From assembly GCA_963667195.1 (NCBI GenBank), contig OY762962.1, forward strand, positions 1,048,883-1,112,882: DNA of 64,000 nt. Reading direction: 5' to 3'. The translations under genes were made by a program, and so were the position numbers. Under the pieces are notes generated by a model. It was not told where the DNA came from. It saw nothing but the letters and a program-made list of their open reading frames with translations, and did no database searches. The stretch is from Christensenellaceae bacterium (GTDB lineage: Bacteria; Bacillota; Clostridia; Christensenellales; CAG-138). Below, piece after piece: positions 1 to 64,000 of this stretch; within the stretch, counting starts at the first letter, position 1, and the number at the start of each line of letters is the position of its first letter.

Positions 1-1
1 C

Positions 2-559
2 ATAGAAGCAGGAACCTGGGCACCAAGCGCCTGCAACAATCAGGCGTGGCGATTCATCGTAATCAATGATCGTAGCATTCTTCAGAAACTCTATAAACTT
101 GGCTCAGCCACGTTTGTTAAGGACGCGCATCAGGCGATACTTGTTGTTTATAACAATCAGTCGGACAACCTTGAGTACAGAGATTTCATCCAAAGTGGCG
201 CGGCCACTATTCAGAACATGTGCCTCATGGCATACAGTCTTGGAGTCGCTACATGCTGGGTAAACAATCTTCCTAACAAAGGTGTGTTAAGACGGGAGTT
301 TGGTATCCCCCGTAATTATGATCCGATCGCAATGCTGACGCTTGGGTATCCGCTTAGAGATGTGATTGACAGGCCAAGAAAGAATCCGTTGGATGATCTG
401 ATCTCTTATAACAGGTATGAAACCCATGGACAGGAAGAATATAAGCCTGTTGTTTCGGCATGGGTCAAGAGGATTACGCGAAAGCTCTATAAAGCAGTAC
501 CGTGTAAACCGATCTTCAGAAAAATTGCGGACAAGTTTGAAAAGAAGTTCGATAACTAA
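2..559 (+). CDS. nitroreductase family protein (5' end outside window)
   Basis: The frame is open from the window edge (IEAGTWAPSACNNQAWRFIVIND...) and continuous with ORF 218..559. The sequence pattern is typical of the nitroreductase fold. Confidence 0.8.
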   Translation: MEAGTWAPSACNNQAWRFIVINDRSILQKLYKLGSATFVKDAHQAILVVYNNQSDNLEYRDFIQSGAATIQNMCLMAYSLGVATCWVNNLPNKGVLRREFGIPRNYDPIAMLTLGYPLRDVIDRPRKNPLDDLISYNRYETHGQEEYKPVVSAWVKRITRKLYKAVPCKPIFRKIADKFEKKFDN

Positions 560-625
560 CCGGATAGAGAGCAGTATTGGTGCGATATGTAAAACAAGAA
601 AAAACGTAGGAAGACGCTCAAGAAA

Positions 626-1144
626 GTGCTGAGCCCCGAGATGATATGCTATGCGGTCTTTGGCGTACTTACGACGATTCTGGGCGTTGCTGAGTATCAG
701 ATACTGCTGTATGCGGGTATGGACTACCAATACGCAAATCTGATTTCCCCGATCGTCGAAAAGCTGGCGGCATTTATCAGCAACAAACTACTCGTCTTTA
801 AGGTTCATCCGAATTCTTTTGTCGAATTACAGAAAGAATTCGGACGGTCTGTCGTTGCCTGAGGGGCAACCTTCTTTATTGATTATTTTGGAGTTAATTT
901 TGCGGTCGAAGTGTTGCACGGGGATAAAGTCATCAGTACGTATTTCTTTGCAGCGTTGGTTTTGATACTGTATTACATATTTGGAGAGCCTGTGTTTTCA
1001 AGAAGTAGGATATGGATGCGGGCTCTGACCAAGAAGAAGAACCGTTGGATCAGAAAAAGGCAGAAAACTAATACACATAGCAGGAAACCGTGTCTTCATT
1101 CATACTATGGAACCATTGTTCAAAAGCCTATCCGTACATCCTAG
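626..1144 (+). pseudogene. GtrA-like membrane protein interrupted by an in-frame TGA at 860-862
   Basis: ORFs 626..862 and 911..1144 are in the same frame (911-626=285). The translation reads through as ...FGRSVVA*GATFFIDYFGVNFAVEVL..., matching GtrA-family topology. There is a single stop and no frameshift. Confidence 0.55.
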
Positions 1145-1153
1145 CAAAAGCAA

Positions 1154-2365
1154 TCATTCTTGTTTTTCGAAAAAATTATCTTTCGCAAATTGTCCTTGCT
1201 TATGTTCCGCAATCGCTCTTTTGAACGTCATCATCAGAACTGCTATTAAAATCAAAGGGCAAGTCTGAATCCCAATCGTGCGGACAAGGCTCATATTAAA
1301 CAGCGGCATGAGGAACAATATTTCCAATATGATTAACTCGCTGAGACGAAAGCCGTTACGAGCAAAATCATAGGCAAGCAATACGAGTGGTATCACCAAA
1401 ATGGAAAGATCGTATTGGAGAAAATAGGAAGTTGTTAGCGGTATCCCGATGACGAGCGCGGCACCCTTCAGTGCGAGATTATCGGACTTGCGCCAAATCC
1501 AACATGCCGCAAATAGTACTGCTATCCCGCACACGGCAAGGGCAGCATAGCTGAACAAATCACTCTGGATTAGAATTCTGAAAAATGAGAACAGCGATGG
1601 ATTGATCATTGAGTAGTTGGACCAATTCAGATATCTGTCGGAAGACGTGCTGAAAAAGGAGCTGAAAAAGTTTACCCATGGTCCAATGCCAAATACCAAA
1701 GCCGAGATCGCTGCAAGCACGGTTGCCGAAATAGCCGACCACAGCAGTACTCTCCATTTTTTTGAAAGCAGGAGTAACAAAAACGGGAATATGGCTATCT
1801 GCGGTTTATAGGACAATAGACCGAATATAATTCCAGAAAGTACGGGATTGCTTTCCAGAAAATATAGCCCGAAGCCAATCAACCCTGCACTCAGAAACCC
1901 GTTTTGACCCCATCGAAACGTCCAGTACATACCCGGAAAGCCAAATGCCAATAATGTGAGTTTAGGATATTTCGGAACCAATTTGTAGACCGAAAAAAAC
2001 ACAAATGCAAGCGTAAGTACCAGCCAAGTAATCAACGAAGCATAATACGGTAAATAGGCTAGCGGCACAATTGCCAGTAAAAAAGTAGGCGGATAGGGCC
2101 ACGCCAACGTAAAAGACAACTCGCGCCCAAGAATCTCTTCCAGCCGCTGCTGATGAATCGGATCATGATAGATATTTGCTGTGTCGCCTTCTATGACCAT
2201 TCGGCCGGCCGCATAATAGTCAGCATAGTCAACACCGGTAATATCGTGCTCCTCAACCTTTTTGTCAGCCGTAAGCGACAGATTCCAAACGAACATGCCG
2301 ACAGACAAAAGAAAGAAGAAAACAAGAACAAGCGAAAAGATTTTTATAATTCGTTCCTTATTCAA
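1154..2365 (-). CDS. polytopic membrane glycosyltransferase, GT87/DUF2029-like
   Basis: 403-aa multi-TM ORF. The segment ...YADYYAAGRMV...PYPPTFLL...RWGQNGFL...LSYKPQIAIFP... resembles the DUF2029 mannosyltransferase-like family (recollection, no search run). Confidence 0.65.
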   Translation of the reverse strand: MNKERIIKIFSLVLVFFFLLSVGMFVWNLSLTADKKVEEHDITGVDYADYYAAGRMVIEGDTANIYHDPIHQQRLEEILGRELSFTLAWPYPPTFLLAIVPLAYLPYYASLITWLVLTLAFVFFSVYKLVPKYPKLTLLAFGFPGMYWTFRWGQNGFLSAGLIGFGLYFLESNPVLSGIIFGLLSYKPQIAIFPFLLLLLSKKWRVLLWSAISATVLAAISALVFGIGPWVNFFSSFFSTSSDRYLNWSNYSMINPSLFSFFRILIQSDLFSYAALAVCGIAVLFAACWIWRKSDNLALKGAALVIGIPLTTSYFLQYDLSILVIPLVLLAYDFARNGFRLSELIILEILFLMPLFNMSLVRTIGIQTCPLILIAVLMMTFKRAIAEHKQGQFAKDNFFEKQE

Positions 2366-2381
2366 CGACTTACACCTAACT

Positions 2382-3908
2382 TCATCCTAAAATTTGCCGG
2401 TTTAAAACGGATTGGTTTTTGTAGTATACTGTAAAACCTTCTTCCGACCACGTGGCATCCTTCATGTAGATCGAACCGTAAAAGGTATCGCTTTTGTATC
2501 CCTGGGCAATCAGACACGATATGATCTCCGCAAAATCCTCTTTTTCGTGGTTGGAAACAACCGCAATATCAGGCAAGTTCGATATCATCTCCGGTTCGCT
2601 CATGTAGCCGTTCTGTTTGCTCCACATGTAAAAAGCCTTGTCGCTGTTATAATTGTCAAAAATATTCTCGTCAAAATATGGTTCTATGGCTGTGGTCCAA
2701 ACCCCAAGGCCATATACGGTGCCATCCTCCGGTGTATTCTCCTCTAAAAAAGTCGCTGTTTCTTTCGCCGCCGAATAAGGATTGGATATATCATTTTTCA
2801 CCGAACATACCGACCAGTAAATTTGAACCAGCGCGACGCAAAAAAGCGCACCGAAAAGCAGAAGCTGCTTTTTTTCTTTTGTATACCGAAAGAAATCGTC
2901 ACCGCCAAAGATCCAGAAAGCCTCCATAAGGGTCATGTATAGAATGCCCGCATGGTAAAAATTAAAATGAACGACGGATATAAACACGGTTAGGGTAATC
3001 ACCAGGAACAGCAGCGGCTTCATGCTTTTAAATTCCTTATACAGGAATAGAAGCATGAGAATAAACAAACAGCCGCCCACAATCATGGACAAAGAGGATG
3101 ATGTGGTGCCGACCAGAGAAGCCGCTGCAATCTGAATCCCCTGCGCGATTACGATTAAAGGGTTAAAGTTGGAATCCACGCGAAAGGATAGATCACTCGG
3201 AGGAAAAACGTATAAGACAGTCAGCAGAAAACCAAGAGCAACCGCAGCCAAGCTCCAAAGAGTCGACTTGTGCAGTGTCCCCCGGTCTTTCTCCTTTCGC
3301 AATTTGTAAAGGTCTTTCAGATAAAGAACAAACAGTAACCCGGCAATCAGCAGCGTATAGATACAGATTTGCGACAACAGAAGAAGCGCAATGCTGTAGA
3401 GCCATGGTTTTACAAATCGCTTTTCATAAATGATCGCAACGAAACATAGAGCAGGTAATATCAGGCAATAGCTCCGGGCTACCACGGTAAACTGGTACAA
3501 AACAAAGTAGGTAAACGGGAACGTGATCTTTACGTATGCCGGAAATTTTGATTGGAACAGAAACAGGAGTACACCCAGTGATGAAAAGAAAACCGAGACC
3601 AAATACAAATATTGATATTTGAACCCCGAAAGAATCAACGTTTTGAGGATCAGATGCCACAGGCAAGGCGTACCTTCATATCTGGCGTACTTCACGATGA
3701 TATCCCAATAGGAACTATCCCTTGCAATCAACCAAGCCTGCGCTTCGTCAGCCCAGGGTTCATGATGGCTGCCGGTAAGCGTCGCAAACGATAGAAAGCC
3801 TATAAAAGCAATCGCATAGGCCGCGTTTTGCCAAGTGACATACCGGGCGATCCAGCTTCTCTTTAGGACAGCCATTTCAGCACCCTGATAATACCCATTT
3901 TTGCGCAA
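2382..3908 (-). CDS. large polytopic membrane protein, GT-C-like glycosyltransferase candidate
   Basis: 508-aa ORF with many TM segments followed by a soluble C-terminal domain. An alternative start lies at 3875 (MAVLKR). It sits between the GT87-like and epimerase genes. Confidence 0.55.
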   Translation of the reverse strand: MRKNGYYQGAEMAVLKRSWIARYVTWQNAAYAIAFIGFLSFATLTGSHHEPWADEAQAWLIARDSSYWDIIVKYARYEGTPCLWHLILKTLILSGFKYQYLYLVSVFFSSLGVLLFLFQSKFPAYVKITFPFTYFVLYQFTVVARSYCLILPALCFVAIIYEKRFVKPWLYSIALLLLSQICIYTLLIAGLLFVLYLKDLYKLRKEKDRGTLHKSTLWSLAAVALGFLLTVLYVFPPSDLSFRVDSNFNPLIVIAQGIQIAAASLVGTTSSSLSMIVGGCLFILMLLFLYKEFKSMKPLLFLVITLTVFISVVHFNFYHAGILYMTLMEAFWIFGGDDFFRYTKEKKQLLLFGALFCVALVQIYWSVCSVKNDISNPYSAAKETATFLEENTPEDGTVYGLGVWTTAIEPYFDENIFDNYNSDKAFYMWSKQNGYMSEPEMISNLPDIAVVSNHEKEDFAEIISCLIAQGYKSDTFYGSIYMKDATWSEEGFTVYYKNQSVLNRQILG

Positions 3909-4930
3909 ACGTTGTGGGCGGACATGTTTTTGCGCGACTTGATTTCCTCCTTGTTTTCATGGTAGAAGCGATATGACCGGAAGAGCATCTCCTCATTGCT
4001 GATCGTGGGCGAAAAGCCGAGGCTCGATTTGATCTTAGTCGTATCGAAGACGAAATTTGACGAGATCATTTTGTATTGATAGGGCCCAAGCGGCGAAAGT
4101 CCGAGTAAAAAAGCGACCTTCATTCCCAGAAGCGCGATGCGTATGGGAAAATGCGCCAATTTCGATTTTGAGCCGGATTTGTCTATCACATACTGATAAA
4201 CCTCGTTGAACGTTTTCACGTTGTCCGACCCGATATGATAAACCTCGGTGCGATCATCCGACAGCGCAAGTACACAAGCATTCACTAGGTCTTTAGCATA
4301 GATGAACTGATATCGGTTGGAGCCGTCGCCAACCATCCAGAGTTTTCTTCCCTCGTCAATAAACTCGAACAGAATACTGAGCAAACCCAGTCTTCCTTCA
4401 TCGATTATGGTTGGGCAGCGAATGATTGTGCAGGCAAGTCCTTCCGTATGGAGCAAGATGTTTTCGCCCTTGAGCTTTGATTGCCCGTAAATCTCCACCG
4501 GGTTCGGCGGCTCGTCCTCTTTGACCGGCTCCATGAAATTCTGTGCCCAGAGACAATTGGATGATAGAAAGACGATCTTGCGCACATGGTATTTAGTCGC
4601 CATGTCGGCAACACTCTGTGTACCGTCCACGTTCGATGTCCAGAGCTCTTTGATTTTCTTTTTATCGTGGGCCAACATAGCGGCGCAGTGAAAAACGGCA
4701 TCGATCTGATTCTCGCAGAAGATTTTCTCCAGCAAGTCCCGATTCCGTATATCGCCTTTGATGGAAGTGAAGTTTTCCGAATGGTATGGATCGTCCTCTA
4801 AATCAATGCTGATGCAGGAATGCCCGCTTAAGAGCAGTTCTTTTTTCAAAATTGTACCAAAAAACCCGGCGCCGCCGGTGATTAAAAAAAGGCTCAACTG
4901 GCAACCTCCCGAAACGCATTTCACTGTCAT
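3863..4930 (-). CDS. NAD-dependent epimerase/dehydratase (SDR family)
   Basis: Rossmann motif LITGGAGFFG near the N-terminus and a YxxxK-type SDR layout; 355 aa. Confidence 0.85.
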   Translation of the reverse strand: MTVKCVSGGCQLSLFLITGGAGFFGTILKKELLLSGHSCISIDLEDDPYHSENFTSIKGDIRNRDLLEKIFCENQIDAVFHCAAMLAHDKKKIKELWTSNVDGTQSVADMATKYHVRKIVFLSSNCLWAQNFMEPVKEDEPPNPVEIYGQSKLKGENILLHTEGLACTIIRCPTIIDEGRLGLLSILFEFIDEGRKLWMVGDGSNRYQFIYAKDLVNACVLALSDDRTEVYHIGSDNVKTFNEVYQYVIDKSGSKSKLAHFPIRIALLGMKVAFLLGLSPLGPYQYKMISSNFVFDTTKIKSSLGFSPTISNEEMLFRSYRFYHENKEEIKSRKNMSAHNVCAKMGIIRVLKWLS

Positions 4931-5030
4931 TTTTATACTATATTATACACATGCCGGGATATAAGCAAGAGATAACCATGACTGAAAGCGAGCAAGATGG
5001 AACCGTAGAATAGGTTGTCGGTTTAGGGTG

Positions 5031-5052
5031 TTAGGTGTGCCCGAAAGAATTC
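5031..5052 (-). repeat. partial direct copy of the tRNA-Arg 3' end (att-like)
   Basis: ttaggtgtgcccgaaagaattc here versus tttggcgtgcccgaaaggattc at 5217-5238. That is 19/22 identical, including an exact 11-mer, and it sits on the G+C boundary. Confidence 0.6.
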
Positions 5053-5179
5053 CTCCGCTTTTCCGTCCACTACTCGCTCACACCGCTCGCAGTTTGGCCG
5101 GCTGCGCTCCGCCTGCCGCCAAAAACGCCGACACCGCGGCGTTTTCTTCACGCGGCTCCGAATCCTCTCGAACGATATG

Positions 5180-5221
5180 CCAAAGCCAAAGACCACCCGT
5201 TTGGGTGGTCTTTGGCTTTGG
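5180..5221 (-). other. 19-bp perfect hairpin abutting and overlapping the CCA end of tRNA-Arg
   Basis: CCAAAGCCAAAGACCACCC-gttt-GGGTGGTCTTTGGCTTTGG. There is no U-run on either strand, so it is not a classical terminator. Confidence 0.6.
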
Positions 5222-5295
5222 CGTGCCCGAAAGGATTCGAACCTTCGACCCTCAGAGTCGGAGTCTGATACTCTATCCAGCTGAGCTACGGGCAC
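5219..5295 (-). tRNA. tRNA-Arg (anticodon CCG), CCA encoded
   Basis: The reverse complement folds as a cloverleaf. The acceptor is GTGCCCG/CGGGCAC, the anticodon stem TCAGA/TCTGA with loop CTCCGAC, and the T-arm contains GGTTCGAATCC. Length 77 nt. Confidence 0.9.
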
Positions 5296-5366
5296 ACAGG
5301 ATATGCGATTTTCTCGTGAAAACCCGCGTTGTTGCGGGGGATTTTCCCGCAAAGACGCGAAGCAGA

Positions 5367-6719
5367 TTATACCACAGGTTTCTTCTCGTAGCAATAGGCG
5401 ATCGCCTCGCCGATGGTTGCGACGGGCACGAGCTTGAGCCCCGCAATCTTCGGCGCCTTGGCGGATTTCGGCAGCAGCACGGTGTCGTAACCCAGCCGCA
5501 CGCACTCGTTAAGCCGCGTCTCAATCCGGCTTAATGCGCGCACCTCGCCCGTGAGCCCCACCTCGCCAAGCGCCGCTGTACGCGGCGGAAGCGGCAGATC
5601 CATCATCGCGGAAGCGACGCAGAGCGCAACCGCAAGGTCGGTGCTCCGCTCGTCGAGCCTGAGCCCTCCCACCACGTTGAGGTAGACGTCCTTGGTCGAG
5701 AGCCGCAGATGCGCCTTCTTTTCCAGCACGGCGAGCAACAGGCTCAGCCTTCCCGTATCCACGCCCGCGCTCGTTCTGCGTGGATTGCCAAACGCGTTGT
5801 CGGTGAGTAGAGACTGCACTTCCGCGAGAATCGGGCGCGTGCCCTCCATCGCGCAGGTGACGCAGCAGCCGGGCGCAATTTCGCCGGAGAGAAACAGCCG
5901 CGAAGGATCGGCAACCTCGCGCATGCCGCCGTCGCCCATCTCAAACACGCCAACCTCGTTGGTGGAACCAAAGCGGTTCTTCACCGCGCGCAGCAGGCGC
6001 AATCCCTCATGCCGGTCGCCTTCAAAATACAGTACCGTGTCCACGATGTGCTCCAGCACGCGCGGGCCCGCGATGTTTCCGTCCTTGGTCACGTGGCCTA
6101 CGATCAGCACGATCACGCCGGTTTCCTTGGCGTATCGCGTGAGCCGCGCGGTTGCCGCGCGCACCTGACTGACGCTCGCGGGCGCTCCCGCGCTCTCCTC
6201 GGAGATGATCGTTTGAATCGAGTCCACGATCAGCACGCTGCAACGCGCGTTGGTCGCCTCGTCGATGATCTGGTCAAGATCGGTTTCGCAGAGCACGTCG
6301 ATATCGTTCTTCATACCGAGGCGGTCGGCGCGCATCTTGATTTGGGACGCGCTCTCCTCGCCCGAGACATACAAAACGACGCCGTCTGCCGCGAGCGTAT
6401 CCGCCGCCTGCAAGAGAAGCGTCGATTTTCCGATGCCGGGATCGCCGCCAAGCAGTACCACCATGCCGCGGATGAGTCCGCCGCCGAGCACGCGATCCAG
6501 CTCGCTCATGCCCGCGGAGATTCGCTTTTGCGGCAGCGGCACCACCTTGCTGAGTTTTTGCGAAACTGCGGTTCCCGCGGGCGCGCTATTTTTCACCTTG
6601 ACCTCGGCAAACTCGGTCATGGTGTTCCAGCTGTCGCACTGCGGGCATTTGCCCATCCACTTGGCGGACTCGTAGCCGCATTCGCCGCAGATATAGGTGA
6701 CGCGATCCTTATTCGCCAT
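5367..6719 (-). CDS. radA: DNA repair protein RadA/Sms
   Basis: N-terminal zinc ribbon (CGECGYESAKWMGKCPQCDSWNT), Walker A motif GDPGIGKST and a Lon-like C-terminal domain; 450 aa. Confidence 0.95.
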   Translation of the reverse strand: MANKDRVTYICGECGYESAKWMGKCPQCDSWNTMTEFAEVKVKNSAPAGTAVSQKLSKVVPLPQKRISAGMSELDRVLGGGLIRGMVVLLGGDPGIGKSTLLLQAADTLAADGVVLYVSGEESASQIKMRADRLGMKNDIDVLCETDLDQIIDEATNARCSVLIVDSIQTIISEESAGAPASVSQVRAATARLTRYAKETGVIVLIVGHVTKDGNIAGPRVLEHIVDTVLYFEGDRHEGLRLLRAVKNRFGSTNEVGVFEMGDGGMREVADPSRLFLSGEIAPGCCVTCAMEGTRPILAEVQSLLTDNAFGNPRRTSAGVDTGRLSLLLAVLEKKAHLRLSTKDVYLNVVGGLRLDERSTDLAVALCVASAMMDLPLPPRTAALGEVGLTGEVRALSRIETRLNECVRLGYDTVLLPKSAKAPKIAGLKLVPVATIGEAIAYCYEKKPVV

Positions 6720-6720
6720 A

Positions 6721-7878
6721 TCAGTCGCTCACCCGGATGTATTTCCAGAGGATTTGATTTGGATCGCTCAGATCGCGCCAGAGGGCGTAATCCTCGCCCG
6801 CCATGACGAACTGCGCGTTGGAACCCGTCTCGCTGATGAGGTATGTTTTATCGTCCGCAAAGACGTAGGCATACACCGTTTCGTCGCGGCTGAATACCAC
6901 GCAGCTCTGCGTGATGTCAAAGTCGATCACGCCGCTGGCAATCTTCTTGGGTGCGCCGCCGCCAACGCTGACGTAGAGGTCGCTGTTTGCGTCGTGGTTT
7001 CCGCTGAGGTATGCCCAACGGTCGCCCGCGCTCTTGGGATCATGCACAAAGCTGCCCGCCGAGAAGTCCCAGCGGCTGTTATCGGAGAGCAGTACCGTGC
7101 GAATCAGGCTGCTGCCGGGGTTCTTCATGTCCGCGTCCGCATAGATCACCTGTCCGCTCTTGATCGAGGGCGCGCTCTCGGCATAGGCTGGGCTGTTGAG
7201 CACCGCAAGGGTGAGCAGTTCTCCGCTCGTCACGTCGCAGACCATCACCTTCGCGGTGGAGCCGTCGGTGCGCTCCGTCCAGACCGCGTAGGGCGATTCA
7301 AACAGGATCTTCGGGGTCTCCAGCGCATATTCCGCCAGGACCGCGGTCTCTCCCGTCGCTTTGTCGAGCTTGATGATGCTGCCGCCGCCCGCCGTCTTGC
7401 AGTCCGCGTACAGAATCACACTCTCGTTCTCCACGGGATAGCGAATCGTGTCGTTGAGGCGCGTGAGCGCGATGTTGGTAAACGCGCCCGTCTCGGGATT
7501 GAGGCGAACGAGCCTGTCGCAGGCGTTTTCGCTGGCGCCCGTCGCAAAGAGAATCTCACCCGCAAACACGCTGGGGTCGACCACCGCGGTGGGCAGCCCG
7601 TACCCTTCGCCGAACTGCACCGTCTTGACCTCGCGTGTCAAAATCGCGTTCTGCGGAGCGGAGGTCTTCCCGGCGGGCTCCGATGCGGGAGCGGCGCTGC
7701 CAAAAAGCGGCGCGCCGGATTCAATCCGCGCGTTGACGAGCGGCATTGCGACAAACACCACGAGCAACACGAGGGCAGCCAGCACACAAAGAGCGATGAT
7801 GAGCTTGATCAGCGGCCCATAACTCGTCGCGTCCAGATTCACCCTGCGTTTCGGGGTATAACTTAAGTTCTTATTCAT
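6721..7878 (-). CDS. signal-anchored hypothetical protein (beta-propeller-like), translationally coupled to radA
   Basis: N-terminal TM segment (LIKLIIALCVLAALVLLVVFVAM) followed by a repetitive beta-rich domain. Its stop TGA is 1 nt from the radA ATG. The start is uncertain (7878, 7896 or 7923). Confidence 0.6.
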   Translation of the reverse strand: MNKNLSYTPKRRVNLDATSYGPLIKLIIALCVLAALVLLVVFVAMPLVNARIESGAPLFGSAAPASEPAGKTSAPQNAILTREVKTVQFGEGYGLPTAVVDPSVFAGEILFATGASENACDRLVRLNPETGAFTNIALTRLNDTIRYPVENESVILYADCKTAGGGSIIKLDKATGETAVLAEYALETPKILFESPYAVWTERTDGSTAKVMVCDVTSGELLTLAVLNSPAYAESAPSIKSGQVIYADADMKNPGSSLIRTVLLSDNSRWDFSAGSFVHDPKSAGDRWAYLSGNHDANSDLYVSVGGGAPKKIASGVIDFDITQSCVVFSRDETVYAYVFADDKTYLISETGSNAQFVMAGEDYALWRDLSDPNQILWKYIRVSD

Positions 7879-8110
7879 ACGTTTCACGCCTTTCATTTTA
7901 CCGCACGCGCGAGGCCCGGTCAACGAAAGAAAGCGTGAACGAATGCCGAAGCGCGCGCGAATCGGCGCGATTTTTCAGCGCTTGTGATTCGTGCTTTTGT
8001 GCGCCTACAAAATATGGTATCATGATGGATAATGATATACGCTGAAATCAAAAGATTCTCAACGTCGTCATAGTGTTTTTACCCGAATTCATCCAAAAAG
8101 GAATTTTTCA

Positions 8111-9862
8111 ATGGCTTACCGCGCGCTCTACCGCCAATACCGCCCGACCCGCTTTGCCGATGTCATCGGGCAGGAGCACATCACAACCACACTGCGAAAT
8201 CAGGTGTCGTCGGATCGTCCGGCGCACGCCTATTTGTTCTGCGGCACGCGCGGCACGGGCAAAACCACCTCGGCGCGCATTCTGGCGCGCGCGGTCAACT
8301 GCCTCAGCCCCGAGGACGGCGAACCCTGCGGCAAATGCGAAGCATGTCTGATCACGGCAAGTGAGGGCGCTTCCGACATCACCGAGATCGACGCCGCGAG
8401 CAACAACAGTGTCAACGACGTGCGCGATCTCATCGAAAACGCGCAGTACGCGCCGCTCAATCTGCGCCGCCGCGTGTTCATCATCGACGAGGTGCATATG
8501 CTTTCGGGCGCGGCATTTAACGCGCTTCTTAAAACGCTTGAAGAGCCGCCGGAGCACATTCTCTTCATCCTCGCGACCACCGAGCCGCAGAAGCTGCCGG
8601 CTACGATCATCTCCCGCTGCCAGCGGTTCGATTTTCACCGGCTTTCAATGACAGACCTGAAAAAGACGCTCAAGAGCGTGCTGTCCCAGGCGGGCGCGTC
8701 GATCGAAGACGGCGGGCTCTCGCTGATTGCGCGCGCGGCGCAGGGCGGCATGCGCGATGCGCTGTCCCTCGCCGACCAGTGCCTCGCGTTCTGCGGAGAC
8801 AACGTGACCACGCAAAACGTCTACGACGTGCTGGGTAGCATGGAGGACGCGTTTTTATTCGATATGTCAAAGGCGCTGCTCGCCTCCAACGCACCGGACG
8901 CGCTGAGAAAGCTCGATTCCATCATGCAGGCGGGACGCGACCTTTCCGTCTTTGCCGCCGATCTCGCGGCGCATTTCCGCGCGCTGCTGCTGGCTAAGAC
9001 CTGCGGCAGATGCGAGGATTTATTGGACTGCACCGAGGACGAGATGACGCGCTATCTGGAGCAAGCCAAGGGTGCCTCCGAAGCGCGGCTGATGCTCGCG
9101 GTGGATCGCCTGATTGCGGCGCAAAACGACATGCGGTATCTGCCATCTCCACGCGCGCTGCTGGAAAGCGCGCTCATCCACATCTGCCGGCCGGAGGATT
9201 CCGTTTCGCTCGCGAATCTCGAATCGCGGCTCGACCGTCTGGAAGCGCAGATGAAGGATGGAATTCCGGCACAGGTTCCCGCAAAACAGAGCAGTGTGGA
9301 TGCACCTGCGGTGCAAGCCGCAAAGAAGGCGGAGCCAAAGCCCGCAAGGCAGGAACAGGCGCAGGACGAAGCCCCTTGGGCAGACCTGACCCCGCCGCCG
9401 GAAGATTGGCAGCCGGGCGAGACGTTTACCCCGCCTCCGCAGGAACCCGCGCCAAAGCCCGCGGCAACGCCCGCTCCCGCCGCAGCAAAGCACGAAACCA
9501 AACAGGAGGCGCACGCCGCCGCGCAGAAAGCAACGGCCGCGGCCGGTGCTTCCGGCGATCCCGCGGTGATCTGGCGCGAGGCGATTGCGAACATTCCCAA
9601 TATGTTCGTGCAGGCGCTGGCGAGGGAAGCGGTCGCTCTCCACTTTGAGCAAAACGCGCTGACGGTCGGATTCACCGAAGCGCAGGAGATGAAGCACAAG
9701 AGCCTTTCCGCGCCGATCAACTTTGAGCCGACACAGCGAGCATTGCAGATGGTCAAACCCGACGCAAAGCTCGTGATCACGACGACAAAAGCAGCCCCCG
9801 CAAGCGGACAGGCAGAAGAACTCGCCAAAGCGCTGTTCGGGGACAAACTCACGATACAGTAA
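8111..9862 (+). CDS. dnaX: DNA polymerase III subunit gamma/tau
   Basis: MAYRALYRQYRPTRFADVIGQEHI..., Walker A motif GTRGTGKTT and a zinc module CGKCEAC, with a Pro/Ala-rich linker; 583 aa. Confidence 0.95.
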   Translation: MAYRALYRQYRPTRFADVIGQEHITTTLRNQVSSDRPAHAYLFCGTRGTGKTTSARILARAVNCLSPEDGEPCGKCEACLITASEGASDITEIDAASNNSVNDVRDLIENAQYAPLNLRRRVFIIDEVHMLSGAAFNALLKTLEEPPEHILFILATTEPQKLPATIISRCQRFDFHRLSMTDLKKTLKSVLSQAGASIEDGGLSLIARAAQGGMRDALSLADQCLAFCGDNVTTQNVYDVLGSMEDAFLFDMSKALLASNAPDALRKLDSIMQAGRDLSVFAADLAAHFRALLLAKTCGRCEDLLDCTEDEMTRYLEQAKGASEARLMLAVDRLIAAQNDMRYLPSPRALLESALIHICRPEDSVSLANLESRLDRLEAQMKDGIPAQVPAKQSSVDAPAVQAAKKAEPKPARQEQAQDEAPWADLTPPPEDWQPGETFTPPPQEPAPKPAATPAPAAAKHETKQEAHAAAQKATAAAGASGDPAVIWREAIANIPNMFVQALAREAVALHFEQNALTVGFTEAQEMKHKSLSAPINFEPTQRALQMVKPDAKLVITTTKAAPASGQAEELAKALFGDKLTIQ

Positions 9863-9956
9863 CTGTAATTGTTATATAGTAAGTAAAGATAAATTCAGCA
9901 CGATACAGTAAATACAATAGTTAATAAGTAAAGATATTTTCAGGAGGAACTTTTTT

Positions 9957-10304
9957 ATGGCAAAAGGCGGATTTCCCGGCGGAATGGGCGGTATGGGCGG
10001 CGGCAACATGCAGCAGCTCATGATGAAAGCGCAGAAGATGCAGCAGGACGTGGCGCGCGCGCAGGCGGAGCTCAACGAGCGTGAGTTTGTCGCGAGCAGC
10101 GGCGGCGGCATGGTAACCGTCACCGTCACCGGCAACAAGGACGTGAAAGCCATCGTCATCAACCCCGCGTGCGTCGATCCCGACGACGTGGAGATGCTGC
10201 AAGACCTCGTGCTTAGCGCGGTCAACGAGGCACTCCGCACCGCGACCAAGACCGTTGAGGACGAAATCGGCAAGATCACGGGCGGTCTGGGGCTCGGCCT
10301 GTAA
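9957..10304 (+). CDS. ybaB: YbaB/EbfC family nucleoid-associated protein
   Basis: 115 aa with a Gly/Met-rich N-terminus and the canonical position between dnaX and recR. A GGAGG RBS precedes it. Confidence 0.9.
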
Positions 10305-10306
10305 CT

Positions 10307-10903
10307 ATGCTCACCATTGAACCCATCGTCCGGCTGACCACGCAGCTTTCGCGCCTGCCCGGCATCGGGCAAAAGACCGCGCAAAGGCTTGCTTACCATA
10401 TTCTCGATCTGCCGCTCCCGCAGGCGCAGGAGCTTTCGGCAGCGATCATAGCCGCGCGGGAAAAGGTTGTGGACTGCCCGATCTGCGGCACGTATACGGA
10501 CGTTACCCCTTGCGGCATCTGCGCGGACACGAGCCGCGACGGAAGCATACTCTGTGTGGTTTGCGACGCAAAGGATGTCATCGCGATGGAGCGCACGCGC
10601 GAATTCCACGGAAAATACCACGTGCTGCACGGCGTATTGTCGCCCGTGGACGGCGTAGGCCCAGGAGACATCCGCATCAACGAGCTGGTCGAGCGCGTCA
10701 AAGCAGGCGGCGTGAAGGAAGTCATCCTCGCGACCAATCCGGACGTGGAAGGCGAAGCAACGGCGAGCTATATCGCACGTCTGCTCAAACCCATGGGAGT
10801 GAGCTGCACGCGCATCGCGCACGGCATCCCCATCGGCGGCAACCTCGAATACACGGACGAGGTCACACTGGCAAAGGCGATGGAAGGCAGACGGCAACTC
10901 TAA
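10307..10903 (+). CDS. recR: recombination protein RecR
   Basis: HhH region [15 protein letters not shown], a C4 zinc finger ([16 protein letters not shown]) and a Toprim domain; 198 aa. Confidence 0.95.
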
Positions 10904-10911
10904 CGGCGAAT

Positions 10912-10942
10912 AAAAAATAACGGCATGTACCGTTATTTTTTT
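10912..10942 (+). terminator. rho-independent terminator after recR
   Basis: Hairpin AATAACGG-catgta-CCGTTATT followed by a T-run. Confidence 0.75.
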
Positions 10943-10954
10943 GCGATTTTTTCG

Positions 10955-11959
10955 TTATAAGCACACCCGATACGCCGTCGGGAGCGCGTGGGATTCGTCC
11001 AGCAGAATCCAGCCTACCGGCAGGGTTTTCGCCGAAACCTCGGCGGCGCAGACGCGCATGTGCCACTCGATATGAGTGAAGATGTGCTTGCGCTCGTAGA
11101 AGCGCAGCTCGCCCACTGGAGCGATGCCGTGTTCGCCAAGCCACGCCGCGCACGCCGCGTCCGAAAGTTCTCCCGCGGTCTCCGGCAACTGCCACAATCC
11201 CGCGAGCAGGCCGCTGTCGGGTCGGCGGAAGCCGATGAGTTGACCTTCGATCGTGAGCGCGAAGACGGTCTTGCGCTCGATCTTTCTCGCTTTTTTCGCG
11301 GAGAGCACGGGCAGCTCCGCTGTCCGGTTTTCGCGGAAGGCGACGCAACTTTCCCGCACGGGGCATTCCGCGCACACAGGCTTCCCGTTTGGCAGGCAGA
11401 CGGTCGCGCCAAGCTCCATCAGCGCCGCGTTGAACACGCCCGGTTCTTCCGCAGGTATGAGCAGCAAGAGGAACGCGCGCACCTCTTTTTTGAACGCGGG
11501 ATCGCGGATGTCCCGCGCCGCGCCGAAGAGCCGCGCGTAGACGCGCAGCACGTTTCCATCCACGGCGGGCACGTTTTCGCCAAACGCGATGGACGCGATT
11601 GCGCCCGCGGTGTATTCCCCGATGCCGGAGAGGGTGATGAGCTCCTCGTAGTTTTGCGGCATGCTGCCGCTGAAACGCGAAACGATCTCTCCCGCCGCCT
11701 TCTTCAAATTTCTTGCGCGGCTATAGTAGCCCAAGCCCTCCCAGAGCTTGTGCAGGCGGTCGTCGTCCACGTGTGCCAGCGCGGATACATCCGGCAACTC
11801 GCGCAGAAACCGCTCGTAATACGGTATCACGGCGGCAACCCGCGTCTGCTGGAGCATGATTTCGCTGACCCAGACCGCGTAGCCGTCGCGTGTTCTGCGC
11901 CAGGGAAGATCCCGCGCGTTTTTGTGATACCAATCTAATAATGGTGTGATCCAGTCCAT
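10955..11959 (-). CDS. mutY: A/G-specific adenine glycosylase
   Basis: MDWITPLLDWYHKNARDLPWRRTRDGYAVWVSEIMLQQTRV..., an HhH-GPD domain, an Fe-S Cys cluster and a NUDIX-like C-terminus. The start is taken at the MDWITP Met; the ORF is open up to 12088. Confidence 0.9.
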   Translation of the reverse strand: MDWITPLLDWYHKNARDLPWRRTRDGYAVWVSEIMLQQTRVAAVIPYYERFLRELPDVSALAHVDDDRLHKLWEGLGYYSRARNLKKAAGEIVSRFSGSMPQNYEELITLSGIGEYTAGAIASIAFGENVPAVDGNVLRVYARLFGAARDIRDPAFKKEVRAFLLLLIPAEEPGVFNAALMELGATVCLPNGKPVCAECPVRESCVAFRENRTAELPVLSAKKARKIERKTVFALTIEGQLIGFRRPDSGLLAGLWQLPETAGELSDAACAAWLGEHGIAPVGELRFYERKHIFTHIEWHMRVCAAEVSAKTLPVGWILLDESHALPTAYRVCL

Positions 11960-12108
11960 AGCAACAGTATAACATACAAGTTTCACGCATTTTGTGTGAA
12001 AAATGCGCGGAGAATTTCGCCATAGTATGCTATACTGTGTTTCTGAACAGTGCATTTGTCCGCAAATTAGCGGAGAAATAGCGACCAAACCACAGAGGTG
12101 AAGAAAAC

Positions 12109-12678
12109 ATGGATTACACGGAACTGACCCGTCAGGCGGCGGAGGCGGTCGATCATCTGCTCGCGAGCGCGGAATACCGCAAGGGCGATATATTCATCAT
12201 CGGCTGCTCGACGAGCGAAATCGTAGGTAAGCGCATCGGCTCCGCGTCCAGCGAAGAGGCCGCAAAGGCCGTCATGGACGCGATCCTGCCGAAGGTGACC
12301 GAGGCGGGGTTATATCTTGCCGTGCAAGGTTGCGAGCACATCAACCGCGCGATCTGCACAAGCCGTGCCTGCATGGAGCAATATCACTTGCAGGAAGTCT
12401 GGGTGCGACCCTGGCTGCACGCGGGCGGAGCCTTTGCGACCGAGGCATACAACCGCATCCCCGACCGCGTGATGGTGGAAAATGTAGCAGGCAGTGCGGC
12501 TCTCGGCATGGACATCGGCGGCACGCTGATCGGCATGCATCTGCATCCCGTCGTGGTGCCGGTGCACATCGACCAGCGCAAGATCGGCGAGGCTTCGTTC
12601 ATTTTAGCAAAGACGAGACCCAAGTATGTCGGCGGCCCGCGCGCGCAATACGGCGAGGACGAGCCCGCCCATAGATAA
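12109..12678 (+). CDS. TIGR01440/DUF436 family conserved protein
   Basis: 189 aa; the ...KGDIFIIGCSTSEIVGKRIG...LAVQGCEHINRAI... pattern is typical of this family (recollection). Confidence 0.75.
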   Translation: MDYTELTRQAAEAVDHLLASAEYRKGDIFIIGCSTSEIVGKRIGSASSEEAAKAVMDAILPKVTEAGLYLAVQGCEHINRAICTSRACMEQYHLQEVWVRPWLHAGGAFATEAYNRIPDRVMVENVAGSAALGMDIGGTLIGMHLHPVVVPVHIDQRKIGEASFILAKTRPKYVGGPRAQYGEDEPAHR

Positions 12679-12693
12679 GGCGTTTACACCGAA

Positions 12694-12729
12694 AAGGAGC
12701 ACTAAATGTAGTAGAGTGCTCCTTTTTTA
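12694..12729 (+). terminator. rho-independent terminator
   Basis: Hairpin GGAGCACT...AGTGCTCC followed by TTTTTT. Confidence 0.8.
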
Positions 12730-12819
12730 TATAGCATAAAGAGCTCAGAAGTGCGCATAAAAAACAGAAAAAGCGCCCAAACATTGGATTTGTTCGGACA
12801 TATTATACAAAAAAATACA

Positions 12820-12849
12820 TTGCAATTTGATAAACGAGTGTACTATACT
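12820..12849 (+). promoter_or_regulatory. sigma-70-type promoter candidate
   Basis: TTGCAA (12820-12825), an 18-nt spacer, then TATACT (12844-12849). The predicted transcription start near 12856 coincides with the first base of the long closing helix of the downstream structured region. Confidence 0.5.
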
Positions 12850-12855
12850 AGCTTT

Positions 12856-13088
12856 GGTATCCGCGTATCGGGTCTGTGGTTGAAAATCGATGCCAGTCGC
12901 AGGCAAAACGATCCACGTAAGCGGGCAAAGCCCCGTGAGCATGGTGCGGTCTAGAAGTAAGTCCAACCGAAGCATATCTAAAACATGCATTTCGAGAGAG
13001 GCAGTAGTGAGAGGCACATCGCCGGGTAGCGACACTTCCAGTTGGCGGGTGTGGGGGCAAAAACCAGGTCAGCCGGCACTCGGGTATC
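12856..13088 (+). ncRNA. candidate structured RNA (6S-like rod architecture, or a long 5' leader of the zinc-ribbon gene); family unassigned
   Basis: A ~395-bp gap with no convincing ORF and its own promoter. The 5' arm 12856-12881 pairs with the 3' arm 13062-13088: GGUAUCCG with CGGGUAUC, UCGG with CCGG, CUG with CAG, UGGUU with AACCA. Internal helices include GCAUG 12939-12943 with CAUGC 12984-12988. No terminator precedes the CDS at 13125. Confidence 0.35.
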
Positions 13089-13124
13089 AAAAAATTTCAC
13101 GAACCGAAAAGGGGAAAAATCCAA

Positions 13125-13397
13125 ATGTTCCAAGACAAAACACTGGTATGCAAGGATTGCGGTAAGGAATTCGTCTTTACGGCCGGCGAGCAGGAGTTTT
13201 ACGCGGAGAAAGGGTTCCAGAACGAGCCTGTCCGCTGCAAAGATTGCCGCTCCAGCCGCAAGACCACACGCAGCAACGACCGCGAGATGTTCGATGCGGT
13301 CTGCGCAGAGTGCGGGGCGCCCACCAAGATCCCGTTCCAACCCAGAAACGACCGTCCCGTCTACTGCAGCAACTGCTTCCAGAACCACAAGCGCTAA
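13125..13397 (+). CDS. zinc-ribbon domain protein (two CxxC pairs x2)
   Basis: 90 aa with CKDCGKEF...CKDCR and CAECGAPT...CSNCF motifs. Confidence 0.8.
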   Translation: MFQDKTLVCKDCGKEFVFTAGEQEFYAEKGFQNEPVRCKDCRSSRKTTRSNDREMFDAVCAECGAPTKIPFQPRNDRPVYCSNCFQNHKR

Positions 13398-13458
13398 CGC
13401 ATTCCCCTTATTCCGTTCTCGGATATAATCGGAATCAGAGTTTACAAAACGACCTGAG

Positions 13459-13496
13459 AGGCGTTTTCCGAAAGGGAGACGCCTTTTCCGATTTTT
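13459..13496 (+). terminator. rho-independent terminator
   Basis: 11-bp stem AGGCGTTTTCC-GAAA-GGGAGACGCCT followed by a T-rich tail. Confidence 0.8.
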
Positions 13497-13583
13497 GGGG
13501 ATGCGCTTCCCGCGCTTGCCAGCAAATGGCGCACGTGTTATGCTTTTCAATGTCAATCATCGAAGAAATCGAGGAAGATACAT

Positions 13584-14795
13584 ATGGAATCCGTCAAAGA
13601 CCGCTTTTTGCGATATGTCAAAATCGACACCCAGTCCCAGCACCACGTGGACAAAGTCCCCAGCACCGACAAGCAGCTGGACTTAAGCCGCCTGCTGCGT
13701 GACGAGCTCATCGCCATCGGGGCAAGTGATGTTGCGCTCGATTCGCACGGGTATGTGACCGCAACGATCCCCGCGAACACGGCGAAAGTCGCACCCGTCA
13801 TCGGGCTGCTTGCGCATGTGGACACCTCGGACGCGGTGACCGGCACAAATGTGAAACCCAAACTCACACCCAACTACGACGGCGGCGACATCGACATGGG
13901 CAACGGCTACACGCTCTCTCCCGCAAGCTCTCCCGCGCTCTTGCAGCACATCGGCGAGGAGATTATCTGCACGGACGGCACGACGCTGTTGGGCGCGGAC
14001 GACAAGGCGGGCGTCGCGGAGATCATGACGTTTGCGGAGCGGATGCTACGCGCGGATGCGCCGGAGCACGGCAAAATCCGCATCGGCTTTACGCCGGACG
14101 AAGAGGTCGGCCGCGGCGTGGATTTGTTTGACGTTGCCGCTTTTGGAGCGGACTTCGGCTATACGATCGACGGCGGCACACTGGGCGAGATCAACTACGA
14201 GTGCTTCAACGCCGCGAGCGCGGAGATCAACATCAGCGGCGTCAGCGTGCACACCGGCAGCGCGAGAGGGCGCATGGTCAACGCGTCGCTGGTCGCGATG
14301 GAACTGCACGAGCTCCTGCCGCGCTTTGAAAACCCCGCCTGCACGGACGAGTACGAGGGCTTCTTCCACCTCGACAAGCTGGAAGGCTGCGTCGATCACG
14401 CGTATCTGTACTACATTCTCCGCGATCACGACGCGGAGAAATTCGCGCAAAAAAAGGCGCTGATGGAGAAGGCCTGCGCGTATCTCAACGAGAAATACGG
14501 CGCGGGAACGGTCTCCCTGAAGTTGGAGGATACCTATTTCAACATGAAGTCCAAGATTCCGATGGAGATCGTGGAGCAAGCACAGCGCGCGATGGAATCC
14601 GTCGGCATGAAGCCGTACTGCGCGCCCATCCGCGGCGGCACGGACGGCTCGCGGCTCAGCTACATGGGTCTGCCCTGCCCGAACCTCTGCACCGGCGGAC
14701 ACAGCTTCCACGGGCGTTATGAGTTCATCAGCACGCAGGCGATGGAAAAGGTGGTTGGGCTTCTCGAAGCGCTGATTCCCTCGTTTGTAAAGTAA
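13584..14795 (+). CDS. pepT: peptidase T (tripeptide aminopeptidase, M20B)
   Basis: MESVKDRFLRYVKIDTQS..., with HVDT and GADDKAG metal-ligand motifs; 403 aa. Confidence 0.95.
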   Translation: MESVKDRFLRYVKIDTQSQHHVDKVPSTDKQLDLSRLLRDELIAIGASDVALDSHGYVTATIPANTAKVAPVIGLLAHVDTSDAVTGTNVKPKLTPNYDGGDIDMGNGYTLSPASSPALLQHIGEEIICTDGTTLLGADDKAGVAEIMTFAERMLRADAPEHGKIRIGFTPDEEVGRGVDLFDVAAFGADFGYTIDGGTLGEINYECFNAASAEINISGVSVHTGSARGRMVNASLVAMELHELLPRFENPACTDEYEGFFHLDKLEGCVDHAYLYYILRDHDAEKFAQKKALMEKACAYLNEKYGAGTVSLKLEDTYFNMKSKIPMEIVEQAQRAMESVGMKPYCAPIRGGTDGSRLSYMGLPCPNLCTGGHSFHGRYEFISTQAMEKVVGLLEALIPSFVK

Positions 14796-14802
14796 AGCAC
14801 CA

Positions 14803-14840
14803 AAAAACAAAGATGCTCCTTCACGGGAGCATCTTTTTGT
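14803..14840. terminator. bidirectional rho-independent terminator
   Basis: An A-run, then AGATGCTCC-ttcacg-GGAGCATCT, then a T-run. It serves pepT (+) and the small minus-strand ORF. Confidence 0.8.
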
Positions 14841-14851
14841 TGAATTTGATT

Positions 14852-15079
14852 TTAAATATCCCAGTTTTTACGCGGTTGCTTTGCGCCCGGCGTCGTGTTC
14901 CGCTCGGCCTGATGCTGTTCCTCCGCCAAGCGGTAGCGAACCTGCTCCTCTTTCTCCGAGTAGGACAAGGGGCTATGCGACACCATGTTGCGGAGCACGT
15001 CTATCTTCGCCTGTGCCGCGGCCTGCTCGGGGTCGCTCCAGTCGATTGGCGCGCCGGATCGGGCACCATGATAGGACAC
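14852..15079 (-). CDS. small hypothetical protein (75 aa, GTG start)
   Basis: The ORF has GGAAG about 9 nt upstream of a GTG start and ends at the bidirectional terminator. No similarity was recognised. Confidence 0.35.
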   Translation of the reverse strand: MSYHGARSGAPIDWSDPEQAAAQAKIDVLRNMVSHSPLSYSEKEEQVRYRLAEEQHQAERNTTPGAKQPRKNWDI

Positions 15080-15216
15080 GATTTGTCACTTCCGTTCCGA
15101 TCAAACTTGGACTGATTGCGAGATCATCATATTCCCGTGTGGGAGGGTTGTCAATGCGAGATCAATTGAAACGAGGCGCTTTAAGAACAAACATATTTGC
15201 GTATTTGAGCTAGTCT

Positions 15217-16542
15217 TTATTGCGCATTGGTATTGATCAAGGGCAATATCTGCTCGATTGCCCCGGGCACCACGCTCACAATATCAATGCCGACGAACGT
15301 CGAACCACGCCGGTAGGTAAACAGCATCCCAATCACGCCGGTAGTCCCTTTTCGATCATCGAACCGATAGACGTAGCAATCTTGTCCCAAAACGGTTTCG
15401 CGGCTGAACGAGCCGTTCAGTACATCGACCTTGCCATCCTTGTCAAAGTCAAACAACCAAGGAAGAAGGGTGTCAAAGAAATCCCTGCCGGATACCGAGT
15501 CCATCCAGTTCCCGGTGGAATTCGCCGTGTAGATGAACACCATGTGCTGTATGTCTTTCTCGTAGCCGCAATACTCCAAGTCAAGATTGCCGTCCTTGAG
15601 AAAGTCCCGATATGCTTTGTTGCGCGCGTCCTCACCCGTCTCGCTCACAGTGACTTTGTTAAATTCGTCCAGCGTCTCGCGATTGTAGTATTCCCATCCA
15701 GCCGGACTGTCAAACTTCAGACCAAGGAACGCGCTGTCAAATCCTTTCTCTCCGATTTGCGGCATGCTGTAAGATTCGATGGAAGGATAGTCGCTGTATT
15801 GATAGAGGCTGTCGATCACATCCTGCAACATTTGTTCGCTCGGGCACATCAAATTGACATATGCAAACGTGCTATCCTTCTGAACGGCAAACAGCGCGCA
15901 ATAGCCGTATGCCGCATCCATGGGCAGTTCAAAGCGGGTCATCGGATGTTCGGTGTCTCCGAGCTTGATCGTATCCTTTCGAATATTCAACGCGTCGATC
16001 GTCCCGTCACTGCCAATGTCGCAAATCGAGGCAGCGTAGGCATCCACCGCTTCCTGTTCGGACAGAACCCCCGTTCCGTTATCCGAATTATCCTTGAGCA
16101 GGACGAGTATCATTTCGTTCGCGGATTTATTGTATCCAACATAATCATAGATGGTTTGTCCGTTCTTCAAGAGCGTTTGATATTCCTTTAAATACGCTTC
16201 CGCATTGCTCCCATCTGCCTTGATCATGTTTAGTAGATCGATATAGCTGCGATTGTAGGCCTTCCAACCATCGGGCAAGCGAAAGCCGAGGTCGAAATAC
16301 TTGCTCAAATAGCCAGTATCGTCACCTACACCCAATGAAAAGGAATCGACGTTCGGTTCCGGCGTTGGCGCGGGCGTCGGCGTTGGCGTGGGTGACGGTG
16401 TTGGCGTCGCGGTCGGCGTCGGACTTGGCGTCGGCGTAGGCGAAATCAGCTGCGCAAGGTCAGCGCAGCCAGTGAATGTAGCGAGCATGAATACCGCCAT
16501 CACCAGCGCGATGACGGTTTTGGTTCGATTGTACGTTTGCAT
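15217..16542 (-). CDS. lipoprotein with Pro/Thr linker and two tandem copies of an uncharacterised domain
   Basis: Start ATG at 16542 behind AAAGGAGAAAAA. Signal peptide and lipobox ...LATFTGC, with a PT-rich linker (about 16356-16446). Two homologous halves: FSLGVGDDTGYLSKYFDLGFRLPDGW... and GFDSAFLGLKFDSPAGW... Confidence 0.8.
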   Translation of the reverse strand: MQTYNRTKTVIALVMAVFMLATFTGCADLAQLISPTPTPSPTPTATPTPSPTPTPTPAPTPEPNVDSFSLGVGDDTGYLSKYFDLGFRLPDGWKAYNRSYIDLLNMIKADGSNAEAYLKEYQTLLKNGQTIYDYVGYNKSANEMILVLLKDNSDNGTGVLSEQEAVDAYAASICDIGSDGTIDALNIRKDTIKLGDTEHPMTRFELPMDAAYGYCALFAVQKDSTFAYVNLMCPSEQMLQDVIDSLYQYSDYPSIESYSMPQIGEKGFDSAFLGLKFDSPAGWEYYNRETLDEFNKVTVSETGEDARNKAYRDFLKDGNLDLEYCGYEKDIQHMVFIYTANSTGNWMDSVSGRDFFDTLLPWLFDFDKDGKVDVLNGSFSRETVLGQDCYVYRFDDRKGTTGVIGMLFTYRRGSTFVGIDIVSVVPGAIEQILPLINTNAQ

Positions 16543-16622
16543 TTTTTCTCCTTTGATATGACAAGCTGCAGGCGATGCTGCCGCCCTGCACGCTTGCGCA
16601 AGGCGGCAACCGCCATGATGGA

Positions 16623-17390
16623 TTATTTCACCACGTAGAAGGTCTTGAGAATTCCGTCGATGGTCGCGGGATCGACGGCGTCGATGATGATCATCGCAAA
16701 CGTTGTGCCCTGTTTGAGCACGAAGAACGCGCCGTTCATCTGCTTGCCGTTCGACTTCATGTCGTAGCGGTAGACGGGATGCTCCGTGCCGAGCAGATCG
16801 GTCACGACGAGCTTGAGGTTCTTCGCGTCGGATTTTGAATCGCCGTTGTAATCCGTCGCCCAAGTTTGCATCGCCTGCATGACCGCAAACTCGGTGTGCT
16901 GTGCCGATCCTTCGGAAGTGTAATCCAGCAAAATGATCATCATGTAATCATCGCCTTCATACGGCATCGCATAGAGATCATACACGAGCTTGCCCTGTTT
17001 GAGCATGTCGATGTATTCCTGAGTGATCACGGACGTGCTCTTTCCCGTCGTGTCGATTTCGTTCACGAGGTTCATCTGGTCCGGCGTATAGAGATACCAG
17101 TTATTCGGCGCGGGAAATCCGAAGCGGAAGTAGCTGTTGTAGTAACCATTCGGCCCGCCAAAGCCGAGCTTGAGAGAATCGACCGTCACCGCCGGAGTCG
17201 GACTCGGCGTAGGGCTCGGTGTGGGCGTGGGTGTCGGTGTCGGCGTCGGCGTCGGGGTCGGCGTCGCGGTCGGGGTTGCGGTCGGCGTCGGCGTTGGCGA
17301 AATTGCCTGCATGATCTCCGCGCAGGCGGTAAGCGACAGCATGCTCGCGAGCGCGAGCAGCAGCGCGATCGATCGGGTCAAGCGTTTCAT
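16623..17390 (-). CDS. lipoprotein paralog (single domain) with Pro/Thr linker
   Basis: RBS AGAGGAGAA, lipobox LSLTAC and a 36-aa (T/S)P linker. The domain begins LKLGFGGPNGYYNSYFRFGFPAPNNW. Confidence 0.8.
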   Translation of the reverse strand: MKRLTRSIALLLALASMLSLTACAEIMQAISPTPTPTATPTATPTPTPTPTPTPTPTPSPTPSPTPAVTVDSLKLGFGGPNGYYNSYFRFGFPAPNNWYLYTPDQMNLVNEIDTTGKSTSVITQEYIDMLKQGKLVYDLYAMPYEGDDYMMIILLDYTSEGSAQHTEFAVMQAMQTWATDYNGDSKSDAKNLKLVVTDLLGTEHPVYRYDMKSNGKQMNGAFFVLKQGTTFAMIIIDAVDPATIDGILKTFYVVK

Positions 17391-17427
17391 ACGTTCTCCT
17401 CTATCTTTCTCGTTCAAAAGCCACAGA

Positions 17428-18171
17428 TCACGCTGTCATCGGCTGGAACATCGCGAGGAGCTCCGCCGTGTGATCCACGCCGACGGAGCTGACGTAGACG
17501 TTCATCATATAATCACCCTGTTGGAAGATGACCTGCGCGTCATACGTCGTGTATCCGCCGCTGTCGTAAGAGAAGAACCAACAGGACTGCTCTTTTCCAA
17601 GGAACATCGTCGTGGTGTGCTCGTCGCGCACGATCTCGGCTCCGGCACCGGTGAGCGCCTCGCGGATCAGCTTGATGTTCGCTTCGTGATAGTCCGCAAC
17701 GCTGCTAAACGCTGTCATCGCGTTCTTCGCGTCGCTGACGATAACGCTGATCTCCGCAAGCCCCGTGTTTAGGTGCGCGCTGTACTCCTGAACCGGCAGA
17801 CCCTTCGGCAGATAATCGAGGTATTCCGACTGGCGCAGATCCTTGGGAATCTCCATCGGGAAGCTGCTGAGGGTGTCCAGCTCGGCACTGGTGGCCACAA
17901 ACCATTTGTCGTTGAGATCGATTTTCATGTTGAAATACTCGTTTTGATAGGATAAACCCGTGCTCAATCCAAATGTGATCGGGTAGATTTCACGATAGGG
18001 TGTGGGGCTCGGCGTGGGCTCCGGCGTCGGCGTTGGCGCAAGGGTTGGCGTCGCCGTCGGCGTCGCGGTCGGCGTGGGTTCGATGATTGCCGTGATGCTT
18101 TGACAAGAGACAAGCGTGAACCCTGTGAGAATACACAACAGTAATGCGATGATTCTTTTTCGAAGCTGCAT
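17428..18171 (-). CDS. lipoprotein paralog (single domain) with Pro/Thr linker
   Basis: RBS GGGAGG, lipobox TLVSC and a PT linker. The domain begins ITFGLSTGLSYQNEYFNMKIDLNDKW. Confidence 0.8.
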   Translation of the reverse strand: MQLRKRIIALLLCILTGFTLVSCQSITAIIEPTPTATPTATPTLAPTPTPEPTPSPTPYREIYPITFGLSTGLSYQNEYFNMKIDLNDKWFVATSAELDTLSSFPMEIPKDLRQSEYLDYLPKGLPVQEYSAHLNTGLAEISVIVSDAKNAMTAFSSVADYHEANIKLIREALTGAGAEIVRDEHTTTMFLGKEQSCWFFSYDSGGYTTYDAQVIFQQGDYMMNVYVSSVGVDHTAELLAMFQPMTA

Positions 18172-18310
18172 AGTGCCTCCCGGACGCGTTTTCTCCACTT
18201 TAGCACAGTAAAACGGTATATACAAGTAAAATAACAGCGCTGTGTATAATATTCTATTGCACAATATCCCGGCGCTTCTCCGCCGCCAACGCGCCTGTAC
18301 TGTGCGTACA

Positions 18311-18386
18311 CAAAAAAAGCTCCCCCAAATGGAGGAGTTTTGCTGGTAGCGTTGGGTCGCGTTACGCGAATGCGTGATAGATGGCC
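18311..18386 (-). repeat. displaced copy of the lysC 3' end (last 8 codons plus stop) and terminator
   Basis: The reverse complement encodes AIYHAFA*, identical to the lysC C-terminus with one synonymous change (GCA versus GCG). A CTCCTCC/GGGGGAG hairpin and T7 run are retained. Confidence 0.85.
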
Positions 18387-18395
18387 GCCCTTACG

Positions 18396-19550
18396 TTATC
18401 GCTTTTGGGGTTGCCCGTTTGCTGAAAACAAAGCATCCGGGTTGATTCCAACGAAGGTCTTCATGATATCATAGTTGACCGAGACGATCTTGTCCCGAGA
18501 CAATAACAGGTTCATCTCTTTCAGCTCGTCGAGATCTCTCCGAATCGTGCGCTCGCTTTTTACCGAGGCGTAGATGGACTTTGCCAATACATCTGTTCTC
18601 TTTAGTATTGCGCTTTCTTCGATTCTTAAGTCAAACTTCATCATTACACTGATCAATGCGTGCTGCCTTTGCGAGATTTCTTTGGTCTGAAATTTTTCTT
18701 CCACATAGTTCATAAAGCAAATGCGCGAATACTCCTGCATCACCTTGTCGAAATTCGCTTGCAGTTCGGAGCAAAATCCGTTGAGCGAGAACAAGACGAA
18801 ACGCTGCAAGTTACCATTGTACTTGAATCTTGCTTCATCCAGTTGCGAAAAATACTCATCTCTGTTCTTATAGTAGAAATTTGACAGTGAAAAGAAGCTT
18901 GCCTTGTTGTAATTGCTGTTGTACAGAATACAGTCTTCCAGCATTCTGGACGTTCTGCCGTTTCCATCGGAAAACGGATGGATCGTAACAAGATAGAAAT
19001 GCGCAACCACTGCGCGGATCAACTCTCCCCACCCTTTGACGGTGTCTGAATTGATATATTGAATAAACGCTCGCATCTGCTCTGGAATGTGCTCAAACCG
19101 TTCTCCTTCAAAGTTATGCCCGACTTTGATCTTCTGCAATCGATACTGCCCGGGGACATTATCGTTCTGTTTCAAACTGTCAGTGAGGATTGCATGGAGC
19201 TTCTTGATCATTTCTTCTGTAACGCAGCACTCGCCCGCACCAATCTTCTCGTCGATGATCGCGCGAAGTGCGCGATATGCGTTATAGGTCTCTCTCTCCT
19301 CGGAATCCCTTGGCGTTTGTCCGCGAATGATATCCTCAACCGCTTCCTCCGAAAGCGTATTGCCCTCAATCCCAGTCGTTCCTTTTACCTGATGAATAAT
19401 CTGCAGCCGATTCAGCTCCGTGTGGAGGCGCACGGTCAGCGGCGCCTTTGACAGGGCATCCTTCAACGTATCGATTCTCGCATTTAGAGCCGCGAGCTCT
19501 GGATCGAGAAGATCGATTCCCGCATCATACTTTATCTTCCAATATGACAT
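18396..19550 (-). CDS. Fic/DOC family protein (putative AMPylase)
   Basis: Fic motif HPFSDGNGRTSR and the N-terminal inhibitory-type motif TTGIEGN. The ORF is open to 19562 (GTG); ATG at 19550 is preferred. Confidence 0.9.
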   Translation of the reverse strand: MSYWKIKYDAGIDLLDPELAALNARIDTLKDALSKAPLTVRLHTELNRLQIIHQVKGTTGIEGNTLSEEAVEDIIRGQTPRDSEERETYNAYRALRAIIDEKIGAGECCVTEEMIKKLHAILTDSLKQNDNVPGQYRLQKIKVGHNFEGERFEHIPEQMRAFIQYINSDTVKGWGELIRAVVAHFYLVTIHPFSDGNGRTSRMLEDCILYNSNYNKASFFSLSNFYYKNRDEYFSQLDEARFKYNGNLQRFVLFSLNGFCSELQANFDKVMQEYSRICFMNYVEEKFQTKEISQRQHALISVMMKFDLRIEESAILKRTDVLAKSIYASVKSERTIRRDLDELKEMNLLLSRDKIVSVNYDIMKTFVGINPDALFSANGQPQKR

Positions 19551-19661
19551 TGTTTTTGTCACTCCACTATTTTAATATTTTTCAATAATTACAAGCGTTT
19601 TATATAAATTACATTACATTTTGTCAATATATTTGTCAACACATTATGCACAACAATTTTG

Positions 19662-19737
19662 CAAAAAAAGCTCCTCCGAATGGAGGAGCTTTGCAGGTTG
19701 CGTTGGGTCGCGTTACGCGAACGCGTGATAGATGGCC
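19662..19737 (-). repeat. gene-proximal copy of the 76-bp repeat (functional lysC 3' end plus terminator)
   Basis: Contains the lysC stop codon and the perfect hairpin AGCTCCTCC-gaat-GGAGGAGCT, followed on the minus strand by T7. Confidence 0.85.
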
Positions 19738-21029
19738 TTGACCGCGGTGTTTAGGTCGTCGTTTTCGATGCCGACGATGATGTTCATCTCAGATGAACCC
19801 TGGTCGATCATGCGGACGTTGACGCCCGCCTCATAGAGCGAACCAAAGAGCCGCGCCGCGACGCCGAGCGAGCGAATCATGCCCTTGCCAACCGTGGCGA
19901 CGAGCGCCATGTTGGAATGCACCTCGATGCTCTGCGGCTCGCAGTCCCGCTGAATCTCGCGCAGCACCTGCTCGAGGTGTTCCTTGAGCTTGGTCTCCTG
20001 AATCACGAGGCTCATGGTGTCGATGCCGCTGGGCACATGCTCAAAGGAGATGTTGTAGCGATCCAGCACGCGCAGCAGGCGGTAGCCGAAGCCGACCTCG
20101 TTGTGCATGTTGTCCTTATACACGGTGATGACCGTGAATCCCTTGCGGCCGGCCACGCCGGTGAGCACGCCCTCGCGTTTGTAATACTTGAGGAACGCAT
20201 CCGGAATGACCATCGTGCCCTCGTCCTCCGGGCGGTTGGTGTTGCGCACATTGATCGGAATCTGCGCGCGGCGAACCGGGAAGATCGAATCCTCGTGCAG
20301 AACGGTCGCACCCATGTAGCTCAGCTCCCGCAGCTCGGAATACGTCACAACCGAGATGACCTTGGGGTTTTCGACGATGCGCGGGTCCGCCATGAGAAAT
20401 CCGCTCACGTCGGTCCAGTTTTCGTAGACGTCCGCCTGCACCGCGCGCGCCACAATTGCGCCCGTGATGTCGCTGCCGCCGCGGGAAAAGGTCTTGATGC
20501 TGCCGTCGCGCTTTCTGCCGTAGAAGCCGGGCACGACGACGTTCTGCGTTTCCGCGAGCTTTTGCGTCCACTTCTGCGTGGTCTCGTCGTCATAGGTGCC
20601 GTCCGCGTGGAAGCTGACAAGCTCCGCCGCGTCGTAGAAATCAAACCCCAGATAGTCCGCAAGCAGAAGCCCGCTGAGGTATTCTCCGCGGCTCGCGATA
20701 TAGTCCTCGCTGGCGCCGGAGAGGATGTTTTTCTTGATCGCCGCGAGTTCCAGCGAGATATTGGTCTTTAACCCCAGCTCTTTTTCGATGCCGACGTAGC
20801 GCTCCGTGATCTGCTCATACGTGTCGTCAAACGAAAGGCCGTTGGAGTTTTTTGCATAGCAAAGATACAGCAGGTCGGTAATCTTCTCATCGCCGGGGAA
20901 ACGTTTGCCCGGCGCGGAGGGTACGACGTACTTACGCGCCTTGTCGGCCAGAATGATATTCTTGACCTTTGTGAAGTTCTCGGCGTTGCAGAGGCTGGTT
21001 CCGCCGAATTTGACTGTTTTGACCGCCAT
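19713..21029 (-). CDS. lysC: aspartate kinase
   Basis: MAVKTVKFGGTSL..., an amino-acid kinase domain followed by two C-terminal ACT domains; 438 aa. Confidence 0.9.
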   Translation of the reverse strand: MAVKTVKFGGTSLCNAENFTKVKNIILADKARKYVVPSAPGKRFPGDEKITDLLYLCYAKNSNGLSFDDTYEQITERYVGIEKELGLKTNISLELAAIKKNILSGASEDYIASRGEYLSGLLLADYLGFDFYDAAELVSFHADGTYDDETTQKWTQKLAETQNVVVPGFYGRKRDGSIKTFSRGGSDITGAIVARAVQADVYENWTDVSGFLMADPRIVENPKVISVVTYSELRELSYMGATVLHEDSIFPVRRAQIPINVRNTNRPEDEGTMVIPDAFLKYYKREGVLTGVAGRKGFTVITVYKDNMHNEVGFGYRLLRVLDRYNISFEHVPSGIDTMSLVIQETKLKEHLEQVLREIQRDCEPQSIEVHSNMALVATVGKGMIRSLGVAARLFGSLYEAGVNVRMIDQGSSEMNIIVGIENDDLNTAVKAIYHAFA

Positions 21030-21106
21030 TGGTGTTCCCCCGTTTCTATGTTATGGCAATAGGACAAAAATCCCTACCGCCATGAGATACCAATCTGTGT
21101 GATTGC

Positions 21107-22432
21107 TTACTTCTTCTCCAGCGAGCGGCACTCGAGATAATAGCGCTTCTCGTTCGCTTCGCCCATGGAGAAGGTCTTTCTCGGCAGCGCGCCGTCGTAG
21201 ATGACAGTCGAGAAAAACTCGCTCTTCTTCAGCGCGGGCAGCAAGAATCCGATGGCCCCGCCCTTTTTCGCGAGCTCCTTGACCACGTCCGCGCCGTGGA
21301 TATAATCGACTTCACAACCGCAGATATCCTTGACCGCTTCGTCCAGCGCGGCTTGCAGTGTGCCGACCGCGAGCTGGGACGTCGGGCAGCTGACGATAAA
21401 CGCGCCCTCCACTTCACCCGTGATGAACGGAAGCACGTGCGTGTCTCCGCCCTGTGCGCAGGGCATACGCCCGAGTTCCACGCGCGCGCAGTCGTGCTTT
21501 TCCTTGAGCTTGCGAAGGATGGTCTCAATCGCGCGATTGCCGGAAGCTCCGAACACCACGCGGTGGATCGGCTCGAAGACGATGCCGTCGTCATGCACGT
21601 TTTCCACCTCGACCAGCGCATAGCGTGCGGGATGATCCGCACGTTCGCTTTCTGGCAAAGATTCCTTGATCTTTTCCCAGTTGGCCTTCGCGGTGGCAAA
21701 GCTGTGGTTGCCATCGCCCATGGCAAAGAGCATCGGCGCGCGATCGCCGTATTTTTTCGCGAAACGATCCGCATCCTTGAGGTCTCCCAGCGCGTTGAGC
21801 ACGCCGAGGATATCGTCCTCGCCATCCACGAGGTGGCCGGAAATATGGCCGCCGTCGAGCATGAGGTCGGTATCATAGAGCTTGGTCAGCTTCGCTTTTT
21901 TCAGCGCGAGCGGCTCGATAACCGTCTTTTCCGGGTCGTCGATCAGCACGAGGATGTGCGGCAGCTCGATGGGAGCGCCTTCGCGAATCTTGAGCCGCGG
22001 CGGAATGCGGGAGACAATCGTTCCCTCCGTCGCGCGGATCAGCGTGGTGGAACCCTTGGAGTAGTCGTATGCCTCGAGGTCCAGCGCCATCACGAGTCCG
22101 GTGCGGGTTGCCCCGCCGACCGTGCGGGTGACCAGCACGAAGCCCTGCGGCTTTTCTTCGAGAACGCCTTTATCGAGGTACTCGCGCATATGAGACTTGA
22201 TGCTCGCGATGCGCTCCTCTTCGCCGGGCTTTTCGAGGTATGCTTCCGGCAGGATCAGCTCCAGCGTGGACGGCGCTTTGCCGACGATGCGCTTTGCGTC
22301 TTCCCAGTACGAAGGCTGGGAGGTGAACTGGTCGCAGGCGACAACCGCCCATTTGTAGTAGTCGGTGCCTTTTTTCGGCAGTAATACGCGCGGCACCTGC
22401 ACCGCGACGTCGTTACGATACCGGTCTTCCAT
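21107..22432 (-). CDS. DUF1015 family protein
   Basis: 441 aa; the N-terminal segment ...VPRVLLPKKGTDYYKWAVVACDQFTSQPSYW... is typical of DUF1015 (recollection). Confidence 0.8.
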   Translation of the reverse strand: MEDRYRNDVAVQVPRVLLPKKGTDYYKWAVVACDQFTSQPSYWEDAKRIVGKAPSTLELILPEAYLEKPGEEERIASIKSHMREYLDKGVLEEKPQGFVLVTRTVGGATRTGLVMALDLEAYDYSKGSTTLIRATEGTIVSRIPPRLKIREGAPIELPHILVLIDDPEKTVIEPLALKKAKLTKLYDTDLMLDGGHISGHLVDGEDDILGVLNALGDLKDADRFAKKYGDRAPMLFAMGDGNHSFATAKANWEKIKESLPESERADHPARYALVEVENVHDDGIVFEPIHRVVFGASGNRAIETILRKLKEKHDCARVELGRMPCAQGGDTHVLPFITGEVEGAFIVSCPTSQLAVGTLQAALDEAVKDICGCEVDYIHGADVVKELAKKGGAIGFLLPALKKSEFFSTVIYDGALPRKTFSMGEANEKRYYLECRSLEKK

Positions 22433-22538
22433 AGTCTTTCTTACCCCTCTTACACTTTGTTATTTATGGTCTGCCGCATCCGGTCGCTCCTCCGGTTGCT
22501 AAGCGGCATAGTTCCGCTGTTATAAACGTAATGCGGGT

Positions 22539-22567
22539 ATTATACCTTATATTTTTTTTGCTTTCAA
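22539..22567 (-). promoter_or_regulatory. sigma-70-type promoter for DUF1015-lysC
   Basis: On the minus strand: TTGAAA (22567-22562), a 17-nt spacer, then TATAAT (22544-22539). Confidence 0.55.
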
Positions 22568-22648
22568 TAATATCTGTCGCAATTTCGGACGTTTTGCAGA
22601 TTTATTCGATATATCTGCATATTACGCAAAACATATGTCGAAAACCCT

Positions 22649-22693
22649 TTATTCTCCGAGCGTTGCGACCATGACTGCCTTGATCGTATGCAT
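22649..22693 (-). repeat. displaced copy of the argF 3' end (last 14 codons plus stop)
   Basis: 42/45 identical to 22734-22778. Both copies translate to [14 protein letters not shown]. The three differences are all synonymous (GCA/GCG, CTC/CTG, GAA/GAG). Confidence 0.85.
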
Positions 22694-22701
22694 GCACTTC
22701 T

Positions 22702-22726
22702 ATATATATTTTTTTAAAATATATAT
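22702..22726. repeat. perfect all-A/T palindrome between the two argF 3'-end copies
   Basis: ATATATATTTT-ttt-AAAATATATAT (11-bp arms). Confidence 0.85.
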
Positions 22727-22733
22727 CTATAAA

Positions 22734-23717
22734 TTACTCTCCCAGCGTTGCGACCATGACCGCCTTGATCGTATGCATACGATTCTCCGCCTCGTCAAAC
22801 ACCACGCTGTGCTTCGAGCGGAACACCTCATCGCTGGCTTCCATCTCGCGGAGCCCGTATTTTTCGAAGATCTCTCTGCCGACAACCGTCTCCAGATCGT
22901 GGAAGCTCGGCAGGCAGTGCAGAAACAGCGCGTCCGGGTTACCGGTCTTCTGGAGCAAGTCCAGCGTCACGCGGTACGGCTCCAGCAGCTTGATTCGTTC
23001 CGCAAACTGCGCTTCCTCACCCATGGACACCCAAACGTCGGTGTACACCGCGTCCGCGCCGCGCACCGCGTCGAGAGATTCCGAAAACTCGATCACCGCA
23101 CCCGTGGATTTGGCGAGCTCCCGCATCCGCGCGGTCAGGCCCTCTTCCGGCCAGAGCGCGCGCGGGGCAATCGCTGTAAACTTCATGCCCATCTTCGCGG
23201 AGCCGATCATCAGCGAATTTCCTATGTTGTTGCGCGCGTCGCCGACATAGCACAAGTGAATCTCCTTCAGCGGCTTTTTCGCGTGCTCCTCGATGGTCAT
23301 GAAGTCCGCAAGAATCTGCGTCGGATGGTCGGTGTCGGTGAGCCCGTTCCAAACCGGCACGCCGGAGTAGCGCGCGAGGTCTTCCACGATCTGCTGACCG
23401 AATCCGCGGTACTCGATCGCGTCATAATAGCGACCCAGCACCTTCGCCGTGTCTTCCAGAGACTCCTTCTTGCCCATCTGGCTGTTGCTCAGATATGTCA
23501 CATGCGCGCCTTCGTCCAGCGCCGCAACCTCAAACGCGCAGCGGGTGCGCGTGCTGGTCTTGTCGAAGATCAGCACGATGTTCTTGTGCTTGAGGCGTTC
23601 GGGAAACACGCGCTCGCGCTTTTCGCGCTTGAGCGCGTGGCTCAGGTCGAGCAAGTAGCGAATCTCTTCGGGGGAATAATCGAGCAGGGTTAAAAAGCTT
23701 CTTCCGCGCAGGTTCAT
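22734..23717 (-). CDS. argF: ornithine carbamoyltransferase
   Basis: STRTR and HCLP motifs, with a GGAGG RBS upstream of the ATG at 23717; 327 aa. The position next to arcA suggests a catabolic (arcB-like) role. Confidence 0.95.
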
Positions 23718-23759
23718 AACTTCCTCCAAAAACTGTTATTCTGTTGTAATCTAGGGTTT

Positions 23760-24356
23760 TTATCTGAGTTTCATCAGTTCTTCTTTGACACCATCGATAT
23801 ATAACTCGTAGGACAGCCCGTCCTCTTGATAGGTACCCACATAATAGGTAAGCCCGTTGTAGGTAAACGCGGTTTCAAACACCGTTCCCTTGTTGTCCGT
23901 AATCGTCGCCGGGTTTCGATCCGTTTGCGCCATCGTGACCTGCACAAATCGCTCCTGCGTGCGCTGGTCTCCGCGGATGATTGCGCTGACGGCGTCCGAG
24001 AGCGCGTTTTCACGGCTGATATAGGTGGGACTCACGAGATAGAAGCGCCCGTTTTCCTTGTGTAATATGTCGCTAGAGCGATTGGACAGCACAAACGCGC
24101 TGTCTTCGCTCTCGATGGTGTACGAAAAATCCGCCGCACCGTATTGGTAATCGGTCGCCTGCACTGCGGTCGCAAAACCGCCGAACTCGTTTTCAAACGG
24201 CCACTGGTACAGAAACACGCCGACCACGAGAGCCGCCGCGCACGCAGACACGATGAAAAACGCACGCCGGAGCGCAAACGTATGCCGAAACACGGGAACC
24301 AGGATGAATGGAGACGCGAGCACAATCGCGATGAGGATTCGAATCAAGTCGTACAT
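23760..24356 (-). CDS. hypothetical membrane-anchored protein
   Basis: 198 aa with two N-terminal TM segments followed by a soluble domain. The RBS is weak and the start lies only ~20 nt after the upstream terminator's T-run. Confidence 0.5.
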   Translation of the reverse strand: MYDLIRILIAIVLASPFILVPVFRHTFALRRAFFIVSACAAALVVGVFLYQWPFENEFGGFATAVQATDYQYGAADFSYTIESEDSAFVLSNRSSDILHKENGRFYLVSPTYISRENALSDAVSAIIRGDQRTQERFVQVTMAQTDRNPATITDNKGTVFETAFTYNGLTYYVGTYQEDGLSYELYIDGVKEELMKLR

Positions 24357-24374
24357 GAAGGCAAACCTTTACTT

Positions 24375-24410
24375 TAAAAAATTAGGCAGGGGTATTCACA
24401 AATTGCCTAA
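24375..24410 (-). terminator. rho-independent terminator downstream of arcA and its repeat array
   Basis: On the minus strand: TTAGGCA-(15 nt)-TGCCTAA followed by TTTTTT. Confidence 0.65.
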
Positions 24411-24453
24411 CAACATTTTACCACAAATGAAAACGCAGTTTTCTTAGTAAACC

Positions 24454-24555
24454 TTTACTCTCTCCAGAGCGGCATGCTCATCTGCCATTTTATGGGCAAT
24501 CGCGTTTACTCCCGCCAGAGCGGCATACTCATCTGCCATTTAATGGGCAGTCGCG
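24454..24555 (-). repeat. two tandem 51-bp units, each containing a copy of the last 8 codons plus stop of arcA
   Basis: Units 24454-24504 and 24505-24555. The first 28 nt of each match 24556-24583 (25/28 and 28/28) and all translate MSMPLWRE*. The remaining 23 nt (ctgccattt[t/a]atgggca[a/g]tcgcg) hold a CTGCC/GGCAG inverted repeat. Confidence 0.9.
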
Positions 24556-24556
24556 T

Positions 24557-25765
24557 TTACTCCCGCCAGAGCGGCATACTCATACAGCGGGGACCGCCGC
24601 GCCCGCGCGAAAGCTCCGCCGAGGGAATCTCGTGCACGACGACTCCGTTGTCACGGAGGATGCCGTTTGTCACATAGTTGCGCGAAAAGGCGATCACCTC
24701 GCCCGGCGCCACCGCGAGGGTGTTCGTGCCGTCGTTCCACTGCTCCCGCGCGGCGTCGATTGCGCTCGCGCCGCCGCAGTGAATCATCGTCACCTTCTCC
24801 ACGTGCAGCGCGTCCGCCAGCGACTCGGCAAGCTTTCGCTTCTCCTGCTCGATGACCAGCGCGCCGCCCTGTTTCGTGAGCGAAAACGTGCGCACGGCGG
24901 GCAAGATCGACGGATGAATCGTGAACTTATCCACGTCCACCATGGTCATCACGGTGTCGAGGTGCATATAGGATCGCGTCTTGGGAATATCGATGGCGAG
25001 CACCTTGACGATGCCCGTCTCCTCGCAGATGAGCCTGCGCGCAAGCGCCTCCACCGCGTGGGGATCGGTGCGCTGCGAAATGCCGACCGCGACCACCTCC
25101 GGCGAGAGCACGAGCACATCCCCGCCTTCGATGGAAAACGGATCGGTGCGCATGTGCAGCATCGGCGTCTGCTGATAGAGCGGGTGGTGTATAAAGAGAT
25201 ATTGCCCAAACAGCGTTTCCCGCGCGCGCACGGTGTTCGCCATGCTGGAGATGCAGACCCCGCCGTCCACCATGAAGAACGGATCGCGCGTGAAATAGAG
25301 GTTCGGCATGGGATCAACGAAGAATGGATACGCGTCGTCGATATAATCCACGAGGTGAACAGGTTCCCGGCTGCCCAGATCGCTCTTGCGCACGCCGCGC
25401 ACCATGCTCGAGAGCATCTGCGGCACGGACTGTCCCAAGAGATATTCCCGCACGCGCTGCTCCACTCCACGGGCAGATATGCCAATTTCCGCGATATAAT
25501 CCTCCACAAATCGTTCCTGCACGGCGGTCTCCGTCAACGCTTCCGCCACGAGATCCAACAGATAGCAGACCTCCACCCCGCAGGAGCGCAGGGTTGCGGC
25601 AAACTGATCGTGCTCCTCGCGGGCATGCACGAGATACGGGATATCCTCGAACAGTTGGCGGGAGAGGTATTGCGGCATGAGGTTTTCCAGCTCCTGCCCC
25701 GGTCGGTGCAGCAGCACGCGCCTGAGTTTGCCTACCTCGCTCTTGACCCGAATGGGTGAATCCAT
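24557..25765 (-). CDS. arcA: arginine deiminase
   Basis: N-terminus ...VKSEVGKLRRVLLHRPGQELENL... and C-terminal catalytic region GGPRCMSMPLWRE; 402 aa. Confidence 0.95.
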   Translation of the reverse strand: MDSPIRVKSEVGKLRRVLLHRPGQELENLMPQYLSRQLFEDIPYLVHAREEHDQFAATLRSCGVEVCYLLDLVAEALTETAVQERFVEDYIAEIGISARGVEQRVREYLLGQSVPQMLSSMVRGVRKSDLGSREPVHLVDYIDDAYPFFVDPMPNLYFTRDPFFMVDGGVCISSMANTVRARETLFGQYLFIHHPLYQQTPMLHMRTDPFSIEGGDVLVLSPEVVAVGISQRTDPHAVEALARRLICEETGIVKVLAIDIPKTRSYMHLDTVMTMVDVDKFTIHPSILPAVRTFSLTKQGGALVIEQEKRKLAESLADALHVEKVTMIHCGGASAIDAAREQWNDGTNTLAVAPGEVIAFSRNYVTNGILRDNGVVVHEIPSAELSRGRGGPRCMSMPLWRE

Positions 25766-26014
25766 GCAGTTCCTCCTGACAGGGGTTATTCAACACATCT
25801 TTGCTGTTTGTCGATCAGTTCACGCGTATAAAACGCGCTTGATCCTCGTTTGTTCAAACGGCGATTCCGCAGGATATCTCGCTTTTTGAACGCATACACC
25901 TATTCTATCAGGAATTTTATGCATTGTGTGAAAATACCGCAAATATATGATTCTCCGCTCAGAAAACGCGCAAAACAAAAGCCGCGCGATTGCGCGGCTC
26001 TTTATCAAATCACA

Positions 26015-26641
26015 TTATCGAATGAAGTTTGTCATGACGCGTTTTTCGTCCTCCGGCAGCGGCACGGTGTCCTTGCCCGCCTCGATGAGCTTGAGGAGCC
26101 AAGCCATGCAGCGTGCGTTCTTCACGAGCGTCTGCATGCCCTCGCCGTCGCCTTCCACCTCGCCCTTTTCACGCCCGTACGCAATCGTCCAATACTGCGA
26201 CGGCGGAATCACCGTCTGCGCGAGATTGAGGTAGTTGTTGAGCTGGTGGACGACGTCCACCCCGCCCGCGCGGCGCACCACGGCGCAGCTTGTTGCCACC
26301 TTCAGGCGAAAATAGCGCGAGCTTGAATAAAACACGCGATCCAGGAATGACTTCATCGTGCCGGGAATTCCCGCGTAATACGTCGGGCAACCGAGGATAA
26401 AGCCATCCGCGTCACGCATCTTTTGCGCAACCTCGTTTACCAGATCGTCCGCAAAGACACATTTGTTTCCTTCGGATTTGGCGCAATGTCCGCAGGCGAT
26501 GCACCCGTGGATGCTCTGCTTGCCGATCTGGATGGTCTCGGTCTCGATGCCCTGCCGCTCCAGCTCGTCCGTCATTGCGCGGAGCGCCATGGTTGTGTTG
26601 CCGTTTGTACGCGGGCTGCCGTTGATTGCGATCACTTTCAT
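26015..26641 (-). CDS. flavodoxin-like fold NAD(P)H-dependent FMN reductase / iron-sulfur flavoprotein
   Basis: MKVIAINGSPRTNGNT... plus the Cys cluster HGCIACGHC; 208 aa. Confidence 0.8.
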   Translation of the reverse strand: MKVIAINGSPRTNGNTTMALRAMTDELERQGIETETIQIGKQSIHGCIACGHCAKSEGNKCVFADDLVNEVAQKMRDADGFILGCPTYYAGIPGTMKSFLDRVFYSSSRYFRLKVATSCAVVRRAGGVDVVHQLNNYLNLAQTVIPPSQYWTIAYGREKGEVEGDGEGMQTLVKNARCMAWLLKLIEAGKDTVPLPEDEKRVMTNFIR

Positions 26642-26683
26642 CTTGTGCGCTCCTTTTCTTTCGGTCGGTGGTTTTGTTTGGAA

Positions 26684-27250
26684 TCAGTTCAGCGGAAACG
26701 CGGAGATCTCGTCTCCCGTGACCATGAACGCGCTGCGCGCGAGCTTCGCCAGCGGGGTGTCGCTCTTGCTGTCGGAATAAAAGCCGTCGATCTGTGTTTC
26801 CGGCTCCGCTTCCCGCATGCGGCGCACCTTCTCCTCGCCGTGGCAATTCAAGCCCTCGTAAACACCCGTCTCGGGCACAACGCGCGAGGCGATCAGCGCG
26901 AGTCCCAGCCGATTCATCAGCGGCTCCAGTAAAAACTCCGGCGAGGCGGAGATGATTAGATCATCCTCCCGCTTCTGCGCAAAGTACCAATCCTTGAGGT
27001 TCTTGTCGTGCGTGAGCCAGAAGCGCTCCACCTCTTCGCGCACGTCCGGCACATGCCGAAGGTAGCGATAGAAGCGCTGCTTCACGCGGGTTTTATCCGC
27101 AAGCCCAAGCAGCATTGCGGCAAACCAGGGAGCGGCCGCAACCGCGCTAAGATAGGCGCGCGGAAATTTCGCCGCGCAGTGGCGAAAGAAATCCACGCTG
27201 GAATCCCCGCGATAGATCGTATTGTCAAAATCGTAGACGTTTCTCAGCAA
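26684..27250 (-). CDS. HAD superfamily hydrolase (subfamily IB-like)
   Basis: DxDxT motif YDFDNTIY near the N-terminus and a C-terminal Asp motif; 188 aa. Confidence 0.75.
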   Translation of the reverse strand: MLRNVYDFDNTIYRGDSSVDFFRHCAAKFPRAYLSAVAAAPWFAAMLLGLADKTRVKQRFYRYLRHVPDVREEVERFWLTHDKNLKDWYFAQKREDDLIISASPEFLLEPLMNRLGLALIASRVVPETGVYEGLNCHGEEKVRRMREAEPETQIDGFYSDSKSDTPLAKLARSAFMVTGDEISAFPLN

Positions 27251-27327
27251 GCATTGCCCTTTCCCGGTTTGGCCCGTATTGCTCCGGTCACCTCTTGGTT
27301 TTCGTTTTGTGTGCGACGCTCTCGTTA

Positions 27328-27999
27328 TTAGCAGATGCCGCAGTTGCCGGGATCGTTGAGTACCAGCTCCGGCACGCGCTTCGCGTCTCCCGTGATGCAG
27401 GTGGCGCCCGCGGCGAGAATCTCCTCCACCGAACGGAATCCCCAGTTGACGGAGACACAGCGCATGCCCGCGTTGTGCGCGAACTGCACGTCCACATCGG
27501 AATCCCCGACATAGACGGACTCCTCCGGCGTGACCCCGAAGAAGTTCATGATGAAGCGCAGCGCGTCCGGCGCGGGCTTGATGGCAAACTTGTCCATCCG
27601 CCCAAGCACCATGGAGAACAAATCCTTGGGATAGAGCGTTTCAATCACCTTCACGGTGTCCGTGTGTGGCTTATTGGAAGCGATGGCGACAGTGACGCCC
27701 GCGGCTTTGATCGCCTCGACTGCCTCAACCATGCCGTCGTAGGGATGCGAGCGGTCGAGGCTGTGCTCCTTATAGTGCGCCATATAGAGCTCCAGCACCT
27801 TACCCGATTGATCCTTCGCTTCCGGCGGCACGGCGTGCTCGCACATATAGTTGACGCTGTGGCCGACGATGGCGGCAACGCGCGACTCGGACAGCGCGGG
27901 AAAGCCACACGCCGCAAGCGCGTAGTTCAGGCTGTTGGTAAGGTCATGGAGGGTGTTGACGAGCGTTCCGTCAAGGTCGAATACGCAGAGTTTAACCAT
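27328..27999 (-). CDS. HAD family phosphatase (phosphoglycolate phosphatase-like)
   Basis: VFDLDGTLVNT, SNK and GDSDVD motifs; 223 aa. Confidence 0.85.
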   Translation of the reverse strand: MVKLCVFDLDGTLVNTLHDLTNSLNYALAACGFPALSESRVAAIVGHSVNYMCEHAVPPEAKDQSGKVLELYMAHYKEHSLDRSHPYDGMVEAVEAIKAAGVTVAIASNKPHTDTVKVIETLYPKDLFSMVLGRMDKFAIKPAPDALRFIMNFFGVTPEESVYVGDSDVDVQFAHNAGMRCVSVNWGFRSVEEILAAGATCITGDAKRVPELVLNDPGNCGIC

Positions 28000-28074
28000 G
28001 TTGCTTTTTACTATCCTTCTCGCTTAGTGCAAATCGTTCTAATCTAAAACATCCTGCGCCCAAGGCGCAAAACC

Positions 28075-28968
28075 TTATAGTCCCATCAAAATGCCAAACT
28101 GTCCAAGTACGACCAGCAGGGTTCCGAACACGGTTGCGCCGGGTTGCTTTTCCTTTTGAAAGATGCGCGCAAAGAGCATCACAAACACGCTCGTGAGCAC
28201 GCCGACGGGAGCAAGCTGGCTCATGTCTCCGCGCAGGGAGGCAAAGTAGGTTGCGGCATAGCTCCCCGCGAGGAACACCGCGGCAAAGAGCACGCCAAAC
28301 CACGCACGTGGGGTAAAGTCCTTGATCGTCTGCTGCTTTTTGCGCAGGAACACGAAAATCCAGAGGAAAACCGAGGCAAACGCCGCGCGCCAGAACTCGA
28401 ACACCTGAGAATTAAACGCCTCGCCCAGCATGCCGCGGCGCAGGAGCTGGGACCCCGCCGTCGCGAGCAGCGCAATTACCGCGTAGAGAAACCAAAGCTG
28501 GCTCTGAATCTGCTGGGAGCTGCTCTCGATAAACACGATGCCGAGCAGGATTAAGACCATGCAGCAGATCTTCCAAAGCCCCATCGGCGCACCAAAGAGA
28601 AAATGCGACACGGCGAGCGTCACGAGCGACGAGACCAGATAGACGGGCATCACCTTGCTCACCTTGCCGCCCGTGAGCGCGGTAAAGAGGCTCAGCCAGG
28701 CCAGCGCGGAGAGGAAGCCGCAGACCGCGATCCAGACAAACTGTAGCACGCTGAGCGCAAGCAGTCCCGCAAATCCGCCCGTGAGAAAGACATAGCCCGC
28801 AGAGGCAACCGTCAAAAGCAGCGCAAACAACGCAGACGCCGCGGAAGGGTCCGCGCGCTTTGCCGCGCTGCGAATCCAGCTTGGCACGCCGCCGAGCAGA
28901 ATCGTACTCGCCAGCGCGAGCGCAATCCAGATCAAGAGATTGCGGATTGCCAATGGGTCGATATCCAT
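28075..28968 (-). CDS. DMT/EamA-like transporter
   Basis: 297 aa with about 10 TM segments in two-halves symmetry. Confidence 0.65.
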   Translation of the reverse strand: MDIDPLAIRNLLIWIALALASTILLGGVPSWIRSAAKRADPSAASALFALLLTVASAGYVFLTGGFAGLLALSVLQFVWIAVCGFLSALAWLSLFTALTGGKVSKVMPVYLVSSLVTLAVSHFLFGAPMGLWKICCMVLILLGIVFIESSSQQIQSQLWFLYAVIALLATAGSQLLRRGMLGEAFNSQVFEFWRAAFASVFLWIFVFLRKKQQTIKDFTPRAWFGVLFAAVFLAGSYAATYFASLRGDMSQLAPVGVLTSVFVMLFARIFQKEKQPGATVFGTLLVVLGQFGILMGL

Positions 28969-29188
28969 ACGCTGCCTCCCGTTCGTTTCGCAAGGTATTG
29001 TATCATACCTGACGGGTTGCTACAACCGTTTGAGGCGTACTTACGGCGCGTGGTAACTGCCTCTGGGCGCGCTTTTCATTTCGCCGAGCACGCGATTATG
29101 GTATACTAAAAGGAAGTATTCCCCATATTGATTCCATTCTTCCAACGATCATCGCGCTCGATCCAATCTTGATTTGGAGGCACAAACC

Positions 29189-30439
29189 ATGTGCGATACG
29201 CTTGGCGTTTTACGCGGCTCTTATGCGCTCTTTGGAAAAAACAGCGACCGCAGCCCCAACGAGGCGCAGGTTACCGAGCTCTACCCCGCGCGCATCTATG
29301 ACGGCGACGAGGTCGCTTGCACCTACCGATTGATTCCGCAGGCGAAGGAGACGCTGAGCGTGCTGCTCTCCCGCCCGGTCTGGATGTGGGGCGCGGAGAT
29401 CGGCGTCAACGAAGCGGGCGTCGCCATCGGCAATGAGGCGGTGTTCACCAAAGGGAAATACGGCGCGCCTTCGCTGACGGGCATGGACTTGCTGCGCTTG
29501 GGGCTCGAACGCGCGGAGAGCGCGGAGCGCGCGGTCAACGTGATCATCGAGCTGCTGGAAACCTACGGTCAGGGCGGAAACTGCGGCTTCGACCACACGT
29601 TTTATTACGACAACTCGTTTCTCATCATGGATCGGGACACGCTCTTCATCCTCGAAACCTGCAATAAAAACTGGGTGGTAAAGAGCTTCTCGCGCGCCTC
29701 CATCAGCAACCGCCTCTCGATCGGTTCGGATGGCGAGCGCTACGGCGGCGGGGTTTGCGACTTTGCCAAGACGTATTCCGACCCGCTCTACAGCTACTTT
29801 TCCGGCAGCAAGCAGCGAAAGGCCGCAAGCGCCTGCGCACTGCCCACGGCGAACACGGAGCAGGATCTGATGCGCGCGCTGAGAGGCCACGACGCAGATG
29901 TGAAAAACCCGTTTGCGCAAGGTTCGGTTTCGAGCTGCTGCATGCACTACGGCGGCATGGTGGGAGACCACACGACCGCGAGCATGGTGATCCGCCTCGA
30001 TGGAAGTACACCGACCGTGTTCCTCACAGGAACGTCCACGCCTTGCGTCTCGCTCTATAAGCCCTATCGCTTCGGCAACCCCGTGCGGCTGCCCGTTGTT
30101 TCGCCCGGTGACGAGGCGGGCGCGCGCTATTGGCGGGAGCAGGAACTGTTCCGCCGTACGCTCGTCGGCAAAGTCGTTCCCGCGGAGTTTTACGCCGAGC
30201 GGGACGCGCTGGAGCAAAGCTGGCAAAAGGATGTTTCGCAGGACAGCGCGAGCATGGACGAGCTGCTCACCCGCGCGCTTGCCGAGGAAGCGGCGTTTTA
30301 CGCGAAGTATGATCCGGCGTCGTTTGAAACGGCACCCGTGAAGAAAGCGTTCGCGAAAAACTGGCAAAAGAAGAACGCGGTGTTTTCATCCATTTCCGCC
30401 AAGCAAGTAAAACCACAGGAGCAAGAGAATCAAGCATGA
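29189..30439 (+). CDS. C69 family dipeptidase / secernin-like Ntn hydrolase
   Basis: The ATG at 29189 is preceded by GGAGG. The N-terminus MCDTLGVL...FGKNSDRSPNEAQ places the nucleophile Cys right after the Met. Confidence 0.8.
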   Translation: MCDTLGVLRGSYALFGKNSDRSPNEAQVTELYPARIYDGDEVACTYRLIPQAKETLSVLLSRPVWMWGAEIGVNEAGVAIGNEAVFTKGKYGAPSLTGMDLLRLGLERAESAERAVNVIIELLETYGQGGNCGFDHTFYYDNSFLIMDRDTLFILETCNKNWVVKSFSRASISNRLSIGSDGERYGGGVCDFAKTYSDPLYSYFSGSKQRKAASACALPTANTEQDLMRALRGHDADVKNPFAQGSVSSCCMHYGGMVGDHTTASMVIRLDGSTPTVFLTGTSTPCVSLYKPYRFGNPVRLPVVSPGDEAGARYWREQELFRRTLVGKVVPAEFYAERDALEQSWQKDVSQDSASMDELLTRALAEEAAFYAKYDPASFETAPVKKAFAKNWQKKNAVFSSISAKQVKPQEQENQA

Positions 30440-31638
30440 CAGTTGACCCAAGACAGCAGCTGGAAGACGGCGTTTCCCACCTCGTAGACGAACGCAGGAT
30501 CATCAGCGGCATCGCCGTCTCGTACGGCGACCGCACGCGCAGCGAGGCGTTTTGCCGCGGAAATCTCCGCGAGGTGCGCCTCGAACACGGTATGTTTGTG
30601 CCGGATATCGAGCCGCTTAAGACGGATTCCGTCTTCGATCTCGCCTCGGTGACCAAGCTCTTCACCTGCATCGCGGTATTGCAGCTCATGGAGCGCGGCA
30701 AGCTCCGGCTCGACCGGACGCTTGGCAGCATCGACATGCGCTTTTCCCATATTCCGGATGTGACAATCGAGGACCTGCTGTGCTTTCGCGCACAGCTGCA
30801 AACCACCGCGCGAATGGACGCGGCTTCCTCCGCCGACGAAGCGGAAAAGCTGCTGTTCGACATTCGCCTTGGCCCACCCGCCACGCGAAAATATTACACC
30901 GACATGGGTTCCATGGTGCTCAAGTACGTCGTGGAGACCGTTTCCGACACGCTCTTTTGGGATTTTTTGCGGGAGAATATCGTTGTTCCGCTCGGCTTGA
31001 CGCGCACGTTTGCGGAGGTTCCGGCGGAGCTGCTGCCGCAAACCGTGGACTGCAACTATGAGCGGAGGATCGTCAACGGCGCGTTCTGGCTGGACACCGC
31101 CTGCCCGCCGGGGACGGTACACGACCCAAAGGCGCGGCTGCTCAACACCGCCCGACCCGCGCCCTGCGGACACGCGGGCGTGTTCGCGAGCCTCGACGAC
31201 ATGACCAAGCTAGCGCAGGGACTCTTGCAGGACGCGCTGCTGAGCCGGAAAACCCTGCTCGAAATCGGGGTCAACCGCACGGGCGGCAAGCTGCCGGACG
31301 GCACCGATTCCCAGTATATGGGCTATCTTTGCTACTCCAAGCAGCCGGATCAAACCTTCAGCGAGGTGCCCGCCTATTTCGGCCCGCGCACCATCGCGCT
31401 CAACGGCTTTACGGGCAACCATTTCTCCGTCGATCCGGAGAAGAACCAGTTCATGATTTTGCTGGCAAACCGCATCCACAACCGCGCCACGACGGTCACC
31501 GGACGCGCAAACCCGCTGGACAAGACGGAGACGATCCTCTGGGATGACGGCAAGACCTACATCGTTTCGCAAAACTTCGTCTACACGAAGGACAAATACC
31601 TCAAAAACCACATCGGGGATATCTTGGCGGGATATTGA
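30436..31638 (+). CDS. serine hydrolase, beta-lactamase/transpeptidase-like family
   Basis: SxxK motif in LASVTKLF. A 4-nt ATGA overlap with the upstream gene; 400 aa. Confidence 0.85.
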   Translation: MTVDPRQQLEDGVSHLVDERRIISGIAVSYGDRTRSEAFCRGNLREVRLEHGMFVPDIEPLKTDSVFDLASVTKLFTCIAVLQLMERGKLRLDRTLGSIDMRFSHIPDVTIEDLLCFRAQLQTTARMDAASSADEAEKLLFDIRLGPPATRKYYTDMGSMVLKYVVETVSDTLFWDFLRENIVVPLGLTRTFAEVPAELLPQTVDCNYERRIVNGAFWLDTACPPGTVHDPKARLLNTARPAPCGHAGVFASLDDMTKLAQGLLQDALLSRKTLLEIGVNRTGGKLPDGTDSQYMGYLCYSKQPDQTFSEVPAYFGPRTIALNGFTGNHFSVDPEKNQFMILLANRIHNRATTVTGRANPLDKTETILWDDGKTYIVSQNFVYTKDKYLKNHIGDILAGY

Positions 31639-31667
31639 GCATTTGACCGGCAAAACAGGAGAGAAAG

Positions 31668-32096
31668 ATGGATCGTAGGTTTTTTGTCGCCGTCAAGGCG
31701 CTCTTGTTTGACCAAGACAAGTTCCTGCTCGTCAAGCGTTCGGACAAAGCGCGTGACGAACACCACTACTGGGAACTGCCCGGCGGAAGAATGGAATTCG
31801 GCGAAGCCCCGGAAAACGCGTTGCAGCGAGAGTTAGTGGAGGAAACGGGACTTTCCGCCAACATCCTATGCCCGCTTCAAACATGGAGCTTTTTTCGAGA
31901 AGAAGAGACGCAGATCGTCGGCATTACGTTTTTATGTAAAGTCGAATCGAACAAGGTTCAATTATCCAATGAACACGACTCATTCGCGTGGGTTCGCTTC
32001 GACGAAATCACGCAGTACAACATCGTTCCAACCGTTCTCAGCGATCTCAAAAAACTCGATATGGGTGAGATCGATATCAAGCTGGATCGAGCATAA
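31668..32096 (+). CDS. NUDIX hydrolase
   Basis: NUDIX box GGRMEFGEAPENALQRELVEETGL; 142 aa. Confidence 0.9.
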   Translation: MDRRFFVAVKALLFDQDKFLLVKRSDKARDEHHYWELPGGRMEFGEAPENALQRELVEETGLSANILCPLQTWSFFREEETQIVGITFLCKVESNKVQLSNEHDSFAWVRFDEITQYNIVPTVLSDLKKLDMGEIDIKLDRA

Positions 32097-32200
32097 ACTT
32101 TTTCGTAAAGTCCAACGTTATTATTAAAGATAACACCAAGCAATCAAAAACCGACGCGCTGGTACAAGCGCGCCGGCTTTTTTTCGGTGCGGGGATTGCT

Positions 32201-33097
32201 TTATTCTGCCGCGTTCAGCTCCGCCGTGAGCCGCCGGGAGGCGCGCCGCTCAAACAGCAGGTTCAACGCAAGCCCTAACGCAACCAGCGCACCGCCGATG
32301 AGATTCGCGGTGGAAAACGCGCCGTCGAGCAGCGCATCTAGTAGTACGCCCGTGAACACCTGACCCACAAACATCAATAGCGTGATATAAAGCTGCGGAA
32401 TCTTCACGACAACGACGTTGCTCAGCCAAACCGTCGCAACCCCGATCGCGCCGCCGAGATACGACCACCAGTTTGGCGCGAGCGCGAGCCCCGCCCAAAC
32501 CGCCTCGCCTCTGCCAAAGAGCAGAAACACTGGAATCGCGGTCACAAGCCCGCAGACATAGTTGAAAAACGTGCTGACATACAGGCTGGTTTCACTCGCG
32601 AGGCGGGAATTATAGGAGCGCGAAATCACGAGCAGCAAACCGGAAAGGAACACCGCAAGCACGGGCAAAATCGGAAAGTCTCCGCCCATCATCCAGCCGA
32701 TGCCGCCCGCGACCAGCAAAAGCCCGGGGATTTGGTAGGCGCGAAACGGATGCTTCCGCATACCGAAGAGCCCAAGCTGATCCACGAGTACACCCGCCAC
32801 ACTCTGGCCGAAAAGCCCCAGCGCGAGGATCGCGGAAAGGCTGATCTTGCCAAACGCGAAGTTGACGCTCGCGGTGGTCGCAACGCCGAGCACGCCGCCA
32901 ATATAGAGATACCAGGGCAGGCACTTGGCAAACGGCTTTTCCCGCCGGAACAGGATGATGGCTCCGATGAGGATCAGCCCCACGATATGGATGATGACCG
33001 TCGCGGAATAGATCCCGTAAACCGTGGTGAGTCCACCGTTGAACGCGATCATGACCGCGACGAGAATGCCGATCAATAGCGATAGAAAATAATACAT
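32201..33097 (-). CDS. DMT superfamily membrane protein (tandem DUF606/YdcZ-like halves)
   Basis: Start taken at MYYFLSLLIG. About 10 TM segments with an internal duplication; 298 aa. Confidence 0.65.
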   Translation of the reverse strand: MYYFLSLLIGILVAVMIAFNGGLTTVYGIYSATVIIHIVGLILIGAIILFRREKPFAKCLPWYLYIGGVLGVATTASVNFAFGKISLSAILALGLFGQSVAGVLVDQLGLFGMRKHPFRAYQIPGLLLVAGGIGWMMGGDFPILPVLAVFLSGLLLVISRSYNSRLASETSLYVSTFFNYVCGLVTAIPVFLLFGRGEAVWAGLALAPNWWSYLGGAIGVATVWLSNVVVVKIPQLYITLLMFVGQVFTGVLLDALLDGAFSTANLIGGALVALGLALNLLFERRASRRLTAELNAAE

Positions 33098-33247
33098 AAC
33101 TGCTTCACTCCAAATCACACACCAATCCCGCAACGCGGCGGTTGCCGCTTGTTTCGATCGATGACACCCTGAGTATAGTTCCAACGCTTGACGCGGCATA
33201 TGACATATGTCACACTAAAGTAAATAATCGATTGCGAGGAAACCCGC

Positions 33248-33901
33248 ATGCAAAAGCAGAAATTGCCCGCGCAATACGCGCCTTCTCTCGCGGAATACGG
33301 TCTGGACTGGATCGATCCCGCCGCTGCGGTGCTGCTCAAATATGACCGCTGCGAGTGGATGCTGCGCGCGGAGCAGCCGATTGAGTATCTCTATATCATG
33401 CTTTCCGGCAAGGCAAAGGTCTGCATGAGCGACGAGAGCGGGCGAAACCTGCTGCTTTGTTATTATGTCTCCGAGGGTATGATGGGCGATATCGAGCTGC
33501 TAATGGGTCGCCACGAGGCGATTTCCTCCGTTCAGGCGGTGTCTACGGTGGTTTGCATCGGGCTGCCGCTGAGCGTTTACGCGCCGATGCTATTATCGAA
33601 TCTGTCGTTTGTGCTCCGCGCGGCGAAGGGGCTCGCCATCAAGCTGCACAACAGCGTCTCCAACACGACGGAGATCATCCTGCGCCCGTTTGAAACGCGG
33701 CTCTGCGAATATCTGCTGCAAAGCGCGCAAAACGGTGTGTTCTCCGAGCGATTGATCGACGTGGCGGAGCAGCTGGGCGTGAGCTACCGCCACCTCCTGC
33801 GCTCGCTCAAAGCGCTCTGCGAGGAGGGTCTTCTGGAAAAGCGGGCGGATGGGTATCATCTGCTAAACGAAGCAAAGCTGCGCGAAAAAGCCGCCGGATA
33901 A
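33248..33901 (+). CDS. Crp/Fnr family transcriptional regulator
   Basis: cNMP-binding-like beta-barrel followed by a C-terminal HTH (VAEQLGVSYRHLLRSLKAL); 217 aa. Confidence 0.8.
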   Translation: MQKQKLPAQYAPSLAEYGLDWIDPAAAVLLKYDRCEWMLRAEQPIEYLYIMLSGKAKVCMSDESGRNLLLCYYVSEGMMGDIELLMGRHEAISSVQAVSTVVCIGLPLSVYAPMLLSNLSFVLRAAKGLAIKLHNSVSNTTEIILRPFETRLCEYLLQSAQNGVFSERLIDVAEQLGVSYRHLLRSLKALCEEGLLEKRADGYHLLNEAKLREKAAG

Positions 33902-33935
33902 ACCGGCGGCCTTCGTTTTAGCGTAATGAAATTGC

Positions 33936-34697
33936 TCAACCCTTCGGCTTTACCGCGCGCGTGGCGACAAACGTGGGGATATGCATCTCGTGCAGCTTGC
34001 CGTAACCATTGTAGTCCTCAAACAGGTGCGTGAGCACGAACCCCGATTTGAGTTGACCGCCGACCTGCTCCTCAAACGTATGCGAAAACTGCACGCCATC
34101 GTCGGTCTTTTGCAGCTCCTCCATCAACGCGGGATCGCTTAGCGGGTCAAACGGCAGGCTGTGGCAAAGCGCGGTCTCTTCGTTGTCGAATAAGTAGTTG
34201 ATGCCGTTGTCCAGCCCCGCGAGCAGCACGCCGCCGGGCTTGAGGACGCGGAAGCATTCGCGCCAGAGCGGCTCCACCTCGCGAATATAGCAATTCGAAA
34301 CGGGATGTACGATCACGTCGAAGCTCTTATCCGCAAACGGCAGCGGCTTCGACATATCCGCGCGCACGATGTCGATTTCATACCCTTCTCGTGCGGAAAC
34401 CATCCGCTCACTTTCCAGCTGCCGCTCGGAATAGTCCAAAACGGTGCAAACCGCTCCCGCTGCCGCAAACAGCGGCATCTGCTGGCTTCCGCCGCAGGCG
34501 AGGCCGAGAAGCTTCTTTCCTTTTAAATCGGGAAACCAGTCCGCCGGAACAGGTTTCGTGGGCGTCAGCACGATGCTCCAATCCCCCGCCTTTGCCGCGA
34601 GAAACTGCTCGTGCGTAATGGGTCTACCCCATTCCCAATCGTTTTCGACCCAGCGGTCGATAGTCTTTGCGTTGATATCCTGATACGATTCACTCAT
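33936..34697 (-). CDS. class I SAM-dependent methyltransferase
   Basis: Motif I LLGLACGGSQQ and an acidic loop VLDYS; 253 aa. The start is 3 nt after the stop of the upstream membrane-protein gene. Confidence 0.85.
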   Translation of the reverse strand: MSESYQDINAKTIDRWVENDWEWGRPITHEQFLAAKAGDWSIVLTPTKPVPADWFPDLKGKKLLGLACGGSQQMPLFAAAGAVCTVLDYSERQLESERMVSAREGYEIDIVRADMSKPLPFADKSFDVIVHPVSNCYIREVEPLWRECFRVLKPGGVLLAGLDNGINYLFDNEETALCHSLPFDPLSDPALMEELQKTDDGVQFSHTFEEQVGGQLKSGFVLTHLFEDYNGYGKLHEMHIPTFVATRAVKPKG

Positions 34698-34700
34698 TGT

Positions 34701-36236
34701 TCAAAATCCTCCTGTCGGATGATCGGATTGCTGTTTTTGTTGCGCCATGTCCGCCTCCATCGCGGCATACAGACCGTTCTTGGCTTGCGTCCGCGCGGAG
34801 CCGGATTGCGGATGAAACGCGCTCTTTCGCTCCAAACCCGCGTCGGTTGGCGGAAGTTCGCCAAAGTTCAGCGCGCCGCGATTGACGCAGGACGCATATT
34901 TTCCGTGTTCTTTTGGCCTCGGCTCCGTGCCCACGATCGCGAACACGCCGAACGACGCGAGGATCATGAGAATTGGCATCCCCAGCGCGCGGGTAATCGC
35001 CTGCCGGTCGCTGAAAAGATGCGCCAGCACCCAGACGAGAAACACCATCAGCAGCAAATCGCCCGCGCCGCCGCGTCGCCGCAGCAGCCCTCCGATCCAC
35101 GCAAAGAGCAACACACCCGCGACAAAGAAGAAGTCCAGCAGGCGAATCCCCTGCGAAAACGGAGCGAGCGCCGAAGCGCGAAACGACACGGAATCCATCT
35201 CGCGGGAGAGTGCACTGTCCTTTTCCAGCCAGAGATGCGCGAGATTCTGATCGAGGCGAACCGGCTCGCCCTGCAGATCGTAGCCCTTTTGGAGCGTGTC
35301 CCAATCCAGCGAGTCCAGCAGCGCCTCGCCCTCCCGCGCCTGCAGCGCGGCGCCGGGCGCGGTCGCGCCCGAAAGATCCGCGTCGAGCGAGCCCCAGAGC
35401 GGAGACGCGAGCGAAACGATCCGCAGTGTGAAGAGCACCGCGCAAAATGCGAGCGCGAGCAGCATTAGCCGCCTCGGCTCACCCTCCTGCCGGAAGGACG
35501 AGAGCAGCAGAATCAACCAAAACACGCCGAACGCGAGAGCCACGAGCCAGACGGAAGCCAGCGCGACACCACAGGCAGCAAGCGCCAGCCCGCTGAGCGC
35601 GGAAAACGCGACTGCGCGACGCGCTTCAAGCGCCGCGAACGCCTCCAGCGCAAAGAGCACGGAGAGCAGCGCAAACAGCACCACAACCTGCATGACCGGC
35701 TGGTGCAGGCACGATATCATATTCGCGGGATACAGCGCAAACAAGAGCCCCGCCGCGGGCGCGCTTCCGTCGTCAAACCTCCGCGCGACAAGATAGACCA
35801 CCACGGCGCAGAGCGCGGAAACAACGCAGGCAAACAGCGCGGGTAGATTTCCTTCGAGAAGAAGCTCGGCAAGATTCAGCCGCGAAAACAGCTCGCCGCC
35901 AAATGCAGGCGCGCGAAGCGCAAGCAGGATGAAGATACGCGGCAACAGCGCCACAAGGAAGATCGCGCTCGCCCAGAGCGCGGGCATTCTCTTGACCCGG
36001 CAGTTCGCCCAGCGGATGAGAAACACCGCAGCGACCGCGAGCAGCAGGTAGCCAAGCAGCAGAAAGCCGAACATGGGAGTAGTGAAAAGCTCCCCATGCA
36101 GCAGATAGGCAAAGCGTTTGTAGCGAATCAGGATATATCCGCACACCACGAGAAACACAACCGTCACGAAGATCGACATCGTGCGCAGGAATCCCTGGTT
36201 TTTCTCGCGGTCAAAGAGCAGACTGTTTGGGCGCAT
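34701..36236 (-). CDS. large polytopic membrane protein of unknown function (possible GT-C-like)
   Basis: 511 aa with more than 10 TM segments and a hydrophilic C-terminal tail. It is coupled to the methyltransferase gene. Confidence 0.55.
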   Translation of the reverse strand: MRPNSLLFDREKNQGFLRTMSIFVTVVFLVVCGYILIRYKRFAYLLHGELFTTPMFGFLLLGYLLLAVAAVFLIRWANCRVKRMPALWASAIFLVALLPRIFILLALRAPAFGGELFSRLNLAELLLEGNLPALFACVVSALCAVVVYLVARRFDDGSAPAAGLLFALYPANMISCLHQPVMQVVVLFALLSVLFALEAFAALEARRAVAFSALSGLALAACGVALASVWLVALAFGVFWLILLLSSFRQEGEPRRLMLLALAFCAVLFTLRIVSLASPLWGSLDADLSGATAPGAALQAREGEALLDSLDWDTLQKGYDLQGEPVRLDQNLAHLWLEKDSALSREMDSVSFRASALAPFSQGIRLLDFFFVAGVLLFAWIGGLLRRRGGAGDLLLMVFLVWVLAHLFSDRQAITRALGMPILMILASFGVFAIVGTEPRPKEHGKYASCVNRGALNFGELPPTDAGLERKSAFHPQSGSARTQAKNGLYAAMEADMAQQKQQSDHPTGGF

Positions 36237-36451
36237 GCGCCGGCTCCTTATTCATATGTTTTCACGAGTGTATTCGCTGGTAGTATACGTGATATCGGTG
36301 ATCCGCGTCAAATGTTACGTTGTAATATGTCAGGCGTGATGGGCGTTTCTGTGTGCAAGTCACGGTATCGTTACACCGCGTTCGTTGCTTTTTCGCCGTA
36401 GCTTCGTTATACTAATATTACTTTTTGAGCGAATCATGGAGGTTTTTTCTG

Positions 36452-37366
36452 ATGCATTCTGATATTGCGATCATCGGTGGCGGCCCCGCCGGTTTAACCG
36501 CGGGATTATACGCGGCACGCGGCGGCGCAAGCGTCACGCTATATGAAGAGCTCTTTCCCGGCGGACAGATTGCAAAGACGCCGCTGGTAGAAAACTATCC
36601 CGGTTTTCCGGACGGCGTGGTCGGCTACGAGGTCGGCTCGCTACTGCAAAAACAGGCGGAAAAATTCGGCCTGAAGGTGGAATATGCGGGCGCAACCGGC
36701 CTGATTCTGGAAGAAAACCCCAAGCGTATCCTGCTGCCCGACCGCGAGGACACGGCAAAGGCCGTCATCCTCTGCATGGGCGCGCACGCGCGCTCCCTCG
36801 GCATCCCGCGCGAAGAAGCGCTCGTCGGCGCGGGCGTGAGCTATTGCGCAACCTGCGACGGCGCATTCTTTAAGGAAAAAGCGGTCGCGGTGGTCGGCGG
36901 CGGCGACACGGCGATTTCGGACGCGCTGTATCTTTCGCGCTTCTGCACGAGCGTAACGGTGGTACACCGCAGGGATGAGTTCCGCGCGGCAGCCGTGCTG
37001 GTGGAAAAAGCCAAGCAGGTGCCGAACATCCACTTTGCGCTCTCCAGCGTGCCGGTCAATCTGATTGGCGAATGCTGCGTGCAAGGCCTCGAAATCATGG
37101 ACCTCAAGACCACAGCGCAGCGCGTGCTGCCCGTCTCCGGCGTGTTCGTCGCGGTCGGCATCACGCCGCAGAGCGCGCTCGTCAAGGGCGTCGTCAACAT
37201 GAACGAAGGCGGCAGCATCCTCACCGACGAATTCATGAAAACCAACATCCCCGGCGTCTATGCCGCGGGCGATATCCGCAACACACCGCTAAGACAGGTG
37301 ATCACCGCCTGCGCAGACGGCGCGGTTGCCGCAACCAGCGCGCTGGAGTTCATCTCCTGCCACTGA
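36452..37366 (+). CDS. trxB: thioredoxin-disulfide reductase
   Basis: GGGPAG FAD motif, redox-active CATCDG and a second GGGDTA motif. GGAGG RBS upstream of the ATG at 36452. Confidence 0.95.
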   Translation: MHSDIAIIGGGPAGLTAGLYAARGGASVTLYEELFPGGQIAKTPLVENYPGFPDGVVGYEVGSLLQKQAEKFGLKVEYAGATGLILEENPKRILLPDREDTAKAVILCMGAHARSLGIPREEALVGAGVSYCATCDGAFFKEKAVAVVGGGDTAISDALYLSRFCTSVTVVHRRDEFRAAAVLVEKAKQVPNIHFALSSVPVNLIGECCVQGLEIMDLKTTAQRVLPVSGVFVAVGITPQSALVKGVVNMNEGGSILTDEFMKTNIPGVYAAGDIRNTPLRQVITACADGAVAATSALEFISCH

Positions 37367-37438
37367 GCGCGATTGACCCCTGCAGAACAGCCTTCCTTGC
37401 AGTAGGAAAAGACGAACGAGACAGGAGAAGCAAACGCA

Positions 37439-38797
37439 ATGGGTAGACTCTTTGGAACAGATGGCGTGCGCGGCATTGCAAACCGCGATCTAAACTGTGA
37501 TCTCGCGTTTCAGATCGGCGCGGTCGGCGCCTATGTGCTCACCAACGAGGTACATTCCCCGCGCATCCTGATCGGTATGGATACGCGTAAATCCGGCCCG
37601 ATGCTGGGCGCGGCTCTCTCCGCGGGCGTCTGCTCCGTGGGCGGAGACGTGCTGGATGTCGGCATCCTGCCCACGCCCGCGATGGCGTATCTCGTGCGCC
37701 TGTACGAGGCGGACGCGGCCGTGATGATTTCGGCCAGCCACAACCCCATGGAATACAACGGCATCAAATGGTTCGACAAAAACGGCTTCAAGCTCTCGGA
37801 CGAGATTGAAGACCGCATCGAATCCATCATCCAAAGCGGCGAAAAGCTGCCCTGCCCGGAAGGGCGCGAGGTAGGCCGCATCATCTCCGCCGTCCGCGCA
37901 AAGAAGGACTACGCCGACTATCTCGTGGAGCAGTCGGAGTATCGCTTTGAGGGCTTGCGGATCGTGCTGGACTGCGCGCATGGCTCCGCCTCCTTCATCG
38001 CAAAAGAGGTATTCGAGCGTCTCGGCGCGGAAGTCATCGCAAAATCCTGCGCGCCCGACGGCATCAACATCAACGACCACTGCGGCAGCACGCACCCTGA
38101 GCGGCTGCAGGAGATGGTGGTCAACTACGGCGCGGACCTCGGCTTTGCGTTCGACGGAGACGCGGATCGCCTGATTTCCTGCGACGAATACGGCAACATC
38201 GTAGACGGCGACCAGGCGATGGGCATTCTGGCGCTCCACATGCACAGCAAGGGCACGCTGGTCAAAGACACGCTGGTGCTGACCGTGATGAGCAACCTGG
38301 GCCTCAAGAACGCGCTCAAGGAAGCGGGCGTGAGCATCGTGGAGACGAAGGTTGGCGACCGTTACGTGCTGGAAAACATGCTGGCAAACGGCTATTCCAT
38401 CGGCGGCGAACAGAGCGGACACATCATCCTGCTTGCGAAAAACACCACAGGGGACGGCATGATGAGCGCGATTTCGCTGCTTGGCGTCGTCGCGGAGACA
38501 AAGAAGCGGCTTAGCAAGCTCGCCTCCCGCATTCCGCAATATCCGCAGGTGCTGGTCAACGTCATCGTCGATAACAACGTAAAAGCCACCGCTCTGGCGG
38601 ACGAGGAGCTTTCCACACTCACGAAAGAAATCGAGGACAAGCTCGGCAAAAACGGGCGTGTACTGATCCGCGCCAGCGGCACGGAGCCGCTCGTGCGCAT
38701 CATGATCGAAGGGCAGGACGAGCAGTCCATCCTCGACCAGGCGCTGTCGCTCGCGCACATCATCGTGCGCAAATACAACGGAAAGATTCGCACCTGA
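37439..38797 (+). CDS. glmM: phosphoglucosamine mutase
   Basis: MGRLFGTDGVRG... and the active-site motif SASHNP; 452 aa. Confidence 0.95.
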   Translation: MGRLFGTDGVRGIANRDLNCDLAFQIGAVGAYVLTNEVHSPRILIGMDTRKSGPMLGAALSAGVCSVGGDVLDVGILPTPAMAYLVRLYEADAAVMISASHNPMEYNGIKWFDKNGFKLSDEIEDRIESIIQSGEKLPCPEGREVGRIISAVRAKKDYADYLVEQSEYRFEGLRIVLDCAHGSASFIAKEVFERLGAEVIAKSCAPDGININDHCGSTHPERLQEMVVNYGADLGFAFDGDADRLISCDEYGNIVDGDQAMGILALHMHSKGTLVKDTLVLTVMSNLGLKNALKEAGVSIVETKVGDRYVLENMLANGYSIGGEQSGHIILLAKNTTGDGMMSAISLLGVVAETKKRLSKLASRIPQYPQVLVNVIVDNNVKATALADEELSTLTKEIEDKLGKNGRVLIRASGTEPLVRIMIEGQDEQSILDQALSLAHIIVRKYNGKIRT

Positions 38798-39492
38798 TGC
38801 TGACAAAGGCGCAAAAAAGCGAAGCGCTCGCGATTTTACACGCAACCTATCCAAACGCGAAACCCGCGCTGGACTTCAGTACGCCGTTTGAGCTGCTGGT
38901 GGCAACCATCCTTTCCGCGCAGAGCACGGACGTGATGGTGAACAAATGCACGGCGGAGTTGTTCCCCGTCGCCAACACACCGGAAGCGATTGCCGCGATG
39001 ACGGAGGAGGAGCTCTTCCCCTACATCAAGCGCTGCGGCTTTTTCAACACGAAAGGGCGGCATATCCTCGAAACCGCGCGCATCCTCGCGACGCAATACG
39101 CAGGCGAGGTTCCGGCGAGCATTGAGGAGCTACAAAAACTGCCCGGCGTCGGGCGAAAGACCGCAAACGTGGTCGCGAGCAACGCCTTCGGCATCCCCGC
39201 CATCGCGGTGGACACGCATGTATTCCGCGTGAGCAATCGCATCGGCCTTGCCAACGCGAAAAACGTGGAAAAGACCGAGGAGCAGCTGCAAAAAGCGATT
39301 CCACGCGAGGACTGGACTGCGGCGCACCACTGGCTCATCTACCACGGACGTCAGATTTGCGATGCGCGAAAGCCGAAATGCGAAATCTGCCCGCTGAGTC
39401 ATCTCTGCCTGTACTATCAAGGCGGAAAACAAGCGGCAAAGAAACCAGCCGCAAAGAAACTGAATAGCACCAAAACAACACAGAAAGACTAG
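38797..39492 (+). CDS. nth: endonuclease III
   Basis: HhH-GPD domain (LPGVGRKTANVV) and a 4Fe-4S cluster CX6CX2CX5C at the C-terminus. The start overlaps the glmM stop (TGATG). Confidence 0.95.
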   Translation: MLTKAQKSEALAILHATYPNAKPALDFSTPFELLVATILSAQSTDVMVNKCTAELFPVANTPEAIAAMTEEELFPYIKRCGFFNTKGRHILETARILATQYAGEVPASIEELQKLPGVGRKTANVVASNAFGIPAIAVDTHVFRVSNRIGLANAKNVEKTEEQLQKAIPREDWTAAHHWLIYHGRQICDARKPKCEICPLSHLCLYYQGGKQAAKKPAAKKLNSTKTTQKD

Positions 39493-39500
39493 GTACCACC

Positions 39501-40766
39501 ATGCAATTTGTCGATAAAGCGCGCATCGTCGTCAAGGCCGGCAACGGCGGAGACGGGCACGCCTCCTTCCACCGCGAAAAATATGTGCAGCAGGGCGGCC
39601 CGGACGGCGGAGACGGCGGACGCGGCGGCGACCTCGTGTTTTTTGCCGATCCGCAGATGTCCACGCTGCTGGACTTCAAGTATCAGCGCTTTTACCGCGC
39701 GGAAAACGGCGAGCCGGGCAAAGCCGAGCTCAGCACGGGCAAGAACGGCAAGCCACTCGTGATTCGCGTACCCGTCGGCACCATTGTGCGGGACGTGGAA
39801 AGCGGCGCAATCCTCGCCGACATGAGCGAGGCGAACAAAGAGCGCATCATCCTTCGCGGCGGACGCGGCGGCAAGGGCAACGCAAAGTTTGCAACGGCAA
39901 CCCATCAGGCGCCGAGATTTTCCCAGCCGGGCATCAAGACCACGGAATATGAAGTGGAGCTGGAGCTCAAGTCGATTGCGGACGTTGGCCTCGTGGGGCT
40001 GCCATCCGTCGGAAAATCGACCATCCTCTCCGTGCTCACGGCGGCAAAGCCGAAGATCGCGGCGTATCACTTCACGACGCTCTCGCCAAACCTCGGCGTG
40101 GCCTCCCGCCACAACCGCTCGTTTGTGCTCGCGGATATCCCCGGCCTCATCGAGGGAGCTGCGGAAGGCGCGGGACTGGGTCACGACTTCCTGCGGCACA
40201 TTGAACGCACGCGCATGCTGGTGCACGTGGTCGATATCGCGGGCAGCGAGATGCGCGATCCCATTGAAGATTTTCAGAAGATCAACGACGAGCTGACGAA
40301 GTTTTCTCCGCTTCTGGGCGAGATTCCGCAGCTGGTCGCGGCAAACAAGACCGACCTGCCCGAGTCGGAAGAAAACCTCGCAAAGTTTAAGGAAGCGTAT
40401 CCGAACGTGGAGGTGTTCCCCGTTTCGGCGGTCACCGTGCAGGGCTTTGAGGCGCTGCTCGATCGCGTGGTGCAGGTGCTCGATACCCTGCCGCCCGTGC
40501 TGCGATACGAGGAGACGGATCTCGTCGAAACCTCCAGCTATGAAGCGGGCTTCCACATCGAGCGCGGCGACGACGGCGTGTTTGACGTTACCGGCGGCGA
40601 TGTAGAAAAGCTGCTCGATTCCACCGACCCGGACGACGACCTCTCCATGCGCAGATTCCAGCAGATGCTGGTCAAGAACGGCATCATTGCGGCGCTGCGC
40701 GAGATGGGCGCGAAGGACGGCGACAGCATCCGCCTCGGCGAATGGGAGTTTGACTTCCTCGACTAA
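39501..40766 (+). CDS. obg: GTPase Obg/CgtA
   Basis: MQFVDKARIVVKAGNGGDG..., G1 motif GLPSVGKST and a C-terminal OCT/DUF1967 domain; 421 aa. Confidence 0.95.
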   Translation: MQFVDKARIVVKAGNGGDGHASFHREKYVQQGGPDGGDGGRGGDLVFFADPQMSTLLDFKYQRFYRAENGEPGKAELSTGKNGKPLVIRVPVGTIVRDVESGAILADMSEANKERIILRGGRGGKGNAKFATATHQAPRFSQPGIKTTEYEVELELKSIADVGLVGLPSVGKSTILSVLTAAKPKIAAYHFTTLSPNLGVASRHNRSFVLADIPGLIEGAAEGAGLGHDFLRHIERTRMLVHVVDIAGSEMRDPIEDFQKINDELTKFSPLLGEIPQLVAANKTDLPESEENLAKFKEAYPNVEVFPVSAVTVQGFEALLDRVVQVLDTLPPVLRYEETDLVETSSYEAGFHIERGDDGVFDVTGGDVEKLLDSTDPDDDLSMRRFQQMLVKNGIIAALREMGAKDGDSIRLGEWEFDFLD

Positions 40767-40829
40767 ATCCGGCGCGAGCTGAACTGGTACAAAACAAGAG
40801 AATATTGGATGCGAAAGGCGGTATCGAAG

Positions 40830-41255
40830 ATGGAGCAAGTAGCACGAATCAGCATTACCGTCGAGACGACGGTGCCCGTTTCGCCGGAGTTGGCGTGGGA
40901 ATATTGGACAAAACCCGCGCACATCACCCAGTGGAATCAGGCCTCCGACGACTGGCACACGCCGCGTGCGGAAAGCGATCTTCGCGCGGGCGGCGCGTTC
41001 AGCTCTCGTATGGAGTCCAAGGATGGCAAATACGGCTTCGACTTCGGCGGCATTTTCGACACGGTGGAACCGCCTCGCCTTCTCGCCTACACGATCGGAG
41101 ACGGGCGCAAGGTTCAGGTTACGTTTGAGTCCGTCGCGTCCGGCACGCATATCGTCGAAACGTTTGAGGCGGAAGGCGAAAACTCCGCCGAGCTCCAGCG
41201 CCAAGGCTGGCAGGCAATCATGGACAGCTACCGCAAATACGTCACAAAACAATAA
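40830..41255 (+). CDS. SRPBCC (AHSA1/START-like) domain protein
   Basis: 141 aa; ...ITVETTVPVSPELAWEYWTKPAHITQW... is typical of the Aha1-like SRPBCC fold. Confidence 0.8.
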   Translation: MEQVARISITVETTVPVSPELAWEYWTKPAHITQWNQASDDWHTPRAESDLRAGGAFSSRMESKDGKYGFDFGGIFDTVEPPRLLAYTIGDGRKVQVTFESVASGTHIVETFEAEGENSAELQRQGWQAIMDSYRKYVTKQ

Positions 41256-41270
41256 CGAATTCACGCAAGC

Positions 41271-41297
41271 AAAGCGCCCGCCTGACGGCGGGCGTTT
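41271..41297. terminator. bidirectional GC-rich hairpin terminator
   Basis: AAAGCGCCCGCC-tgac-GGCGGGCGTTT, lying between convergent genes. Confidence 0.7.
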
Positions 41298-41317
41298 CTA
41301 TGTTTTTTCGTAAAAAA

Positions 41318-42208
41318 TCAGTAATCGATTCTAAAATAGTCCAGATATTTCTTGAACTGATCCTGCGCGGCAACGCAGGTTTCCCGCAGGTAGCCCCGCT
41401 CTTCTGGCCAGTTTTGCAGCCCGCGATAATAAAACATCTTGAGTTCATCGCCGATAATGAACGGGACAATGTTGTTGCGTAGGCATTCCTTGAACAAAAT
41501 CAGCCGGCCCACGCGCCCGTTTCCGTCCTGAAACGCGTGAATCCGCTCAAACCGAGCATGAAAGTCGAGAATGTCGTCCAGCGTTTTATTCGGGATGGCA
41601 TTATATACATGCAATAGCTTCTTCATCTCGTCCGAAACATCTTCCGGCGCGGTGGTCTGTTTACCGCCGACCTCGTTTGGCAGCCTCTTATAGCCGCCGA
41701 CGGCAAACCAGCTCTTGCGCGCGTCGCTCGTGCCGCTCTTCAGCGTCAGGTGCAGTTGCTTGATGAAATTCTCGCTCAGCGTGGCATTCGCCTGATCGAT
41801 GACACGATCGATACAGCGAAAGTGATTCGCGGTCTCCACGATATCGTCCACGTTGACGGAACCGCTGTCGGCTCCGATGGTGTTCGTCTCAAAGATATAG
41901 CGCGTCTGATCCTGCGTGAGCCTGCTTCCCTCTATGCGGTTGGAGTTGTAGGTCAGCTCAATCTGAACTTTGTGGTAGATGCCTCCGGGGAGATGCGCTT
42001 CCTTCTCCGCCCGGAGCCGATGCAGCAGCGTTTCCGGCGCGCTGTTCCGTTTGTTTACGCGCTCCGGCCGCTGTGCGCTTTCGGGAATGCTCCACGTCTT
42101 GCCCACGAGAAACGCTTGCGGAATCTTGCCGTTCGCGCAATAATTGCGCACCGTGCGCTCCGCAATACCCCAGCGCTTAGCCGTTTCCGCTACGGAAAGA
42201 TAGTTCAT
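41318..42208 (-). CDS. Fic family protein with N-terminal HTH DNA-binding domain
   Basis: HTH region YLSVAETAKRWGIAERTVRNYCANGKIP, inhibitory-type motif SNRIEGS and Fic motif HAFQDGNGRVGR. RBS GAAGGAGG upstream. Confidence 0.85.
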   Translation of the reverse strand: MNYLSVAETAKRWGIAERTVRNYCANGKIPQAFLVGKTWSIPESAQRPERVNKRNSAPETLLHRLRAEKEAHLPGGIYHKVQIELTYNSNRIEGSRLTQDQTRYIFETNTIGADSGSVNVDDIVETANHFRCIDRVIDQANATLSENFIKQLHLTLKSGTSDARKSWFAVGGYKRLPNEVGGKQTTAPEDVSDEMKKLLHVYNAIPNKTLDDILDFHARFERIHAFQDGNGRVGRLILFKECLRNNIVPFIIGDELKMFYYRGLQNWPEERGYLRETCVAAQDQFKKYLDYFRIDY

Positions 42209-42246
42209 GCCTCTCGCCTCCTTCATATACGTTCATCATAACACGT

Positions 42247-42299
42247 TATCGGCAAGAAACATATCATAACTTCGAATGAAATTCGCTTTCTTGCCGATA
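42247..42299. promoter_or_regulatory. 13-bp perfect inverted repeat between the internal-repeat protein gene and the HTH-Fic gene
   Basis: TATCGGCAAGAAA (42247-42259) and TTTCTTGCCGATA (42287-42299), 27 nt apart, enclosing a second small inverted repeat CGAAT-ttc-ATTCG. It could be a terminator or an operator. Confidence 0.5.
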
Positions 42300-42310
42300 G
42301 CGGCAAGTTT

Positions 42311-42682
42311 TTACTTTTGTATTTCCCGGCGGATCAGCTCCTGCGCGATTGCAAACGCGCGAAGTCTGCGTACCGCGAGGGTGTGCTGCGGCGTGCCCTC
42401 GGCGAACTTCGGCAGTACGGATTCCACGCGAACCGAGGCAAACGCGAAGGCTTCGCTCGCCTGATTGAGGGATTCCAGTGAGAATTTAACCTCTTCGCCA
42501 GAGTCACCTTGCTCCCGCGCGATGAGTTGGAGCGCAAGCGAATATGCCGCGATGCCGCGCGCGGTCAGGCGGTGTTGCGCGGTGCCGTCCTTGAGCTTGA
42601 GAATTGCTTTTTCGCTCTTCATCCGCGTGGAGTCAATCGCCCGCGCGGCCTCGGAAAGTTCCTCTTTCGAAAAGACTTCCAT
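42311..42682 (-). CDS. hypothetical protein with an internal duplication
   Basis: 123 aa, RBS GGGAGG. The two halves share ...K(L/F)(K/A)(D/E)GT(A/P)QH(R/T)L(T/A)(A/V)R...A...A..LI.RE. Confidence 0.6.
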   Translation of the reverse strand: MEVFSKEELSEAARAIDSTRMKSEKAILKLKDGTAQHRLTARGIAAYSLALQLIAREQGDSGEEVKFSLESLNQASEAFAFASVRVESVLPKFAEGTPQHTLAVRRLRAFAIAQELIRREIQK

Positions 42683-42736
42683 GCGTTCCTCCCGTTGAAA
42701 AAGCCCGCCGTAAAAGGCGGGCAAGTTGTGTGTTTG

Positions 42737-44137
42737 TTACTGTTCTTCCGTCGCGAGCCTGCGACCCATCAGCACGCCCATGACCGAAGCCATCATGAGT
42801 CCGCGCGTCCAGCCACTGGAATCGCCCAGCGAGTAGAAGCCCTGAATGTTGGTCGTGAATGATTCGTCCATCTTTACACGGTTAGAGTAGAACTTCAGCT
42901 CCGGCGAATAGAGCAGCGTCTCCGCCGCGGCAAAGCCGGGCACGACGTGGTCGACCGCCTGAATGAAGTTGATGATGTTCGTCATCGCGCGATACGGCAT
43001 CGCCGCGGTGATGTCTCCCGCGACCGCGTCCGGCAGCGTTGGCACCACGTTGGAGAACGAAAGCTCTCTCTGCCAGGTGCGCTTACCGTCGAGGATATCG
43101 CCATAGCGCTGCACGAGGATGTGTCCCGCGCCGAGCATGTTGGTGAGTTCGCCGACCTTTTGCGCGTAGGCAATCGGTTGATCGAACGGCACATTGAAGT
43201 TATGCGAGCAGAGAATCGCCAAATTGGTGTTGTTGGACTTCTTCTCTTTATACGCGTGGCCGTTTACCACGGCGAGGTCGTTGTCGTAGTTCTCCTGGCT
43301 CACGAACCCGCCGGGGTTCTGGCAGAAGGTGCGAACCTTGTTGCGGAACGGCTGTGGATAGCCGATGAGCTTGCTTTCGTAGAGCACCTCGTTGACGGTC
43401 TCCATGACCTCGTTGCGCACCTCGACGCGCACGCCGATATCCACCGTGCCGGGTTGATGCGCGATGCCGTGCTCCGCGCAGATGTTCTCCAGCCAGTCCG
43501 CACCGCGGCGACCGGTTGCGATGACGACCGTCTTTGCAAAGAGCTCAAAGCCCTGCTTGCCGTCGTTGAGCAGAACGCCCTTGCAGACGTTGTTTTCTAG
43601 GATCAGGTTTTCGCAGGCGTGGCCAAAGAGCATCTCCACGCCGTTTTTGAGCAGATATTGCTCGATGGCGTAGTAGATATCCTGCGCTTTTTCCGTGCCA
43701 AGGTGGCGAATCGGGCAATCGACAAGCTTAAGCCCCGCCTGAATCGCGCGGCGGCGGATCTCCTTGACGGCTGCGGAGTTGTTGATGCCCTCAACGTGCT
43801 CGTCCGCGCCAAACTCCAGATAGATCCCGTCGGTATAATCGATCGCTGCCTGCGCCTTATCCGGCCCGATGAGTGTCGGCAAATCTCCGCCTACCTCAAA
43901 CGAGAGCGAGAGCTTGCCATCCGAAAACGCGCCCGCGCCAGAAAATCCGGTGGTGATGTGGCAATATGGTTTGCAGTTGACGCAGCGGCCGGTTACGGCC
44001 TTCGGGCAACGGCGCTGCTCCACAGCGAGGCCCTTTTCCACAATGACGATGCGCTGTTTTGTGCCGCGCTTGATCATCTCGAGTGCGGTAAAAATGCCCG
44101 AAGGGCCTGCGCCAACGATCACAACGTCTGTCTGCAT
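42737..44137 (-). CDS. NAD(P)/FAD-dependent oxidoreductase (COG2509-like)
   Basis: VVIVGAGPSGIF dinucleotide motif at the N-terminus; 466 aa. Confidence 0.8.
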   Translation of the reverse strand: MQTDVVIVGAGPSGIFTALEMIKRGTKQRIVIVEKGLAVEQRRCPKAVTGRCVNCKPYCHITTGFSGAGAFSDGKLSLSFEVGGDLPTLIGPDKAQAAIDYTDGIYLEFGADEHVEGINNSAAVKEIRRRAIQAGLKLVDCPIRHLGTEKAQDIYYAIEQYLLKNGVEMLFGHACENLILENNVCKGVLLNDGKQGFELFAKTVVIATGRRGADWLENICAEHGIAHQPGTVDIGVRVEVRNEVMETVNEVLYESKLIGYPQPFRNKVRTFCQNPGGFVSQENYDNDLAVVNGHAYKEKKSNNTNLAILCSHNFNVPFDQPIAYAQKVGELTNMLGAGHILVQRYGDILDGKRTWQRELSFSNVVPTLPDAVAGDITAAMPYRAMTNIINFIQAVDHVVPGFAAAETLLYSPELKFYSNRVKMDESFTTNIQGFYSLGDSSGWTRGLMMASVMGVLMGRRLATEEQ

Positions 44138-44372
44138 ATGTGTTCCTCCTAGTCAGTGTCCGAGTTTGCGTTCGTGCCGGAAGCGCGATTTTTCGGGGCG
44201 GAATCGCCCGAATCGCGTCAACCAACAAAGTAATATATTTATCAGAAATCAACGGTTTTGTCAAATAAAACCTGCGTAAAACGCAAAACAGCGCGATCTC
44301 GTGCCCGCTCTTTTCAGTCCAGAGAAAGCATGGTATAATGATACATCTTGTAAACGTAGGAGCGCCTCAGGA

Positions 44373-45140
44373 ATGCAGCTATCAGAATTGGTCCGCCGCA
44401 TCCGCAGCGGTGAAAAAGAAGCCGTCAAGGAGCTCGTCGCGACATACGGCAGCGCGGTTTATCAGCGCGCCTTTGAGCGCACGAACGACAAAGAGCTCGC
44501 GCGCGAAGCCGCACGCCAAACCTTCGGCCAGTTTGTCGCAATCGTGCAGCAGCAGCCGCAGGACGATGGCTGGACGCTCTGGTTTGGCGACCTGATCGAG
44601 CGCAACATCTCGACCTATGCGCAGATCAGCACCGACATGCGCACCATCGAGAGCGAGCTGGATCACGAGCTGGTACAGACAACTCCTGCTTATACGGCAA
44701 CCCCCGCTTACACAGCACCAGCGCCCGCAGCGCAACCCGCGGCAAAAGAACCGGAGTCCTTCATCTGGCGCGCACCGGAGCCGGAAGCACCGCAGCGCAA
44801 ACCGGAACCGCCGCAGCAAAGCTGGCGCGAGGCAGAGGAACTGCCGCAGCGTGCACCGGAAAAGGGCAGGCGCAACGACAAGAAACGCAAGCAGGATGAT
44901 CGCGGCAGGGAACCCGAACCACGCGCACACAAGGACAGCATTCGGGACGAAATCTTCGACGAACCCTATCGCAAAAAGGCGAAAGGCGGCGCGGGCCACG
45001 GATTCTCCATCGTGCTGCTGATTCTCGTGAGTCTCCTGTTGCTCTGGGTTGTTGTGGGCGTCGCGATGACGCTGCAATGGATTCCGACCTACGACCTCGG
45101 CTTCAACTGGTTTAACCAGAATGTGTTTAAGCTCTTTTAA
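44373..45140 (+). CDS. membrane-anchored protein with a sigma-70 region-2-like N-terminus, Pro/charged linker and C-terminal TM
   Basis: MQLSELVRRIRSGEKEAVKELVATYGSAVYQRAFERTNDKELAREAARQTF... resembles the start of ECF sigma factors, but no region 4 follows. Instead there is a low-complexity PEP/KR-rich stretch and then the TM segment FSIVLLILVSLLLLWVVVGVAM. Confidence 0.55.
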   Translation: MQLSELVRRIRSGEKEAVKELVATYGSAVYQRAFERTNDKELAREAARQTFGQFVAIVQQQPQDDGWTLWFGDLIERNISTYAQISTDMRTIESELDHELVQTTPAYTATPAYTAPAPAAQPAAKEPESFIWRAPEPEAPQRKPEPPQQSWREAEELPQRAPEKGRRNDKKRKQDDRGREPEPRAHKDSIRDEIFDEPYRKKAKGGAGHGFSIVLLILVSLLLLWVVVGVAMTLQWIPTYDLGFNWFNQNVFKLF

Positions 45141-45163
45141 TGTAAAAAACGCATTTGCGCAAC

Positions 45164-45193
45164 AAAAAAGATCGGGTTTCACCCGATCTTTTT
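45164..45193. terminator. bidirectional rho-independent terminator
   Basis: An A-run, then GATCGGGT-ttc-ACCCGATC, then a T-run. Confidence 0.75.
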
Positions 45194-45199
45194 GATTGT

Positions 45200-45472
45200 T
45201 TACTTCTCTTCCGGCTTTTGACGGTAGAGCACAAACTTTCTGCCGATGCACTGGATTACCTCGGCACCAAGTGCTTCGGCAAGCTGCGTCGACGCGTCCT
45301 TTGCCGAAAGCGCGCTGGTTTCGAGTACCGCAAGCTTGATCAGCTCGCGCTTGGTCAACGCCTCGTCCACGCTCTTGATCAGGTTTTCTCCAATGTCTTC
45401 CTTGCCGATCTGAAAAATCGGCTTGAGTGTATTCGCCAATTTGCGATATCCCGCGCGTTCCGCTCCGGTCAT
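45200..45472 (-). CDS. yhbY: YhbY/CRM-domain RNA-binding protein
   Basis: 90 aa; ...LKPIFQIGKEDIGENLIKSVDEALTKRELIKLAV... matches the YhbY pattern. Confidence 0.85.
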   Translation of the reverse strand: MTGAERAGYRKLANTLKPIFQIGKEDIGENLIKSVDEALTKRELIKLAVLETSALSAKDASTQLAEALGAEVIQCIGRKFVLYRQKPEEK

Positions 45473-45591
45473 ATTCTGGCATCCCCTCTCCCGCTTGCGC
45501 GGGGTTCGAATTTTTTATTTTTGCGCCTGATTATAACACGTCATGCGTGAAAAAGCGAGAGAGTCTGCGGAAAATTGCGCGATGACAATGT

Positions 45592-46596
45592 TTAGATGAT
45601 CGGCGCTAAAAATCCGCCGCCGGGCAGCATGAACGATTGCCCGTTGAGATACGCATTATCCGGCGCGTTGGAATCATAGTAGAGATTGAATCCGTTGGAC
45701 TCGATGTTCTGGTGTGTCACGTCCGCATTGACCAGCGCGGTCAGATACGTTTCCCCGGTGAGGATGAGCTTGCTCGACGCGTCCAGATAGACGGACGCTC
45801 TCGCGGGCAAAGTGCCGCCGAGATCGCCGGTAAAGGAAGCGTTATTGGAAAGGTGGATCGTAAGCGTCGCATCCTCCGCAAAGCTGGTCATCGCGGTGAC
45901 CGCCGTATTGTCCAGCGTGAGGAAATTATCGCCGGAAAGCACGCGCAGCATCTCTCCGCTCTTGGAGGCAAGGGTCACGCCGCTGAGCGTGAGTCTTCCT
46001 CCGAGAAGCAGGATGCACGGGGAATCCGCTCCCTCCGTTGAGAGCGTGCTTGCCGTCACGGATGCCGCCGCATCTTCGCGCACGAGGATTGCGGGCGAGG
46101 ATTCGCCGGAGGTGTACACGGAGGAATCGTTGATCGACATCTGGGTGCCTTCCGCCGAAACCGCCAAGCCCACCGCGCCTTTCGCGTTGGTGGTGACGTT
46201 GCAGGTGTTCAGGGTCAGCTGTCCCTTGGAGATCACCGCGACCGCCGCGTTGATTCCGCTGGTGTAGTCGCCGGAAACATCCGCCGTCTTGTCGATGTCC
46301 GTGCCGGTCATGGTTAAAATCCCCAGCTTCTCGACGAGTACCGCGTTTACGTTTGCGGTGTTGGAGGCGTATGTTTCGTTGCTGGATTCCATGGTCTCTC
46401 CGTCGACGGTATAGAGACTGCTGTTGGATGAGGCGGGCGTCCCGCTTTCCGGAACGGTGTCGCCGCCAGACGTTACCTGCACCGCTTCCGCATCCGTGGC
46501 CTTCTGCTGCACGGGCGACCTGCCGCAGCCCGCAGCAAACAGCAATAGCAGCGCCATTGCAACCGGCAGCACTCGCTTGAACATTGATGATTTCAT
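45592..46596 (-). CDS. lipoprotein with parallel beta-helix-like repeats (possible carbohydrate-binding)
   Basis: Start at MKSSMFKRVLPVAMALLLLFAAGC (lipobox), followed by repetitive T/S/G/N-rich beta-strand repeats. Confidence 0.65.
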   Translation of the reverse strand: MKSSMFKRVLPVAMALLLLFAAGCGRSPVQQKATDAEAVQVTSGGDTVPESGTPASSNSSLYTVDGETMESSNETYASNTANVNAVLVEKLGILTMTGTDIDKTADVSGDYTSGINAAVAVISKGQLTLNTCNVTTNAKGAVGLAVSAEGTQMSINDSSVYTSGESSPAILVREDAAASVTASTLSTEGADSPCILLLGGRLTLSGVTLASKSGEMLRVLSGDNFLTLDNTAVTAMTSFAEDATLTIHLSNNASFTGDLGGTLPARASVYLDASSKLILTGETYLTALVNADVTHQNIESNGFNLYYDSNAPDNAYLNGQSFMLPGGGFLAPII

Positions 46597-46767
46597 ATTC
46601 TTACACGCTCCTTGTGCAAAATACTTGCTTTTCAGTTGACTTTGCGCGATCAAATTCACGCGATTTGATCTTAGTAAACACTTGTGTCCGGCGCATGTCG
46701 CCTGTATGAATGTTCTGTCAAAAAAACCCGCGCGTTATTTCCGCGCGGGTCAATTTTGAGCGATGCT

Positions 46768-47979
46768 TTACGCGAGCTTTGCCTCGAGGCGCTTGCGAAT
46801 CTCACGGATGAACGCGAGGCTCGTCACAGCCTTCGGGGTAATGCCCTCGACCAGCCCGACAAGGTCCTTGGTCATGATGCCCGCATCCAGCGTCTCGATG
46901 GATGCTTCCTCCAGCTTTTTGCCGAAGTCCGCGAGCGCGGGCAACTGATCCAGCTCTCCGCGCTTAGAGAGCGCGCCGCTCCAGGCGAAGATCGTCGCCA
47001 TGGGGTTGGTGCTGGTCTCCTCACCTTGCAGATATTTATAGTAGTGGCGGGTGACCGTGCCATGCGCGGCTTCGAACTCGAAGTTGCCATCGGGAGAGAC
47101 GAGCACGCTCGTCATCATGGCGAGGCTACCAAACGCGGTGCTGACCATGTCGCTCATCACATCGCCGTCGTAGTTTTTGCAGGCCCAGATGTAGCCGCCC
47201 TCGGAACGGATCACGCGCGCGACCGCGTCGTCGATCAACGTGTAAAAATAGGTCAATCCTGCGGCTTCGAACTTCGCCTTGTAGTCCGCCTCGTAGATCT
47301 CCTCGAAGATATCCTTAAACGTGTGATCATAGAGCTTGCTGATCGTGTCCTTGGTGGAAAACCAAAGGTCCTGCTTCGTGCTCAGCGCGTATTGGAAGCA
47401 GCTGTGCGCGAAGGAGCGAATCGAGCTATCCTTATTATACATACCCTGCAGCACGCCCGGGCACTCGAAGTCGTAGATCGTCTTGCGGAAAGAGGCGCCG
47501 TTTTCGCCGGTGAACACCAGCTCCGCCTTGCCCTTCTCCGGCACGCGGTATTCCGTTGCGCGGTAGACGTCGCCATACGCGTGACGCGCGATGGTGATGG
47601 GCTTTTTCCACGTCTTGACCACAGGCTTCACGCTGTCGATCAGGATCGGCGCGCGGAAAACGGTGCCGTCGAGAATCGCGCGGATGGTGCCGTTGGGGCT
47701 CTTCCACATCTCGCTGAGCTTGTATTCCTGCACGCGCTGCGCGTTTGGCGTGATGGTTGCGCACTTGACGCCGACGCCGTATTTCTTGATCGCGTTGGCG
47801 GCGTCCGTCGTGATCTGATCCTTCGTCTTTTCGCGCTCCGGCAGGCCCAGGTCGTAATACTCCGCCTTGAGATCGACAAACGGCAGAATGAGTTCATCCT
47901 TGATCTGCTGCCAGAGGATGCGGGTCATCTCGTCGCCATCCATCTCGACGAGCGGGGTTTTCATCTTGATCAAATCCAT
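46768..47979 (-). CDS. icd: NADP-dependent isocitrate dehydrogenase (eukaryote-like type)
   Basis: ...[24 protein letters not shown]...KCATITP...; about 403 aa. RBS AGGAA upstream of the ATG at 47979. Confidence 0.95.
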
Positions 47980-48013
47980 ATCCGTTTCCTTTCGGTCTTT
48001 GTCGTGGTTCGGC

Positions 48014-50254
48014 TTACTTGCCAGCATGCGCGGCGTAGTAGTTCATCAAGCAACCTTCGAGCAGGATCTCGCGCTCGTCCGCCGTCAGCGGCGGCAGGTT
48101 GAGCGTGATCGCTTCCGTCGTGCCGTCCTGTTTGATCGCGGTGGCAGGCAGCGTGTCCTTCTGCTGTTCAATGGCCTCGCGCACATTTGGCACAAACACG
48201 TGGTCGCCTACTTCGTAGGCAAAGCTTGCGCCCGCGGGCAGCGTAAAGGGCAGAATGCCCCAGTTGATGCAGTTGCTACGGTAGCGCTTGGTGGCGTATT
48301 CATAGCAGATGTTTGCAGAGCCGCCGAGCACGCGCTGGCTGGAGGCCGCCTGCTCTCGCGCGCTGCCGTCGCCGGGTTTGTTCGCGAACACGCAGGAGCC
48401 GTAGGCGGTGTTCTTGAGGAGCTTGTCCGCATCGCCGACCTTGCTCAAGATCGCCTTGAGCGCGTCGGGCGCGTTCCCTTCCCTGCGCGCGGCTTCCGCC
48501 TTCGCAACCGCTTTGCTGCGACCGACGTAGTCAGGTGCACGGCGCGAGAGCGCGAACTCCGCGAGGCGTAGCGGGTTGCTGCGATAGGAGCTCGTCTCGC
48601 CGGAGGGGATGAGTTCGTCCGTGGTGGTCACGGGATCGCGAATCACGGCGGAAAGCTCGACCAGCACGTTGTCGGTCAGCGGATAAATCTTCGGCCAATC
48701 GGCAATATTCGGCCCGAACACGAGCTCCACGGAAGGATCTGCCTTGCCAAAGCCGTTGTAGCAGCGCTTTTCATATGGCGAGCGGTCGTAGCGATAGCGG
48801 ATGCGGCGCTTGCGATACACCACGTCCGTCGCAGGCGTGAGTTTGCCGCCGTTTGCCGCGGTTGCGGCGATGCTTCGCGCGTCCATCAGCGCGACATAGG
48901 CAAGCTGGCCTTCGCCGGGCTTTGCGCCTTCGCGGTTGGGGAAATTGCGCGTGGTGTGGCGGATCGAAAAACCGTTGTTGGCGGGCACGTCTCCCGCGCC
49001 GAAGCACGGGCCGCAGAAGCTGGGCTTCATGACCGCGCCCGCGCGAATCAGCGTCTCGGTGGCTTCCGCTCTCGTGAGCGCGAGGCTCACCGGCACGCTG
49101 GTGGGATAGACGGAGAGCGAAAACTCGCCGTTGCCCGTCGAGCCGCCGGAGAGAATCTCGCTGGCTTCGATGATGTTGTCAAACAGGCCGCCTGCGCAGC
49201 CCGCGATGATGCCCTGATCGGCATAGACACCGTCGGGCCGGATCTTGCTCTTGAGGTCGAGCTTGGCTTTCGGGAAGGTAGCACGGGCTTCCTCCTCCAC
49301 CTTACCCAGCAGCTCGTCCGCGCGCTCGATGAACTCACGGATGGGGTACGCGTTGCTGGGATGGAACGGGAGCGCGATCATGCACTCGACCTTGTCCAGC
49401 TCGATGGTGATCATGCTATCGTAATATGCGCCCTCTTCCGGCGTGAGCTTTGCGTAGGCCTCCGGCCGCCCATGCGCACGGAAGAACTCTGCGGTCTCGC
49501 CGTCGGTCTCCCAGATGGAGCTCAGGCACGTGGTCTCCGTGGTCATGACGTCCACGCCGTTTCGATAGTCCGCGGAGAGGTTTTTAATCCCCGGGCCCAC
49601 GAACTCCAGAATCTTGTTCTTCGCGCGGTTTTCCGCAAACGCTTCCTTGACGAGCGCGAGCGCCACGTCGTGCGGGCCGACGCCGCGGCGGGGTTTGCCG
49701 GTCACGTAGCAGAGCACGACCTCAGGCGCCGCGATATCGTAGGTGTTTTTTAAGAGTTGCTTGACCAGCTCCGGTCCGCCTTCGCCGACCGCAAGCGTGC
49801 CCAGCGCGCCATAGCGCGTGTGGCTGTCCGAACCCAGGATCATGCGTCCGCAGCCCGCGAGCTCTTCGCGTGCGTAGCTGTGAATGACACTCAGGTTTGC
49901 CGGCACGTAGATGCCGCCGTACTTTTTCGCGGCGGAAAGCCCGAAGACGTGGTCGTCCTCGTTGATCGTGCCTCCGACGGCGCAGAGGCTGTTGTGGCAG
50001 TTGGTCATCGCATACGGCACGGGGAATTCCGTCAAGCCGCTCGCGCGCGCGGTCTGCACGATGCCGACGTAGGTGATGTCGTGCGAAATCAGCGCATCAA
50101 ACCGGAGGCGGAGCTTTTCCATATCGCCGGACACGTTGTGCGCGCGGAGAATGGAATACGCGATGGTCTTCTCTCGATCTGCAATCTGGGACTTGTCCGC
50201 AGGGTGCGGCCTGCCACCCTGCAAGGTCACCGGATGGTCATGATAGCGAATCAT
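48014..50254 (-). CDS. aconitate hydratase (aconitase family)
   Basis: 746 aa with GSDSHT and Cys ligand regions (FCGPCFG) and a swivel domain. It lies immediately upstream of icd. Confidence 0.9.
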
Positions 50255-50442
50255 ACGTTCCTCCTCGACGGGTAAACCGTGATAATCTTTTCTTTTCGCT
50301 CAATTGTGTGGAGGGGAAATCTCCACTTATAAAATTGTACCATTTTAGCCACCGCAAGAAAAGCCGAAACCGGGGTTATATTATTCTTATATATGTGAAA
50401 AAACATGGCAAACCTGCGCAGCCGAGAAAGAATATCTGGCTC

Positions 50443-50471
50443 TTGACAGCCCCCTTTCGGGCGGTTATAAT
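50443..50471 (+). promoter_or_regulatory. consensus sigma-70 promoter for tRNA-Met
   Basis: TTGACA (50443-50448), a 17-nt spacer, then TATAAT (50466-50471), 42 nt upstream of the tRNA. Confidence 0.75.
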
Positions 50472-50513
50472 ACACCATGTGCCGCTGAAAATCGGCACAC
50501 GAAAACTCCATAT

Positions 50514-50590
50514 GGCGGCGTAGCTCAGCTGGCTAGAGCATTCGGTTCATACCCGGAGTGTCATCTGTTCGAATCAGATCGCCGCTACCA
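50514..50590 (+). tRNA. tRNA-Met (anticodon CAT, elongator-type), CCA encoded
   Basis: Cloverleaf with acceptor GGCGGCG/CGCCGCT, anticodon stem TTCGG/CCGGA with loop TTCATAC, and T-arm ATCTG-TTCGAAT-CAGAT. It lacks the initiator features. A lysidine-modified Ile2 identity cannot be excluded. Confidence 0.85.
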
Positions 50591-50593
50591 TGA

Positions 50594-50619
50594 AAAAAAG
50601 ACCCGGAAGGGTCTTTTTT
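50594..50619 (+). terminator. rho-independent terminator after tRNA-Met
   Basis: AAAAAAGACCC-ggaa-GGGTCTTTTTT. Confidence 0.85.
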
Positions 50620-50705
50620 GTACTCTCATAAAATGTAACTGCTTGAAAAACTATCGTTTATACTTAAGGGAAAAAGCAAATTGCTTTGATTGACTACACA
50701 TTTAA

Positions 50706-51332
50706 TTACAATTTGATTTTCCGCACAATGCTCTTCATAAGCTTCGAATTGTTCTTAAACCTATTACTATAAAAAATGAAACTCTTTTTTAGTTCATCTG
50801 ACGGTTTTCTTTCGTAAACAATATCACCATAGTCGCTTAGTAAAGAAAGCACATACTCAGTATAGCTATCTTTTAACCATTCCAATTCTGACCTAATTGG
50901 TTCTGGAAATAAAGGACATCCCTTTGTTAACACTAAAGCTTGGGAAACAAGATGATTGCGTAATTTGTGCACATCACGTTGTATTGCTTCTTTGGTTATT
51001 TCTTGCGGTTCCTTTCCAGGATATGGTATAAAACTGATTTCGTCTTTGAGGCCACCGTCATGAACTTGTGCCACTGCCCATGCTTTTAATTCGGGGTCGC
51101 TTCCGAGGGTTTCTATTTCGAGTTTATTTGTTGTGATTTCATCGGAAAAATTCAGAACAATGCCCAAGCATTCAAGAACAACGAATCTCTTGTCAAATAA
51201 TGCGATTTTATTCTGCCTTTCTGCTGTGCTCACGGCGATGATGACAGCAATAACTGATAAAAGAAAAGTTATACCGGTCGCAAAATAGTCAAACAAATCT
51301 CGTTGTATTGTTACAAAATACATATCGCTCAT
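50706..51332 (-). CDS. orphan hypothetical protein with N-terminal TM (very low G+C)
   Basis: 208 aa with TM segment ITFLLSVIAVIIAV. Spot G+C is about 30%. It has its own small terminator AAGCAA-tt-TTGCTT. No family was recognised. Confidence 0.6.
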   Translation of the reverse strand: MSDMYFVTIQRDLFDYFATGITFLLSVIAVIIAVSTAERQNKIALFDKRFVVLECLGIVLNFSDEITTNKLEIETLGSDPELKAWAVAQVHDGGLKDEISFIPYPGKEPQEITKEAIQRDVHKLRNHLVSQALVLTKGCPLFPEPIRSELEWLKDSYTEYVLSLLSDYGDIVYERKPSDELKKSFIFYSNRFKNNSKLMKSIVRKIKL

Positions 51333-51460
51333 ACTACTTTTTCCTCCACCATCATTCTATGTTGTACTAAATTTGGTTTTTTTGAATAGGATAACTAATT
51401 TTATCAGTTTTCACACAAAAATCAAAGTCGATTATTGTAGGAATTTGTCGTTTCCCCAAC

Positions 51461-51500
51461 GCAAAACCAGCGCCCCCCTGCGGGCGCTGGTTCCTTTTTT
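51461..51500. terminator. GC-rich bidirectional terminator (probable original hutI terminator)
   Basis: AACCAGCGCCC-(6 nt)-GGGCGCTGGTT, flanked by an A-run and a T-run. Confidence 0.7.
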
Positions 51501-51508
51501 CTATTCCC

Positions 51509-51597
51509 CTACCCCACAACAACCTTCCCCCGCTTCACAACCGCTTTCACCTGATTATTGCCCATGCGGTAGCAGAGCGGTTTCAGCCCGTCTTCAG
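51509..51597 (-). pseudogene. displaced, diverged copy of the hutI 3' end (about 29 codons plus stop)
   Basis: The reverse complement reads ...AEDGLKPLCYRMGNNQVKAVVKRGKVVVG*, versus the intact hutI C-terminus ...NADGMELICYRMGSNQVKAVVKRGKVVVS*. I counted 66 of 90 nt identical. It is in frame, with the stop at the equivalent position. Confidence 0.75.
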
Positions 51598-51603
51598 CGC
51601 TAC

Positions 51604-52074
51604 TCAAATATTCTCCATCTCATCCGCAAGGCAGATCATCTCCTCGCAAAACGGCGAATACGGGCGCAGATGCTCATAGTTTCGGGAAAAGCGCAGGCGC
51701 GGATCAATCAATTGAATCAGACGGTTGGTCGCGTCCTCGTTGAGGTGCTTGCAGACATAGCGCGTGTCCAATCCCAAGCGATTGCATGCCTCGAGCGTCG
51801 GGCAAAAATTCTGCGAGTGGAAGACGATCTTCGTCCCATCGCCAAATACGATCGGCGCTTCGTCGGACGTGATGCCAAAGCGCGCAAGCAGCAAGGCGTA
51901 CGCCGCGCGCACAGGATCGTCCGGCAAGCGCGCAAACCGGTCTCTGTTCTGCTCAAACCAGGCTGTTCTGCGCCGGATCGAATCCTCGTTGAGTGCGCAA
52001 AGTGCGGCCCCGTCCGTGTCGCGCAAACGCGCCATCTCACGCTGAATCAACGCCTCGCATTCTTCTGCGTTCAT
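51604..52074 (-). CDS. small Cys-rich protein inserted between hutI and its displaced 3' end; possibly ATC-hydrolase-like (PF14196-like Cys pattern, low certainty)
   Basis: 156 aa from MNAEECEALIQ... with RBS GGGAGGTGA. Contains FCPTLEACNRLGLDTRYVCK...PFCEE. It is preceded by a hairpin plus T-run (GCAATCC...GGATTGC) just after the hutI stop. Confidence 0.65.
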   Translation of the reverse strand: MNAEECEALIQREMARLRDTDGAALCALNEDSIRRRTAWFEQNRDRFARLPDDPVRAAYALLLARFGITSDEAPIVFGDGTKIVFHSQNFCPTLEACNRLGLDTRYVCKHLNEDATNRLIQLIDPRLRFSRNYEHLRPYSPFCEEMICLADEMENI

Positions 52075-52173
52075 ACCGTAATCACCTCCCGAAAAATCAT
52101 TGGAGTGTAACACACCCAAAATGAAAACGCAATCCCCCAACTTGCTCGGAGGATTGCGCTGAGAACCCATTCT

Positions 52174-53406
52174 TTATGAAACGACGACCTTTCCCCGCTT
52201 GACCACTGCCTTCACCTGATTGCTGCCCATGCGGTAGCAGATCAGCTCCATGCCGTCCGCATTCCAAAGGGTCAGGTCGGCTTGCTTGCCGAGCTCGACG
52301 GAGCCAAGACGTTCGCCGAGGCCGATTGCGCAGGCGGCGTTGAGCGTCAGCGCGGTGAGGGTTTCCTCCGGTGTCATGCGATAGCGCAGGTACGCGAGGT
52401 TTGCAGAGAGCTGGAGGTTCAGCGACGGGCACGAGCCAGGGTTAAAATCGGAGGCCACCGCCACCGCGACGCCGCGAGAGATCATCTCCCGCGCGCGGGC
52501 GAAGTTTTTGTTGAGGTAGAGCGAGGTCTGCGGCAGCAGGCACGCGGTGACGTTGCCCGCGGACAGCGCAGAGATGCCGCTGTCGTCCGTCGCGATCAGG
52601 TGCTCCGCAGAGATTGCGGAAAGTTCACCCGCGAGAACCGCTCCGCCGATGGCGTCGATCTCGTCCGCGTGAATCTTGAGCCCAAAGCCCAGAGAACGTG
52701 CGGTTTCCAGCACGCGCCTGCTCTGCGCCACGGAGAACACACCCGTTTCGCAGAACACATCGCAATATTGCGCGAGGTTCTCCTCCACCACACGCGGCAA
52801 AATCTCGCCGCAAACGACGTCCACATACGCGTCCGTGCGCCCGGCATACTCCGGCGGAACCGCGTGCGCGGCCATACAGGTTGCGACGACGTCCATCGCG
52901 TGCGACTCGTTCAGGCGGCGGATCACGCGGAGCTGCTTGCACTCATGCTCCAAATCCAGCCCGTAGCCGCTCTTGATCTCCGTCGTAGTCACGCCAAAGC
53001 GCAGCTGCTCGTCGAGAAACGCGCTCGCGCGCGCAAACAGCGCGTCCTCGTCCAACGCGCGCGTCTGGCGCACGGTATCGAGAATGCCGCCGCCCGCTTG
53101 CAGAATCTCAAGATAGCTCGCGCCCTTGAGCTTGAGCGGAATCTCGTGCTGCCGCCAGCCGCCAAAGACGAGGTGCGTGTGCGCGTCCACCCAGCCGGGC
53201 GTGACGAACGCGCCGCCCGCATCCAGCCGGGTTGTGTCCGGCGGGCAAGGCAGCAAAGCGTCGTCCTGCGTGATCGCGACGATGGTTTCGCCGTCGATGA
53301 GCACGCTGGCGTTGCGATACTTCATGTTTTCACCCTGCGCGGTTCCCCGCAGGCTCGTGCTGCCGACGGGGGTTTGCAGGAGGCCGATGTTGTGGATGAG
53401 GAGCAT
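52174..53406 (-). CDS. hutI: imidazolonepropionase
   Basis: Amidohydrolase fold with VTPGWVDAHTHLVFGG...; 410 aa. It is the last gene of the hut cluster. Confidence 0.95.
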   Translation of the reverse strand: MLLIHNIGLLQTPVGSTSLRGTAQGENMKYRNASVLIDGETIVAITQDDALLPCPPDTTRLDAGGAFVTPGWVDAHTHLVFGGWRQHEIPLKLKGASYLEILQAGGGILDTVRQTRALDEDALFARASAFLDEQLRFGVTTTEIKSGYGLDLEHECKQLRVIRRLNESHAMDVVATCMAAHAVPPEYAGRTDAYVDVVCGEILPRVVEENLAQYCDVFCETGVFSVAQSRRVLETARSLGFGLKIHADEIDAIGGAVLAGELSAISAEHLIATDDSGISALSAGNVTACLLPQTSLYLNKNFARAREMISRGVAVAVASDFNPGSCPSLNLQLSANLAYLRYRMTPEETLTALTLNAACAIGLGERLGSVELGKQADLTLWNADGMELICYRMGSNQVKAVVKRGKVVVS

Positions 53407-53425
53407 AAAATCTCCCTTCGACGAT

Positions 53426-54319
53426 TTAGTTCAACCGATACTCCAAAACCTGATTTTCGGGATCAAAGTTTTCGATGCCGAGATAGTATTCCGCGCTATC
53501 GATCAAGGCGCGCATGGGTACCAATCCCACGATTTCCGTGCCGACGACGTTCACACCATAACGCGCGGCCTCAAAGCGGACGAACTCCACCACGCGGTAC
53601 AGCGGGGTCAGGCAATAGTTGGTCATGTTGATCGAGACCTGCGCGCAGTTTTTTTCCTTGAGGAACACGCCCATTGCCTTGACGCAGGTGAGCCCGCCGC
53701 CGGACTGGCGAATCACGCGGGCGATCTTGTCGGCAACCGCGACATCCGCCGTGGAAAGATTGATGTTGAACGCGATCAGAGGCGCGCGCGCGCCAACCGC
53801 GACTACGCCCGCCGTCGGGTGGATCGTCCGCCCGCCGAAATCCGGCTCCCACTGCGGCTCCAGCACCTTCTGCGCCATGCCCTCAAACTGGCCTTTGCGA
53901 ACGCTGGCGAGGTTCTCGCGGTGCGGCGCAGACGCGGACGCCTCATACAGGAACACGGGGATGCAGGCTTCGAGCCAGATGCGCTCTGCCGCGCGTTTCG
54001 AGAGCGCGACGCATTCTTCCATCGTCACCTCGCGAATCGGGATAAAAGGCACCACGTCGATCGCGCCCATGCGCGGGTGCTCGCCCTTGTGCTTGGTGAG
54101 GTCGATGCAGCGCGCGGCAAACTTTGCGAGCTGAACCGCAGCCTCCACGACGCCCGCGGGATCGCCCACAAACGTGATGACCGTGCGGTTGTGGCTCGCG
54201 TCGCTGGAGGTGTTTAAGAGCGTCACGCCCGGCACGGAGCGCACGACGCCCGCCGCCTCCTGCACGAGATCGGCATCCGCCGTCGAGATATTCGGTACGC
54301 ATTCAATGATTTTCGCCAT
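53426..54319 (-). CDS. ftcD: glutamate formimidoyltransferase
   Basis: MAKIIECVPNIS... N-terminus typical of the FT domain. RBS GAGGAGAA; about 297 aa. Confidence 0.9.
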   Translation of the reverse strand: MAKIIECVPNISTADADLVQEAAGVVRSVPGVTLLNTSSDASHNRTVITFVGDPAGVVEAAVQLAKFAARCIDLTKHKGEHPRMGAIDVVPFIPIREVTMEECVALSKRAAERIWLEACIPVFLYEASASAPHRENLASVRKGQFEGMAQKVLEPQWEPDFGGRTIHPTAGVVAVGARAPLIAFNINLSTADVAVADKIARVIRQSGGGLTCVKAMGVFLKEKNCAQVSINMTNYCLTPLYRVVEFVRFEAARYGVNVVGTEIVGLVPMRALIDSAEYYLGIENFDPENQVLEYRLN

Positions 54320-54334
54320 AATCGTTCTCCTCAT

Positions 54335-56338
<2,004 letters not shown>

Positions 56339-56354
56339 CGCAACCACCCTCTCT

Positions 56355-57878
56355 TTAGTTCAGTTCGCCCGTGATCGCTTCCACGGCCAAGATCAGCCGG
56401 CCCTCGATCACGATGCGCTCGCATTTTTGCATCTGTTCATACATCAGGATATCGTGCTCGATGAGCGGAACTTCCCGCCGGAGCACGCCGTATGCCGCGT
56501 GCGTCGCGGGAGCGAGCTTCGCTTCTCCGATCAGCCCCGCTGCCTGTCCCGCCGCGAAGAGCTCGATGGCGAGCACGCGCTGCGCGTTTTTGAGGATCTC
56601 GACCGCTTTTCGCGCCGCGATGGTGCCCATACTGACGTGATCCTCCTGATTGGCGGAGGAGGGAATCGAGTCCACGCTCGCGGGATGCGCGAGCACCTTG
56701 TTTTCGGAAACCAGCGCCGCCGCCGCGTATTGCGCGATCATAAACCCGCTGTTGAGTCCGCCGTTGGGAGCGAGGAACGCGGGCAGGTGGTTGTTGAGCG
56801 CGGGGTTGACGAGACGCTCCGTCCTCCGTTCGGAAACGTTGGCATATTCCGCGAGCGCGATGGCGAGAAAGTCGAACACGAGCGCCATCGGCTGACCGTG
56901 AAAGTTTCCGCCGGAGATGACGTCTCCCTCTTTCGGGAAGATCAAGGGATTATCGGTAACGGCGTTGATTTCGCGGCTGACCGCGTTACAGACGTACTCA
57001 ATCGCATCCCTGCTCGCGCCGTGAATCTGCGGAATGCAGCGGATCGAGTACGCGTCCTGTACCTTGCCGGGAATATTTTCGCCGGAAAGCTGGCTGTCTT
57101 TGAGGATGTTTCTCAGGTTTTCCGCACAGGCGATCTGCCCCGCGTGACCGCGCAGCTGATGCACGCGCGGATCAAACGCCTTTGTGATGCAGCTCTGCGC
57201 CTCGCAAGTCAAAGACGCGATGATGTCCGCGTTCTTACTTAGGCGCACCGCGTCGTAAACGCAGAGCGCGCCGATGGCGGTCATCACCTGCGTGCCGTTG
57301 ATGAGAGCGAGGCCTTCCTTTGCCGCGAGCCGAATCGTCGGAATCCCCGCGCGGCGCATGGCCTCGCTGCCCGCGAGAATCTCGCCGCAATACTCCGCCT
57401 GACCTAAACCTATCATCGGCAGCACCATGTGCGCCAGGGGAACGAGGTCTCCGCTTGCGCCGAGGCTGCCTTTTTCGGGAATCACGGGATGCACGCCCGC
57501 GTTGAGCATCTTGAGCAGCGTCTCCATCGTGGAAAGCCGGATGCCGGAGAATCCGCTGACCAGCGCGTTGAGGCGAAGCAGCATCACGCCGCGCACCACC
57601 TCGGAAGGAAGCGCTTCTCCCGTGCCGCAGGCGTGGCTCACGATCAGGTTCCGCTGGAGTTCCGCCGTGTCCTCGTCCGCAATGCGCGTGTCGGAGAACT
57701 TGCCAAAGCCGGTGGTGAGTCCGTAGACCGCCTCGCCGCTCTTGAGCATCGCCTCCACATGCGCGCGGGAAAGATTGACGGCCTCGCACGCTTCCTGCGA
57801 AAGCTCCGCCGCTTCCCGCTCGCGCGCCACGCGGGCAACCTCTTCTATCGTCAGCGTAATTCCGTTTAACTCGATCAT
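56355..57878 (-). CDS. hutH: histidine ammonia-lyase
   Basis: MIO-forming motif GSLGASGDLVPLAH; 507 aa. Confidence 0.95.
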   Translation of the reverse strand: MIELNGITLTIEEVARVAREREAAELSQEACEAVNLSRAHVEAMLKSGEAVYGLTTGFGKFSDTRIADEDTAELQRNLIVSHACGTGEALPSEVVRGVMLLRLNALVSGFSGIRLSTMETLLKMLNAGVHPVIPEKGSLGASGDLVPLAHMVLPMIGLGQAEYCGEILAGSEAMRRAGIPTIRLAAKEGLALINGTQVMTAIGALCVYDAVRLSKNADIIASLTCEAQSCITKAFDPRVHQLRGHAGQIACAENLRNILKDSQLSGENIPGKVQDAYSIRCIPQIHGASRDAIEYVCNAVSREINAVTDNPLIFPKEGDVISGGNFHGQPMALVFDFLAIALAEYANVSERRTERLVNPALNNHLPAFLAPNGGLNSGFMIAQYAAAALVSENKVLAHPASVDSIPSSANQEDHVSMGTIAARKAVEILKNAQRVLAIELFAAGQAAGLIGEAKLAPATHAAYGVLRREVPLIEHDILMYEQMQKCERIVIEGRLILAVEAITGELN

Positions 57879-58227
57879 AAGATATACCCCGTCAAATCGT
57901 TTGCATTTCTTCGGATAAATTGAGTCTATCCTGCATAATCATCCACGTCAATACAAACCGGCAAATTTCATAAGAATCCGTTTTTGCCCGATTCACGGCT
58001 TTTTCTGTGCGCTGTATTAACGCGCTAAAGTGCATAAATACAATTTTGTCTGTCTAAACGAAATATTTGGTTCCGCTGCACGTTCGTCGCGAAAAAGACG
58101 GATATTTCCCGACTTCGATCGCGCAAAAAACCGCAGAGTTGCTGGGTTTTTTCAGTGTAACATAGTCACGGTTTCGATACGTCACATCCAGTACAATAAC
58201 ACTATCAACAGCAAAGGAGCAAACGTC

Positions 58228-58536
58228 ATGTCTACCAAGGTCATTACGAAGGATAACTTCGATGCAGAAGTTTTAAAGGAAAGCAAAACCGTACTCCTCG
58301 ATTTCTGGGCAAGCTGGTGTGGCCCATGCCGCATGGTATCCCCCATCATCGACGAGATTGCAAACGAAAGGGCAGACCTGAAGGTCGGTAAAGTCAATGT
58401 AGACGAGCAGCCCGAACTCGCAGCCAAGTTTGGCGTTATGAGCATCCCCACGCTCATCGTCATGAAGGACGGCAAAGTGGTCAATCAGACCGCAGGCGCC
58501 CGTCCCAAGCCCCAAATTCTCTCCTTGATTCCGTAA
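58228..58536 (+). CDS. trxA: thioredoxin
   Basis: WCGPC active site, AAAGGAG RBS; 102 aa. Confidence 0.95.
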   Translation: MSTKVITKDNFDAEVLKESKTVLLDFWASWCGPCRMVSPIIDEIANERADLKVGKVNVDEQPELAAKFGVMSIPTLIVMKDGKVVNQTAGARPKPQILSLIP

Positions 58537-58625
58537 GAAAAACTGCAAGCAACGCAAAGCGCCGCCCGGCTCCACCCGGACGGCGCTTTGTGGCTACTAT
58601 CGCTTCATTTATCCAATACCATTCC

Positions 58626-59702
58626 TCAATTTCCAATTCTAGAAATGTTTCCCCGCAAGATTACAAACCCCTCCGTCATAATCTCCATTACCTTTGTGAA
58701 AAGCTCCGGTAGCTCGTTTGTCCGGTCGCTTTCCCCGATCAGATAGCTTACAACAACGTTTGTGATTTCTGAGATGGTTCCAGCTCCTTCGCGAAACCGG
58801 ACGGATGCCTTCAGAATAGCTTCGTCTCCATATTCGCGCCCTAAGTCGCTCAAAACTCGGCTCATTTTATCAAAGCCGCCACAAAAATCTACTTCGTCCG
58901 GTTCCTGAATACCGCGCAGTTTATTTGGTAAAGTTGGCACCGTGCCAAAAAATGTCACCAGATTGGTAAGCAGTTTATCATAGTCTTTTTTCGCGAGTTC
59001 TTCCTTCAACTGCGGTAAATCGGTTATCAGCTTCTGAAACCCCTTTCTCCCGACAAACCCCACCGGCGGGTTCAGAAATTGTTCACCTCTTTTTGACAAA
59101 GCTTCCTTTGCAATTTGGTATTTGTCCTTTACGGCGATCATTCGGATGGTGCAGACCGTGTTCGGTTTTGACAAACCTGGATAGCTGCAATTCCATGCGG
59201 AGCGCAGTTCATCATAGGAAAGCGTCTGAACCGCCTCGCGCCCGCAATCATGCAGAAAAACACACTGAGTATCATCAGAGTAGCCTATCATCAATACATA
59301 ATGAAAAGGGATATGTTCTTTATGATAGAGTTTTAAGAAGTATGGCAGATAGTACATATCCAGAGCACCCAGAACCGTCGGATGTCCGCTGTCAATTTCC
59401 GTTTTTGCTTTATTTAATGCTTGCTCAAATGTTTTGTATTCGTAGTGTTTATACTCAAACCCTACGATAGGCGCTAGAAACGAATACATCAGTTTTGTGC
59501 GTCCGTCTCCAAGCGCTATCATTCGTTTCAACTCAGCTTTTGGTGTTTTCATGTAGCAGAATGCGCCAAACCCGGATAGCGTAAAAAAGAAACTAGGCGG
59601 CAGTGACTGCCCGCTTTGCTGCATATATAGATCTTCAATTCCATTCCACATGCACTCATAATCGTCCATGTGGTGCTGCAACACAATCTGTTTTCCGTGC
59701 AT
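58626..59702 (-). CDS. BtrH-N-like / DUF4872-like protein (papain-like Cys-peptidase-fold candidate)
   Basis: 358 aa from MHGKQIVLQHHMDDYECMWNG... The Cys/His pattern resembles the BtrH N-terminal family (recollection). Low G+C. RBS AGGAG. Confidence 0.6.
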   Translation of the reverse strand: MHGKQIVLQHHMDDYECMWNGIEDLYMQQSGQSLPPSFFFTLSGFGAFCYMKTPKAELKRMIALGDGRTKLMYSFLAPIVGFEYKHYEYKTFEQALNKAKTEIDSGHPTVLGALDMYYLPYFLKLYHKEHIPFHYVLMIGYSDDTQCVFLHDCGREAVQTLSYDELRSAWNCSYPGLSKPNTVCTIRMIAVKDKYQIAKEALSKRGEQFLNPPVGFVGRKGFQKLITDLPQLKEELAKKDYDKLLTNLVTFFGTVPTLPNKLRGIQEPDEVDFCGGFDKMSRVLSDLGREYGDEAILKASVRFREGAGTISEITNVVVSYLIGESDRTNELPELFTKVMEIMTEGFVILRGNISRIGN

Positions 59703-59770
59703 AAAAAAAGCTCCTGTCATATGTTCGTATGATAGGAGCATAAACGCTAGTACAATGCGAGAGTCAAGCA

Positions 59771-60583
59771 CTATTTCTTGATTGGGAAGCAGATTTCAGT
59801 GACAAATTTTTCCGGGTTTGGTTCGTTATCTGGTGAGAGATAATAGATGTTATATGCCTTGCCTACCAGTCGGTACCCGTTCTCAATACTCCAACGGTAG
59901 ATATAACTGTTGATTTCGCCGATGTGATTATAGATGCCCTCAAACGCAACAACAGCCGCTTCCATTTCGGGTATCTCCGAAAACTTAAGCTCTCCGGCAC
60001 ACGACTCAAGCCGTTCGACAACACGGAAGACTTCTGTGTCGATACTGGGCTTTTCAAAATCAACGTCATGCGTCATCGCAAATGAGTATTGCATATCGGC
60101 AAACTTAACATTTTGCTTTTTGCACGCCCTATTCAAGCGTTCCCACAAAAGCCCTTCCTCCGAGAACGATCGTATGTTGTCACGCAAGCTTACGACCTTG
60201 CGCGCTGGAAGGTGCTTAACACTGATGGATAGCGTATATGCGTTCTTCTGGTCGAGTTCTTTAAGTGCCTGCCTCATCTTCGCAATCTGACTTACTGTGT
60301 TTTGCAGGTTTTCTTCTTTTTCTATGATCTTGTTTTCCAAAAACATCTTGATCCGATCATCCACCGTGCCACATTCCAGAATTCTAGAGATATCGTTTAA
60401 TCCAAATCCTAGACTCTTTAGTGTCTGAATATAATTCGCATGGACGATTTGCTTTTCGCAGTAGAAACGATAGTTGTTTATTCGGTCTACCTGCTCCGGT
60501 CTCAGCAACCCGATCTTGTCATAATTTCGAAGCATATGGATGCTGATTCCGGTCAGAGCCGAGAATTCTCCGATTTTCAGCAT
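59771..60583 (-). CDS. MerR family transcriptional regulator with C-terminal GyrI-like effector-binding domain
   Basis: MLKIGEFSALTGISIHMLRNYDKIGLL... HTH, then a coiled coil and a GyrI-like domain; 270 aa. Confidence 0.85.
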   Translation of the reverse strand: MLKIGEFSALTGISIHMLRNYDKIGLLRPEQVDRINNYRFYCEKQIVHANYIQTLKSLGFGLNDISRILECGTVDDRIKMFLENKIIEKEENLQNTVSQIAKMRQALKELDQKNAYTLSISVKHLPARKVVSLRDNIRSFSEEGLLWERLNRACKKQNVKFADMQYSFAMTHDVDFEKPSIDTEVFRVVERLESCAGELKFSEIPEMEAAVVAFEGIYNHIGEINSYIYRWSIENGYRLVGKAYNIYYLSPDNEPNPEKFVTEICFPIKK

Positions 60584-60644
60584 AAATCGTTTCTCTCTAT
60601 CTGATCAAATAGGCTGTGAACATATCGATTCGCTACGGATCGAA

Positions 60645-61301
60645 TTACCCTGCCTTTGCGTCCAGCTTGCAGCGGTCTACGATGGTGACGCCGCCGCGGG
60701 AGAGCGAAACCATGCCCTCTTCCTGAAAATACTTGAGCATGCGGGTGACCACCTCGCGCGCGGTGCCCATATGGTTTGCAATCTTCTCGTGCGTGATATC
60801 CAGCGTATCGCAATCCTCAATCGCGCTCTCTTCCAGCAGGAAGGTCGCAAGCCGGGTGTCAAAGCGCTTGAACAGGATTTGGTCCATGAGCCACATTACC
60901 TCGGTAAAGCGCGAGGCAAGCACCTGGCAGGTGTAGTTCGCCAGCGGCGCGCTGCGCTCCATCACCTCACGGTAGGTTTCGGTTTGAATCAGCCAGAGGT
61001 CGGAATCCTTCTCGGTCTCAATCGTGACCTCAAAGCGAATACTGGACATCATGCAGGCCGCCGAAAACAGGCAGATATCCCGCTCCAACAGTCGATAGAG
61101 CGTAACCTCTCTGCCCTCATCGGAGACGATGTAGGACCTGAGCTGTCCGCTCTTGATGACGAGCACGCCGATGCAGTCCGCAGAGCCGTTGTGCACAATC
61201 GTCCCTTTCGGCACACTGCGAAAGATGGCGGCGGCCTCCAGTGCCTGCTGGTCTTCCTTCGAAAGCTGCTTCCAGATTGGCAAATAGGTGTCGAGTCCCA
61301 T
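60645..61301 (-). CDS. Crp/Fnr family transcriptional regulator
   Basis: cNMP-binding-like domain followed by the HTH ITHEKIANHMGTAREVVTRMLK; 218 aa. It is divergent from the superoxide reductase gene. Confidence 0.85.
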   Translation of the reverse strand: MGLDTYLPIWKQLSKEDQQALEAAAIFRSVPKGTIVHNGSADCIGVLVIKSGQLRSYIVSDEGREVTLYRLLERDICLFSAACMMSSIRFEVTIETEKDSDLWLIQTETYREVMERSAPLANYTCQVLASRFTEVMWLMDQILFKRFDTRLATFLLEESAIEDCDTLDITHEKIANHMGTAREVVTRMLKYFQEEGMVSLSRGGVTIVDRCKLDAKAG

Positions 61302-61535
61302 AACGATCCTCCAAAATGTTCTCTTTTCTGATTATACCCTGTTTTTCCCGTCTTTGCGATGAAGTTTTCAAAAACCTTCCTATTCGGTGCGTTTTCTGTT
61401 TTTTTCTGTCTCTTCACGTAAAATTTACCATCTTGTCTGGATATTTCCTTCCAGAATTCTTATAATATAAGCAAGACGTATATATGTCGCTAACAGGAAT
61501 TATTATTAGATAGTGACATTGTTACGGATTCGGTG

Positions 61536-61549
61536 TATCATACATGATA
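61536..61549. promoter_or_regulatory. 14-bp palindrome, candidate operator upstream of desulfoferrodoxin
   Basis: TATCAT-AC-ATGATA, perfect dyad, about 125 nt upstream of the ATG at 61674. Confidence 0.3.
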
Positions 61550-61673
61550 GAATCCCTCGAAGACAGTCGGAAAGCCGACATCAACTTTTCATTCGGATTC
61601 CCATGGACGCGGAGCACCGCGAACAAAGAGCACTCATAAAATATCGATCAAACGATCAAGGAGGAACTTCATC

Positions 61674-62057
61674 ATGACATGTGAAACCCGTTTCTTCCGC
61701 TGCGAAATCTGCGGCAACCTCGTTGGCATGATTCACTCGTCCGGAGCCCCGATGACCTGCTGCGGCCAGCATATGACCGAGCTGATCCCCGGCAGCGTTG
61801 ACGCGAGCCATGAAAAGCACGTCCCCGTCATCAAGGTGGAAGGCGACAAGTGCACCGTTCATGTTGGCAGCGTCGATCACCCGATGCTTGAGGAACACCA
61901 CATCGCATGGGTCTATCTGCAGACGGACGACGGCGGACAGCGCAAGTGTCTGGCCGTTGGCGGCAAACCCGAAGCCGTGTTCGCGCTCGGCGGTGCGAAG
62001 GTCGTTGCGGCCTACGCCTACTGCAACCTGCATGGCCTCTGGAAGGCGACGCTGTAA
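61674..62057 (+). CDS. dfx: desulfoferrodoxin (2Fe superoxide reductase)
   Basis: N-terminal desulforedoxin Cys motifs (CEICGN...CCG) plus an SOR domain with His/Cys ligands (HVP..., CNLHGLW); 127 aa. Confidence 0.9.
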   Translation: MTCETRFFRCEICGNLVGMIHSSGAPMTCCGQHMTELIPGSVDASHEKHVPVIKVEGDKCTVHVGSVDHPMLEEHHIAWVYLQTDDGGQRKCLAVGGKPEAVFALGGAKVVAAYAYCNLHGLWKATL

Positions 62058-62088
62058 AAACCTCTCGCGAGAACAAAATCGCAGCCTG

Positions 62089-62124
62089 CACCCTCCGGTC
62101 TTTTCCGGAGGGTGTTGTTTTTTT
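62089..62124 (+). terminator. rho-independent terminator after dfx
   Basis: CACCCTCCGG-tctttt-CCGGAGGGTG followed by a T-run. Confidence 0.85.
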
Positions 62125-62560
62125 CGTCTGGATCGATCGGTATGAAATTCGACAATATACGCAAAAAACACTTTACAGATGAACAAAAATATCATATGTT
62201 CAAATTGCTCGCAAACGAGGTTCGTTGAATATCGCGTTTCGGTTCTGTCTCGGTTTTATGCGATTGGATCGCTCGTTATACGACTTTTTGCCGCTGATCG
62301 TATCTCTGCCGTCCGTGCGGGAAATTGAATTTCTCCACCACTTTACAAGGAGAGCCATGTTGGGCGGCAGCCCCAATGCCGCGAAAAAACGCCTGATTTA
62401 TAGTGCGAATCATGCTATTATAGACATATATCGCAATGTATACCCCACTTTCTATTGAATGCGCGCCGTTACACTGTTATAATCTGTGATATGGGTACCT
62501 TTCGGGAAATGTCTTTATACAATCGTTTCCGGGGTTCCCGTTCGAAGGGAGGCGCACCGG

Positions 62561-63247
62561 ATGACGACCGCCATCATCGTTCTGCTCTTCTTTGGATGCG
62601 CAGCGGAAACGGTGTTTATCCTCCTCGAGCACAGCAAAAAGATACTCTCGGCGCTGCTGTTTAAGGCGCTGGCCTCGCTGCTGTTTGTGCTCGCCGGCGT
62701 GTTTGCGTTTTCGCTTGCCACCCGCCTGAGCTTCGCGCGGCTCGTCCTCGTTGGACTCATGCTCGGCGCCATCGGAGACGTTTGCCTCAACCTTCGATTT
62801 CTCATCACGGACGGCGCAAAGCGCGCGTTTATGCTTGGCATAGCAAGCTTCTTGCTGGGGCACGTCGCCTATGTTCTCGCGCTGGTCTCCTGCGCGCCCG
62901 CGGCGCTGATTTACTCGCTGCCCGCGGCCGCAGTGGTTTCGTTTTTCCTGATTCGATTTGTGCTTACCCGCATCGAGGTCGAAGGTTCGATCAAGACCTT
63001 CGGCATCGTCTATCTCTGCGTGGTGTTTCTCATGGCCTGCGTCGCGCTCGCAATGTTTTTGCTGGAGCCGCAAAACACAGGCCGGGCCATATTTGCTCTC
63101 GGCGGGGTGCTCTTTGCCGCGAGCGACGTGCTGCTGGTGCTGGGTCAGTTTGGCCGTCGCACCTATCGCGGCTTTCGGGCGCTCAACCTCTCGCTCTACT
63201 ACATCGGGCAGGTTTGCATCTGCCTCACGATCGCGCTGATGCGCTGA
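62561..63247 (+). CDS. YhhN family (lysoplasmalogenase-like) membrane protein
   Basis: Start MTTAIIVLL behind AGGGAGG. Multi-TM protein with the GDxxL and LLGHxxY motifs typical of YhhN; 228 aa. Confidence 0.75.
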   Translation: MTTAIIVLLFFGCAAETVFILLEHSKKILSALLFKALASLLFVLAGVFAFSLATRLSFARLVLVGLMLGAIGDVCLNLRFLITDGAKRAFMLGIASFLLGHVAYVLALVSCAPAALIYSLPAAAVVSFFLIRFVLTRIEVEGSIKTFGIVYLCVVFLMACVALAMFLLEPQNTGRAIFALGGVLFAASDVLLVLGQFGRRTYRGFRALNLSLYYIGQVCICLTIALMR

Positions 63248-63393
63248 TCACACCTATATCTGCTTCCCCACAAGCGCACGAAGCGCTTGCCTGTATAAAT
63301 ACCTTGTGGCGCAGCTTTTTTTTGCGTACCGTGTAAAAAAGCCAGAGCCGCATCCAAGCAATCAGGAAGGAAGCCAACCGGTTAATAACACAT

Positions 63394-64000
63394 ATGAAAC
63401 AAGAAGGCCTGAAGAAGTCGTTCGTTCACGCGATGCAGCAGAAGATATTCTCCGGAGAATATCAGATCGGCCAGCAATTACCGCCGGAGCGCGAATTGGC
63501 ACAGGAGCTGGGGGTCAGCCGCTCGCTGGTCAACACCGGCATTCTTGAGCTCGCAAATCAGGGCTTTATCCGCATCATCCCGCGCCAGGGCAGCATCATT
63601 GCGGACTACAAACGCAACGGAACGCTGCAGGTGCTCAGCGCGCTGATGAACTGCGACAGTTTCCGTCTCGATTATCCGCTCTTGTGCAATCTCGTCGACC
63701 AGCGGATTTTGATCGAGTGCGAGTGTGCGCGGCTTGCCAGCGCGCATGCTTCGGCGGACGAATTCGAGTCGCTTCGCGTACTCGCGCAGTGCATCAAGAG
63801 CGCGGTCAACCCGCTCGACGCGGTGGAGCCGATGGTTCGCTTTCACTATCTCCTGACGCAGTATTCCGGCAACGCGGTCTACGCCATGACGTATAAGAGC
63901 TTTGAATCGACCATTGCGCGGCTGATTCGGCAGCACCTGACGCTCGCGCCGGATATCCCCAAGTCCGCAAAGCTGCACGAATCTCTCGTGCGCTCGCTGG
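63394..64000 (+). CDS. GntR family transcriptional regulator, FadR/FCD-type (3' end outside window)
   Basis: Open frame from the ATG at 63394 to the window edge. It has a winged HTH ...LPPERELAQELGVSRSLVNTGILELANQGFIRI... followed by a helical FCD-like domain. Confidence 0.85.
   Translation, partial: MKQEGLKKSFVHAMQQKIFSGEYQIGQQLPPERELAQELGVSRSLVNTGILELANQGFIRIIPRQGSIIADYKRNGTLQVLSALMNCDSFRLDYPLLCNLVDQRILIECECARLASAHASADEFESLRVLAQCIKSAVNPLDAVEPMVRFHYLLTQYSGNAVYAMTYKSFESTIARLIRQHLTLAPDIPKSAKLHESLVRSL

Follow-up and report, generated by a model that had tools for sequence, protein, structure and literature searches.

Repeated gene 3' ends in a 64-kb window of a Christensenellaceae genome: old insertion scars, possibly of recombinase-free origin

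Five genes in the window, the whole stretch of 64,000 nucleotides analysed here, are followed by displaced copies of their own 3' ends, and this pattern is real and unusually dense. The sites are old scars and do not represent an active mobile element of a new kind. Our tentative reading is that each arose when, long ago, inserted DNA took the place of a conserved gene's end through a recombinase-free route of the type known as homology-facilitated illegitimate recombination (HFIR); the tRNA-Arg site is set apart from this route. The features concerned are listed below.

5031..5052, minus strand, displaced partial 3' end of tRNA-Arg (3' half of the T arm and acceptor stem), 19/22 identical
5219..5295, minus strand, tRNA-Arg(CCG) gene (ARAGORN; Rfam tRNA, 65.3 bits)
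18311..18386, minus strand, distal lysC repeat, displaced native end, 92% identical to the proximal repeat
18396..19562, minus strand, fic cargo gene, SoFic-type single-gene anti-phage defence candidate (Pfam Fic, PADLOC SoFic)
19662..19737, minus strand, proximal lysC repeat: last 24 coding nt, stop, spacer and intrinsic terminator of the live gene
19713..21029, minus strand, lysC (aspartokinase), intact (Pfam AA_kinase and ACT_9)
22649..22693, minus strand, distal argF repeat, displaced native end
22694..22733, minus strand, A/T-rich palindromic spacer of 40 nt, ATATATATTTT-AAA-AAAATATATAT
22734-22778, minus strand, proximal argF repeat, the last 45 nt of argF
22734..23729, minus strand, argF (ornithine carbamoyltransferase), intact (Pfam OTCace_N and OTCace)
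23760..24356, minus strand, 198-aa ORF between arcA and argF, GC3 68%
24454..24583, minus strand, arcA array: three copies of the 27-nt gene end, stop included
24557..25765, minus strand, arcA (arginine deiminase), intact (Pfam ADI, E = 2e-115)
51509..51597, minus strand, distal hutI copy, displaced native end of the ...KVVVG type
51604..52074, minus strand, cargo gene for a 156-aa conserved hypothetical protein
52174-52263, minus strand, proximal hutI repeat, the last ~90 nt of the gene
52174..53406, minus strand, hutI (imidazolonepropionase; Pfam)

The repeat sets at tRNA-Arg, lysC, argF, arcA and hutI are present at the coordinates given by the original prediction, and Pfam confirmed the identities of the protein genes. 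When the whole window was aligned to itself with BLAST, the four protein-gene sets ranked highest among direct repeats outside low-complexity sequence (E values of 2e-28, 7e-25, 4e-12 and 5e-11). Apart from these, the direct repeats that reached significance were all (CGGCGT)n coding repeats at 16.3-18.1 kb. No further duplication of a 3' or 5' gene end was found in the 64-kb window. The tRNA-Arg copy, 164 bp downstream of the gene whose 3' end (5217-5238) is its original, is also non-random, with two matches to this end found against 0.01 expected by chance. The four protein-gene sites lie within 35 kb, and their density of 4 per 64 kb compares with 0-1 in 1.37 Mb covering 80 diverse argF loci. 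Over all five sites the displaced ends measure ~20-90 nt, and at the protein genes the cargo ranges from a 24-nt hairpin up to a single gene. All sites do lie on one strand, as had been pointed out, but this is uninformative: because of leading-strand gene bias, ~44 of the 57 genes in the window (77%) share that strand, and five of five sites would do so with p ~0.27.

Comparison of the window with the corresponding loci of at least 12 related species (MAGs labelled Christensenella, Eubacteriales or Clostridia) showed that the distal copy is the native gene end and that the proximal copy and the cargo are added DNA, because at lysC, argF and hutI the distal copy continues into the downstream DNA of insertion-less relatives. 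The anatomy of 3'-end replacement that had been proposed is thereby borne out, and the alignment of orthologs also turned up empty sites (fic, argF and arcA) and one alternative cargo at argF. In the window, the argF copies (45 nt, 93% identity) are split by the 40-nt A/T palindrome, which is the sole cargo, does not belong to a repeated family and has homologs in relatives L097 and L094. The distal copy ends with GAATAA, as in single-copy relatives, and continues into a conserved DUF1015 leader. In alignments, the single-copy argF loci of L081 and L087 correspond to the distal copy together with what follows it, the window being longer by exactly 85 bp. Six species have empty argF sites, and L127 carries a different cargo.

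At lysC, the 76-nt copies (92% identity) enclose fic. The distal repeat begins 9 nt past the fic stop and doubles as the fic terminator; fic has its own promoter, directly after the lysC terminator. Its product matches PADLOC SoFic near full length (E = 1.3e-53), making it a candidate SoFic-type defence gene. It is compositionally foreign, with low GC and a GC3 of 58% against ~80% in core genes. All fic-bearing relatives that were checked (six species or assemblies) keep the order lysC-fic, even where protein identity is as low as 66%. In L097 and L094, which lack fic, the sequence that elsewhere lies 3' of the distal copy comes immediately after the lysC terminator. Among the empty sites, L103 has its junction inside the terminator repeat, and the L097 junction is consistent with the same. 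The window fic and that of clade II share 72% of nucleotides where host genes predict ~84%; these ~12 points of extra divergence would fit allele exchange at the lysC site.

The hutI gene closes a hutH-hutU-FTCD-hutI operon, and its protein ends ...KVVVS. Its repeat has a core of 77 nt (51516-51592 and 52181-52257) that is 81% identical, compared with an earlier figure of about 66/90. The 156-aa cargo protein has 211 homologues and no Pfam, NCBIfam or PADLOC match; its gene follows hutI in three species (the window, L172 and L173). The distal copy is followed by its own terminator, and a truncated native hutI remnant in L174 shares this terminator and the last 23 nt of the copy (...KRGKVVVG stop). 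The VVVG type also occurs in fragments P0250 and P0254. The live ...VVVS end groups with L172 and L173 (89% and 87%, versus 79% to L174). At arcA, the array (24454-24583; TRF score 225, 93% matches) contains 2.5 copies of a 51-bp unit, in which two near-identical 24-nt hairpins separate the three gene ends. The arcA site is empty in L081; the spacer occurs in the window and in L097, L127 and L087, and L098 retains a decayed trace of it. The 198-aa ORF is confined to the sub-clade that also has the arcA duplication.

The insertions are common to species 10-18% apart and thus not recent. Throughout the relatives examined, a given cargo was confined to one locus, and together these comparisons show insertions that are older than the species splits and tied each to its own locus. 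Their later fate could also be read from the alignments. Copies of lysC group with the other copy in their own genome and not with those in the same position elsewhere; they have species-specific spacers in common, and even amino-acid changes. Live and dead copies are thus homogenised within each genome. The relatives show that the two repeats of a site keep recombining, that the cargo and one repeat have been lost in some lineages, and that the dead copy decays where recombination between the repeats stops. Displaced copies are not generally maintained: the argF copy of L094 has lost its stop and has seven non-synonymous changes, that of lysC in L170 has an indel, and those of arcA in L098 and hutI in L173 are decayed.

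All displaced protein-gene copies in the window keep their frame and a stop codon, and the seven coding differences between copies of lysC, argF and arcA are all synonymous; both observations of the original prediction hold. Ratios of synonymous to non-synonymous differences between copies are 7:0 in the window, 6:1 for argF of L127, 3:0 for arcA of L087 and 9:0 in a 17-codon 3' block of hutI. Pooled over all sites and species the ratio is 42:26, where random change would give ~22% synonymous. This supports the view that both copies at a site once belonged to working alleles, since synonymous-biased differences would then be expected.

How the added ends arrived is a matter of weighing explanations. 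A recombinase-free route, combining homologous recombination in the gene with an illegitimate join, is the likeliest of them, and we propose it tentatively. Donor DNA from a related genome would have carried a working gene end (the last 24-95 nt) and whatever followed it there: the SoFic-type fic at lysC, the 156-aa gene at hutI, the 24-nt hairpin at arcA and the 40-nt hairpin at argF. One end of the incoming DNA would have recombined homologously in the conserved gene. The other would have undergone an illegitimate join some tens of bases before the resident stop codon, leaving the resident gene end untranslated 3' of the cargo. The process would be HFIR or an equivalent break repair on a diverged template. 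Such a route would account for copies whose homology ends with the stop codon at three sites, for cargo as small as 24 nt, for the fact that no integrase is seen at the sites in any of the relatives, and for the involvement of several conserved genes in one lineage. The boundary of the lysC-end repeat differs in the distant relative L101, where it lies 12 nt ahead of the stop, as expected for joins that are not site-specific. At lysC the repeat passes the stop codon through the terminator, which calls for later gene conversion under any model. A donor-type arrangement, such as argF followed by the A/T hairpin and no dead copy, was not found, and no tract of donor recombination could be demonstrated ahead of any proximal copy, the sliding identity profile being uninformative. 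De Vries and Wackernagel reportedly found in 2002 that HFIR in experiments leads as a rule to loss of recipient DNA, not to its duplication.

The main rival, which we consider rather unlikely, is that the sites are decayed integrase islands, in which temperate phages or integrative elements with the gene 3' end in their attP were integrated and later deletions removed the integrase and nearly everything else, leaving attL, a remnant (fic, the 156-aa gene or 24-40 nt) and attR. The anatomy matches exactly, with the native end distal, homology ending at the stop and mostly synonymous differences. The tRNA-Arg partial copy is a classical case, lying beside a low-GC island (1-4930, GC3 48-61% versus ~80% in core genes), and this site, alone of the five, is more likely a classical integrase att remnant. 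At argF, the insertions of the L127 and window types differ in cargo and proximal ends and share the left boundary (45 nt before the stop, ATGCAT), which is more natural for a site-specific enzyme and tells against a recombinase-free route. So does L176, a viral contig from another Firmicute, in which a prophage with tyrosine integrase and CI/Cro repressor genes is convergent on an argF 3' end. Defence genes of the fic type are frequent prophage morons. However, Pfam searches of the ~57 ORFs found no integrase, transposase or RT domain in the 64 kb, as originally stated, and none was present at these sites in the gene tables returned for related loci, though cargo presence varies there. The integrase explanation further requires deletions that stopped exactly at attR to leave 24- and 40-nt remnants, and the disappearance of four or five integrase specificities from one lineage. 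Phage and plasmid collections gave no match to the fic region, and the end patterns of lysC, arcA and hutI were seen in no viral contig.

It is improbable that the last 27-95 nt were instead duplicated in place with filler, by slippage, template switching or end-joining repair, and then subjected to gene conversion. Duplication in place did occur locally: relatives have one, two or three arcA units, the unit having been amplified from one to two to three copies, and the step from two to three in the window, where units 1 and 2 differ at 2/51 positions, is clearly an in-place tandem duplication. Both short spacers are hairpin palindromes, as from snap-back synthesis, the argF boundary falls at the centre of a 16-bp palindrome (ATCGTATGCATACGAT), and concerted evolution at lysC indicates that conversion does happen. 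Against this, the spacers were not copied from DNA 3' of the distal copy (p = 0.13-0.65), to which the 40-nt argF spacer has no similarity, and whole genes (fic and the 156-aa gene) lie between copies. The synonymous bias would be unexpected (L127 argF; the VVVS and VVVG allele types of hutI), as would a duplicated block that stops exactly at the stop codon at three sites.

The original prediction had suggested a family of very small trans-mobilised elements, or an undescribed mechanism. Taken as an active family of such cassettes, or as a dedicated mechanism targeting gene 3' ends, this has in its favour the empty sites, the alternative cargo, the high density relative to other bacteria and the lack of a cis recombinase, the last being equally what a recombinase-free route predicts; we find it very unlikely. 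The cargos share no sequence, no motif is common to cargos and junctions, none of the relatives examined has a cargo at a second locus, and no sign of present mobility was found. The insertions predate the species splits, deletion between the repeats accounts for the empty sites (the L103 junction lies inside the terminator repeat), and the displaced copies decay. An assembly artefact, such as strain bubbles linearised into adjacent near-duplicates, would suit copies that are adjacent and near-identical but has a negligible chance of being correct, since the source is apparently a single 3.25-Mb contig and other, independent assemblies and species (L087, L088 and L089; L092 and L093) show the same architectures with sequence differences of their own.

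The closest known systems share parts of this anatomy. Phage 21 and e14 replace the 3' end of icd in E. coli by integrase-mediated insertion, as do tRNA- and tmRNA-targeting islands at their targets. In both icd-type integration and the present sites, the target 3' end forms direct repeats, the live gene has the imported end with the native end beyond the cargo, copy differences are mostly synonymous and homology stops at the gene end. Unlike icd-type integration, no integrase or excisionase is found in the window or listed at related loci, the cargo goes down to 24-40 nt, and the insertions are ancient and vertically inherited, with four protein-gene sites in 35 kb. Recombinase-less islets with att-like direct repeats include the E. 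coli microcin H47 island (PMC3191183, PMC5426353), the Salmonella wzy locus with its 113-bp attL/attR (PMC12074656) and the streptococcal cis-mobilizable elements or CIMEs (PMC5704250). They too have one or few genes between direct repeats of ~100 bp, no recombinase inside, precise deletion alleles with a single repeat, and presence or absence that varies among relatives. Their repeats are intergenic and perfect and their excision was shown experimentally, whereas at the present sites the coding end of a housekeeping gene forms part of the repeats, identity between them is 81-93%, and excision is deduced only from comparative data.

HFIR occurs during DNA uptake in Acinetobacter, Pseudomonas stutzeri and pneumococcus. 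It has also been described in E. coli conjugation (PMC3240628). As in HFIR and in integrase-free gene-flux hotspots bounded by core genes, a conserved gene would serve as the anchor and the other end would be illegitimate; as in HFIR, no dedicated recombinase would be required and any downstream donor DNA could come along. Published HFIR events mostly delete recipient DNA, whereas a duplicate is kept here. We know of no description in which a second, retained copy of the recipient gene end recurs as a hallmark. Repeated 3' ends at ssrA or tRNA genes are also found in tycheposons. Dehalococcoides ssrA islands form arrays of repeated gene 3' ends (PMC3146451). The arcA array and the tRNA-Arg copy resemble such arrays in having 3'-end copies in tandem downstream of a live gene. 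The ssrA and tRNA arrays, however, keep kilobase-sized islands apart and come with integrases, whereas the arcA spacers are 24 nt long and near-identical, which points to local amplification.

All five duplicated gene ends listed in the original prediction are present as described and statistically sound.

Duplicated gene ends in the window
18311-18386 and 19662-19737, minus strand: lysC repeat, 76 nt, 92% identical
22649-22693 and 22734-22778, minus strand: argF repeat, 93% identical, 40-nt A/T palindrome between the copies
24454-24583, minus strand: arcA array, 51-bp unit present 2.5 times, TRF score 225
51516-51592 and 52181-52257, minus strand: hutI repeat, 77 nt, 81% identical
5031-5052, minus strand: tRNA-Arg(CCG) 3'-end copy, in which the last 22 nt of the gene recur (19/22)

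In a self-BLAST of the whole window, the four protein-gene repeats are the top four direct repeats outside low-complexity sequence (E = 2e-28 to 5e-11), and the only other significant ones are (CGGCGT)n coding repeats in paralogous ORFs. For the tRNA-Arg copy, 0.01 chance matches are expected. A targeted scan of all gene ends in the window found no further duplicated 3' or 5' ends. Pfam identifies lysC, argF, arcA, hutI and the Fic gene (fic), and hutI closes a hutH-hutU-FTCD-hutI operon. Here the proximal copy is the end of the live gene, and the distal copy is the second end, beyond the cargo or spacer. As originally stated, the displaced protein-gene copies in the window all retain their frame and stop codon, and the seven coding differences in lysC, argF and arcA are all synonymous. 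Over all sites and species, 42 synonymous and 26 non-synonymous differences separate the copies, an excess over the ~22% synonymous changes expected at random, but one built on non-independent counts since the species share ancestry. Homology between copies runs exactly to the stop codon in arcA, argF and hutI; in lysC it extends to where the terminator ends. The one-strand pattern is true but uninformative, because about 44 of the 57 window genes lie on that same strand, the leading strand by GC skew.

For comparison, orthologous loci of at least 12 related species were found through Fic-protein homologues and by scanning metagenomes with the DUF1015 protein (L numbers denote retrieved loci or contigs). 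These relatives are MAGs labelled by their submitters as Christensenella sp., Eubacteriales or Clostridia. They have in common the gene order arcA-(198-aa ORF)-argF-DUF1015-lysC-(fic), with 77-95% nucleotide identity. The sister of the window is L097 (lysC 95%); L081, L103/L098 and L090 form a second clade; L127, L087, L091-93, L170 and L171 are more distant; and L094, L095 and L099 are outgroups. For the hutI site, L172 and L173 were obtained via homologues of the 156-aa cargo protein, and L174, from a complete genome, via a chimeric hutI query. The closest argF in the genome collection had only 74% amino-acid identity, and 80 such loci were reused as a background set.

At argF, six relatives (L081, L087, L090, L091, L095 and L098) carry a single argF end, which aligns with the window's distal copy and the leader downstream of it. 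Compared with them, the window has exactly 85 extra bp, made up of the proximal 45 nt and the palindrome. L097 and L094 share this insertion; their A/T spacer is homologous, their proximal end reads GAGTAA, and their distal copies have decayed, with A>V and M>L changes in L097 and four amino-acid changes and a lost stop codon in L094. In L127 the spacer is a different one, of 112 nt with two REP-like hairpins, and the proximal end reads ...GD followed by TGA. Despite the different cargo, L127 and the window-type argF share a left boundary 45 nt before the stop codon. Between the two L127 copies there are 7 differences in 45 positions, of which six are synonymous.

Several other features of this region were observed. 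The left boundary of the argF duplication is the centre of a perfect 16-bp palindrome, ATCGTATGCATACGAT (window 22757-22772). The duplicated segments of arcA (24557-24583) and argF (22734-22778) both start exactly at an in-frame ATG, giving mini-ORFs of MSMPLWRE and of 14 residues, respectively; this coincidence is probably due to chance. REP-like GC-rich hairpins (e.g. GTAGGGGCGGATACCATCCGCCC and CAAAGGGGCTTTGCCCCTTTGG) fill intergenic spacers in the relatives (L127 2461-2572, L101 9040-9268, L094 1827-1982 and L099 6890-7191), and the argF spacer of L127 and the lysC spacer of L101 contain them too. A leader of ~215 nt precedes the DUF1015-lysC operon (window 22433-22648, minus strand); it is 90-100% conserved where the species differ by 10-20% elsewhere and is also found in L081, L087, L090, L091, L094, L095, L097, L098, L127 and L170. 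It contains a promoter, TTGAAAGC-N17-TATAAT, followed by a nested hairpin (GCCGC..CCGG-AGGAGCGA-CCGG..GCGGC) in which one C-G pair is replaced by U-A in five of 12 sequences. The leader had no match in Rfam even at E <= 1 and is a candidate for an unnamed cis-regulatory RNA.

At lysC, fic lies directly 3' of the gene in every fic-bearing relative whose context was checked, down to 66% protein identity, and the same fic promoter region adjoins the lysC terminator in each of those checked. The insertion is therefore old and inherited. Two fic-less lineages, L097 and L103, are nested among the fic-bearing ones. The lysC terminator of L097 leads into sequence found behind the window's distal repeat; that of L103 leads into sequence found behind the fic terminator in L081, with the junction within the terminator repeat. 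In the fic-less outgroup L094, immediately behind the lysC terminator stand the promoter and small ORF found after the distal repeat in L087, L171 and L092, so the distal copy is the native end. The proximal and distal copies are 95% identical in L092, 93% in L087, 92% in the window and 84% in L171. They are only about 64-72% identical in L170, with an indel and non-synonymous changes, and in L081 and L090 only the terminator hairpin is common to both regions. In every genome the nearest relative of each lysC copy is the other copy in that genome. Spacers peculiar to the species, and even amino-acid changes, are common to the two: in L092 both encode ...NAIYRAFA. This clustering requires continuing recombination between the repeats.

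The fic cargo matches the PADLOC SoFic profile over almost all of its length (E = 1.3e-53, residues 50-368 against positions 52-356 of 361) and has a Pfam Fic domain, and is thereby classed as a SoFic-type candidate anti-phage defence gene, though not an equivalog, since it scores 49 bits against the NCBIfam SoFic model with a cut-off of 550. The window fic is 68-75% identical in nucleotide sequence to all other fic genes, compared with 84.5% between those of L081 and L090, whose hosts are comparably related. Its GC3 is 58%, against about 80% in core genes. No match to the fic region was found in phage or plasmid collections. A second Fic-domain gene (window 41318-42226, minus strand) has an N-terminal excisionase-like HTH_17 domain and strongly matches PDC-S04, a candidate defence family in PADLOC (E = 2.9e-109); the ORFs flanking it, 39489-41264 and 42311-42724, have no assigned function. 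Three paralogous ORFs that lack a Pfam match and carry long (CGGCGT)n-encoded repeats (window 15217-18264, minus strand) sit between the distal lysC copy and the gene for the M20 peptidase, and are confined to the window and its sister L097. The window also contains a raiA RNA motif (12863-13081, plus strand; Rfam RF03072, 182.7 bits).

The 156-aa protein between the hutI copies belongs to a conserved family with 211 homologues, and its gene also lies behind hutI in L173 and in L172, the latter lacking a distal copy. L173 carries a 1.8-kb direct repeat of 73% identity (2996-4822 and 5531-7369) on either side of this gene's homologue. Each block contains a hutI end and a gene for a membrane protein of 478 or 483 aa; both membrane proteins are intact, with 68.5% amino-acid identity, and the distal hutI piece is decayed. 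In L174 the hut operon is absent from this position, where there is only a truncated piece of hutI, at least 257 nt long, which ends ...KRGKVVVG. Behind it come the terminator, tRNA-Met and aconitase gene that also follow the window's distal copy, and the last 23 nt of the distal copy, as well as the sequence downstream, are shared with this L174 remnant. The live window end (...VVVS) groups with L172 and L173. Compared with the live copy, the distal copy shows nine synonymous and zero non-synonymous changes in its 3' half, and its 5' half is decayed. The distal copy is therefore the native end and belongs to another allele type, one that was once functional.

Among the short hutI-fragment proteins considered as further displaced copies, only that of L174 is truly truncated, and that of L175 comes from a frameshifted operon. 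The hut operon of L175 (1470-7285) is pseudogenised, with hutH in three pieces, hutU uncalled and hutI split into 333 and 94 aa, evidence that part of the clade is losing histidine utilisation. In L174 (8891-10249; OW818651.1, GCA_942492885.1), where the hut operon is missing, tRNA-Arg(CCG) lies ~1 kb upstream of the hutI remnant, compared with 47 kb from hutI in the window. This suggests that a large rearrangement or deletion had its end points at the tRNA-Arg and hutI sites. Just past the hutI distal copy is a 208-aa ORF (window 50706-51332, minus strand) with a GC3 of 34%, and beyond the tRNA-Arg copy is a glycosyltransferase/epimerase island (window 1-4930) with a GC3 of 48-61%, against about 80% in core genes. 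The composition of both is strongly foreign.

The arcA unit consists of a 27-nt gene end and a 24-nt hairpin spacer, and its number varies among the relatives. One extra unit is found in L097, L127 and L087, with homologous spacers; L098 has a decayed trace and L081 none. The window has two extra units whose spacers differ at 2 positions, which indicates that the array was recently amplified in place. The duplication is limited to the sub-clade with the 198-aa ORF between arcA and argF, and in the outgroups arcA adjoins argF or DUF1015. The layout, a gene end upstream of a spacer and a second end, matches that of the other sites.

Comparative evidence gives one architecture for lysC, argF and hutI: what was added is a functional gene end with its cargo, and it sits upstream of the resident end. 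The 3'-end replacement originally proposed is supported by the relatives as a structural reading at these three sites, and the agreement at arcA extends to the layout. Empty sites were sought and are present in orthologous loci, as is an alternative-cargo site, argF of L127. The empty sites are the expected product of recombination between flanking repeats, and the displaced copies are in general not conserved across the relatives. The further proposal, a family of mobile mini-cassettes or a new mechanism, is not supported: the cargos and junctions share nothing, each cargo is bound to its locus, and the events predate species splits. Three points still stand out: how dense the scars are in this lineage, how active in recombination the lysC repeats flanking a defence gene are, and the lack of an integrase at any of the sites.

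We tentatively prefer homology-facilitated illegitimate recombination (HFIR) as the source of the scars, a preference that falls short of an even chance. One end of an incoming DNA would recombine homologously in the conserved gene, and the other end would join illegitimately inside the resident gene end. HFIR is favoured by four observations: no integrase is listed at these sites in the returned gene tables of related loci; the cargo can be as small as 24-40 nt; several conserved genes were hit in one lineage, with four repeats per 64 kb here against 0-1 per 1.37 Mb across the 80 diverse argF loci; and a repeat of the lysC end in L101, a distant relative, is bounded differently, 12 nt before the stop codon compared with 24 to about 57 nt in this clade. 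Sliding identity from arcA to lysC, a method without power here, gave no clear donor tract into the anchor genes, and at hutI the stretch upstream of the boundary gave no decisive signal, with 86% identity to L172, 85% to L173 and 82% to the L174 remnant. The window contains no competence genes, and no common junction motif was seen.

The main rival, which we consider rather unlikely, is that the scars are decayed islands whose attP carried the gene end and whose integrase was later lost. Att-like direct repeats derived from the target 3' end do surround the inserts, empty attB-like sites occur in relatives, and at argF one boundary is common to two different cargos; the empty sites and shared boundary also fit deletion between repeats and cargo turnover. 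As originally reported, no recombinase was seen in the window: Pfam scans of its ~57 ORFs found no Phage_integrase, resolvase, transposase or reverse transcriptase. The argF end alone gave a match among viral contigs, from which the lysC, arcA and hutI end patterns are absent. The match, L176 (6719-8107; IMG/VR UViG_3300021254_001405), is a prophage fragment from a low-GC Firmicute with a tyrosine integrase and CI/Cro-like repressors. Its integrase gene converges on the argF 3' end at the contig end, so phages can use this gene end as an att site. The tRNA-Arg site also speaks for decayed islands, and its copy is regarded as a classical att remnant.

A bolder reading, which we hold to be improbable, is that conserved gene ends serve as portable homology arms for a recombinase-free cassette system in this lineage. 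Host homologous recombination would loop out the cargo, for example the SoFic gene, as a circle with one repeat. The circle would re-insert Campbell-style into any relative with the conserved gene, and host recombination would swap alleles between species. If true, this would account for why the repeats evolve in concert, why precise losses have recurred, why the fic allele is discordant and why sites are so dense with no integrase.

Duplication in place accounts for the arcA amplification only. Simple tandem duplication of a whole unit head to tail holds only for arcA units 1 and 2, because at argF the A/T spacer is unrelated to the sequence behind the distal copy and at lysC and hutI genes lie between the copies. 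A repeated-element family is rejected since the A/T palindrome and the lysC terminator are unique, a CRISPR-like array at arcA since the spacers are near-identical and homologous across species with no cas genes, and a diversity-generating retroelement since there is no reverse transcriptase and the substitutions are of all types, mostly synonymous and not confined to adenines.

Should the scars prove to be islands that lost their integrase, the finding is an ordinary one. Should the route without a recombinase hold, they record the addition of accessory genes, a defence gene among them, behind conserved genes by host recombination alone, and a local repeat that spans a stop codon and has a distal native copy would become a search signature for such events in genomes with no integrase. 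The lysC repeats combine long-term homogenisation of ~80-bp direct repeats with repeated precise loss of a defence gene, which bears on the turnover of defence islets.

Integration that replaces the 3' end of a gene is known from phage 21 and e14 at icd. A recombinase-less islet with att-like repeats has been described as the H47 island (PMC3191183, PMC5426353), and the Salmonella wzy locus, also recombinase-less, has 113-bp repeats and is reversibly lost (PMC12074656). There is precedent for HFIR (PMC3240628) and for arrays at ssrA in Dehalococcoides (PMC3146451). The case described here differs from these analogues in its use of housekeeping-gene ends with no recombinase and very small cargos, and also in the long-term homogenisation of its repeats and the clustering of several sites in one lineage.

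Follow-up and report, generated by a model that had tools for sequence, protein, structure and literature searches.

The lysC–Fic locus

We analysed a window of 64,000 nucleotides from the genome of a Christensenellaceae bacterium, in which an aspartate kinase gene (lysC) is followed by a Fic-domain gene and then by a variable region holding three paralogous lipoprotein-like genes, all on the minus strand (Table 1). The product of lysC scores 539 bits against NCBIfam NF006540 (aspartate kinase; cut-off 434), and a Pfam search of the three lipoprotein-like ORFs gave no match. The Fic gene is enclosed by two direct copies of a 76-nt repeat (family D2 of our repeat search; 70/76 identical, start-to-start spacing 1351). 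The inner copy consists of the final 25 nt of lysC, TAA included, and 51 nt of downstream sequence, and the outer copy still encodes AIYHAFA* with a single synonymous change (gcg to gca). Between the copies lie 1275 bp (18387–19661), which contain one credible gene, a class II Fic (PF02661, with an inhibitory motif), and its promoter. On the repeat, its coding remnant and the Fic cargo our analysis confirms a first-pass annotation that had been made from the letters of the DNA. The 25-nt coding part of the repeat occurs exactly twice in the window versus no occurrence expected from shuffles.

The 9-nt filler that separates the Fic stop codon from the outer repeat belongs to a junction (a 25-nt repeat edge plus related filler) common to the window and the relatives L092 and L103. 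The outer repeat runs straight into the lipoprotein region, and this right flank is orthologous to L104 and L001. The conserved gene with the duplicated 3' end, lysC, forms the left homology flank of the Fic islet. No inverted repeats were found at the cassette ends in the repeat search of the window. The hairpin was also considered as a dispersed repeat element and this idea was dropped, as nothing beyond the lysC copies matches it within the 64 kb.

Table 1. Features of the lysC–Fic locus (window coordinates).
Feature	Coordinates	Strand	Basis or remark
lysC, aspartate kinase, 438 aa	19713..21029	(-)	NCBIfam NF006540, Pfam AA_kinase and ACT_9
Inner repeat: last 25 nt of lysC, 20-nt spacer, terminator hairpin and T-run	19662..19737	(-)	Repeat search
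Fic promoter/leader, 22.5% G+C	19551..19661	(-)	Sequence
Tandem TTGACA boxes	19639-19634 (-89 from ATG), 19627-19622 (-77)	(-)	
Candidate -10 element TAATGT	19616-19611	(-)	17 nt after first TTGACA box
TATAAA of the first-pass annotation	19604-19599	(-)	17 nt after second TTGACA box
Ribosome-binding-site box GGAGTGACAAAA	19565-19554	(-)	
Three TGACAAAA boxes			Upstream of Fic
Fic gene, 384 aa from ATG	18396..19550	(-)	Pfam PF02661, PADLOC SoFic
9-nt filler cgtaagggc	18387..18395	(-)	Between Fic stop codon and outer repeat
Outer repeat: lysC pseudo-end (25 nt, AIYHAFA*), spacer, hairpin and T7 run	18311..18386	(-)	
Variable region 3' of lysC: three paralogous Pro/Thr-rich lipoprotein-like genes	15158..18310	(-)	ORF list
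Lipoprotein-like ORFs	17428-18264 (likely start 18171), 16623-17417, 15217-16863	(-)	

The tandem TTGACA boxes and the TATAAA at 17-nt spacing named in the first-pass annotation are present as described; the spacing that is kept across relatives, however, is that of the first box, 17 nt and TAATGT. TGACA boxes recur in ten lineages at -88 to -90, -76 to -78 and -11/-12, with diverged sequence between them. The promoter was not called by a simple consensus promoter scan. Fic possesses a conserved promoter of its own, from which it would be read, with transcription expected to begin about 55 nt upstream of the ATG; an alternative upstream GTG start at 19562 would give a 388-residue protein. The inner hairpin (19667–19692), accompanied by a T-run, folds at -18.9 kcal/mol (z -5.1). 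The outer hairpin, folding at -12.8 kcal/mol, retains its T7 run and is placed to end the Fic transcript, as had been supposed. It is the likely terminator of that transcript, so that Fic transcription would probably stop at the outer copy of the duplicated lysC end, and the inner copy would keep lysC itself intact and terminated. A functional lysC–Fic operon was considered and dropped because the two genes are set apart by a strong terminator and by a promoter that serves Fic separately.

The G+C content is 44.4% for the cassette and 46.3% for Fic (GC3 58%) versus 58.8% for lysC (GC3 82%) and a window mean of 56%. Since 9.9% of Fic-sized windows in the 64 kb are equally or more AT-rich, the composition of the cassette is low but not extreme. 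The value of about 65% given for lysC in the first-pass annotation is not borne out.

The Fic protein

The protein matches Pfam PF02661 (E = 6e-17, 62.7 bits, cut-off 24). Its catalytic motif, HPFSDGNGRTSR (residues 191–202), conforms to the pattern HxFx(D/E)GNGRxxR, and residues H191, F193, D195, G196, N197, G198, R199 and R202 do not vary among 37 homologs. About 130 residues upstream in the same chain, TTGIEGN (residues 58–64) aligns with the inhibitory motif TVAIEGN of FICD, with T58, E62 and G63 again invariant among these homologs. An (S/T)xxxE(G/N) motif is thus found N-terminal to the Fic core, and the location of the inhibitory helix within the same polypeptide indicates class II, following the classes of Engel et al. 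(2012), for which PMC12249575 gives a summary.

Profile-HMM classification, which had been suggested as a check, returned SoFic: the PADLOC model PDLC03963 matches with an E value of 1.1e-53, residues 46–364 aligning with profile positions 52–356 of 361, so that the C-terminal domain is included. Against the NCBIfam SoFic equivalog NF046030 the protein scores 49.2 bits versus a cut-off of 550, and it appears to be a distant relative of the SoFic family rather than an equivalog. An AF2 model (pLDDT 89.9) was aligned by Foldseek with 8cil, 7xux, 3eqx and 3zec over 375–399 columns, the first three matching along its full length, and the protein was also aligned directly with FICD and 7xux; its C-terminal part is a helical/winged-helix-like domain. 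Fic appears to be under purifying selection, with dN/dS values of 0.055–0.068 against L103 and L092 and of 0.02–0.07 overall among the compared lineages. From HMM and fold similarity, we infer that it is a SoFic-type (class II, AMP-transferase) defence or toxin gene. The class II, defence-type cargo of the first-pass annotation is borne out by the inhibitory motif and the PADLOC match. Purifying selection and the presence of the defence gene PD-Lambda-1 at the same site in the relative L005 lend indirect support to a defence role, in which toxic AMPylation upon infection would shield cells from phage.

Site content and repeats in relatives

Fic-less lysC loci were sought in related strains, as the first-pass annotation had proposed, and precise empty sites were found. 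In the near-conspecific, Fic-less L104–L108, lysC (97–98% nucleotide identity to the window gene) is followed by a single copy of the repeat and by the lipoprotein genes known from the window. Window positions 25998..19662 align with 86..6368 of L104 and window positions 18386..16403 with 6293..8277, the flanks of these near-conspecific loci being 94–97% identical and the two L104 alignments overlapping by exactly 76 nt. L001 is also empty, and L050, L006 and L004 provide empty sites for other lineages. The Fic segment is therefore a genuine insertion at the lysC 3' end, present in some strains and absent from others, and the contingency raised at the outset, that no empty site might exist anywhere, is contradicted by L104–L108 and L001. 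The single L104 copy is ancestral at all six variable sites, two of the changes being derived in the inner repeat of the window. Gain and loss of Fic are consequently indistinguishable here, and a reading of the L104 copy as an inner/outer chimera left by deletion was dropped for the same reason. Among 45 Fic-less or distant relatives, no second lysC-end copy was found downstream at E < 0.01 except for unrelated short repeats, a threshold that also misses the diverged second copy of L012.

The content of the site varies in other ways. In L005 the position of Fic is taken by PD-Lambda-1 (E = 1e-149), L003 has lipoproteins only, and L109 has nothing at all: it is without the lipoprotein region, and its lysC is joined directly to window position 15157. 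Lipoprotein copy number ranges from 0 to 6 among near-conspecific contigs. These comparisons show that the region 3' of lysC is a variable hotspot, and a small defence hotspot in that it has SoFic, PD-Lambda-1 or nothing.

All Fic orthologs found (66–94% amino-acid identity) are located immediately 3' of lysC, and their hosts are related, uncultured Christensenellaceae-like bacteria. For L103, the 94% ortholog, the contig begins within the inner repeat and lysC is out of view, which leaves 66–91% as the range with lysC seen upstream. The arrangement is kept in at least eight lineages with three different downstream neighbours, and the most diverged ortholog, P0026, shares it at the level of gene order (DUF1015–lysC–Fic). 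Given orthologs down to 66% identity at the site and decayed Fic relics in L002/L113 and L046, Fic appears to be a long-standing resident there.

Each ortholog is flanked by the lysC end and/or terminator of its own genome. The right edge of the repeat always coincides with the terminator end and the left edge varies, the outer copy including, depending on the lineage, just the hairpin or else 25, 33, 34, 40, 41 or 48 nt of lysC as well; the total extent ranges from 29 to about 85 nt. Identity between inner and outer spacers is 0.70–1.00 within a genome, compared with means of 0.32–0.48 between genomes. Lineage-specific coding substitutions are present in both copies in L094, L102 and L092, and the window and L092 share their junction, yet derived states private to each of them are found in both of its copies. 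Two loci are mosaic: L103 combines an inner spacer of the native L111 type with an outer spacer of the L113/L002 type, and the two copies of L102 agree in coding part and hairpin but not in their spacers. Many of the relatives are represented by short contigs from metagenome assemblies, which repeats can break or mis-join. Because the left edge differs by lineage, most lineages carry host substitutions and L103 and L102 are mosaic, the repeats are neither a fixed element-borne att site nor a fixed-length target duplication.

Such lineage-specific repeats could be imagined to arise from repeated independent insertions behind the lysC terminator, transposition-like or by nick-and-fill, with a long local target duplicated each time. 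The copies are indeed nearly identical within several genomes, their non-coding spacer is lineage-specific, and a fixed right edge with a varying left edge is what staggered cuts might give. We nevertheless regard this explanation as very improbable. Neither a transposase nor terminal inverted repeats nor a duplication of fixed length, as expected of a transposon or IS, was found, and no donor copies were seen outside the lysC site. The window, L092 and L103 share one junction and hence one event, yet the window and L092 differ in both copies. Repeated insertion is further disfavoured by the mosaics, since spacers that differ between the copies of L103 and L102 are impossible for a local target duplication.

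Origin and turnover of the islet

No recombinase or mobility gene was found beside lysC among the first downstream genes in the subset of relatives scanned, and no integrase among ten window ORFs (1154–14795 and 22635–23693), both being weak negatives because the scan was partial. Within this scope, the earlier statement that there is no recombinase stands. A partial check of roughly 45 related loci gave no integrase-bearing element at lysC. No close relative of Fic was found in a viral contig scan, phage and plasmid records held only homologs of at most 30% identity, and exact-protein look-ups with the window lysC and Fic returned no record. The proposed search for the cassette on plasmids, on phages and at other sites thus yielded no close copy outside lysC. 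The first-pass description of a complete, minimal integration module is not sustained, given the lack of a mobility gene or other-site copy, the variable repeats and the old residence at lysC. Distant Fic homologs (about 40% identity) are mobile-element cargo: P0027 is found in a prophage-like region, where it adjoins a large serine recombinase, and P0029 lies inside a Tcp-type conjugative element.

These two homologs, together with the AT-richness of the cassette relative to its host, would suit a decayed integrative element that used an attB at the 3' end of lysC, brought a replacement lysC end and later lost everything but Fic; its repeats would be attL and attR and may still recombine in trans by a cognate integrase. 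Integration by a tyrosine recombinase, moreover, leaves as its classic footprint a direct repeat in which a conserved gene's 3' end is included. We consider this explanation unlikely in view of the absence of an integrase-bearing element from the lysC loci checked and of any copy away from lysC or on viral, phage or plasmid records. The outer pseudo-lysC arm, expected to be element-borne, has host-lineage substitutions in most lineages, and the repeat extent differs between lineages. Such an element could explain the origin of the islet, but not its present behaviour.

The distribution of Fic is patchy, lineages with and without it being intermixed on the lysC tree. Strain pairs point to active recombination at the locus: L081 and L082 show 12 differences in 250 nt of the 3' part of lysC in otherwise identical DNA, L081 and L084 show 163 differences in 750 nt and then almost none, and identical Fic proteins occur beside lysC alleles differing by recombination tracts. 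Between the window and L103 the Fic dS is 0.57, and the DUF1015 dS between the window and L111 (the lineage of L103) is 0.55; between the window and L081, Fic is 71% identical in nucleotides with saturated dS versus a DUF1015 dS of 0.47. After recalibration against DUF1015, the Fic dS excess thus stays between subfamilies and is gone within the window/L103 subfamily. Divergence at host level within a subfamily and above it between subfamilies suggests descent that was partly vertical and partly by exchange of old alleles. Saturation of Fic dS as proof of horizontal transfer was weakened as an argument by the GC3 of lysC and by unconstrained spacers that are unalignable between lineages.

A purely vertical history, in which one ancestral insertion was followed by many losses and the copies were kept alike by intragenomic gene conversion with no horizontal movement, accords with the arrangement being conserved in all orthologs, with relics as loss by decay, with the co-variation of both copies with the host and with the match of the window/L103 Fic dS to the host background. 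We judge it improbable all the same, as the Fic subfamilies are far more diverged than the host genes (window versus L081), Fic G+C ranges over 35–49% between lineages against a steady 57–59% for lysC, the inner and outer spacers of L103 derive from two different alleles of one species, and identical Fic proteins adjoin different lysC alleles. Roughly eight or more independent losses, read off the lysC tree, would also be needed.

The reading that we favour, with moderate confidence, is that Fic constitutes a defence islet, old and kept by selection, which lies within a hotspot 3' of lysC and has been gained, exchanged and lost by homologous recombination. The islet probably moved and was lost by ordinary homologous recombination and not as a self-contained mobile module, and recombination-driven turnover of a hotspot islet fits the sequences better than a self-integrating cassette. 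Clustered substitution tracts in and around lysC and mosaic repeats may reflect homologous exchange in conserved flanks, but the downstream flank is not conserved. The islet would not be self-mobile, its presence, allele type and loss being governed by homologous recombination. The left homology would be lysC, and the right homology would be the duplicated lysC terminus with its hairpin, which is short and independent of the downstream content. Crossover between the two copies would delete Fic cleanly and produce an empty site, and in most lineages the copies would be kept like the resident lysC end by recombining or undergoing gene conversion with each other or with alleles that lack Fic. Lengths of 25–85 nt are short for RecA-dependent exchange, so that such events would be rare. 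The original duplication must have involved a site-specific or illegitimate event at least once; its source may have been a decayed integrative element, the differing repeat lengths could reflect several independent insertions, and a recombinase may act in trans from elsewhere in the genome.

A more tentative proposal is that the duplicated lysC terminus and terminator are no passive scar but the working part of a recombinase-free portability device, by which an old polymorphism of divergent SoFic alleles would be kept in circulation across species. As the cargo carries the end of a conserved gene, it would be insertable behind lysC in any relative, whatever lies downstream, by a double crossover in lysC on the left and the outer copy on the right or, alternatively, by excision of a circle between the repeats and its subsequent Campbell-type recombination. 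Clean, scarless loss would be possible through these repeats as well. If this were true, single defence genes would have a simple route of spread and shedding that needs no mobility enzyme.

The closest known counterpart of the protein is SoFic, a single-protein anti-phage defence of the class 2 Fic type (Millman et al., 2022, cited in PMC12249575). The window Fic resembles it in the catalytic and N-terminal motifs, the length of about 380 residues, the C-terminal domain and the nearly full-length PADLOC match, in a predicted fold that matches SoFic 3eqx, Coxiella Fic2 8cil and 7xux, and in standing alone as a single gene with a promoter of its own. It differs in being only 16–22% identical to solved relatives and in its 49 bits against the 550-bit equivalog cut-off. 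It has no small antitoxin gene downstream of the kind of E. coli AS1 (PMC12249575), with only 9 nt from stop codon to repeat. Class I toxin–antitoxin modules of the VbhT/VbhA type (Engel et al., 2012, cited in PMC12249575) likewise comprise a Fic-domain AMP-transferase checked by an inhibitory glutamate-bearing helix, but here that helix is in the same polypeptide and the cassette has no partner gene. With this locus, an uncultured clade of Clostridia contributes a SoFic-type gene that is intact and diverged.

As to the islet, a cis-mobilizable element (CIME) is a decayed integrative element that retains attL and attR (PMC5704250). The resemblance lies in a short cargo without integration or transfer genes, bounded by direct repeats with the 3' end of the target gene. 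In contrast, neither an integrase nor a cognate integrase-bearing element was found at lysC in a partial scan, and the repeats differ in extent between lineages and in most of them co-vary with the host, not the cargo; the exception is L103, with its foreign outer spacer. The locus is a worked example of an integrase-footprint-like 3'-end repeat that appears to have been kept and reshaped by homologous recombination and gene conversion, and it cautions against calling integration modules from repeats alone.

The likeness to a minimal mobile element is that the closest relatives differ in what they carry at a fixed site (Fic, PD-Lambda-1, lipoprotein arrays or nothing), without mobility genes, and that the flanks show evidence of frequent homologous recombination. 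These uncultured organisms are not known to undergo natural transformation. Unlike a minimal mobile element, the islet has a downstream flank that is not conserved between lineages, and its cargo carries a duplicate lysC end and terminator that could serve as the right-hand homology.

Organization of the Fic islet

The direct repeat bracketing the Fic cassette is 76 nt long and occurs in two copies that are 70/76 identical and spaced 1351 nt apart; its 25 nt coding part is found exactly twice in the 64 kb and not at all in shuffled sequences. Both copies fold into hairpins (−18.9 kcal/mol for the inner copy and −12.8 kcal/mol for the outer). The 1275 bp between them consist of a 111 nt AT-rich leader and one credible gene, in agreement with the first-pass annotation, which had described both the duplicated lysC (aspartate kinase) end with its terminator and a cargo of Fic only. 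Its figure of about 65% G+C for lysC was too high: the measured value is 58.8% (GC3 82%), compared with 44.4% for the cassette, 46.3% for Fic (GC3 58%) and a window mean of 56%. About 10% of Fic-sized windows within the 64 kb are at least as AT-rich as Fic.

Features of the islet and of other parts of the window
Feature	Position	Strand	Remarks
lysC	19713–21029	minus	NF006540, 539 bits
Inner repeat copy	19662–19737	minus	last 25 nt of lysC with stop codon, 20-nt spacer, hairpin and T-run
First TGACA(AAA) box	19634–19639	minus	−35 box
Second TGACA(AAA) box	19622–19627	minus	
Third TGACA(AAA) box	19557–19562	minus	overlaps ribosome-binding site
Fic	18396–19550	minus	384 aa, PF02661, motif HPFSDGNGRTSR
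Outer repeat copy	18311–18386	minus	reads AIYHAFA and stop codon, one synonymous change
Lipoprotein-like array	15217–18264		paralogous Pro/Thr-rich genes, no Pfam match
raiA RNA motif	12863–13081	plus	Rfam RF03072, 182.7 bits (gathering score 101.3)
tRNA-Arg	5219–5295		
Low-G+C stretch	1–4930		about 43–45% G+C; GT87-family glycosyltransferase, NAD-dependent epimerase/dehydratase

The three boxes lie at −88 to −90, −76 to −78 and −11/−12 relative to the Fic ATG and are kept in all ten lineages compared (window, L012, L081, L085, L088, L092, L093, L094, L102 and L103), while the intervening sequence has diverged. A TAnnnT −10 element is located 17–18 nt from the first box. Together, the boxes may constitute a putative operator set through which Fic is autoregulated by its C-terminal winged-helix-like domain.

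Elsewhere in the window, the raiA motif separates the M20 peptidase region from the DUF436/MutY genes, and the low-G+C stretch, which ends near the tRNA gene, may be another variable region, concerned with surface polysaccharide.

Empty sites and variable genes 3' of lysC

Scanning a single genome per species yielded 80 lysC loci from uncultured Christensenellaceae-like Clostridia. Fic is missing beside all of the closest lysC alleles (99% amino-acid identity). An inserted cassette should have Fic-less counterparts, as the first-pass annotation recognized, and these exist: in the relatives L104–L108 the flanks on both sides are 94–97% identical to the window and the two alignments overlap by exactly 76 nt, making this a precise empty site with a single repeat copy. 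A further empty site is present in L001, and L109 lacks both Fic and the three lipoprotein genes, with lysC joined directly to window position 15157.

All Fic orthologs (66–91% amino-acid identity) with upstream sequence on their contigs lie immediately downstream of lysC and in the same orientation (L012, L081–L084, L085–L087, L088–L091, L092–L095, L102 and the contig of the diverged ortholog P0026); the contig of L103, which carries a 94% ortholog, begins within the inner repeat. What lies downstream varies: lipoproteins, a beta-eliminating lyase, or a 75-residue ORF with an M20 peptidase after it. In the lysC tree, lineages with and without Fic are interspersed, and decayed relics are found at this place in L002 and L113 (a promoter piece and residues 167–207, including HPFLDGNGRTSR) and in L046 (a diverged N-terminal Fic fragment in a 79-residue ORF). 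The arrangement is old and clade-wide. Below 66%, identity within the family falls to about 40%, and these homologs are cargo of mobile elements; no close copy of Fic was found in viral, phage or plasmid records. One such distant homolog (L098, 5001–7728) has an ImmA-like peptidase on one side and a large serine recombinase on the other, at the margin of a prophage-like region; another follows a VirB4-like ATPase inside a Tcp-type conjugative element (L100, 2495–6143).

L005, the closest relative of a Fic-positive lineage, has a single PD-Lambda-1 defence gene (7449–8834; PADLOC E value 1e-149) with its own TTGACA/TATAAT promoter in the same spot, with no flanking repeat around it. Since Fic, its relics and PD-Lambda-1 all occur here, the region just after lysC is a small hotspot whose variable genes include defence genes. 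The lipoprotein-like array is itself highly variable (76% amino-acid identity to L001, against 98% for lysC), with zero (L109) to six copies among near-conspecific contigs (L104–L115). In the deep-branching relative L046 (7514–9215), the content 3' of lysC takes a further form, with a hexapeptide-repeat acetyltransferase and a DUF4256 protein encoded after the Fic relic.

Repeat variation and recombination

Every Fic-positive genome has its own lysC end and/or terminator on either side of Fic. The outer copy includes 25 nt of lysC in the window, L092 and L103, 33 in L094, 34 in L088, about 40 in L102, 41 in L085 and 48 in L012 (diverged, 53/72), and is reduced to the hairpin (29–33 nt) in L081 and L093. 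Intact repeats end on the right at the terminator T-run or within a few nucleotides of it; L092 has an outer copy of just 39 nt, without the hairpin, and the outer hairpin of L012 differs in sequence. The stop-to-hairpin spacer is 0.70–1.00 identical between copies within a genome but unalignable between lineages, and L094, L102 and L092 carry lineage-specific coding substitutions in both copies. The window and L092 have junction and filler in common, indicating one ancestral event, yet in each the two copies bear derived states particular to that genome, so that concerted change must have followed their split.

Two genomes are mosaic. The inner spacer of L103 is the one native to its Fic-less conspecifics L111 and L112, and the outer is of the L113/L002 type; the two copies of L102 agree in coding part and hairpin and differ in their spacers. 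These repeats therefore did not arise by simple local target duplication. All six inter-copy differences in the window are derived with respect to the single copy of L104 (two inner, three or four outer), which places the last homogenization or duplication at about the split from the Fic-less strains; this state fits gain and loss alike. The repeats are neither a fixed att site nor a fixed target duplication. Transposition-like insertion that duplicates a long target does not account for the mosaics or the variable repeat length, and neither an enzyme nor terminal repeats were found. Nor is the integration module envisaged by the first-pass annotation supported, given that repeat edges vary, the copies mostly follow the host, mosaics occur and the arrangement is old at one site.

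A decayed integrative element retaining attL and attR (CIME; PMC5704250) is a plausible origin of the duplication. It lacks support as the mechanism acting today: partial scans of lysC-downstream genes of relatives and of ten window ORFs revealed no integrase, and the repeats mostly follow the host.

Comparison of close strains points to active recombination at this locus. L081 and L082 differ at 12 positions in 250 nt of the 3' part of lysC (7501–7750); L081 and L084 differ at 163 positions in 750 nt (L081 5897–6650) across the end of the adjacent DUF1015 gene and the start of lysC, and then almost nowhere over 10 kb. The otherwise identical contigs L089 and L088 also show dense substitution clusters. 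Such clusters in DUF1015 and lysC are the signature of short homologous-recombination imports from diverged relatives, and identical Fic proteins are consequently found beside different lysC alleles.

Within one subfamily, Fic divergence equals the host background (Fic dS 0.57, window versus L103; DUF1015 dS 0.55, window versus L111, of the same lineage as L103). Between subfamilies (window versus L081), Fic is 71% identical in nucleotides with saturated dS, against a DUF1015 dS of 0.47. The G+C content of Fic alleles ranges from 34.8 to 49.0% between lineages (L081, L093, L085, L088, L094, window and L012), with the adjacent lysC steady at 57–59%, reflecting either alleles that have ameliorated to different degrees or allele lineages separated for a long time. 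The overall pattern fits old divergent alleles, partly inherited and partly exchanged among related species at one locus; purely vertical inheritance explains neither the deep divergence of the alleles nor the mosaic repeats.

The Fic protein and related systems

The protein contains the inhibitory motif TTGIEGN, which aligns with TVAIEGN of FICD and lies N-terminal to the catalytic loop, the defining position for class II (classes summarized in PMC12249575); the earlier class II assignment therefore stands. The PADLOC model for SoFic, a single-protein Fic defence family, covers nearly the whole protein (E value 1.1e-53), and a confident AlphaFold model (pLDDT 89.9) matches full-length Fic proteins having the C-terminal domain (Coxiella Fic2, 7xux and Shewanella SoFic). 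At 49 bits against the 550-bit cut-off of the NCBIfam SoFic equivalog, it is a distant relative of SoFic and not an equivalog. A SoFic-like role as a single-gene defence protein is predicted from family sequence and fold, though not at equivalog level. Fic is under purifying selection (dN/dS 0.02–0.07).

Taken together, we consider it probable, with moderate confidence, that this is an old, selected SoFic-type defence islet in the lysC hotspot, turned over by homologous recombination. Fic would be transcribed from its own promoter, with the outer repeat copy acting as its terminator. In exchange, lysC would provide the left arm and the duplicated terminus with its hairpin a short right arm; crossover between the two copies would remove Fic cleanly and conversion would keep them alike.

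Escherichia coli SoFic has a small antitoxin, AS1, encoded downstream (PMC12249575), whereas here only 9 nt separate the Fic stop codon from the repeat. In its genome dynamics the islet is comparable to Neisseria minimal mobile elements, in which variable cargo between conserved genes is exchanged by recombination in the flanks (PMC3787668). Unlike them, it has a right-hand homology that belongs to the cargo itself, a duplicate of the end of the upstream gene. The systems at work are thus of known kinds, and this cargo-borne copy of the lysC end is the one mildly unusual feature.

Follow-up and report, generated by a model that had tools for sequence, protein, structure and literature searches.

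Integrases commonly target the 3′ ends of genes, where they supply a replacement end, and tandem att arrays arise by accretion. Displaced "orphan" C-terminal modules are found downstream of rhs and cdiA toxin genes. During the uptake of foreign DNA, homology-facilitated illegitimate recombination is said to occur, as reportedly set out by de Vries and Wackernagel in 2002; in published cases the usual outcome is deletion of resident DNA rather than its duplication. Nobusato et al. reportedly described insertion with long target duplication in 2000. In the account of the latter class given by Furuta, Abe and Kobayashi in 2010 (PMC2853133), the repeats are longer than 30 bp and some of them, including repeats of 46 bp, overlap gene 3′ ends, a related genome is free of the insert, and mobility genes are lacking; the class was found chiefly in naturally competent species, and experimental evidence was lacking for the release and re-invasion steps of the life cycle proposed there. 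Finally, REP elements often abut stop codons, according to the parts used here of a survey of such repeats (PMC3733652).

The end of the ornithine carbamoyltransferase (OTC) gene on the minus strand of the window (the whole 64-kb stretch of DNA analyzed here) fits the class of insertion with long target duplication. Direct repeats of more than 30 bp, which here comprise 45 nt of OTC (53 nt at 89% identity), surround a 40-nt insert that lacks mobility genes; the repeat overlaps a gene 3′ end and is single-copy at the insert-free site of related genomes. Repeats of the class are also unique in their genome; here the window holds only the two copies. The repeats are likewise near-identical rather than identical, whether compared with one another or with the insert-free site, and can drive amplification. 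The published cases differ in that they carry restriction–modification genes, whereas the cargo here is a 40-nt palindromic spacer at OTC, a 24-nt hairpin at arcA and a Fic gene at lysC; furthermore, the upstream copy is here a foreign allele, brought in on a recombination tract of ~600 nt, as seen in a same-species comparison of one of the two insert types. Our preferred reading, to which we assign a probability of roughly 60%, is that a foreign gene end together with a short hairpin flank recombined into this locus and displaced the resident end of OTC. The features of the OTC locus are as follows.

22734 to 23717, minus strand: OTC gene (ornithine carbamoyltransferase), 327 aa; the translation contains Pfam OTCace_N and OTCace.
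22734 to 22778, minus strand: A1, the in-gene copy of the OTC 3′ end; the incoming, currently functional end.
22694 to 22733, minus strand: inserted spacer of 40 nt, 12.5% G+C; TTTATAG, the palindrome, then AGAAGTGC.
22649 to 22693, minus strand: A2, the displaced ancestral OTC 3′ end; a noncoding relic joined to the conserved downstream flank.
22568 to 22648, minus strand: native OTC downstream flank ("y"), kept in all lineages with or without the insert.
22433 to 22567, minus strand: sigma-70-like promoter (TTGAAA-17-TATAAT, 22539 to 22567) and structured leader of the DUF1015–lysC genes; conserved context outside the insertion.

On the minus strand the gene ends in ...GAGAATCGT ATGCATACGATCAAGGCGGTCATGGTCGCAACGCTGGGAGAGTAA, where the 45-mer ATGCATACGATCAAGGCGGTCATGGTCGCAACGCTGGGAGAGTAA represents the final 45 nt of OTC (22734 to 22778). 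A search that tolerated up to three mismatches recovered exactly one further match in the window, at 22649 to 22693 and with three mismatches, and no match in 100 dinucleotide-preserving shuffles. This second copy, A2, reads ATGCATACGATCAAGGCAGTCATGGTCGCAACGCTCGGAGAATAA, follows the 40-nt spacer and starts 85 nt from the start of A1. An earlier note on this DNA had described the OTC 3′ end as duplicated with synonymous differences only, and we recover the same three differences (GCG/GCA, CTG/CTC and GAG/GAA), all of which leave the 14-residue peptide unchanged. The dispersed repeat that the note had weighed against this is not what we find, as the 45-mer matches only its two OTC sites in the window and is found only at OTC in relatives. 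Less can be made of the synonymous-only pattern than the note had supposed, because three such differences carry little weight alone, with an estimated chance of ~0.06; this figure assumes silent drift in the functional copy too and uses a synonymous fraction of 0.24. Weaker similarity between A1 and A2 continues to 22786 with a residual AGAA..G, which gives the 53-nt repeat, and the window's repeat probably once reached about 8 to 12 nt 5′ of the ATG. In relatives, GCGGAAAACCGC upstream of the ATG is also repeated and the repeat begins 12 nt before it; thus the ATG, at which the displaced copy was earlier thought to start exactly, is not a defining boundary, and the repeat at lysC (see below) contains no ATG. 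Two further values are revised here: OTC starts at the ATG at 23717 rather than at a TTG at 23729, which gives the 327 aa found in all relatives, and the G+C content, given as about 62% for the genome, is 56.0% in the window.

To place A1 and A2 in the context of related loci, we aligned the OTC region with those of relatives, which share 80 to 88% nucleotide identity, derive from uncultured Eubacteriales/Clostridiales MAGs and were fetched by exact-protein look-ups. Look-ups of the OTC protein of the window, both as 331 aa and as 327 aa, and of its arcA protein gave no match; among GTDB representatives the best OTC identity is 74%, and the repeat is found in none of those 80 species. The OTC-to-DUF1015 spacer is conserved among the closer relatives, and the insert is polymorphic in presence and absence, both among lineages and within one species. 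Insert-free loci (L081, L084/L085, L090/L091, L092/L093, L094/L095 and L096) align to A2 plus its flank, with a single repeat copy across the aligned site in L081, L084, L090, L092 and L094; insert-bearing loci (the window, L097, L082 and L086 to L089) have an extra 5′ block composed of A1 and the spacer. Since the insert-free loci align to A2 and the conserved flank and not to A1, A2 is the original OTC end and A1 plus spacer is the inserted block. The comparison with relatives, which the earlier note had put forward as a check, thus identifies the downstream copy as ancestral and the in-gene copy as the newcomer, a polarity that the note had not seen. A slippage-type tandem duplication was rejected as the origin of this arrangement, as a repeat of the spacer should then follow the second copy, where the native flank stands instead.

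The species that contains L086 and L088, in which the OTC C-terminus is TLGD, TLSE or TLGE, permits a comparison of insert-bearing and insert-free loci over a longer distance. L094 and L095 (TLSE, insert-free) are 100% identical to A2 plus flank of L088, which has 122 extra nt relative to them. Within L088, A1 and A2 differ at 8 of 54 nt, stop codon included. L088 and L094 differ at a single position in OTC nt 1 to 380, at 30 positions in nt 383 to 984, and at one position in the ~1.1 kb that follow the insertion/deletion. This distribution places the insertion/deletion at the right-hand boundary of a tract of homologous recombination, for which the donor was about 5% diverged and A2 provided the right-hand homology; gain and loss of the module would both fit. 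L086 and L088 have different boundaries between donor-type and resident-type sequence within A2. The tract signal is weak in the sister pair L082/L084, against a background divergence of 5 to 10%, and L096 resembles either an interspecies recombinant with its junction here or a chimeric contig.

These data bear on the proposal that A1 and A2 are the attL and attR sites of an integrative element at the OTC 3′ end, the interior of which has been deleted to 40 nt (a CIME-like remnant). The known targeting of gene 3′ ends by integrases, the accretion of tandem att arrays and the layout of an upstream newcomer and a downstream relic are all compatible with such an element. We nevertheless consider it very improbable, as the tract reaches about 600 nt into OTC, far past an att core, the crossover points in A2 differ between L086 and L088 and define no fixed core, an integrase is found neither in the window nor in any cassette, and the spacers, only 24 to 66 nt long, hold little beyond a hairpin; the three neighboring genes concerned (OTC, arcA and lysC) would, moreover, require three different specificities.

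The full spacer of the window reads TTTATAGATATATATTTTAAAAAAATATATATAGAAGTGC. Its perfect palindrome at 22702 to 22726, ATATATATTTT-NNN-AAAATATATAT (an 11-bp stem with a 3-nt loop, all A/T), is confirmed as first described, and no other A/T-only run in the window is as long as the one that contains it (26 nt versus 15 nt for the runner-up). The genome-wide search for this palindrome envisaged in the earlier note was made over the window, where it is single-copy, and over the 97 fetched loci, from all of which it is absent; an extended 30-nt version has no exact match in viral contigs, and no Rfam match in the OTC repeat region was obtained at E<1. The window's A/T type of insert is shared by L097, whose OTC is nearest to that of the window (identity of 93% at the amino-acid and 84% at the nucleotide level). 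In L097 the spacer is identical at 30 of 40 positions by our own count, the palindrome is imperfect, and TTAG stands in place of the ATAG that precedes the palindrome in the window. L097 and the window have two of the A1/A2 differences in common (CTG/CTC and GAG/GAA). L097 A1 is intact, and its A2, MYTINAVIVVTLGE, has acquired four nonsynonymous changes (H>Y, K>N, M>I and A>V), which identify it as a decaying relic rather than a conserved mini-ORF.

The occurrence of the A/T arrangement in an independent metagenome assembly, in diverged form, argues against misassembly, which the earlier note had named as a possible cause; the duplication is real. An assembly artifact or chimeric join is indeed scarcely credible: the contig of L087 ends inside its repeat array and the conserved stretch in L096 may be a chimeric join, yet the second insert type described next occurs in several samples and assemblers, and A1 and A2 differ, so that collapsed or duplicated reads offer no explanation.

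The second, G+C type of spacer, found in L082 and L086 to L089, is ~66 nt long and unrelated to the A/T spacer. It holds CTTTGTAG followed by GGGGMGGAT-ATC-ATCCKCCC, with one compensatory C:G to A:T change in the hairpin between lineages, and the repeat in this type begins at GCGGAAAACCGC, 12 nt earlier than in the A/T type. The same hairpin motif is found twice more, in inverted orientation, in the lysC–lyase spacer of L084, and this inverted pair assigns the motif to a REP-like family. The two unrelated spacers sit within about 10 nt of the same OTC position, which hints at a site preference not foreseen for a purely random illegitimate event. L087 harbors at least two tandem units, and its middle copy is a hybrid of A2 in the 5′ part and A1 in the 3′ part, followed by a second spacer; such a hybrid bears the signature of unequal crossover, the product of which it would be expected to be. 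Slippage-type tandem duplication, rejected above as the origin, does explain array expansions of this kind, in L087 and in the three-copy array at arcA.

Two further features of the window are relevant at this point.

24455 to 24606, minus strand: arcA array, three copies of the 27-nt 3′ end ATGAGTATGCCGCTCTGGCGGGAGTAA; found in the repeat scan.
18311 to 19737, minus strand: lysC/Fic cassette, a 76-nt repeat at 19662 to 19737 and 18311 to 18386 around a Fic-family gene at 18396 to 19562.

When all ORFs of the window that are 150 aa or longer were scanned for a repeated 3′ end, only three genes were returned, arcA, OTC and lysC, all within 7 kb. The arcA copies lie at 24557 to 24583 (in the gene), 24506 to 24532 and 24455 to 24481, with two 24-nt hairpin spacers between them. 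The most distal copy is of a different allele type (AGC...AGA), with AGC where the in-gene copy has AGT and AGA where it has CGG, the latter being an Arg change that is synonymous but takes two steps, and it matches the allele type of the single copy in L084; the arcA repeat is found only in lineages that also have a 198-aa gene. The lysC repeat comprises the final 25 nt of lysC plus the terminator, and is found only together with Fic. The same Fic cassette is present in L090 at nearly the same offset (a 30-nt tail at +1318, compared with +1321 in the window) and absent from the six other lineage loci that include lysC. The divergence of the cassette between the window and L090 equals that of the flanking genes, and within each genome both copies of the lysC end have that genome's own 3′ UTR, which points to concerted evolution or spread by recombination. 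The suggestion that OTC represents an empty or minimal version of the lysC/Fic arrangement is upheld, the arcA and lysC/Fic loci having the same architecture in the window, and we regard the OTC case as a cargo-less version of that arrangement.

The stop codon marks the end of the repeat, to within 1 nt, in arcA and in the two OTC insert types alike. This is expected where two copies are alike only as coding orthologs and then run into nonhomologous flanks, and unexpected for duplication by a staggered cut. The argument does not carry over to lysC, where the repeat runs on through the terminator for 51 nt beyond the stop.

With these comparisons in hand, we consider a REP-like or MITE-like palindromic element to be an unlikely source of the OTC repeat. 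Such an element would have made a true long target-site duplication through staggered breaks ~50 nt apart, fill-in and later drift, and several observations are in keeping with it: every spacer contains a hairpin; two different spacers occur at nearly one site; the compensatory change in the G+C hairpin and the inverted pair in L084 have been noted above; and a single layout, TTTATAG plus an 11-bp stem and 3-nt loop in the window and TTTGTAG plus an 8-bp stem and 3-nt loop in relatives, describes both types. GTAG-tagged palindromes constitute a known repeat superfamily, as described in those parts of PMC3733652 used here, and the relatives' spacer resembles GTAG-tagged REP/RAYT systems (PMC3733652, PMC2817692) in that TTTGTAG directly precedes the G+C hairpin and the motif recurs. 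The window's palindrome departs from these systems in being all A/T, in following ATAG and in being single-copy in 64 kb and absent from the loci and viral contigs searched, and the window contains no RAYT or IS200-type gene; the sections used of the GTAG/REP survey (PMC3733652) make no mention of duplication. The shared "TTT-RTAG plus hairpin" layout is weakened by L097, which has TTAG and not RTAG. Against the duplication itself, repeats end at the stop codon in three independent cases, and in L088 A2 equals the insert-free site, with the differences in A1 running upstream as a 600-nt tract. A transposon or MITE target-site duplication was rejected on this basis, as both copies should then match the insert-free site and in the G+C type only A2 does. 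A same-species insert-free site was found for the G+C type alone. For the window's A/T type, the three synonymous differences, weak evidence as they are, would alone be compatible with a true in situ duplication.

The window is otherwise composed of ordinary chromosomal genes by Pfam (radA-like, dnaX, mutY-like, hut genes, aconitase and others), and Pfam detects no integrase, transposase, reverse transcriptase, Cas1 or RAYT in any of its ORFs. An ORF end repeated downstream with its stop codon was found once in 1.37 Mb of 80 other species, and nine times in 165 kb of this clade, in each case at arcA, OTC or lysC. Two known generators of repeated sequence were also rejected. A diversity-generating retroelement, which would confine differences to adenines of the template copy, does not account for the repeat: a C/G pair is among the three differences, none of them alters the peptide, and the window contains no reverse transcriptase. 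CRISPR-like off-target integration, for which a constant repeat length and spacers of one size would be expected, fares no better, given repeats of 27, 45 to 57 and 76 nt, spacers of 24, 40 and 66 nt that within each array are copies of each other, and no cas genes.

The A1–spacer–A2 module might instead be kept for a function, with the hairpin as a terminator, mRNA stabilizer or protein-binding site between the arc genes and DUF1015–lysC, or with A2 as a translated mini-ORF. In its favor, the module persists in both the window and L097 over about 16% nucleotide divergence despite the flanking direct repeats, L097 keeps the palindromic character in part, and the G+C hairpin shows its compensatory change; this persistence leaves some room for a selected role. 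The earlier note had raised the palindrome as a possible terminator and described each scar as formally a mini-ORF, and neither idea is supported by our computational checks. The predicted energy of the A/U hairpin is −5.7 kcal/mol in the window and −1.6 kcal/mol in L097; the all-A/U stem is followed by AGAAGUGC, and the palindrome is not among the terminator-like sites called by the scan. An intrinsic (Rho-independent) terminator was rejected, as it needs a G+C-rich stem and a U tract and the palindrome has neither. No Shine–Dalgarno-like sequence precedes A2 in the sequence read, and the four nonsynonymous changes in L097 A2 speak further against a mini-ORF. Moreover, the module is missing from many lineages and from strains of the same species, and the Rfam search returned no family. 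Retention for a function is therefore distinctly unlikely in our estimation, and the module is better read from its sequence as a scar than as a device, given the weak hairpin, the lack of a ribosome-binding site at A2, the decay of A2 in L097, and the many lineages without the module.

We propose that the displaced OTC end arose as follows. A segment from a related lineage, consisting of the end of its OTC allele, the stop codon and a short 3′ flank with a hairpin at its far end, would have entered the resident locus with a left junction made by ordinary homologous recombination inside OTC and a right junction about 45 to 57 nt 5′ of the resident stop codon. The first right junction was probably formed by illegitimate joining at a microhomology beside the hairpin, which would make the hairpin the donor-side breakpoint, and later right junctions would be homologous crossovers inside the relic copy. 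The resident gene end would in this way be displaced, not replaced, and become a noncoding relic. The module A1–spacer–A2 would then behave as an insertion/deletion polymorphism, passing between lineages by homologous recombination, for which the OTC sequence on both of its sides would suffice. It would expand into tandem arrays via unequal crossover and be lost through recombination between the copies; any one lineage may have either gained or lost it, and the relic would otherwise decay neutrally. None of the loci examined shows the donor state of OTC plus spacer without the relic, in which the founding event would be visible. A hairpin lies near the relic copy in every spacer and might be the active agent, and the survival of the arrangement over about 16% divergence could reflect selection for retention.

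This proposal shares features with two of the systems introduced above. As in homology-facilitated illegitimate recombination, one end is anchored by homology in a conserved gene and the other joined at a short microhomology, a process that would yield a foreign gene end and foreign flank on resident sequence; here, however, resident sequence is duplicated, and the founding junction is a deduction. As in the rhs/cdiA orphans, a new 3′ end takes the gene over and the old end is pushed downstream, keeping a short conserved upstream stretch. Those are large toxin/immunity modules under diversifying selection, whereas the gene here is a housekeeping enzyme, the same peptide is encoded by both ends, and only 45 nt are involved. 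We read the locus as an insertion scar of a kind already known in bacteria rather than as a new system; it is set apart by the cargo (none or Fic) and the foreign upstream allele, and the latter makes "duplication" a misnomer, at least for the G+C type.

We also entertain, as a speculative extension that we think improbable, that the hairpin and gene end together constitute a minimal, enzyme-free selfish unit with built-in homology arms. If so, host recombination would allow it to enter any related genome, irrespective of the downstream sequence, and it would amplify through unequal crossover and persist. It would then represent, without the cargo, the "virus-like life cycle" proposed by Kobayashi for restriction–modification genes; a stronger version holds that in this uncultured Clostridia clade a process directed by the hairpin would repeatedly build modules at the ends of arc-operon genes.

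For insertion with long target duplication, the locus provides an unusually clean natural series, from no insert through insert and tandem array to decayed relic, with and without cargo. It also shows directly, from sequence, that the upstream "duplicate" was in at least one case of foreign origin and came with a recombination tract. For annotation, short perfect copies of a gene end just downstream of the gene are best taken as displaced recombination relics, and not as mini-genes or terminators. More broadly, conserved gene ends in these genomes act as recombination breakpoints where accessory DNA slots in, be it a Fic gene, the 198-aa membrane protein gene or hairpins.

The 3′ end of arcA is repeated in the window and is followed by a gene of variable occurrence:

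24455-24606, minus strand: array of three copies of the arcA 3′ end, encoding MSMPLWRE*
23760-24356, minus strand: gene for a 198-aa predicted membrane protein, between arcA and the ornithine carbamoyltransferase (OTC) gene

The repeated unit is 27 nt long and begins directly 3′ of the Cys codon that is conserved in the C-terminal ADI motif, with 24-nt hairpin spacers separating its three copies. Relatives harbor one or two copies, and more than one is found, in the window and relatives alike, only where the 198-aa gene comes next. This gene, the product of which has no Pfam match, is carried by some lineages (the window, L081, L092, and L097) and missing from others (L082, L084, L086, and L090). 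At the OTC 3′ end itself, one relative's locus, L096, combines sequences of two types:

L096, 2029-3103: OTC gene and downstream flank, with an OTC body of the L086-species type

By manual count, the last OTC codons and downstream flank of L096 differ from the displaced 3′-end copy and flank of L082 by 1 mismatch in about 90 nt; the L096 contig is either chimeric or carries the product of interspecies recombination at the OTC 3′ end.

Two Fic-family genes are present in the window:

18311-19737, minus strand: Fic-family gene with flanking 76-nt repeats, each comprising the lysC end and terminator
41318-42226, minus strand: second Fic-domain protein, which also has an HTH_17 domain

The first has its own A/T-rich promoter, and L090 carries the same cassette at a nearly equal offset; within each genome, both lysC-end copies are accompanied by that genome's own 3′ UTR. 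Further repeats are found elsewhere in the window:

16343-16458, 17176-17315, and 17999-18102: three blocks of GGCGTCGGCGTT-type repeats with a 12-nt period
9850-9948: A/T-rich direct repeat, CACGATACAGTAA...TAGTAAGTAAAGATA, two copies with a 49-nt period
51516-51592 and 52181-52257: 77-nt direct repeat (81% identity), 665 nt apart

Downstream of the Fic cassette, where G+C is lower (about 40-55%), the GGCGTCGGCGTT-type blocks lie within and around ORFs without Pfam matches, spaced by about 800 nt, and the A/T-rich repeat directly follows dnaX. The 77-nt repeat is located in a low-G+C3 stretch of ORFs that also lack Pfam matches and are possibly tandem paralogues. Relatives also contain REP-like elements of one family, CTTTGTAGGGG-hairpin-CCCGCG, which was not found within the 64-kb window:

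L084, 10041-10063 (minus) and about 10153-10180 (plus)
L082, 11015-11037
L086, 7017-7039

The stems of this family show compensatory changes between copies, and one intergenic spacer, in L084, holds an inverted pair.

Finally, the DUF1015-lysC genes are preceded by a strongly conserved upstream region:

22433-22567, minus strand: promoter (TTGAAA-17-TATAAT) and leader

Across eight lineages, this promoter and leader are near-invariant, whereas the coding DNA is 80-88% identical. The leader, roughly 110 nt long, contains TCGG-AGGAGCGA-CCGA enclosed by a nested GCCGC/GCGGC stem; it has no Rfam match and may represent an undescribed cis-regulatory leader.

Follow-up and report, generated by a model that had tools for sequence, protein, structure and literature searches.

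Integrative elements that target the 3' ends of genes are accompanied by direct repeats of the gene end with synonymous differences and may be added serially; their accretion with defective relatives is known, e.g., at fda in Streptococcus thermophilus. In rhs loci and type VI secretion effector-immunity clusters, 3'-end (C-terminal) displacement has been described, with strings of orphaned 3' regions for which homology-facilitated illegitimate recombination was proposed as the mechanism (PMC5361080, where Jackson et al. 2009 is cited). The window analyzed here, a stretch of 64,000 nucleotides from a Christensenellaceae bacterium, contains an arginine deiminase (ADI) gene, arcA, whose end is repeated behind its own stop codon. 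The feature is a copy-number-variable 51-bp minisatellite straddling the arcA stop codon, and as with integrative elements at gene 3' ends, it consists of direct repeats of the gene end with synonymous differences.

Layout of the arcA array and its neighborhood

Positions 24454-24583 form a single tandem array with a period of 51, 2.5 copies, 93% matches and no indels (Tandem Repeats Finder). The 27-mer at the end of arcA (ATGAGTATGCCGCTCTGGCGGGAGTAA, minus strand) recurs 51 and 102 nt downstream, with 24-nt hairpin spacers between the copies, and no chance match to it was obtained in 100 dinucleotide-preserving shuffles. The array has the form G(SG)n, in which G is the last 27 nt of arcA and S a 24-nt stem-loop spacer (Table 1). 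A sequence-only reading of the window had recognized the arcA stop region three times in 51-bp tandem units, and the period of 51 with matches to the working end of 27/27 (G2) and 24/27 (G3) agrees with this. Its second unit is indeed identical to the gene over the gene-end copy (27/27), and the three synonymous differences it saw in the first unit (AGC/AGT, AGA/CGG) are those of G3, where AGT>AGC and CGG>AGA change three positions and leave the peptide MSMPLWRE and the stop unchanged. Its division of the unit into 28 and 23 nt is equivalent but shifted by one base, the natural division being 27 + 24 nt. Both spacers carry a CTGCC-N8-GGCAG inverted repeat, with TTGCC as the arm in S2.

Table 1. 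Features of the arcA region and of the carbamoyltransferase gene end, in window coordinates.
Feature	Position	Strand	Description
arcA, arginine deiminase	24557-25765	minus	402 aa, ends ...GGPRCMSMPLWRE and stop; from translation and homologues
G1, working arcA end	24557-24583	minus	last 8 codons + TAA, ATGAGTATGCCGCTCTGGCGGGAGTAA; from sequence
S1, spacer	24533-24556	minus	24 nt, ACGCGACTGCCCATTAAATGGCAG; arms CTGCC 24546-24550 and GGCAG 24533-24537
G2, second gene-end copy	24506-24532	minus	27/27 vs. G1
S2, second spacer	24482-24505	minus	ACGCGATTGCCCATAAAATGGCAG; 2/24 positions differ from S1
G3, distal copy	24455-24481	minus	ATGAGCATGCCGCTCTGGAGAGAGTAA; 24/27 vs. G1, read as the oldest
Conserved extended -10-like motif	24415-24425	minus	TGTGGTAAAAT; TGTGRTARAAT, fixed distance from start codon in 17 loci
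Hairpin + T-run (earlier taken as terminator)	24376-24410	minus	TTAGGCA-N15-TGCCTAA
Predicted membrane protein gene	23760-24356	minus	198 aa, without Pfam match, between arcA and the carbamoyltransferase gene
Ornithine carbamoyltransferase gene (arcB/argF type)	22734-23729	minus	Pfam OTCace_N + OTCace
Working carbamoyltransferase gene end	22734-22778	minus	ATGCATACG...GGAGAGTAA
Carbamoyltransferase spacer	22694-22733	minus	40 nt, with AT-only palindrome TATATATATTTT/AAAATATATATA
Displaced carbamoyltransferase gene end	22649-22693	minus	3/45 nt differ, all synonymous: GCG>GCA, CTG>CTC, GAG>GAA

The identity of arcA is supported by Pfam ADI domains in all close homologues (93% identity and below) and by the catalytic-Cys motif GGPRCMSMPLWRE at its end. 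An exact-protein look-up of the window's ADI gave no record, and a literature search on Christensenellaceae and arginine deiminase gave nothing relevant. The ten neighboring ORFs (18396-28968, Pfam) include carbamoyltransferase, DUF1015, aspartokinase-like, Fic, FMN reductase, HAD and EamA proteins. In other lineages the carbamoyltransferase gene or a DUF1015 gene directly follows arcA. All 17 loci that have the 198-aa gene downstream also have the -10-like motif, and TGTGGTAAAAT is probably the promoter of this gene, as its sequence suggests. The hairpin directly after the motif (7-bp stem, 15-nt loop) had been regarded as the real terminator (24375-24410). This is doubtful, because the terminator scan made no call at 24375-24410, the hairpin adjoins the -10-like motif, and among relatives it is kept with changed arms while the T-run is restricted to the window, L057 and L089; a role as 5' leader hairpin of the gene that follows is at least as probable. 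CGN/AGA arginine switches are also found inside arcA (24587-24589, window vs. L089), and two sub-threshold matches to the Leu-leader (Rfam) lie at the hairpin upstream of arcA.

The carbamoyltransferase gene also carries a displaced end, which is followed by the resident downstream sequence. Among relatives the spacer behind this gene is of at least three independent types; decayed remnants are present in L002, L018 and L093, and the carbamoyltransferase spacers of these three lineages contain equivalent palindromes of other sequence. The duplicated length varies from 45 to at least 64 nt with differing boundaries, and these spacers have no sequence in common with S. The last 120 nt of the gene group the window with the spacer-bearing L018 and L002. 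In the sequence sampled, displaced gene ends were found only at two genes of one operon, and our best reading is that the same process left them behind the carbamoyltransferase gene.

Copy number and decay among relatives

The G + S unit was found behind arcA in about 20 related Christensenellaceae-like genomes with three different downstream neighbors, and the copies per array are 1, 2, 3, 4 and at least 3. The sequence-only reading had suggested looking for copy-number variation of the 51-bp unit, with an invariant array confined to this assembly as the contrary outcome; the unit is shared by about 20 relatives, among which its number varies (1 to 4 or more). Three copies in L002 and two in L007 come from records deposited as whole chromosomes or megabase contigs, while in L006 and L083 the interior of the array is a contig break point. 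The relative L089 (ADI 99% identical, ~94% nucleotide identity) has one copy and is shorter by exactly 102 bp at this locus. The shallow cluster to which the window belongs contains four single-copy lineages (L089, L084, L018 and L081) and four with arrays (the window, L057, L093 and L083). About half of the lineages of the clade are without any S, including the relative with the 99% identical ADI. In single-copy relatives G is followed directly by the resident tail without S, the same tail that stands after the last G in arrays; an S-like sequence immediately after the stop was seen in the single-copy L008, L021 and L032. The unit boundaries are the same in all lineages, and in some of them the unit measures 50, 52 or 54 nt. 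The first stop has been lost in L024 and P0085, and in L024 the enzyme extends into the repeat. In-frame read-through as a selected feature was rejected, since 50-, 52- and 54-nt units exist and L024 and P0085 simply lost the stop. The relatives among which copy number varies are gut and digester Clostridia.

The arrays are polar: gene-proximal units are intact, whereas L001, L004, L016, L019, L020 and L022 have degenerate distal G and S, the decay of distal copies comprising nonsense codons, lost start codons and frameshifts. The AGAGAG form of the gene end is the working arcA end in the single-copy L089, L018 and L081 and the distal copy in the window, L057, L100 and L004, with one further change (GGAGAG) in L093; likewise, the distal copy of L095 shares its TAG stop and its downstream flank with L031, a single-copy relative of L095. 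For 17 arrays taken together, 40 of the nucleotide differences between copies are synonymous and 14 are not, i.e., 26% alter the peptide, whereas at least ~60-70% would be expected to do so if non-coding copies decayed neutrally; with each variant type counted a single time (13 synonymous vs. 12), the excess is no longer significant (P=0.19 under the most generous null). The synonymous variants are alleles found in the working arcA ends of other lineages (AGT/AGC, CCG/CCA, CTC/CTG, CGG/AGA, GAG/GAA and the stops TAA/TGA/TAG). Among the intact downstream copies 21 of 23 keep ATG and one has TTG, and in arrays that keep the arcA stop every intact copy still ends in TAA, TGA or TAG. Two further ideas were rejected: selection on G at the nucleotide level (third-position identity is that expected from two Met codons and one Trp codon and matches single-copy lineages) and a second reading frame from an ATG inside S (the variants are non-synonymous in that frame, as judged by hand).

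Identical lineage-specific spacers occur within single arrays of L024, L016 and L100, so slippage or unequal crossing-over is probably part of the history. Spacer identity is 0.85 within genomes vs. 0.77 between them, several units being closer to units of other genomes. The earlier argument that synonymous divergence speaks against slippage therefore stands only in part: the copies do resemble former gene ends (40 vs. 14), but slippage or unequal crossing-over is not excluded by it.

Possible origins of the displaced gene ends

It seems somewhat probable that the 3' end of arcA was displaced by recombination and that the displaced ends then became a copy-number-variable minisatellite. In the ancestor of the clade, homology-facilitated illegitimate recombination would have placed a new gene end with its hairpin 3' flank before the resident end, leaving a 27-nt remnant of the old end downstream. 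The comparison of genomes shows that the direct repeats grow and shrink by unequal homologous recombination or slippage, with copy numbers of 1 to 4 or more, identical units within some arrays and the exact 102-bp loss as outcomes. Contraction might turn a downstream copy or a chimera into the new working end, and recombination with single-copy alleles might rebuild an array on a fresh working end, which is possible because the insert has G on either side. Copies repeatedly exposed in this way to selection on the enzyme would come to differ mostly by synonymous alleles already in circulation; those that stay distal decay, as the comparison again shows. On this best reading the gene-end copies need no function of their own, but gene-proximal S is more conserved than expected under neutrality and may thus act as a small element of the 3' UTR, e.g., an mRNA end or stability hairpin.

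What is expected of displacement was seen at both arcA and the carbamoyltransferase gene, namely an orphan end downstream and spacer DNA missing from single-copy alleles, and the oldest remnant is distal, with decay rising with distance. arcA itself is a mosaic in which the best match shifts along the gene (e.g., L084 reaches 0.99 in one segment and is outside the top four, at 0.75-0.76 or less, in another). Sliding-window best matches revealed, for the window and L095, no imported tract with its end at G, clade-by-clade third-position profiles gave no specific rise in 3'-end identity between array-bearing arcA pairs, and no donor lineage with arcA, S and then other sequence was identified. 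Further considerations weigh against displacement followed by repeat turnover. Arrays have been kept across the deep clade although they seem to collapse often (4 of 8 lineages in the shallow cluster), which neutral turnover alone does not account for. The 22-24/24 identity of gene-proximal S across clades, together with the lack of a specific rise in arcA 3'-end identity, fits selection on S better than recent horizontal re-seeding. Furthermore, the confinement to two genes of one operon could indicate function rather than history.

A selected cis-regulatory module, in which S, possibly with decoy gene ends or 8-codon mini-ORFs, acts on the transcript of the arc operon, is unlikely in our judgment, though the most probable of the alternatives. 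It might serve as a 3'-end stabilizer or processing site, or as termination-reinitiation pads that retain ribosomes on the intercistronic RNA, the effect possibly being tuned by the number of repeats. In its favor is the conservation of S next to the gene: gene-proximal S has a mean identity of 0.78 vs. 0.62 at synonymous sites, and S1 matches the gene-proximal spacers of distant lineages at 22-24 of 24 positions, although identity at the adjacent synonymous sites is ~62%; the neighboring arcA codons have no co-transferred tract specific to arrays. Among 21 spacers the pairing of the hairpin is preserved by two compensated pairs (C-G to U-A and C-G to G-C; the arms in L095 are CTGAG/TTCAG). 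The ATG kept in 21 of 23 intact downstream copies, the retained stops, the restriction of the architecture to the two arc genes within the sampled sequence, and the persistence of arrays despite frequent collapse would also fit a module. Against it, S is missing from about half of the lineages of the clade, including the one with the 99% identical ADI; distal copies clearly decay, unit length varies in some lineages, and the carbamoyltransferase spacers are unlike S in sequence. The start codons of the mini-ORFs in the array are not preceded by a Shine-Dalgarno sequence, the gain in folding stability of the array RNA over shuffles is marginal (z = -2.3) and single units show none, and Rfam covariance models gave no match in 24370-24600 at E up to 1. 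A sigma-54 promoter across the S/G junction was considered and rejected (GG-to-GC spacing of 11 nt, not 10; consensus comparison by hand).

Plain replication slippage, i.e., one ancient duplication followed by neutral drift in copy number without displacement or recombination between lineages, is rather improbable as the whole explanation. Head-to-tail units without indels, unit boundaries that are constant in all lineages and identical units in some arrays are what slippage would give, and S after the stop in the single-copy L008, L021 and L032 suggests that S could be the native 3' flank of arcA. Simple duplication, however, would not account for the form G(SG)n instead of (GS)n, with a tail other than S after the last G that directly follows G in single-copy relatives, nor for the share of peptide-altering differences, which lies far below the neutral expectation given above. 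It also leaves aside the fact that the distal copy has alleles typical of the working ends of other lineages, and the duplications at the carbamoyltransferase gene, with non-homologous spacers and other boundaries, are not simple tandem duplications.

A further idea, which we rate as a little more doubtful still, is that the hairpin with its decoy gene end is a selected device of the arc operon in this clade, gained or kept at both arcA and the carbamoyltransferase gene, either controlling the transcript in a manner tuned by repeat number or being a passive self-propagating insertion. If the self-propagating version were true, spread between diverged genomes via flanking ultra-conserved coding sequence would be a new kind of mobility of non-coding DNA.

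Serial accretion at an att-like site, as the sequence-only reading had proposed, would require a site-specific recombinase that adds small elements to the arcA 3' end, each with a replacement gene end, and we regard it as very unlikely. The polar arrays with the oldest copy distal, the synonymous differences between copies, the imperfect inverted repeat of S with its 8-nt center and the precedent of accreting elements that target gene 3' ends all speak in its favor. The "element" between the repeats would, however, be 24 nt long and without cargo, no recombinase was found among the ten neighboring ORFs (Pfam, 18396-28968), and the carbamoyltransferase duplications are of variable length with unrelated spacers. 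Neither G nor S has a distant copy in the 64 kb of the window or the ~357 kb from related loci, and no copy of the gene end was found kilobases away in the window or ~40 related loci. Viral contigs gave no match to G, and the phage and plasmid collections gave no match; the S 19-mer had four chance matches in viral contigs, with unrelated flanks and GC content. In these respects the array departs from integrative elements at gene 3' ends, which it would resemble without recombinase or cargo, without an attP-like copy in mobile-element collections and with only 24 nt between repeats; the att-like site is thus not upheld.

Least credible is an array of operators, in which a protein would bind the palindrome of S (TGCC-N-ATAAAAT-GGCA) at intervals of 51 bp (~five helical turns) and so control the promoter after the array: the loop of S is as conserved as its stem, the 51-bp period would place the sites on one face of the DNA helix and a conserved promoter-like motif lies ~30 nt past the array, but S is found neither upstream of arcA nor at other arc promoters nor elsewhere in the window and the related loci, the array precedes three different downstream regions, the period is 50 to 54 nt in some lineages, and an arginine-repressor box in S was rejected because the arm spacing is 2 bp too long for the published consensus (comparison by hand).

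Implications and comparison with known systems

If displacement followed by repeat turnover is the right reading, the locus would be a miniature record of gene-end replacement by recombination in uncultured anaerobes, with datable remnants, in which displaced ends later become an unstable repeat. Copy number is a candidate strain marker for Christensenellaceae-like bacteria. The locus also carries a warning for annotation and assembly, as arrays break contigs and, where the first stop is lost, the enzyme runs on into the repeat (L024). On the same reading, exchange with a selected copy can produce synonymous-only differences in non-coding repeats, which are then no proof of translation or of site-specific integration. 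Regulation could hide in the unusually conserved hairpin and its restriction to two genes of one pathway.

Several known repeat systems resemble the array in part. As in CRISPR, there is a pattern of repeat and spacer (27 + 24 nt) in which new units lie at one end and the terminal repeat is degenerate; a CRISPR array was rejected, as the two spacers are 22/24 identical and homologous across genomes and the "repeat" is the end of a protein gene, the array standing behind arcA in all genomes examined. A type III toxin-antitoxin RNA array was likewise rejected because the downstream gene varies (membrane protein, carbamoyltransferase, DUF1015). Like REP/BIME hairpins, S is a small imperfect palindrome that lies within an operon just behind a stop codon and may act at the 3' end of the mRNA. 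A REP-like family had been named earlier as another possible source of the spacer, but unlike REP/BIME elements S is not dispersed: outside the arrays it was absent from the 64-kb window (up to 3 mismatches) and from the related loci (up to 6), and in the 357 kb from these loci a covariance model of S matched nothing but arcA arrays.

The closest likenesses are with 3'-end displacement and with bacterial minisatellites. As in the rhs and type VI secretion loci, a new end would have been brought in by recombination for which the conserved upstream portion of the gene serves as anchor, with the old end orphaned downstream, and repeated events would give polar strings with the oldest remnant distal. 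Unlike in those loci, the displaced ends at arcA and the carbamoyltransferase gene are only 27-45 nt long and their peptide is that of the working end, so that the exchange brings no new function; the host gene is a catabolic enzyme and not a polymorphic toxin, and the remnants grow and shrink in place as a tandem repeat. With bacterial minisatellites the array shares head-to-tail units of tens of bp, copy numbers that vary between close relatives, signs of partial homogenization, more divergent terminal units and contigs that break inside it (L006, L083). It differs from the usual minisatellite in that its unit takes in the stop codon of an enzyme gene and the 8 codons before it, with synonymous-biased differences, in that the locus is kept across a deep clade, and in that a sister gene shows the same feature.

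Structure and spread of the arcA-end array

In the window, arcA (encoding arginine deiminase, ADI) ends in ATG AGT ATG CCG CTC TGG CGG GAG TAA, and Tandem Repeats Finder reported a single array at this end (24454-24583; period 51, 2.5 copies, 93% matches, no indels). The last 27 nt of the gene (eight codons and the stop; G) are followed by two further copies, each preceded by a 24-nt hairpin spacer (S). The three differences in the distal copy (AGT>AGC, CGG>AGA) preserve MSMPLWRE*, and the two spacers, in which CTGCC-N8-GGCAG is present, differ at two positions. No gene-end matches were obtained in shuffled window sequences, and neither spacer was found elsewhere in the 64-kb window. The tandem-repeat scan, the copy matches and the spacer comparison agree with the array described in the sequence-only reading.

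Coordinates of the arcA-end array and neighbouring features (window positions)
Feature	Position	Strand	Remark
Ornithine carbamoyltransferase gene	22734-23729	minus	next in pathway
Hairpin	24376-24410	minus	called a terminator in the sequence-only reading
Conserved extended -10-like motif TGTGGTAAAAT	24415-24425	minus	followed at once by the hairpin
G3, gene-end copy	24455-24481	minus	24/27 vs G1
S2, 24-nt spacer	24482-24505	minus	between G2 and G3
G2, gene-end copy	24506-24532	minus	27/27 vs G1
S1, 24-nt spacer	24533-24556	minus	between G1 and G2
G1, working gene end	24557-24583	minus	27 nt
arcA, ADI	24557-25765	minus	402 aa

The window ADI is closest to proteins of metagenome-derived Christensenellaceae-like Clostridia. 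Among the relatives' loci compared (80 genome loci, 80 metagenome loci, and contigs encoding three close homologues; L numbers), about 20 share the architecture of a gene end, an S-like spacer of 23-27 nt and a gene end from the same ATGAG, which excludes the possibility that the array exists only in this assembly. The copy number of the unit varies from 1 to 4: two gene ends are present in L003, L005, L007, L029, L057, L093, L095 and L117, three in the window, L002, L016, L022 and L024, and four in L100 (at least two to three in L006 and L083/L090, whose contigs terminate within the array). Whole-chromosome or megabase-contig records hold both states (three copies in L002, two in L007, one in L009 and L015); therefore, arcA-end arrays as a class are not an assembly artefact. 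Arrays precede three different neighbours (the gene of a 198-aa membrane protein, as in the window, the ornithine carbamoyltransferase gene, or the promoter of a DUF1015 gene), so the repeat travels with the arcA end and not with the downstream DNA. In the ADI tree, arrays are dispersed within one large subclade, with one extra case (L095) in a neighbouring clade, and loci of more distant taxa (~600 kb) gave no stop-straddling arcA duplication.

The arcA and carbamoyltransferase end repeats fragment short-read assemblies: contigs end within the repeats (L006, L083/L090) or within the carbamoyltransferase spacer (L003), and such assemblies therefore give only minimum copy numbers. In some relatives (L024, 4183-4300; proteins P0102, 429 aa, and P0085, 409 aa) the arcA stop is now GAA, and reading through the spacer into the next repeat yields C-terminally extended ADI proteins. 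Tandem repeats of 52-59 nt upstream of arcA in L011 (1540-1658) and L027 (2193-2379) are unrelated in sequence to the arcA-end array.

Copy number, polarity and gene-end alleles

The ADI of L089 is 99% identical to that of the window (~94% nucleotide identity), and this locus has one gene end (ATGAGT...TGGAGAGAGTAA) followed by the window-type tail, exactly 102 bp (two units) being missing. The shallow cluster around the window comprises single-copy loci (L089, L084, L018, L081/L082) as well as array-bearing ones (window, L057, L093, L083), and these comparisons indicate that the copy number is quick to change. Judging from the spacers, units are probably also duplicated in place: in L024 the two spacers match each other but differ from those of other genomes, the order in L016 is S1-S2-S1, and L100 has two identical spacers. 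Collapse to one copy is not reversible by unequal crossing-over and looks frequent; even so, arrays are still found throughout a deep clade.

The arrays are polar. Gene-proximal units are intact, and at the far end a degenerate G and S are common (L001, L004, L016, L019, L020, L022). The AGAGAG form is usual in the distal copy (window, L057, L100, L004, and L093 with one further change), with remnants at the distal position in L001 and L019-L022, and it is the working gene end in the single-copy loci L089, L018 and L081. In L095 both the TAG stop of the distal copy and the flank after it are those of the single-copy relative L031, the proximal unit being the extra piece. The layout is G(SG)n and not (GS)n: resident downstream DNA adjoins the last G, and in single-copy relatives it is joined straight to G without S.

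When downstream copies are compared with the working end over 17 arrays, 40 nucleotide differences are synonymous (stop-to-stop changes included) and 14 are not, against an expected synonymous share of 17-26% under random substitution, or 30-41% when the working copy adds its own synonymous changes. A recurrent set (AGT/AGC, CCG/CCA, CTC/CTG, CGG/AGA, GAG/GAA, TAA/TGA/TAG) is seen in many arrays, and its variants also segregate among working arcA ends; when distinct variant types are counted once, 13 are synonymous and 12 are not, and significance is lost under the most generous null. Within the arcA body, too, there is a two-step CGN/AGA arginine switch (24587-24589, window vs L089), and third-position conservation of G is no higher than in the rest of arcA. 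The synonymous excess over the 17 arrays is real but has an ordinary explanation; the simplest reading of these alleles is that the copies are present or recent working gene ends.

Downstream hairpin and other features of the window

The hairpin after the array had been taken as the real terminator of arcA. The terminator scan made no call there, the T-run is not conserved, and the -10-like motif keeps the same spacing to the 198-aa gene start in 17/17 loci with that gene, upstream of which the hairpin is itself conserved. The interval 24376-24425 is more likely a putative promoter and 5' leader hairpin of the 198-aa gene, which would leave no obvious intrinsic terminator for arcA itself.

In front of the DUF1015 gene (21107-22432), a near-consensus promoter, TTGAAA-17-TATAAT, follows the palindrome TGCAGATATATCGAATAAATCTGCA (22539-22619, minus strand). 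This block is highly conserved in many loci (e.g., L010, L016, L020, L001) and directly follows arcA or the carbamoyltransferase gene, depending on the genome, which suggests a shared operator. A regulatory region may have been duplicated close in front of a small gene whose start is at 9958, where two AT-rich direct repeats of ~49 nt are found (CACGATACAGTAA...GTAAAGATA; 9850-9948, plus strand). The hexamer CGGCGT forms long runs at three sites (16360-16442, 17193-17299, 18009-18075); from the minus strand these would be translated as Thr-Pro repeats, and they probably encode low-complexity linkers of three successive ORFs on that strand. Weak, sub-threshold Rfam Leu-leader matches on both strands at 25941-26027 (E ~0.01; 27 bits vs a gathering score of 50) coincide with a GC-rich hairpin, followed by a T-run, that lies between arcA and the FMN-reductase gene and is most probably no more than a terminator.

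Origin of the repeated gene ends

A parallel exists in a second gene. The whole-window repeat search revealed that the last 45 nt of the carbamoyltransferase gene (22734-22778) recur on the minus strand 85 nt downstream (22649-22693), behind a 40-nt spacer that is an AT-only palindrome, with three differences, all (3/3) synonymous. The same arrangement occurs in L002, L018 and L093, where the distal remnant is decayed (amino-acid changes, a nonsense codon), and independent versions with other spacers and boundaries are found in L015 (at least 64 nt duplicated) and L117 (a 112-nt GC-hairpin spacer). In the window and ~50 related loci, stop-straddling duplications affect only these two genes. 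The last 120 nt of the window carbamoyltransferase gene group with other spacer-bearing lineages and not with its usual nearest relative. The window arcA is a mosaic with respect to L084, L089 and L093, the closest relative shifting along the gene (L084 reaches 0.99 at codons ~226-275 and is outside the top four, at 0.75-0.76 or less, near codons 50-125), which indicates frequent inter-lineage recombination; together with the odd grouping of the carbamoyltransferase 3' end, it implies that recombination is active in these genes.

For the observed structure, spread, copy-number variation, polarity and allele pattern, the most likely history is 3'-end displacement, then a minisatellite at arcA; we infer the founding event, the part played by recombination with single-copy alleles, and any function. 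Recombination anchored in the conserved gene body would bring in a new gene end, the far junction being illegitimate, and the old end would be left further downstream, orphaned. The direct repeats so formed at arcA would have turned into a minisatellite, in which contraction could install a chimera or a copy from downstream as the working end, and recombination of an array allele with a single-copy allele, with G as the right-hand homology, could rebuild the array on a fresh working end; copies staying distal would decay.

The main rival, a selected 3'-UTR hairpin or regulatory module, seems unlikely to us, although it accounts for features of S. Between clades with ~62% identity at synonymous sites, gene-proximal spacers agree at 22-24/24 positions, and the neighbouring arcA codons have no array-specific rise in identity, which speaks for some constraint on S and against a recent co-transfer. 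Its pairing is kept through two compensated positions, and in L095 through a different arm sequence; the persistence of arrays despite the seemingly frequent collapse points the same way. However, about half of the lineages lack S, the array RNA is not notably stable and matches no Rfam family, and the mini-ORFs are without a ribosome-binding site.

Serial accretion at an att-like site, as first proposed, holds in so far as the end adjoining the gene is the newest and older ones have been displaced, but the att mechanism finds no support, mobile-element hallmarks being absent: a Pfam scan of ten neighbouring ORFs shows no recombinase, G and S have no additional copies in the 64-kb window or in ~40 related 7-kb loci with up to 6 mismatches allowed, viral contigs lack G, and phage and plasmid collections have no match. 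Four viral-contig matches to a 19-mer of S were rejected (unrelated flanks and GC content). Nor is S a widespread REP-like family, as matches to its covariance model over 357 kb are confined to arcA arrays.

The closest published concept to the displacement favoured here is 3'-end (C-terminal) displacement at rhs loci and in type VI secretion effector-immunity arrays, for which homology-facilitated illegitimate recombination was proposed (PMC5361080). In contrast to those systems, the displaced pieces here measure just 27 nt at arcA and 45 nt at the carbamoyltransferase gene, and they encode the same peptide. The arcA locus would combine two known phenomena, 3'-end displacement and a minisatellite.
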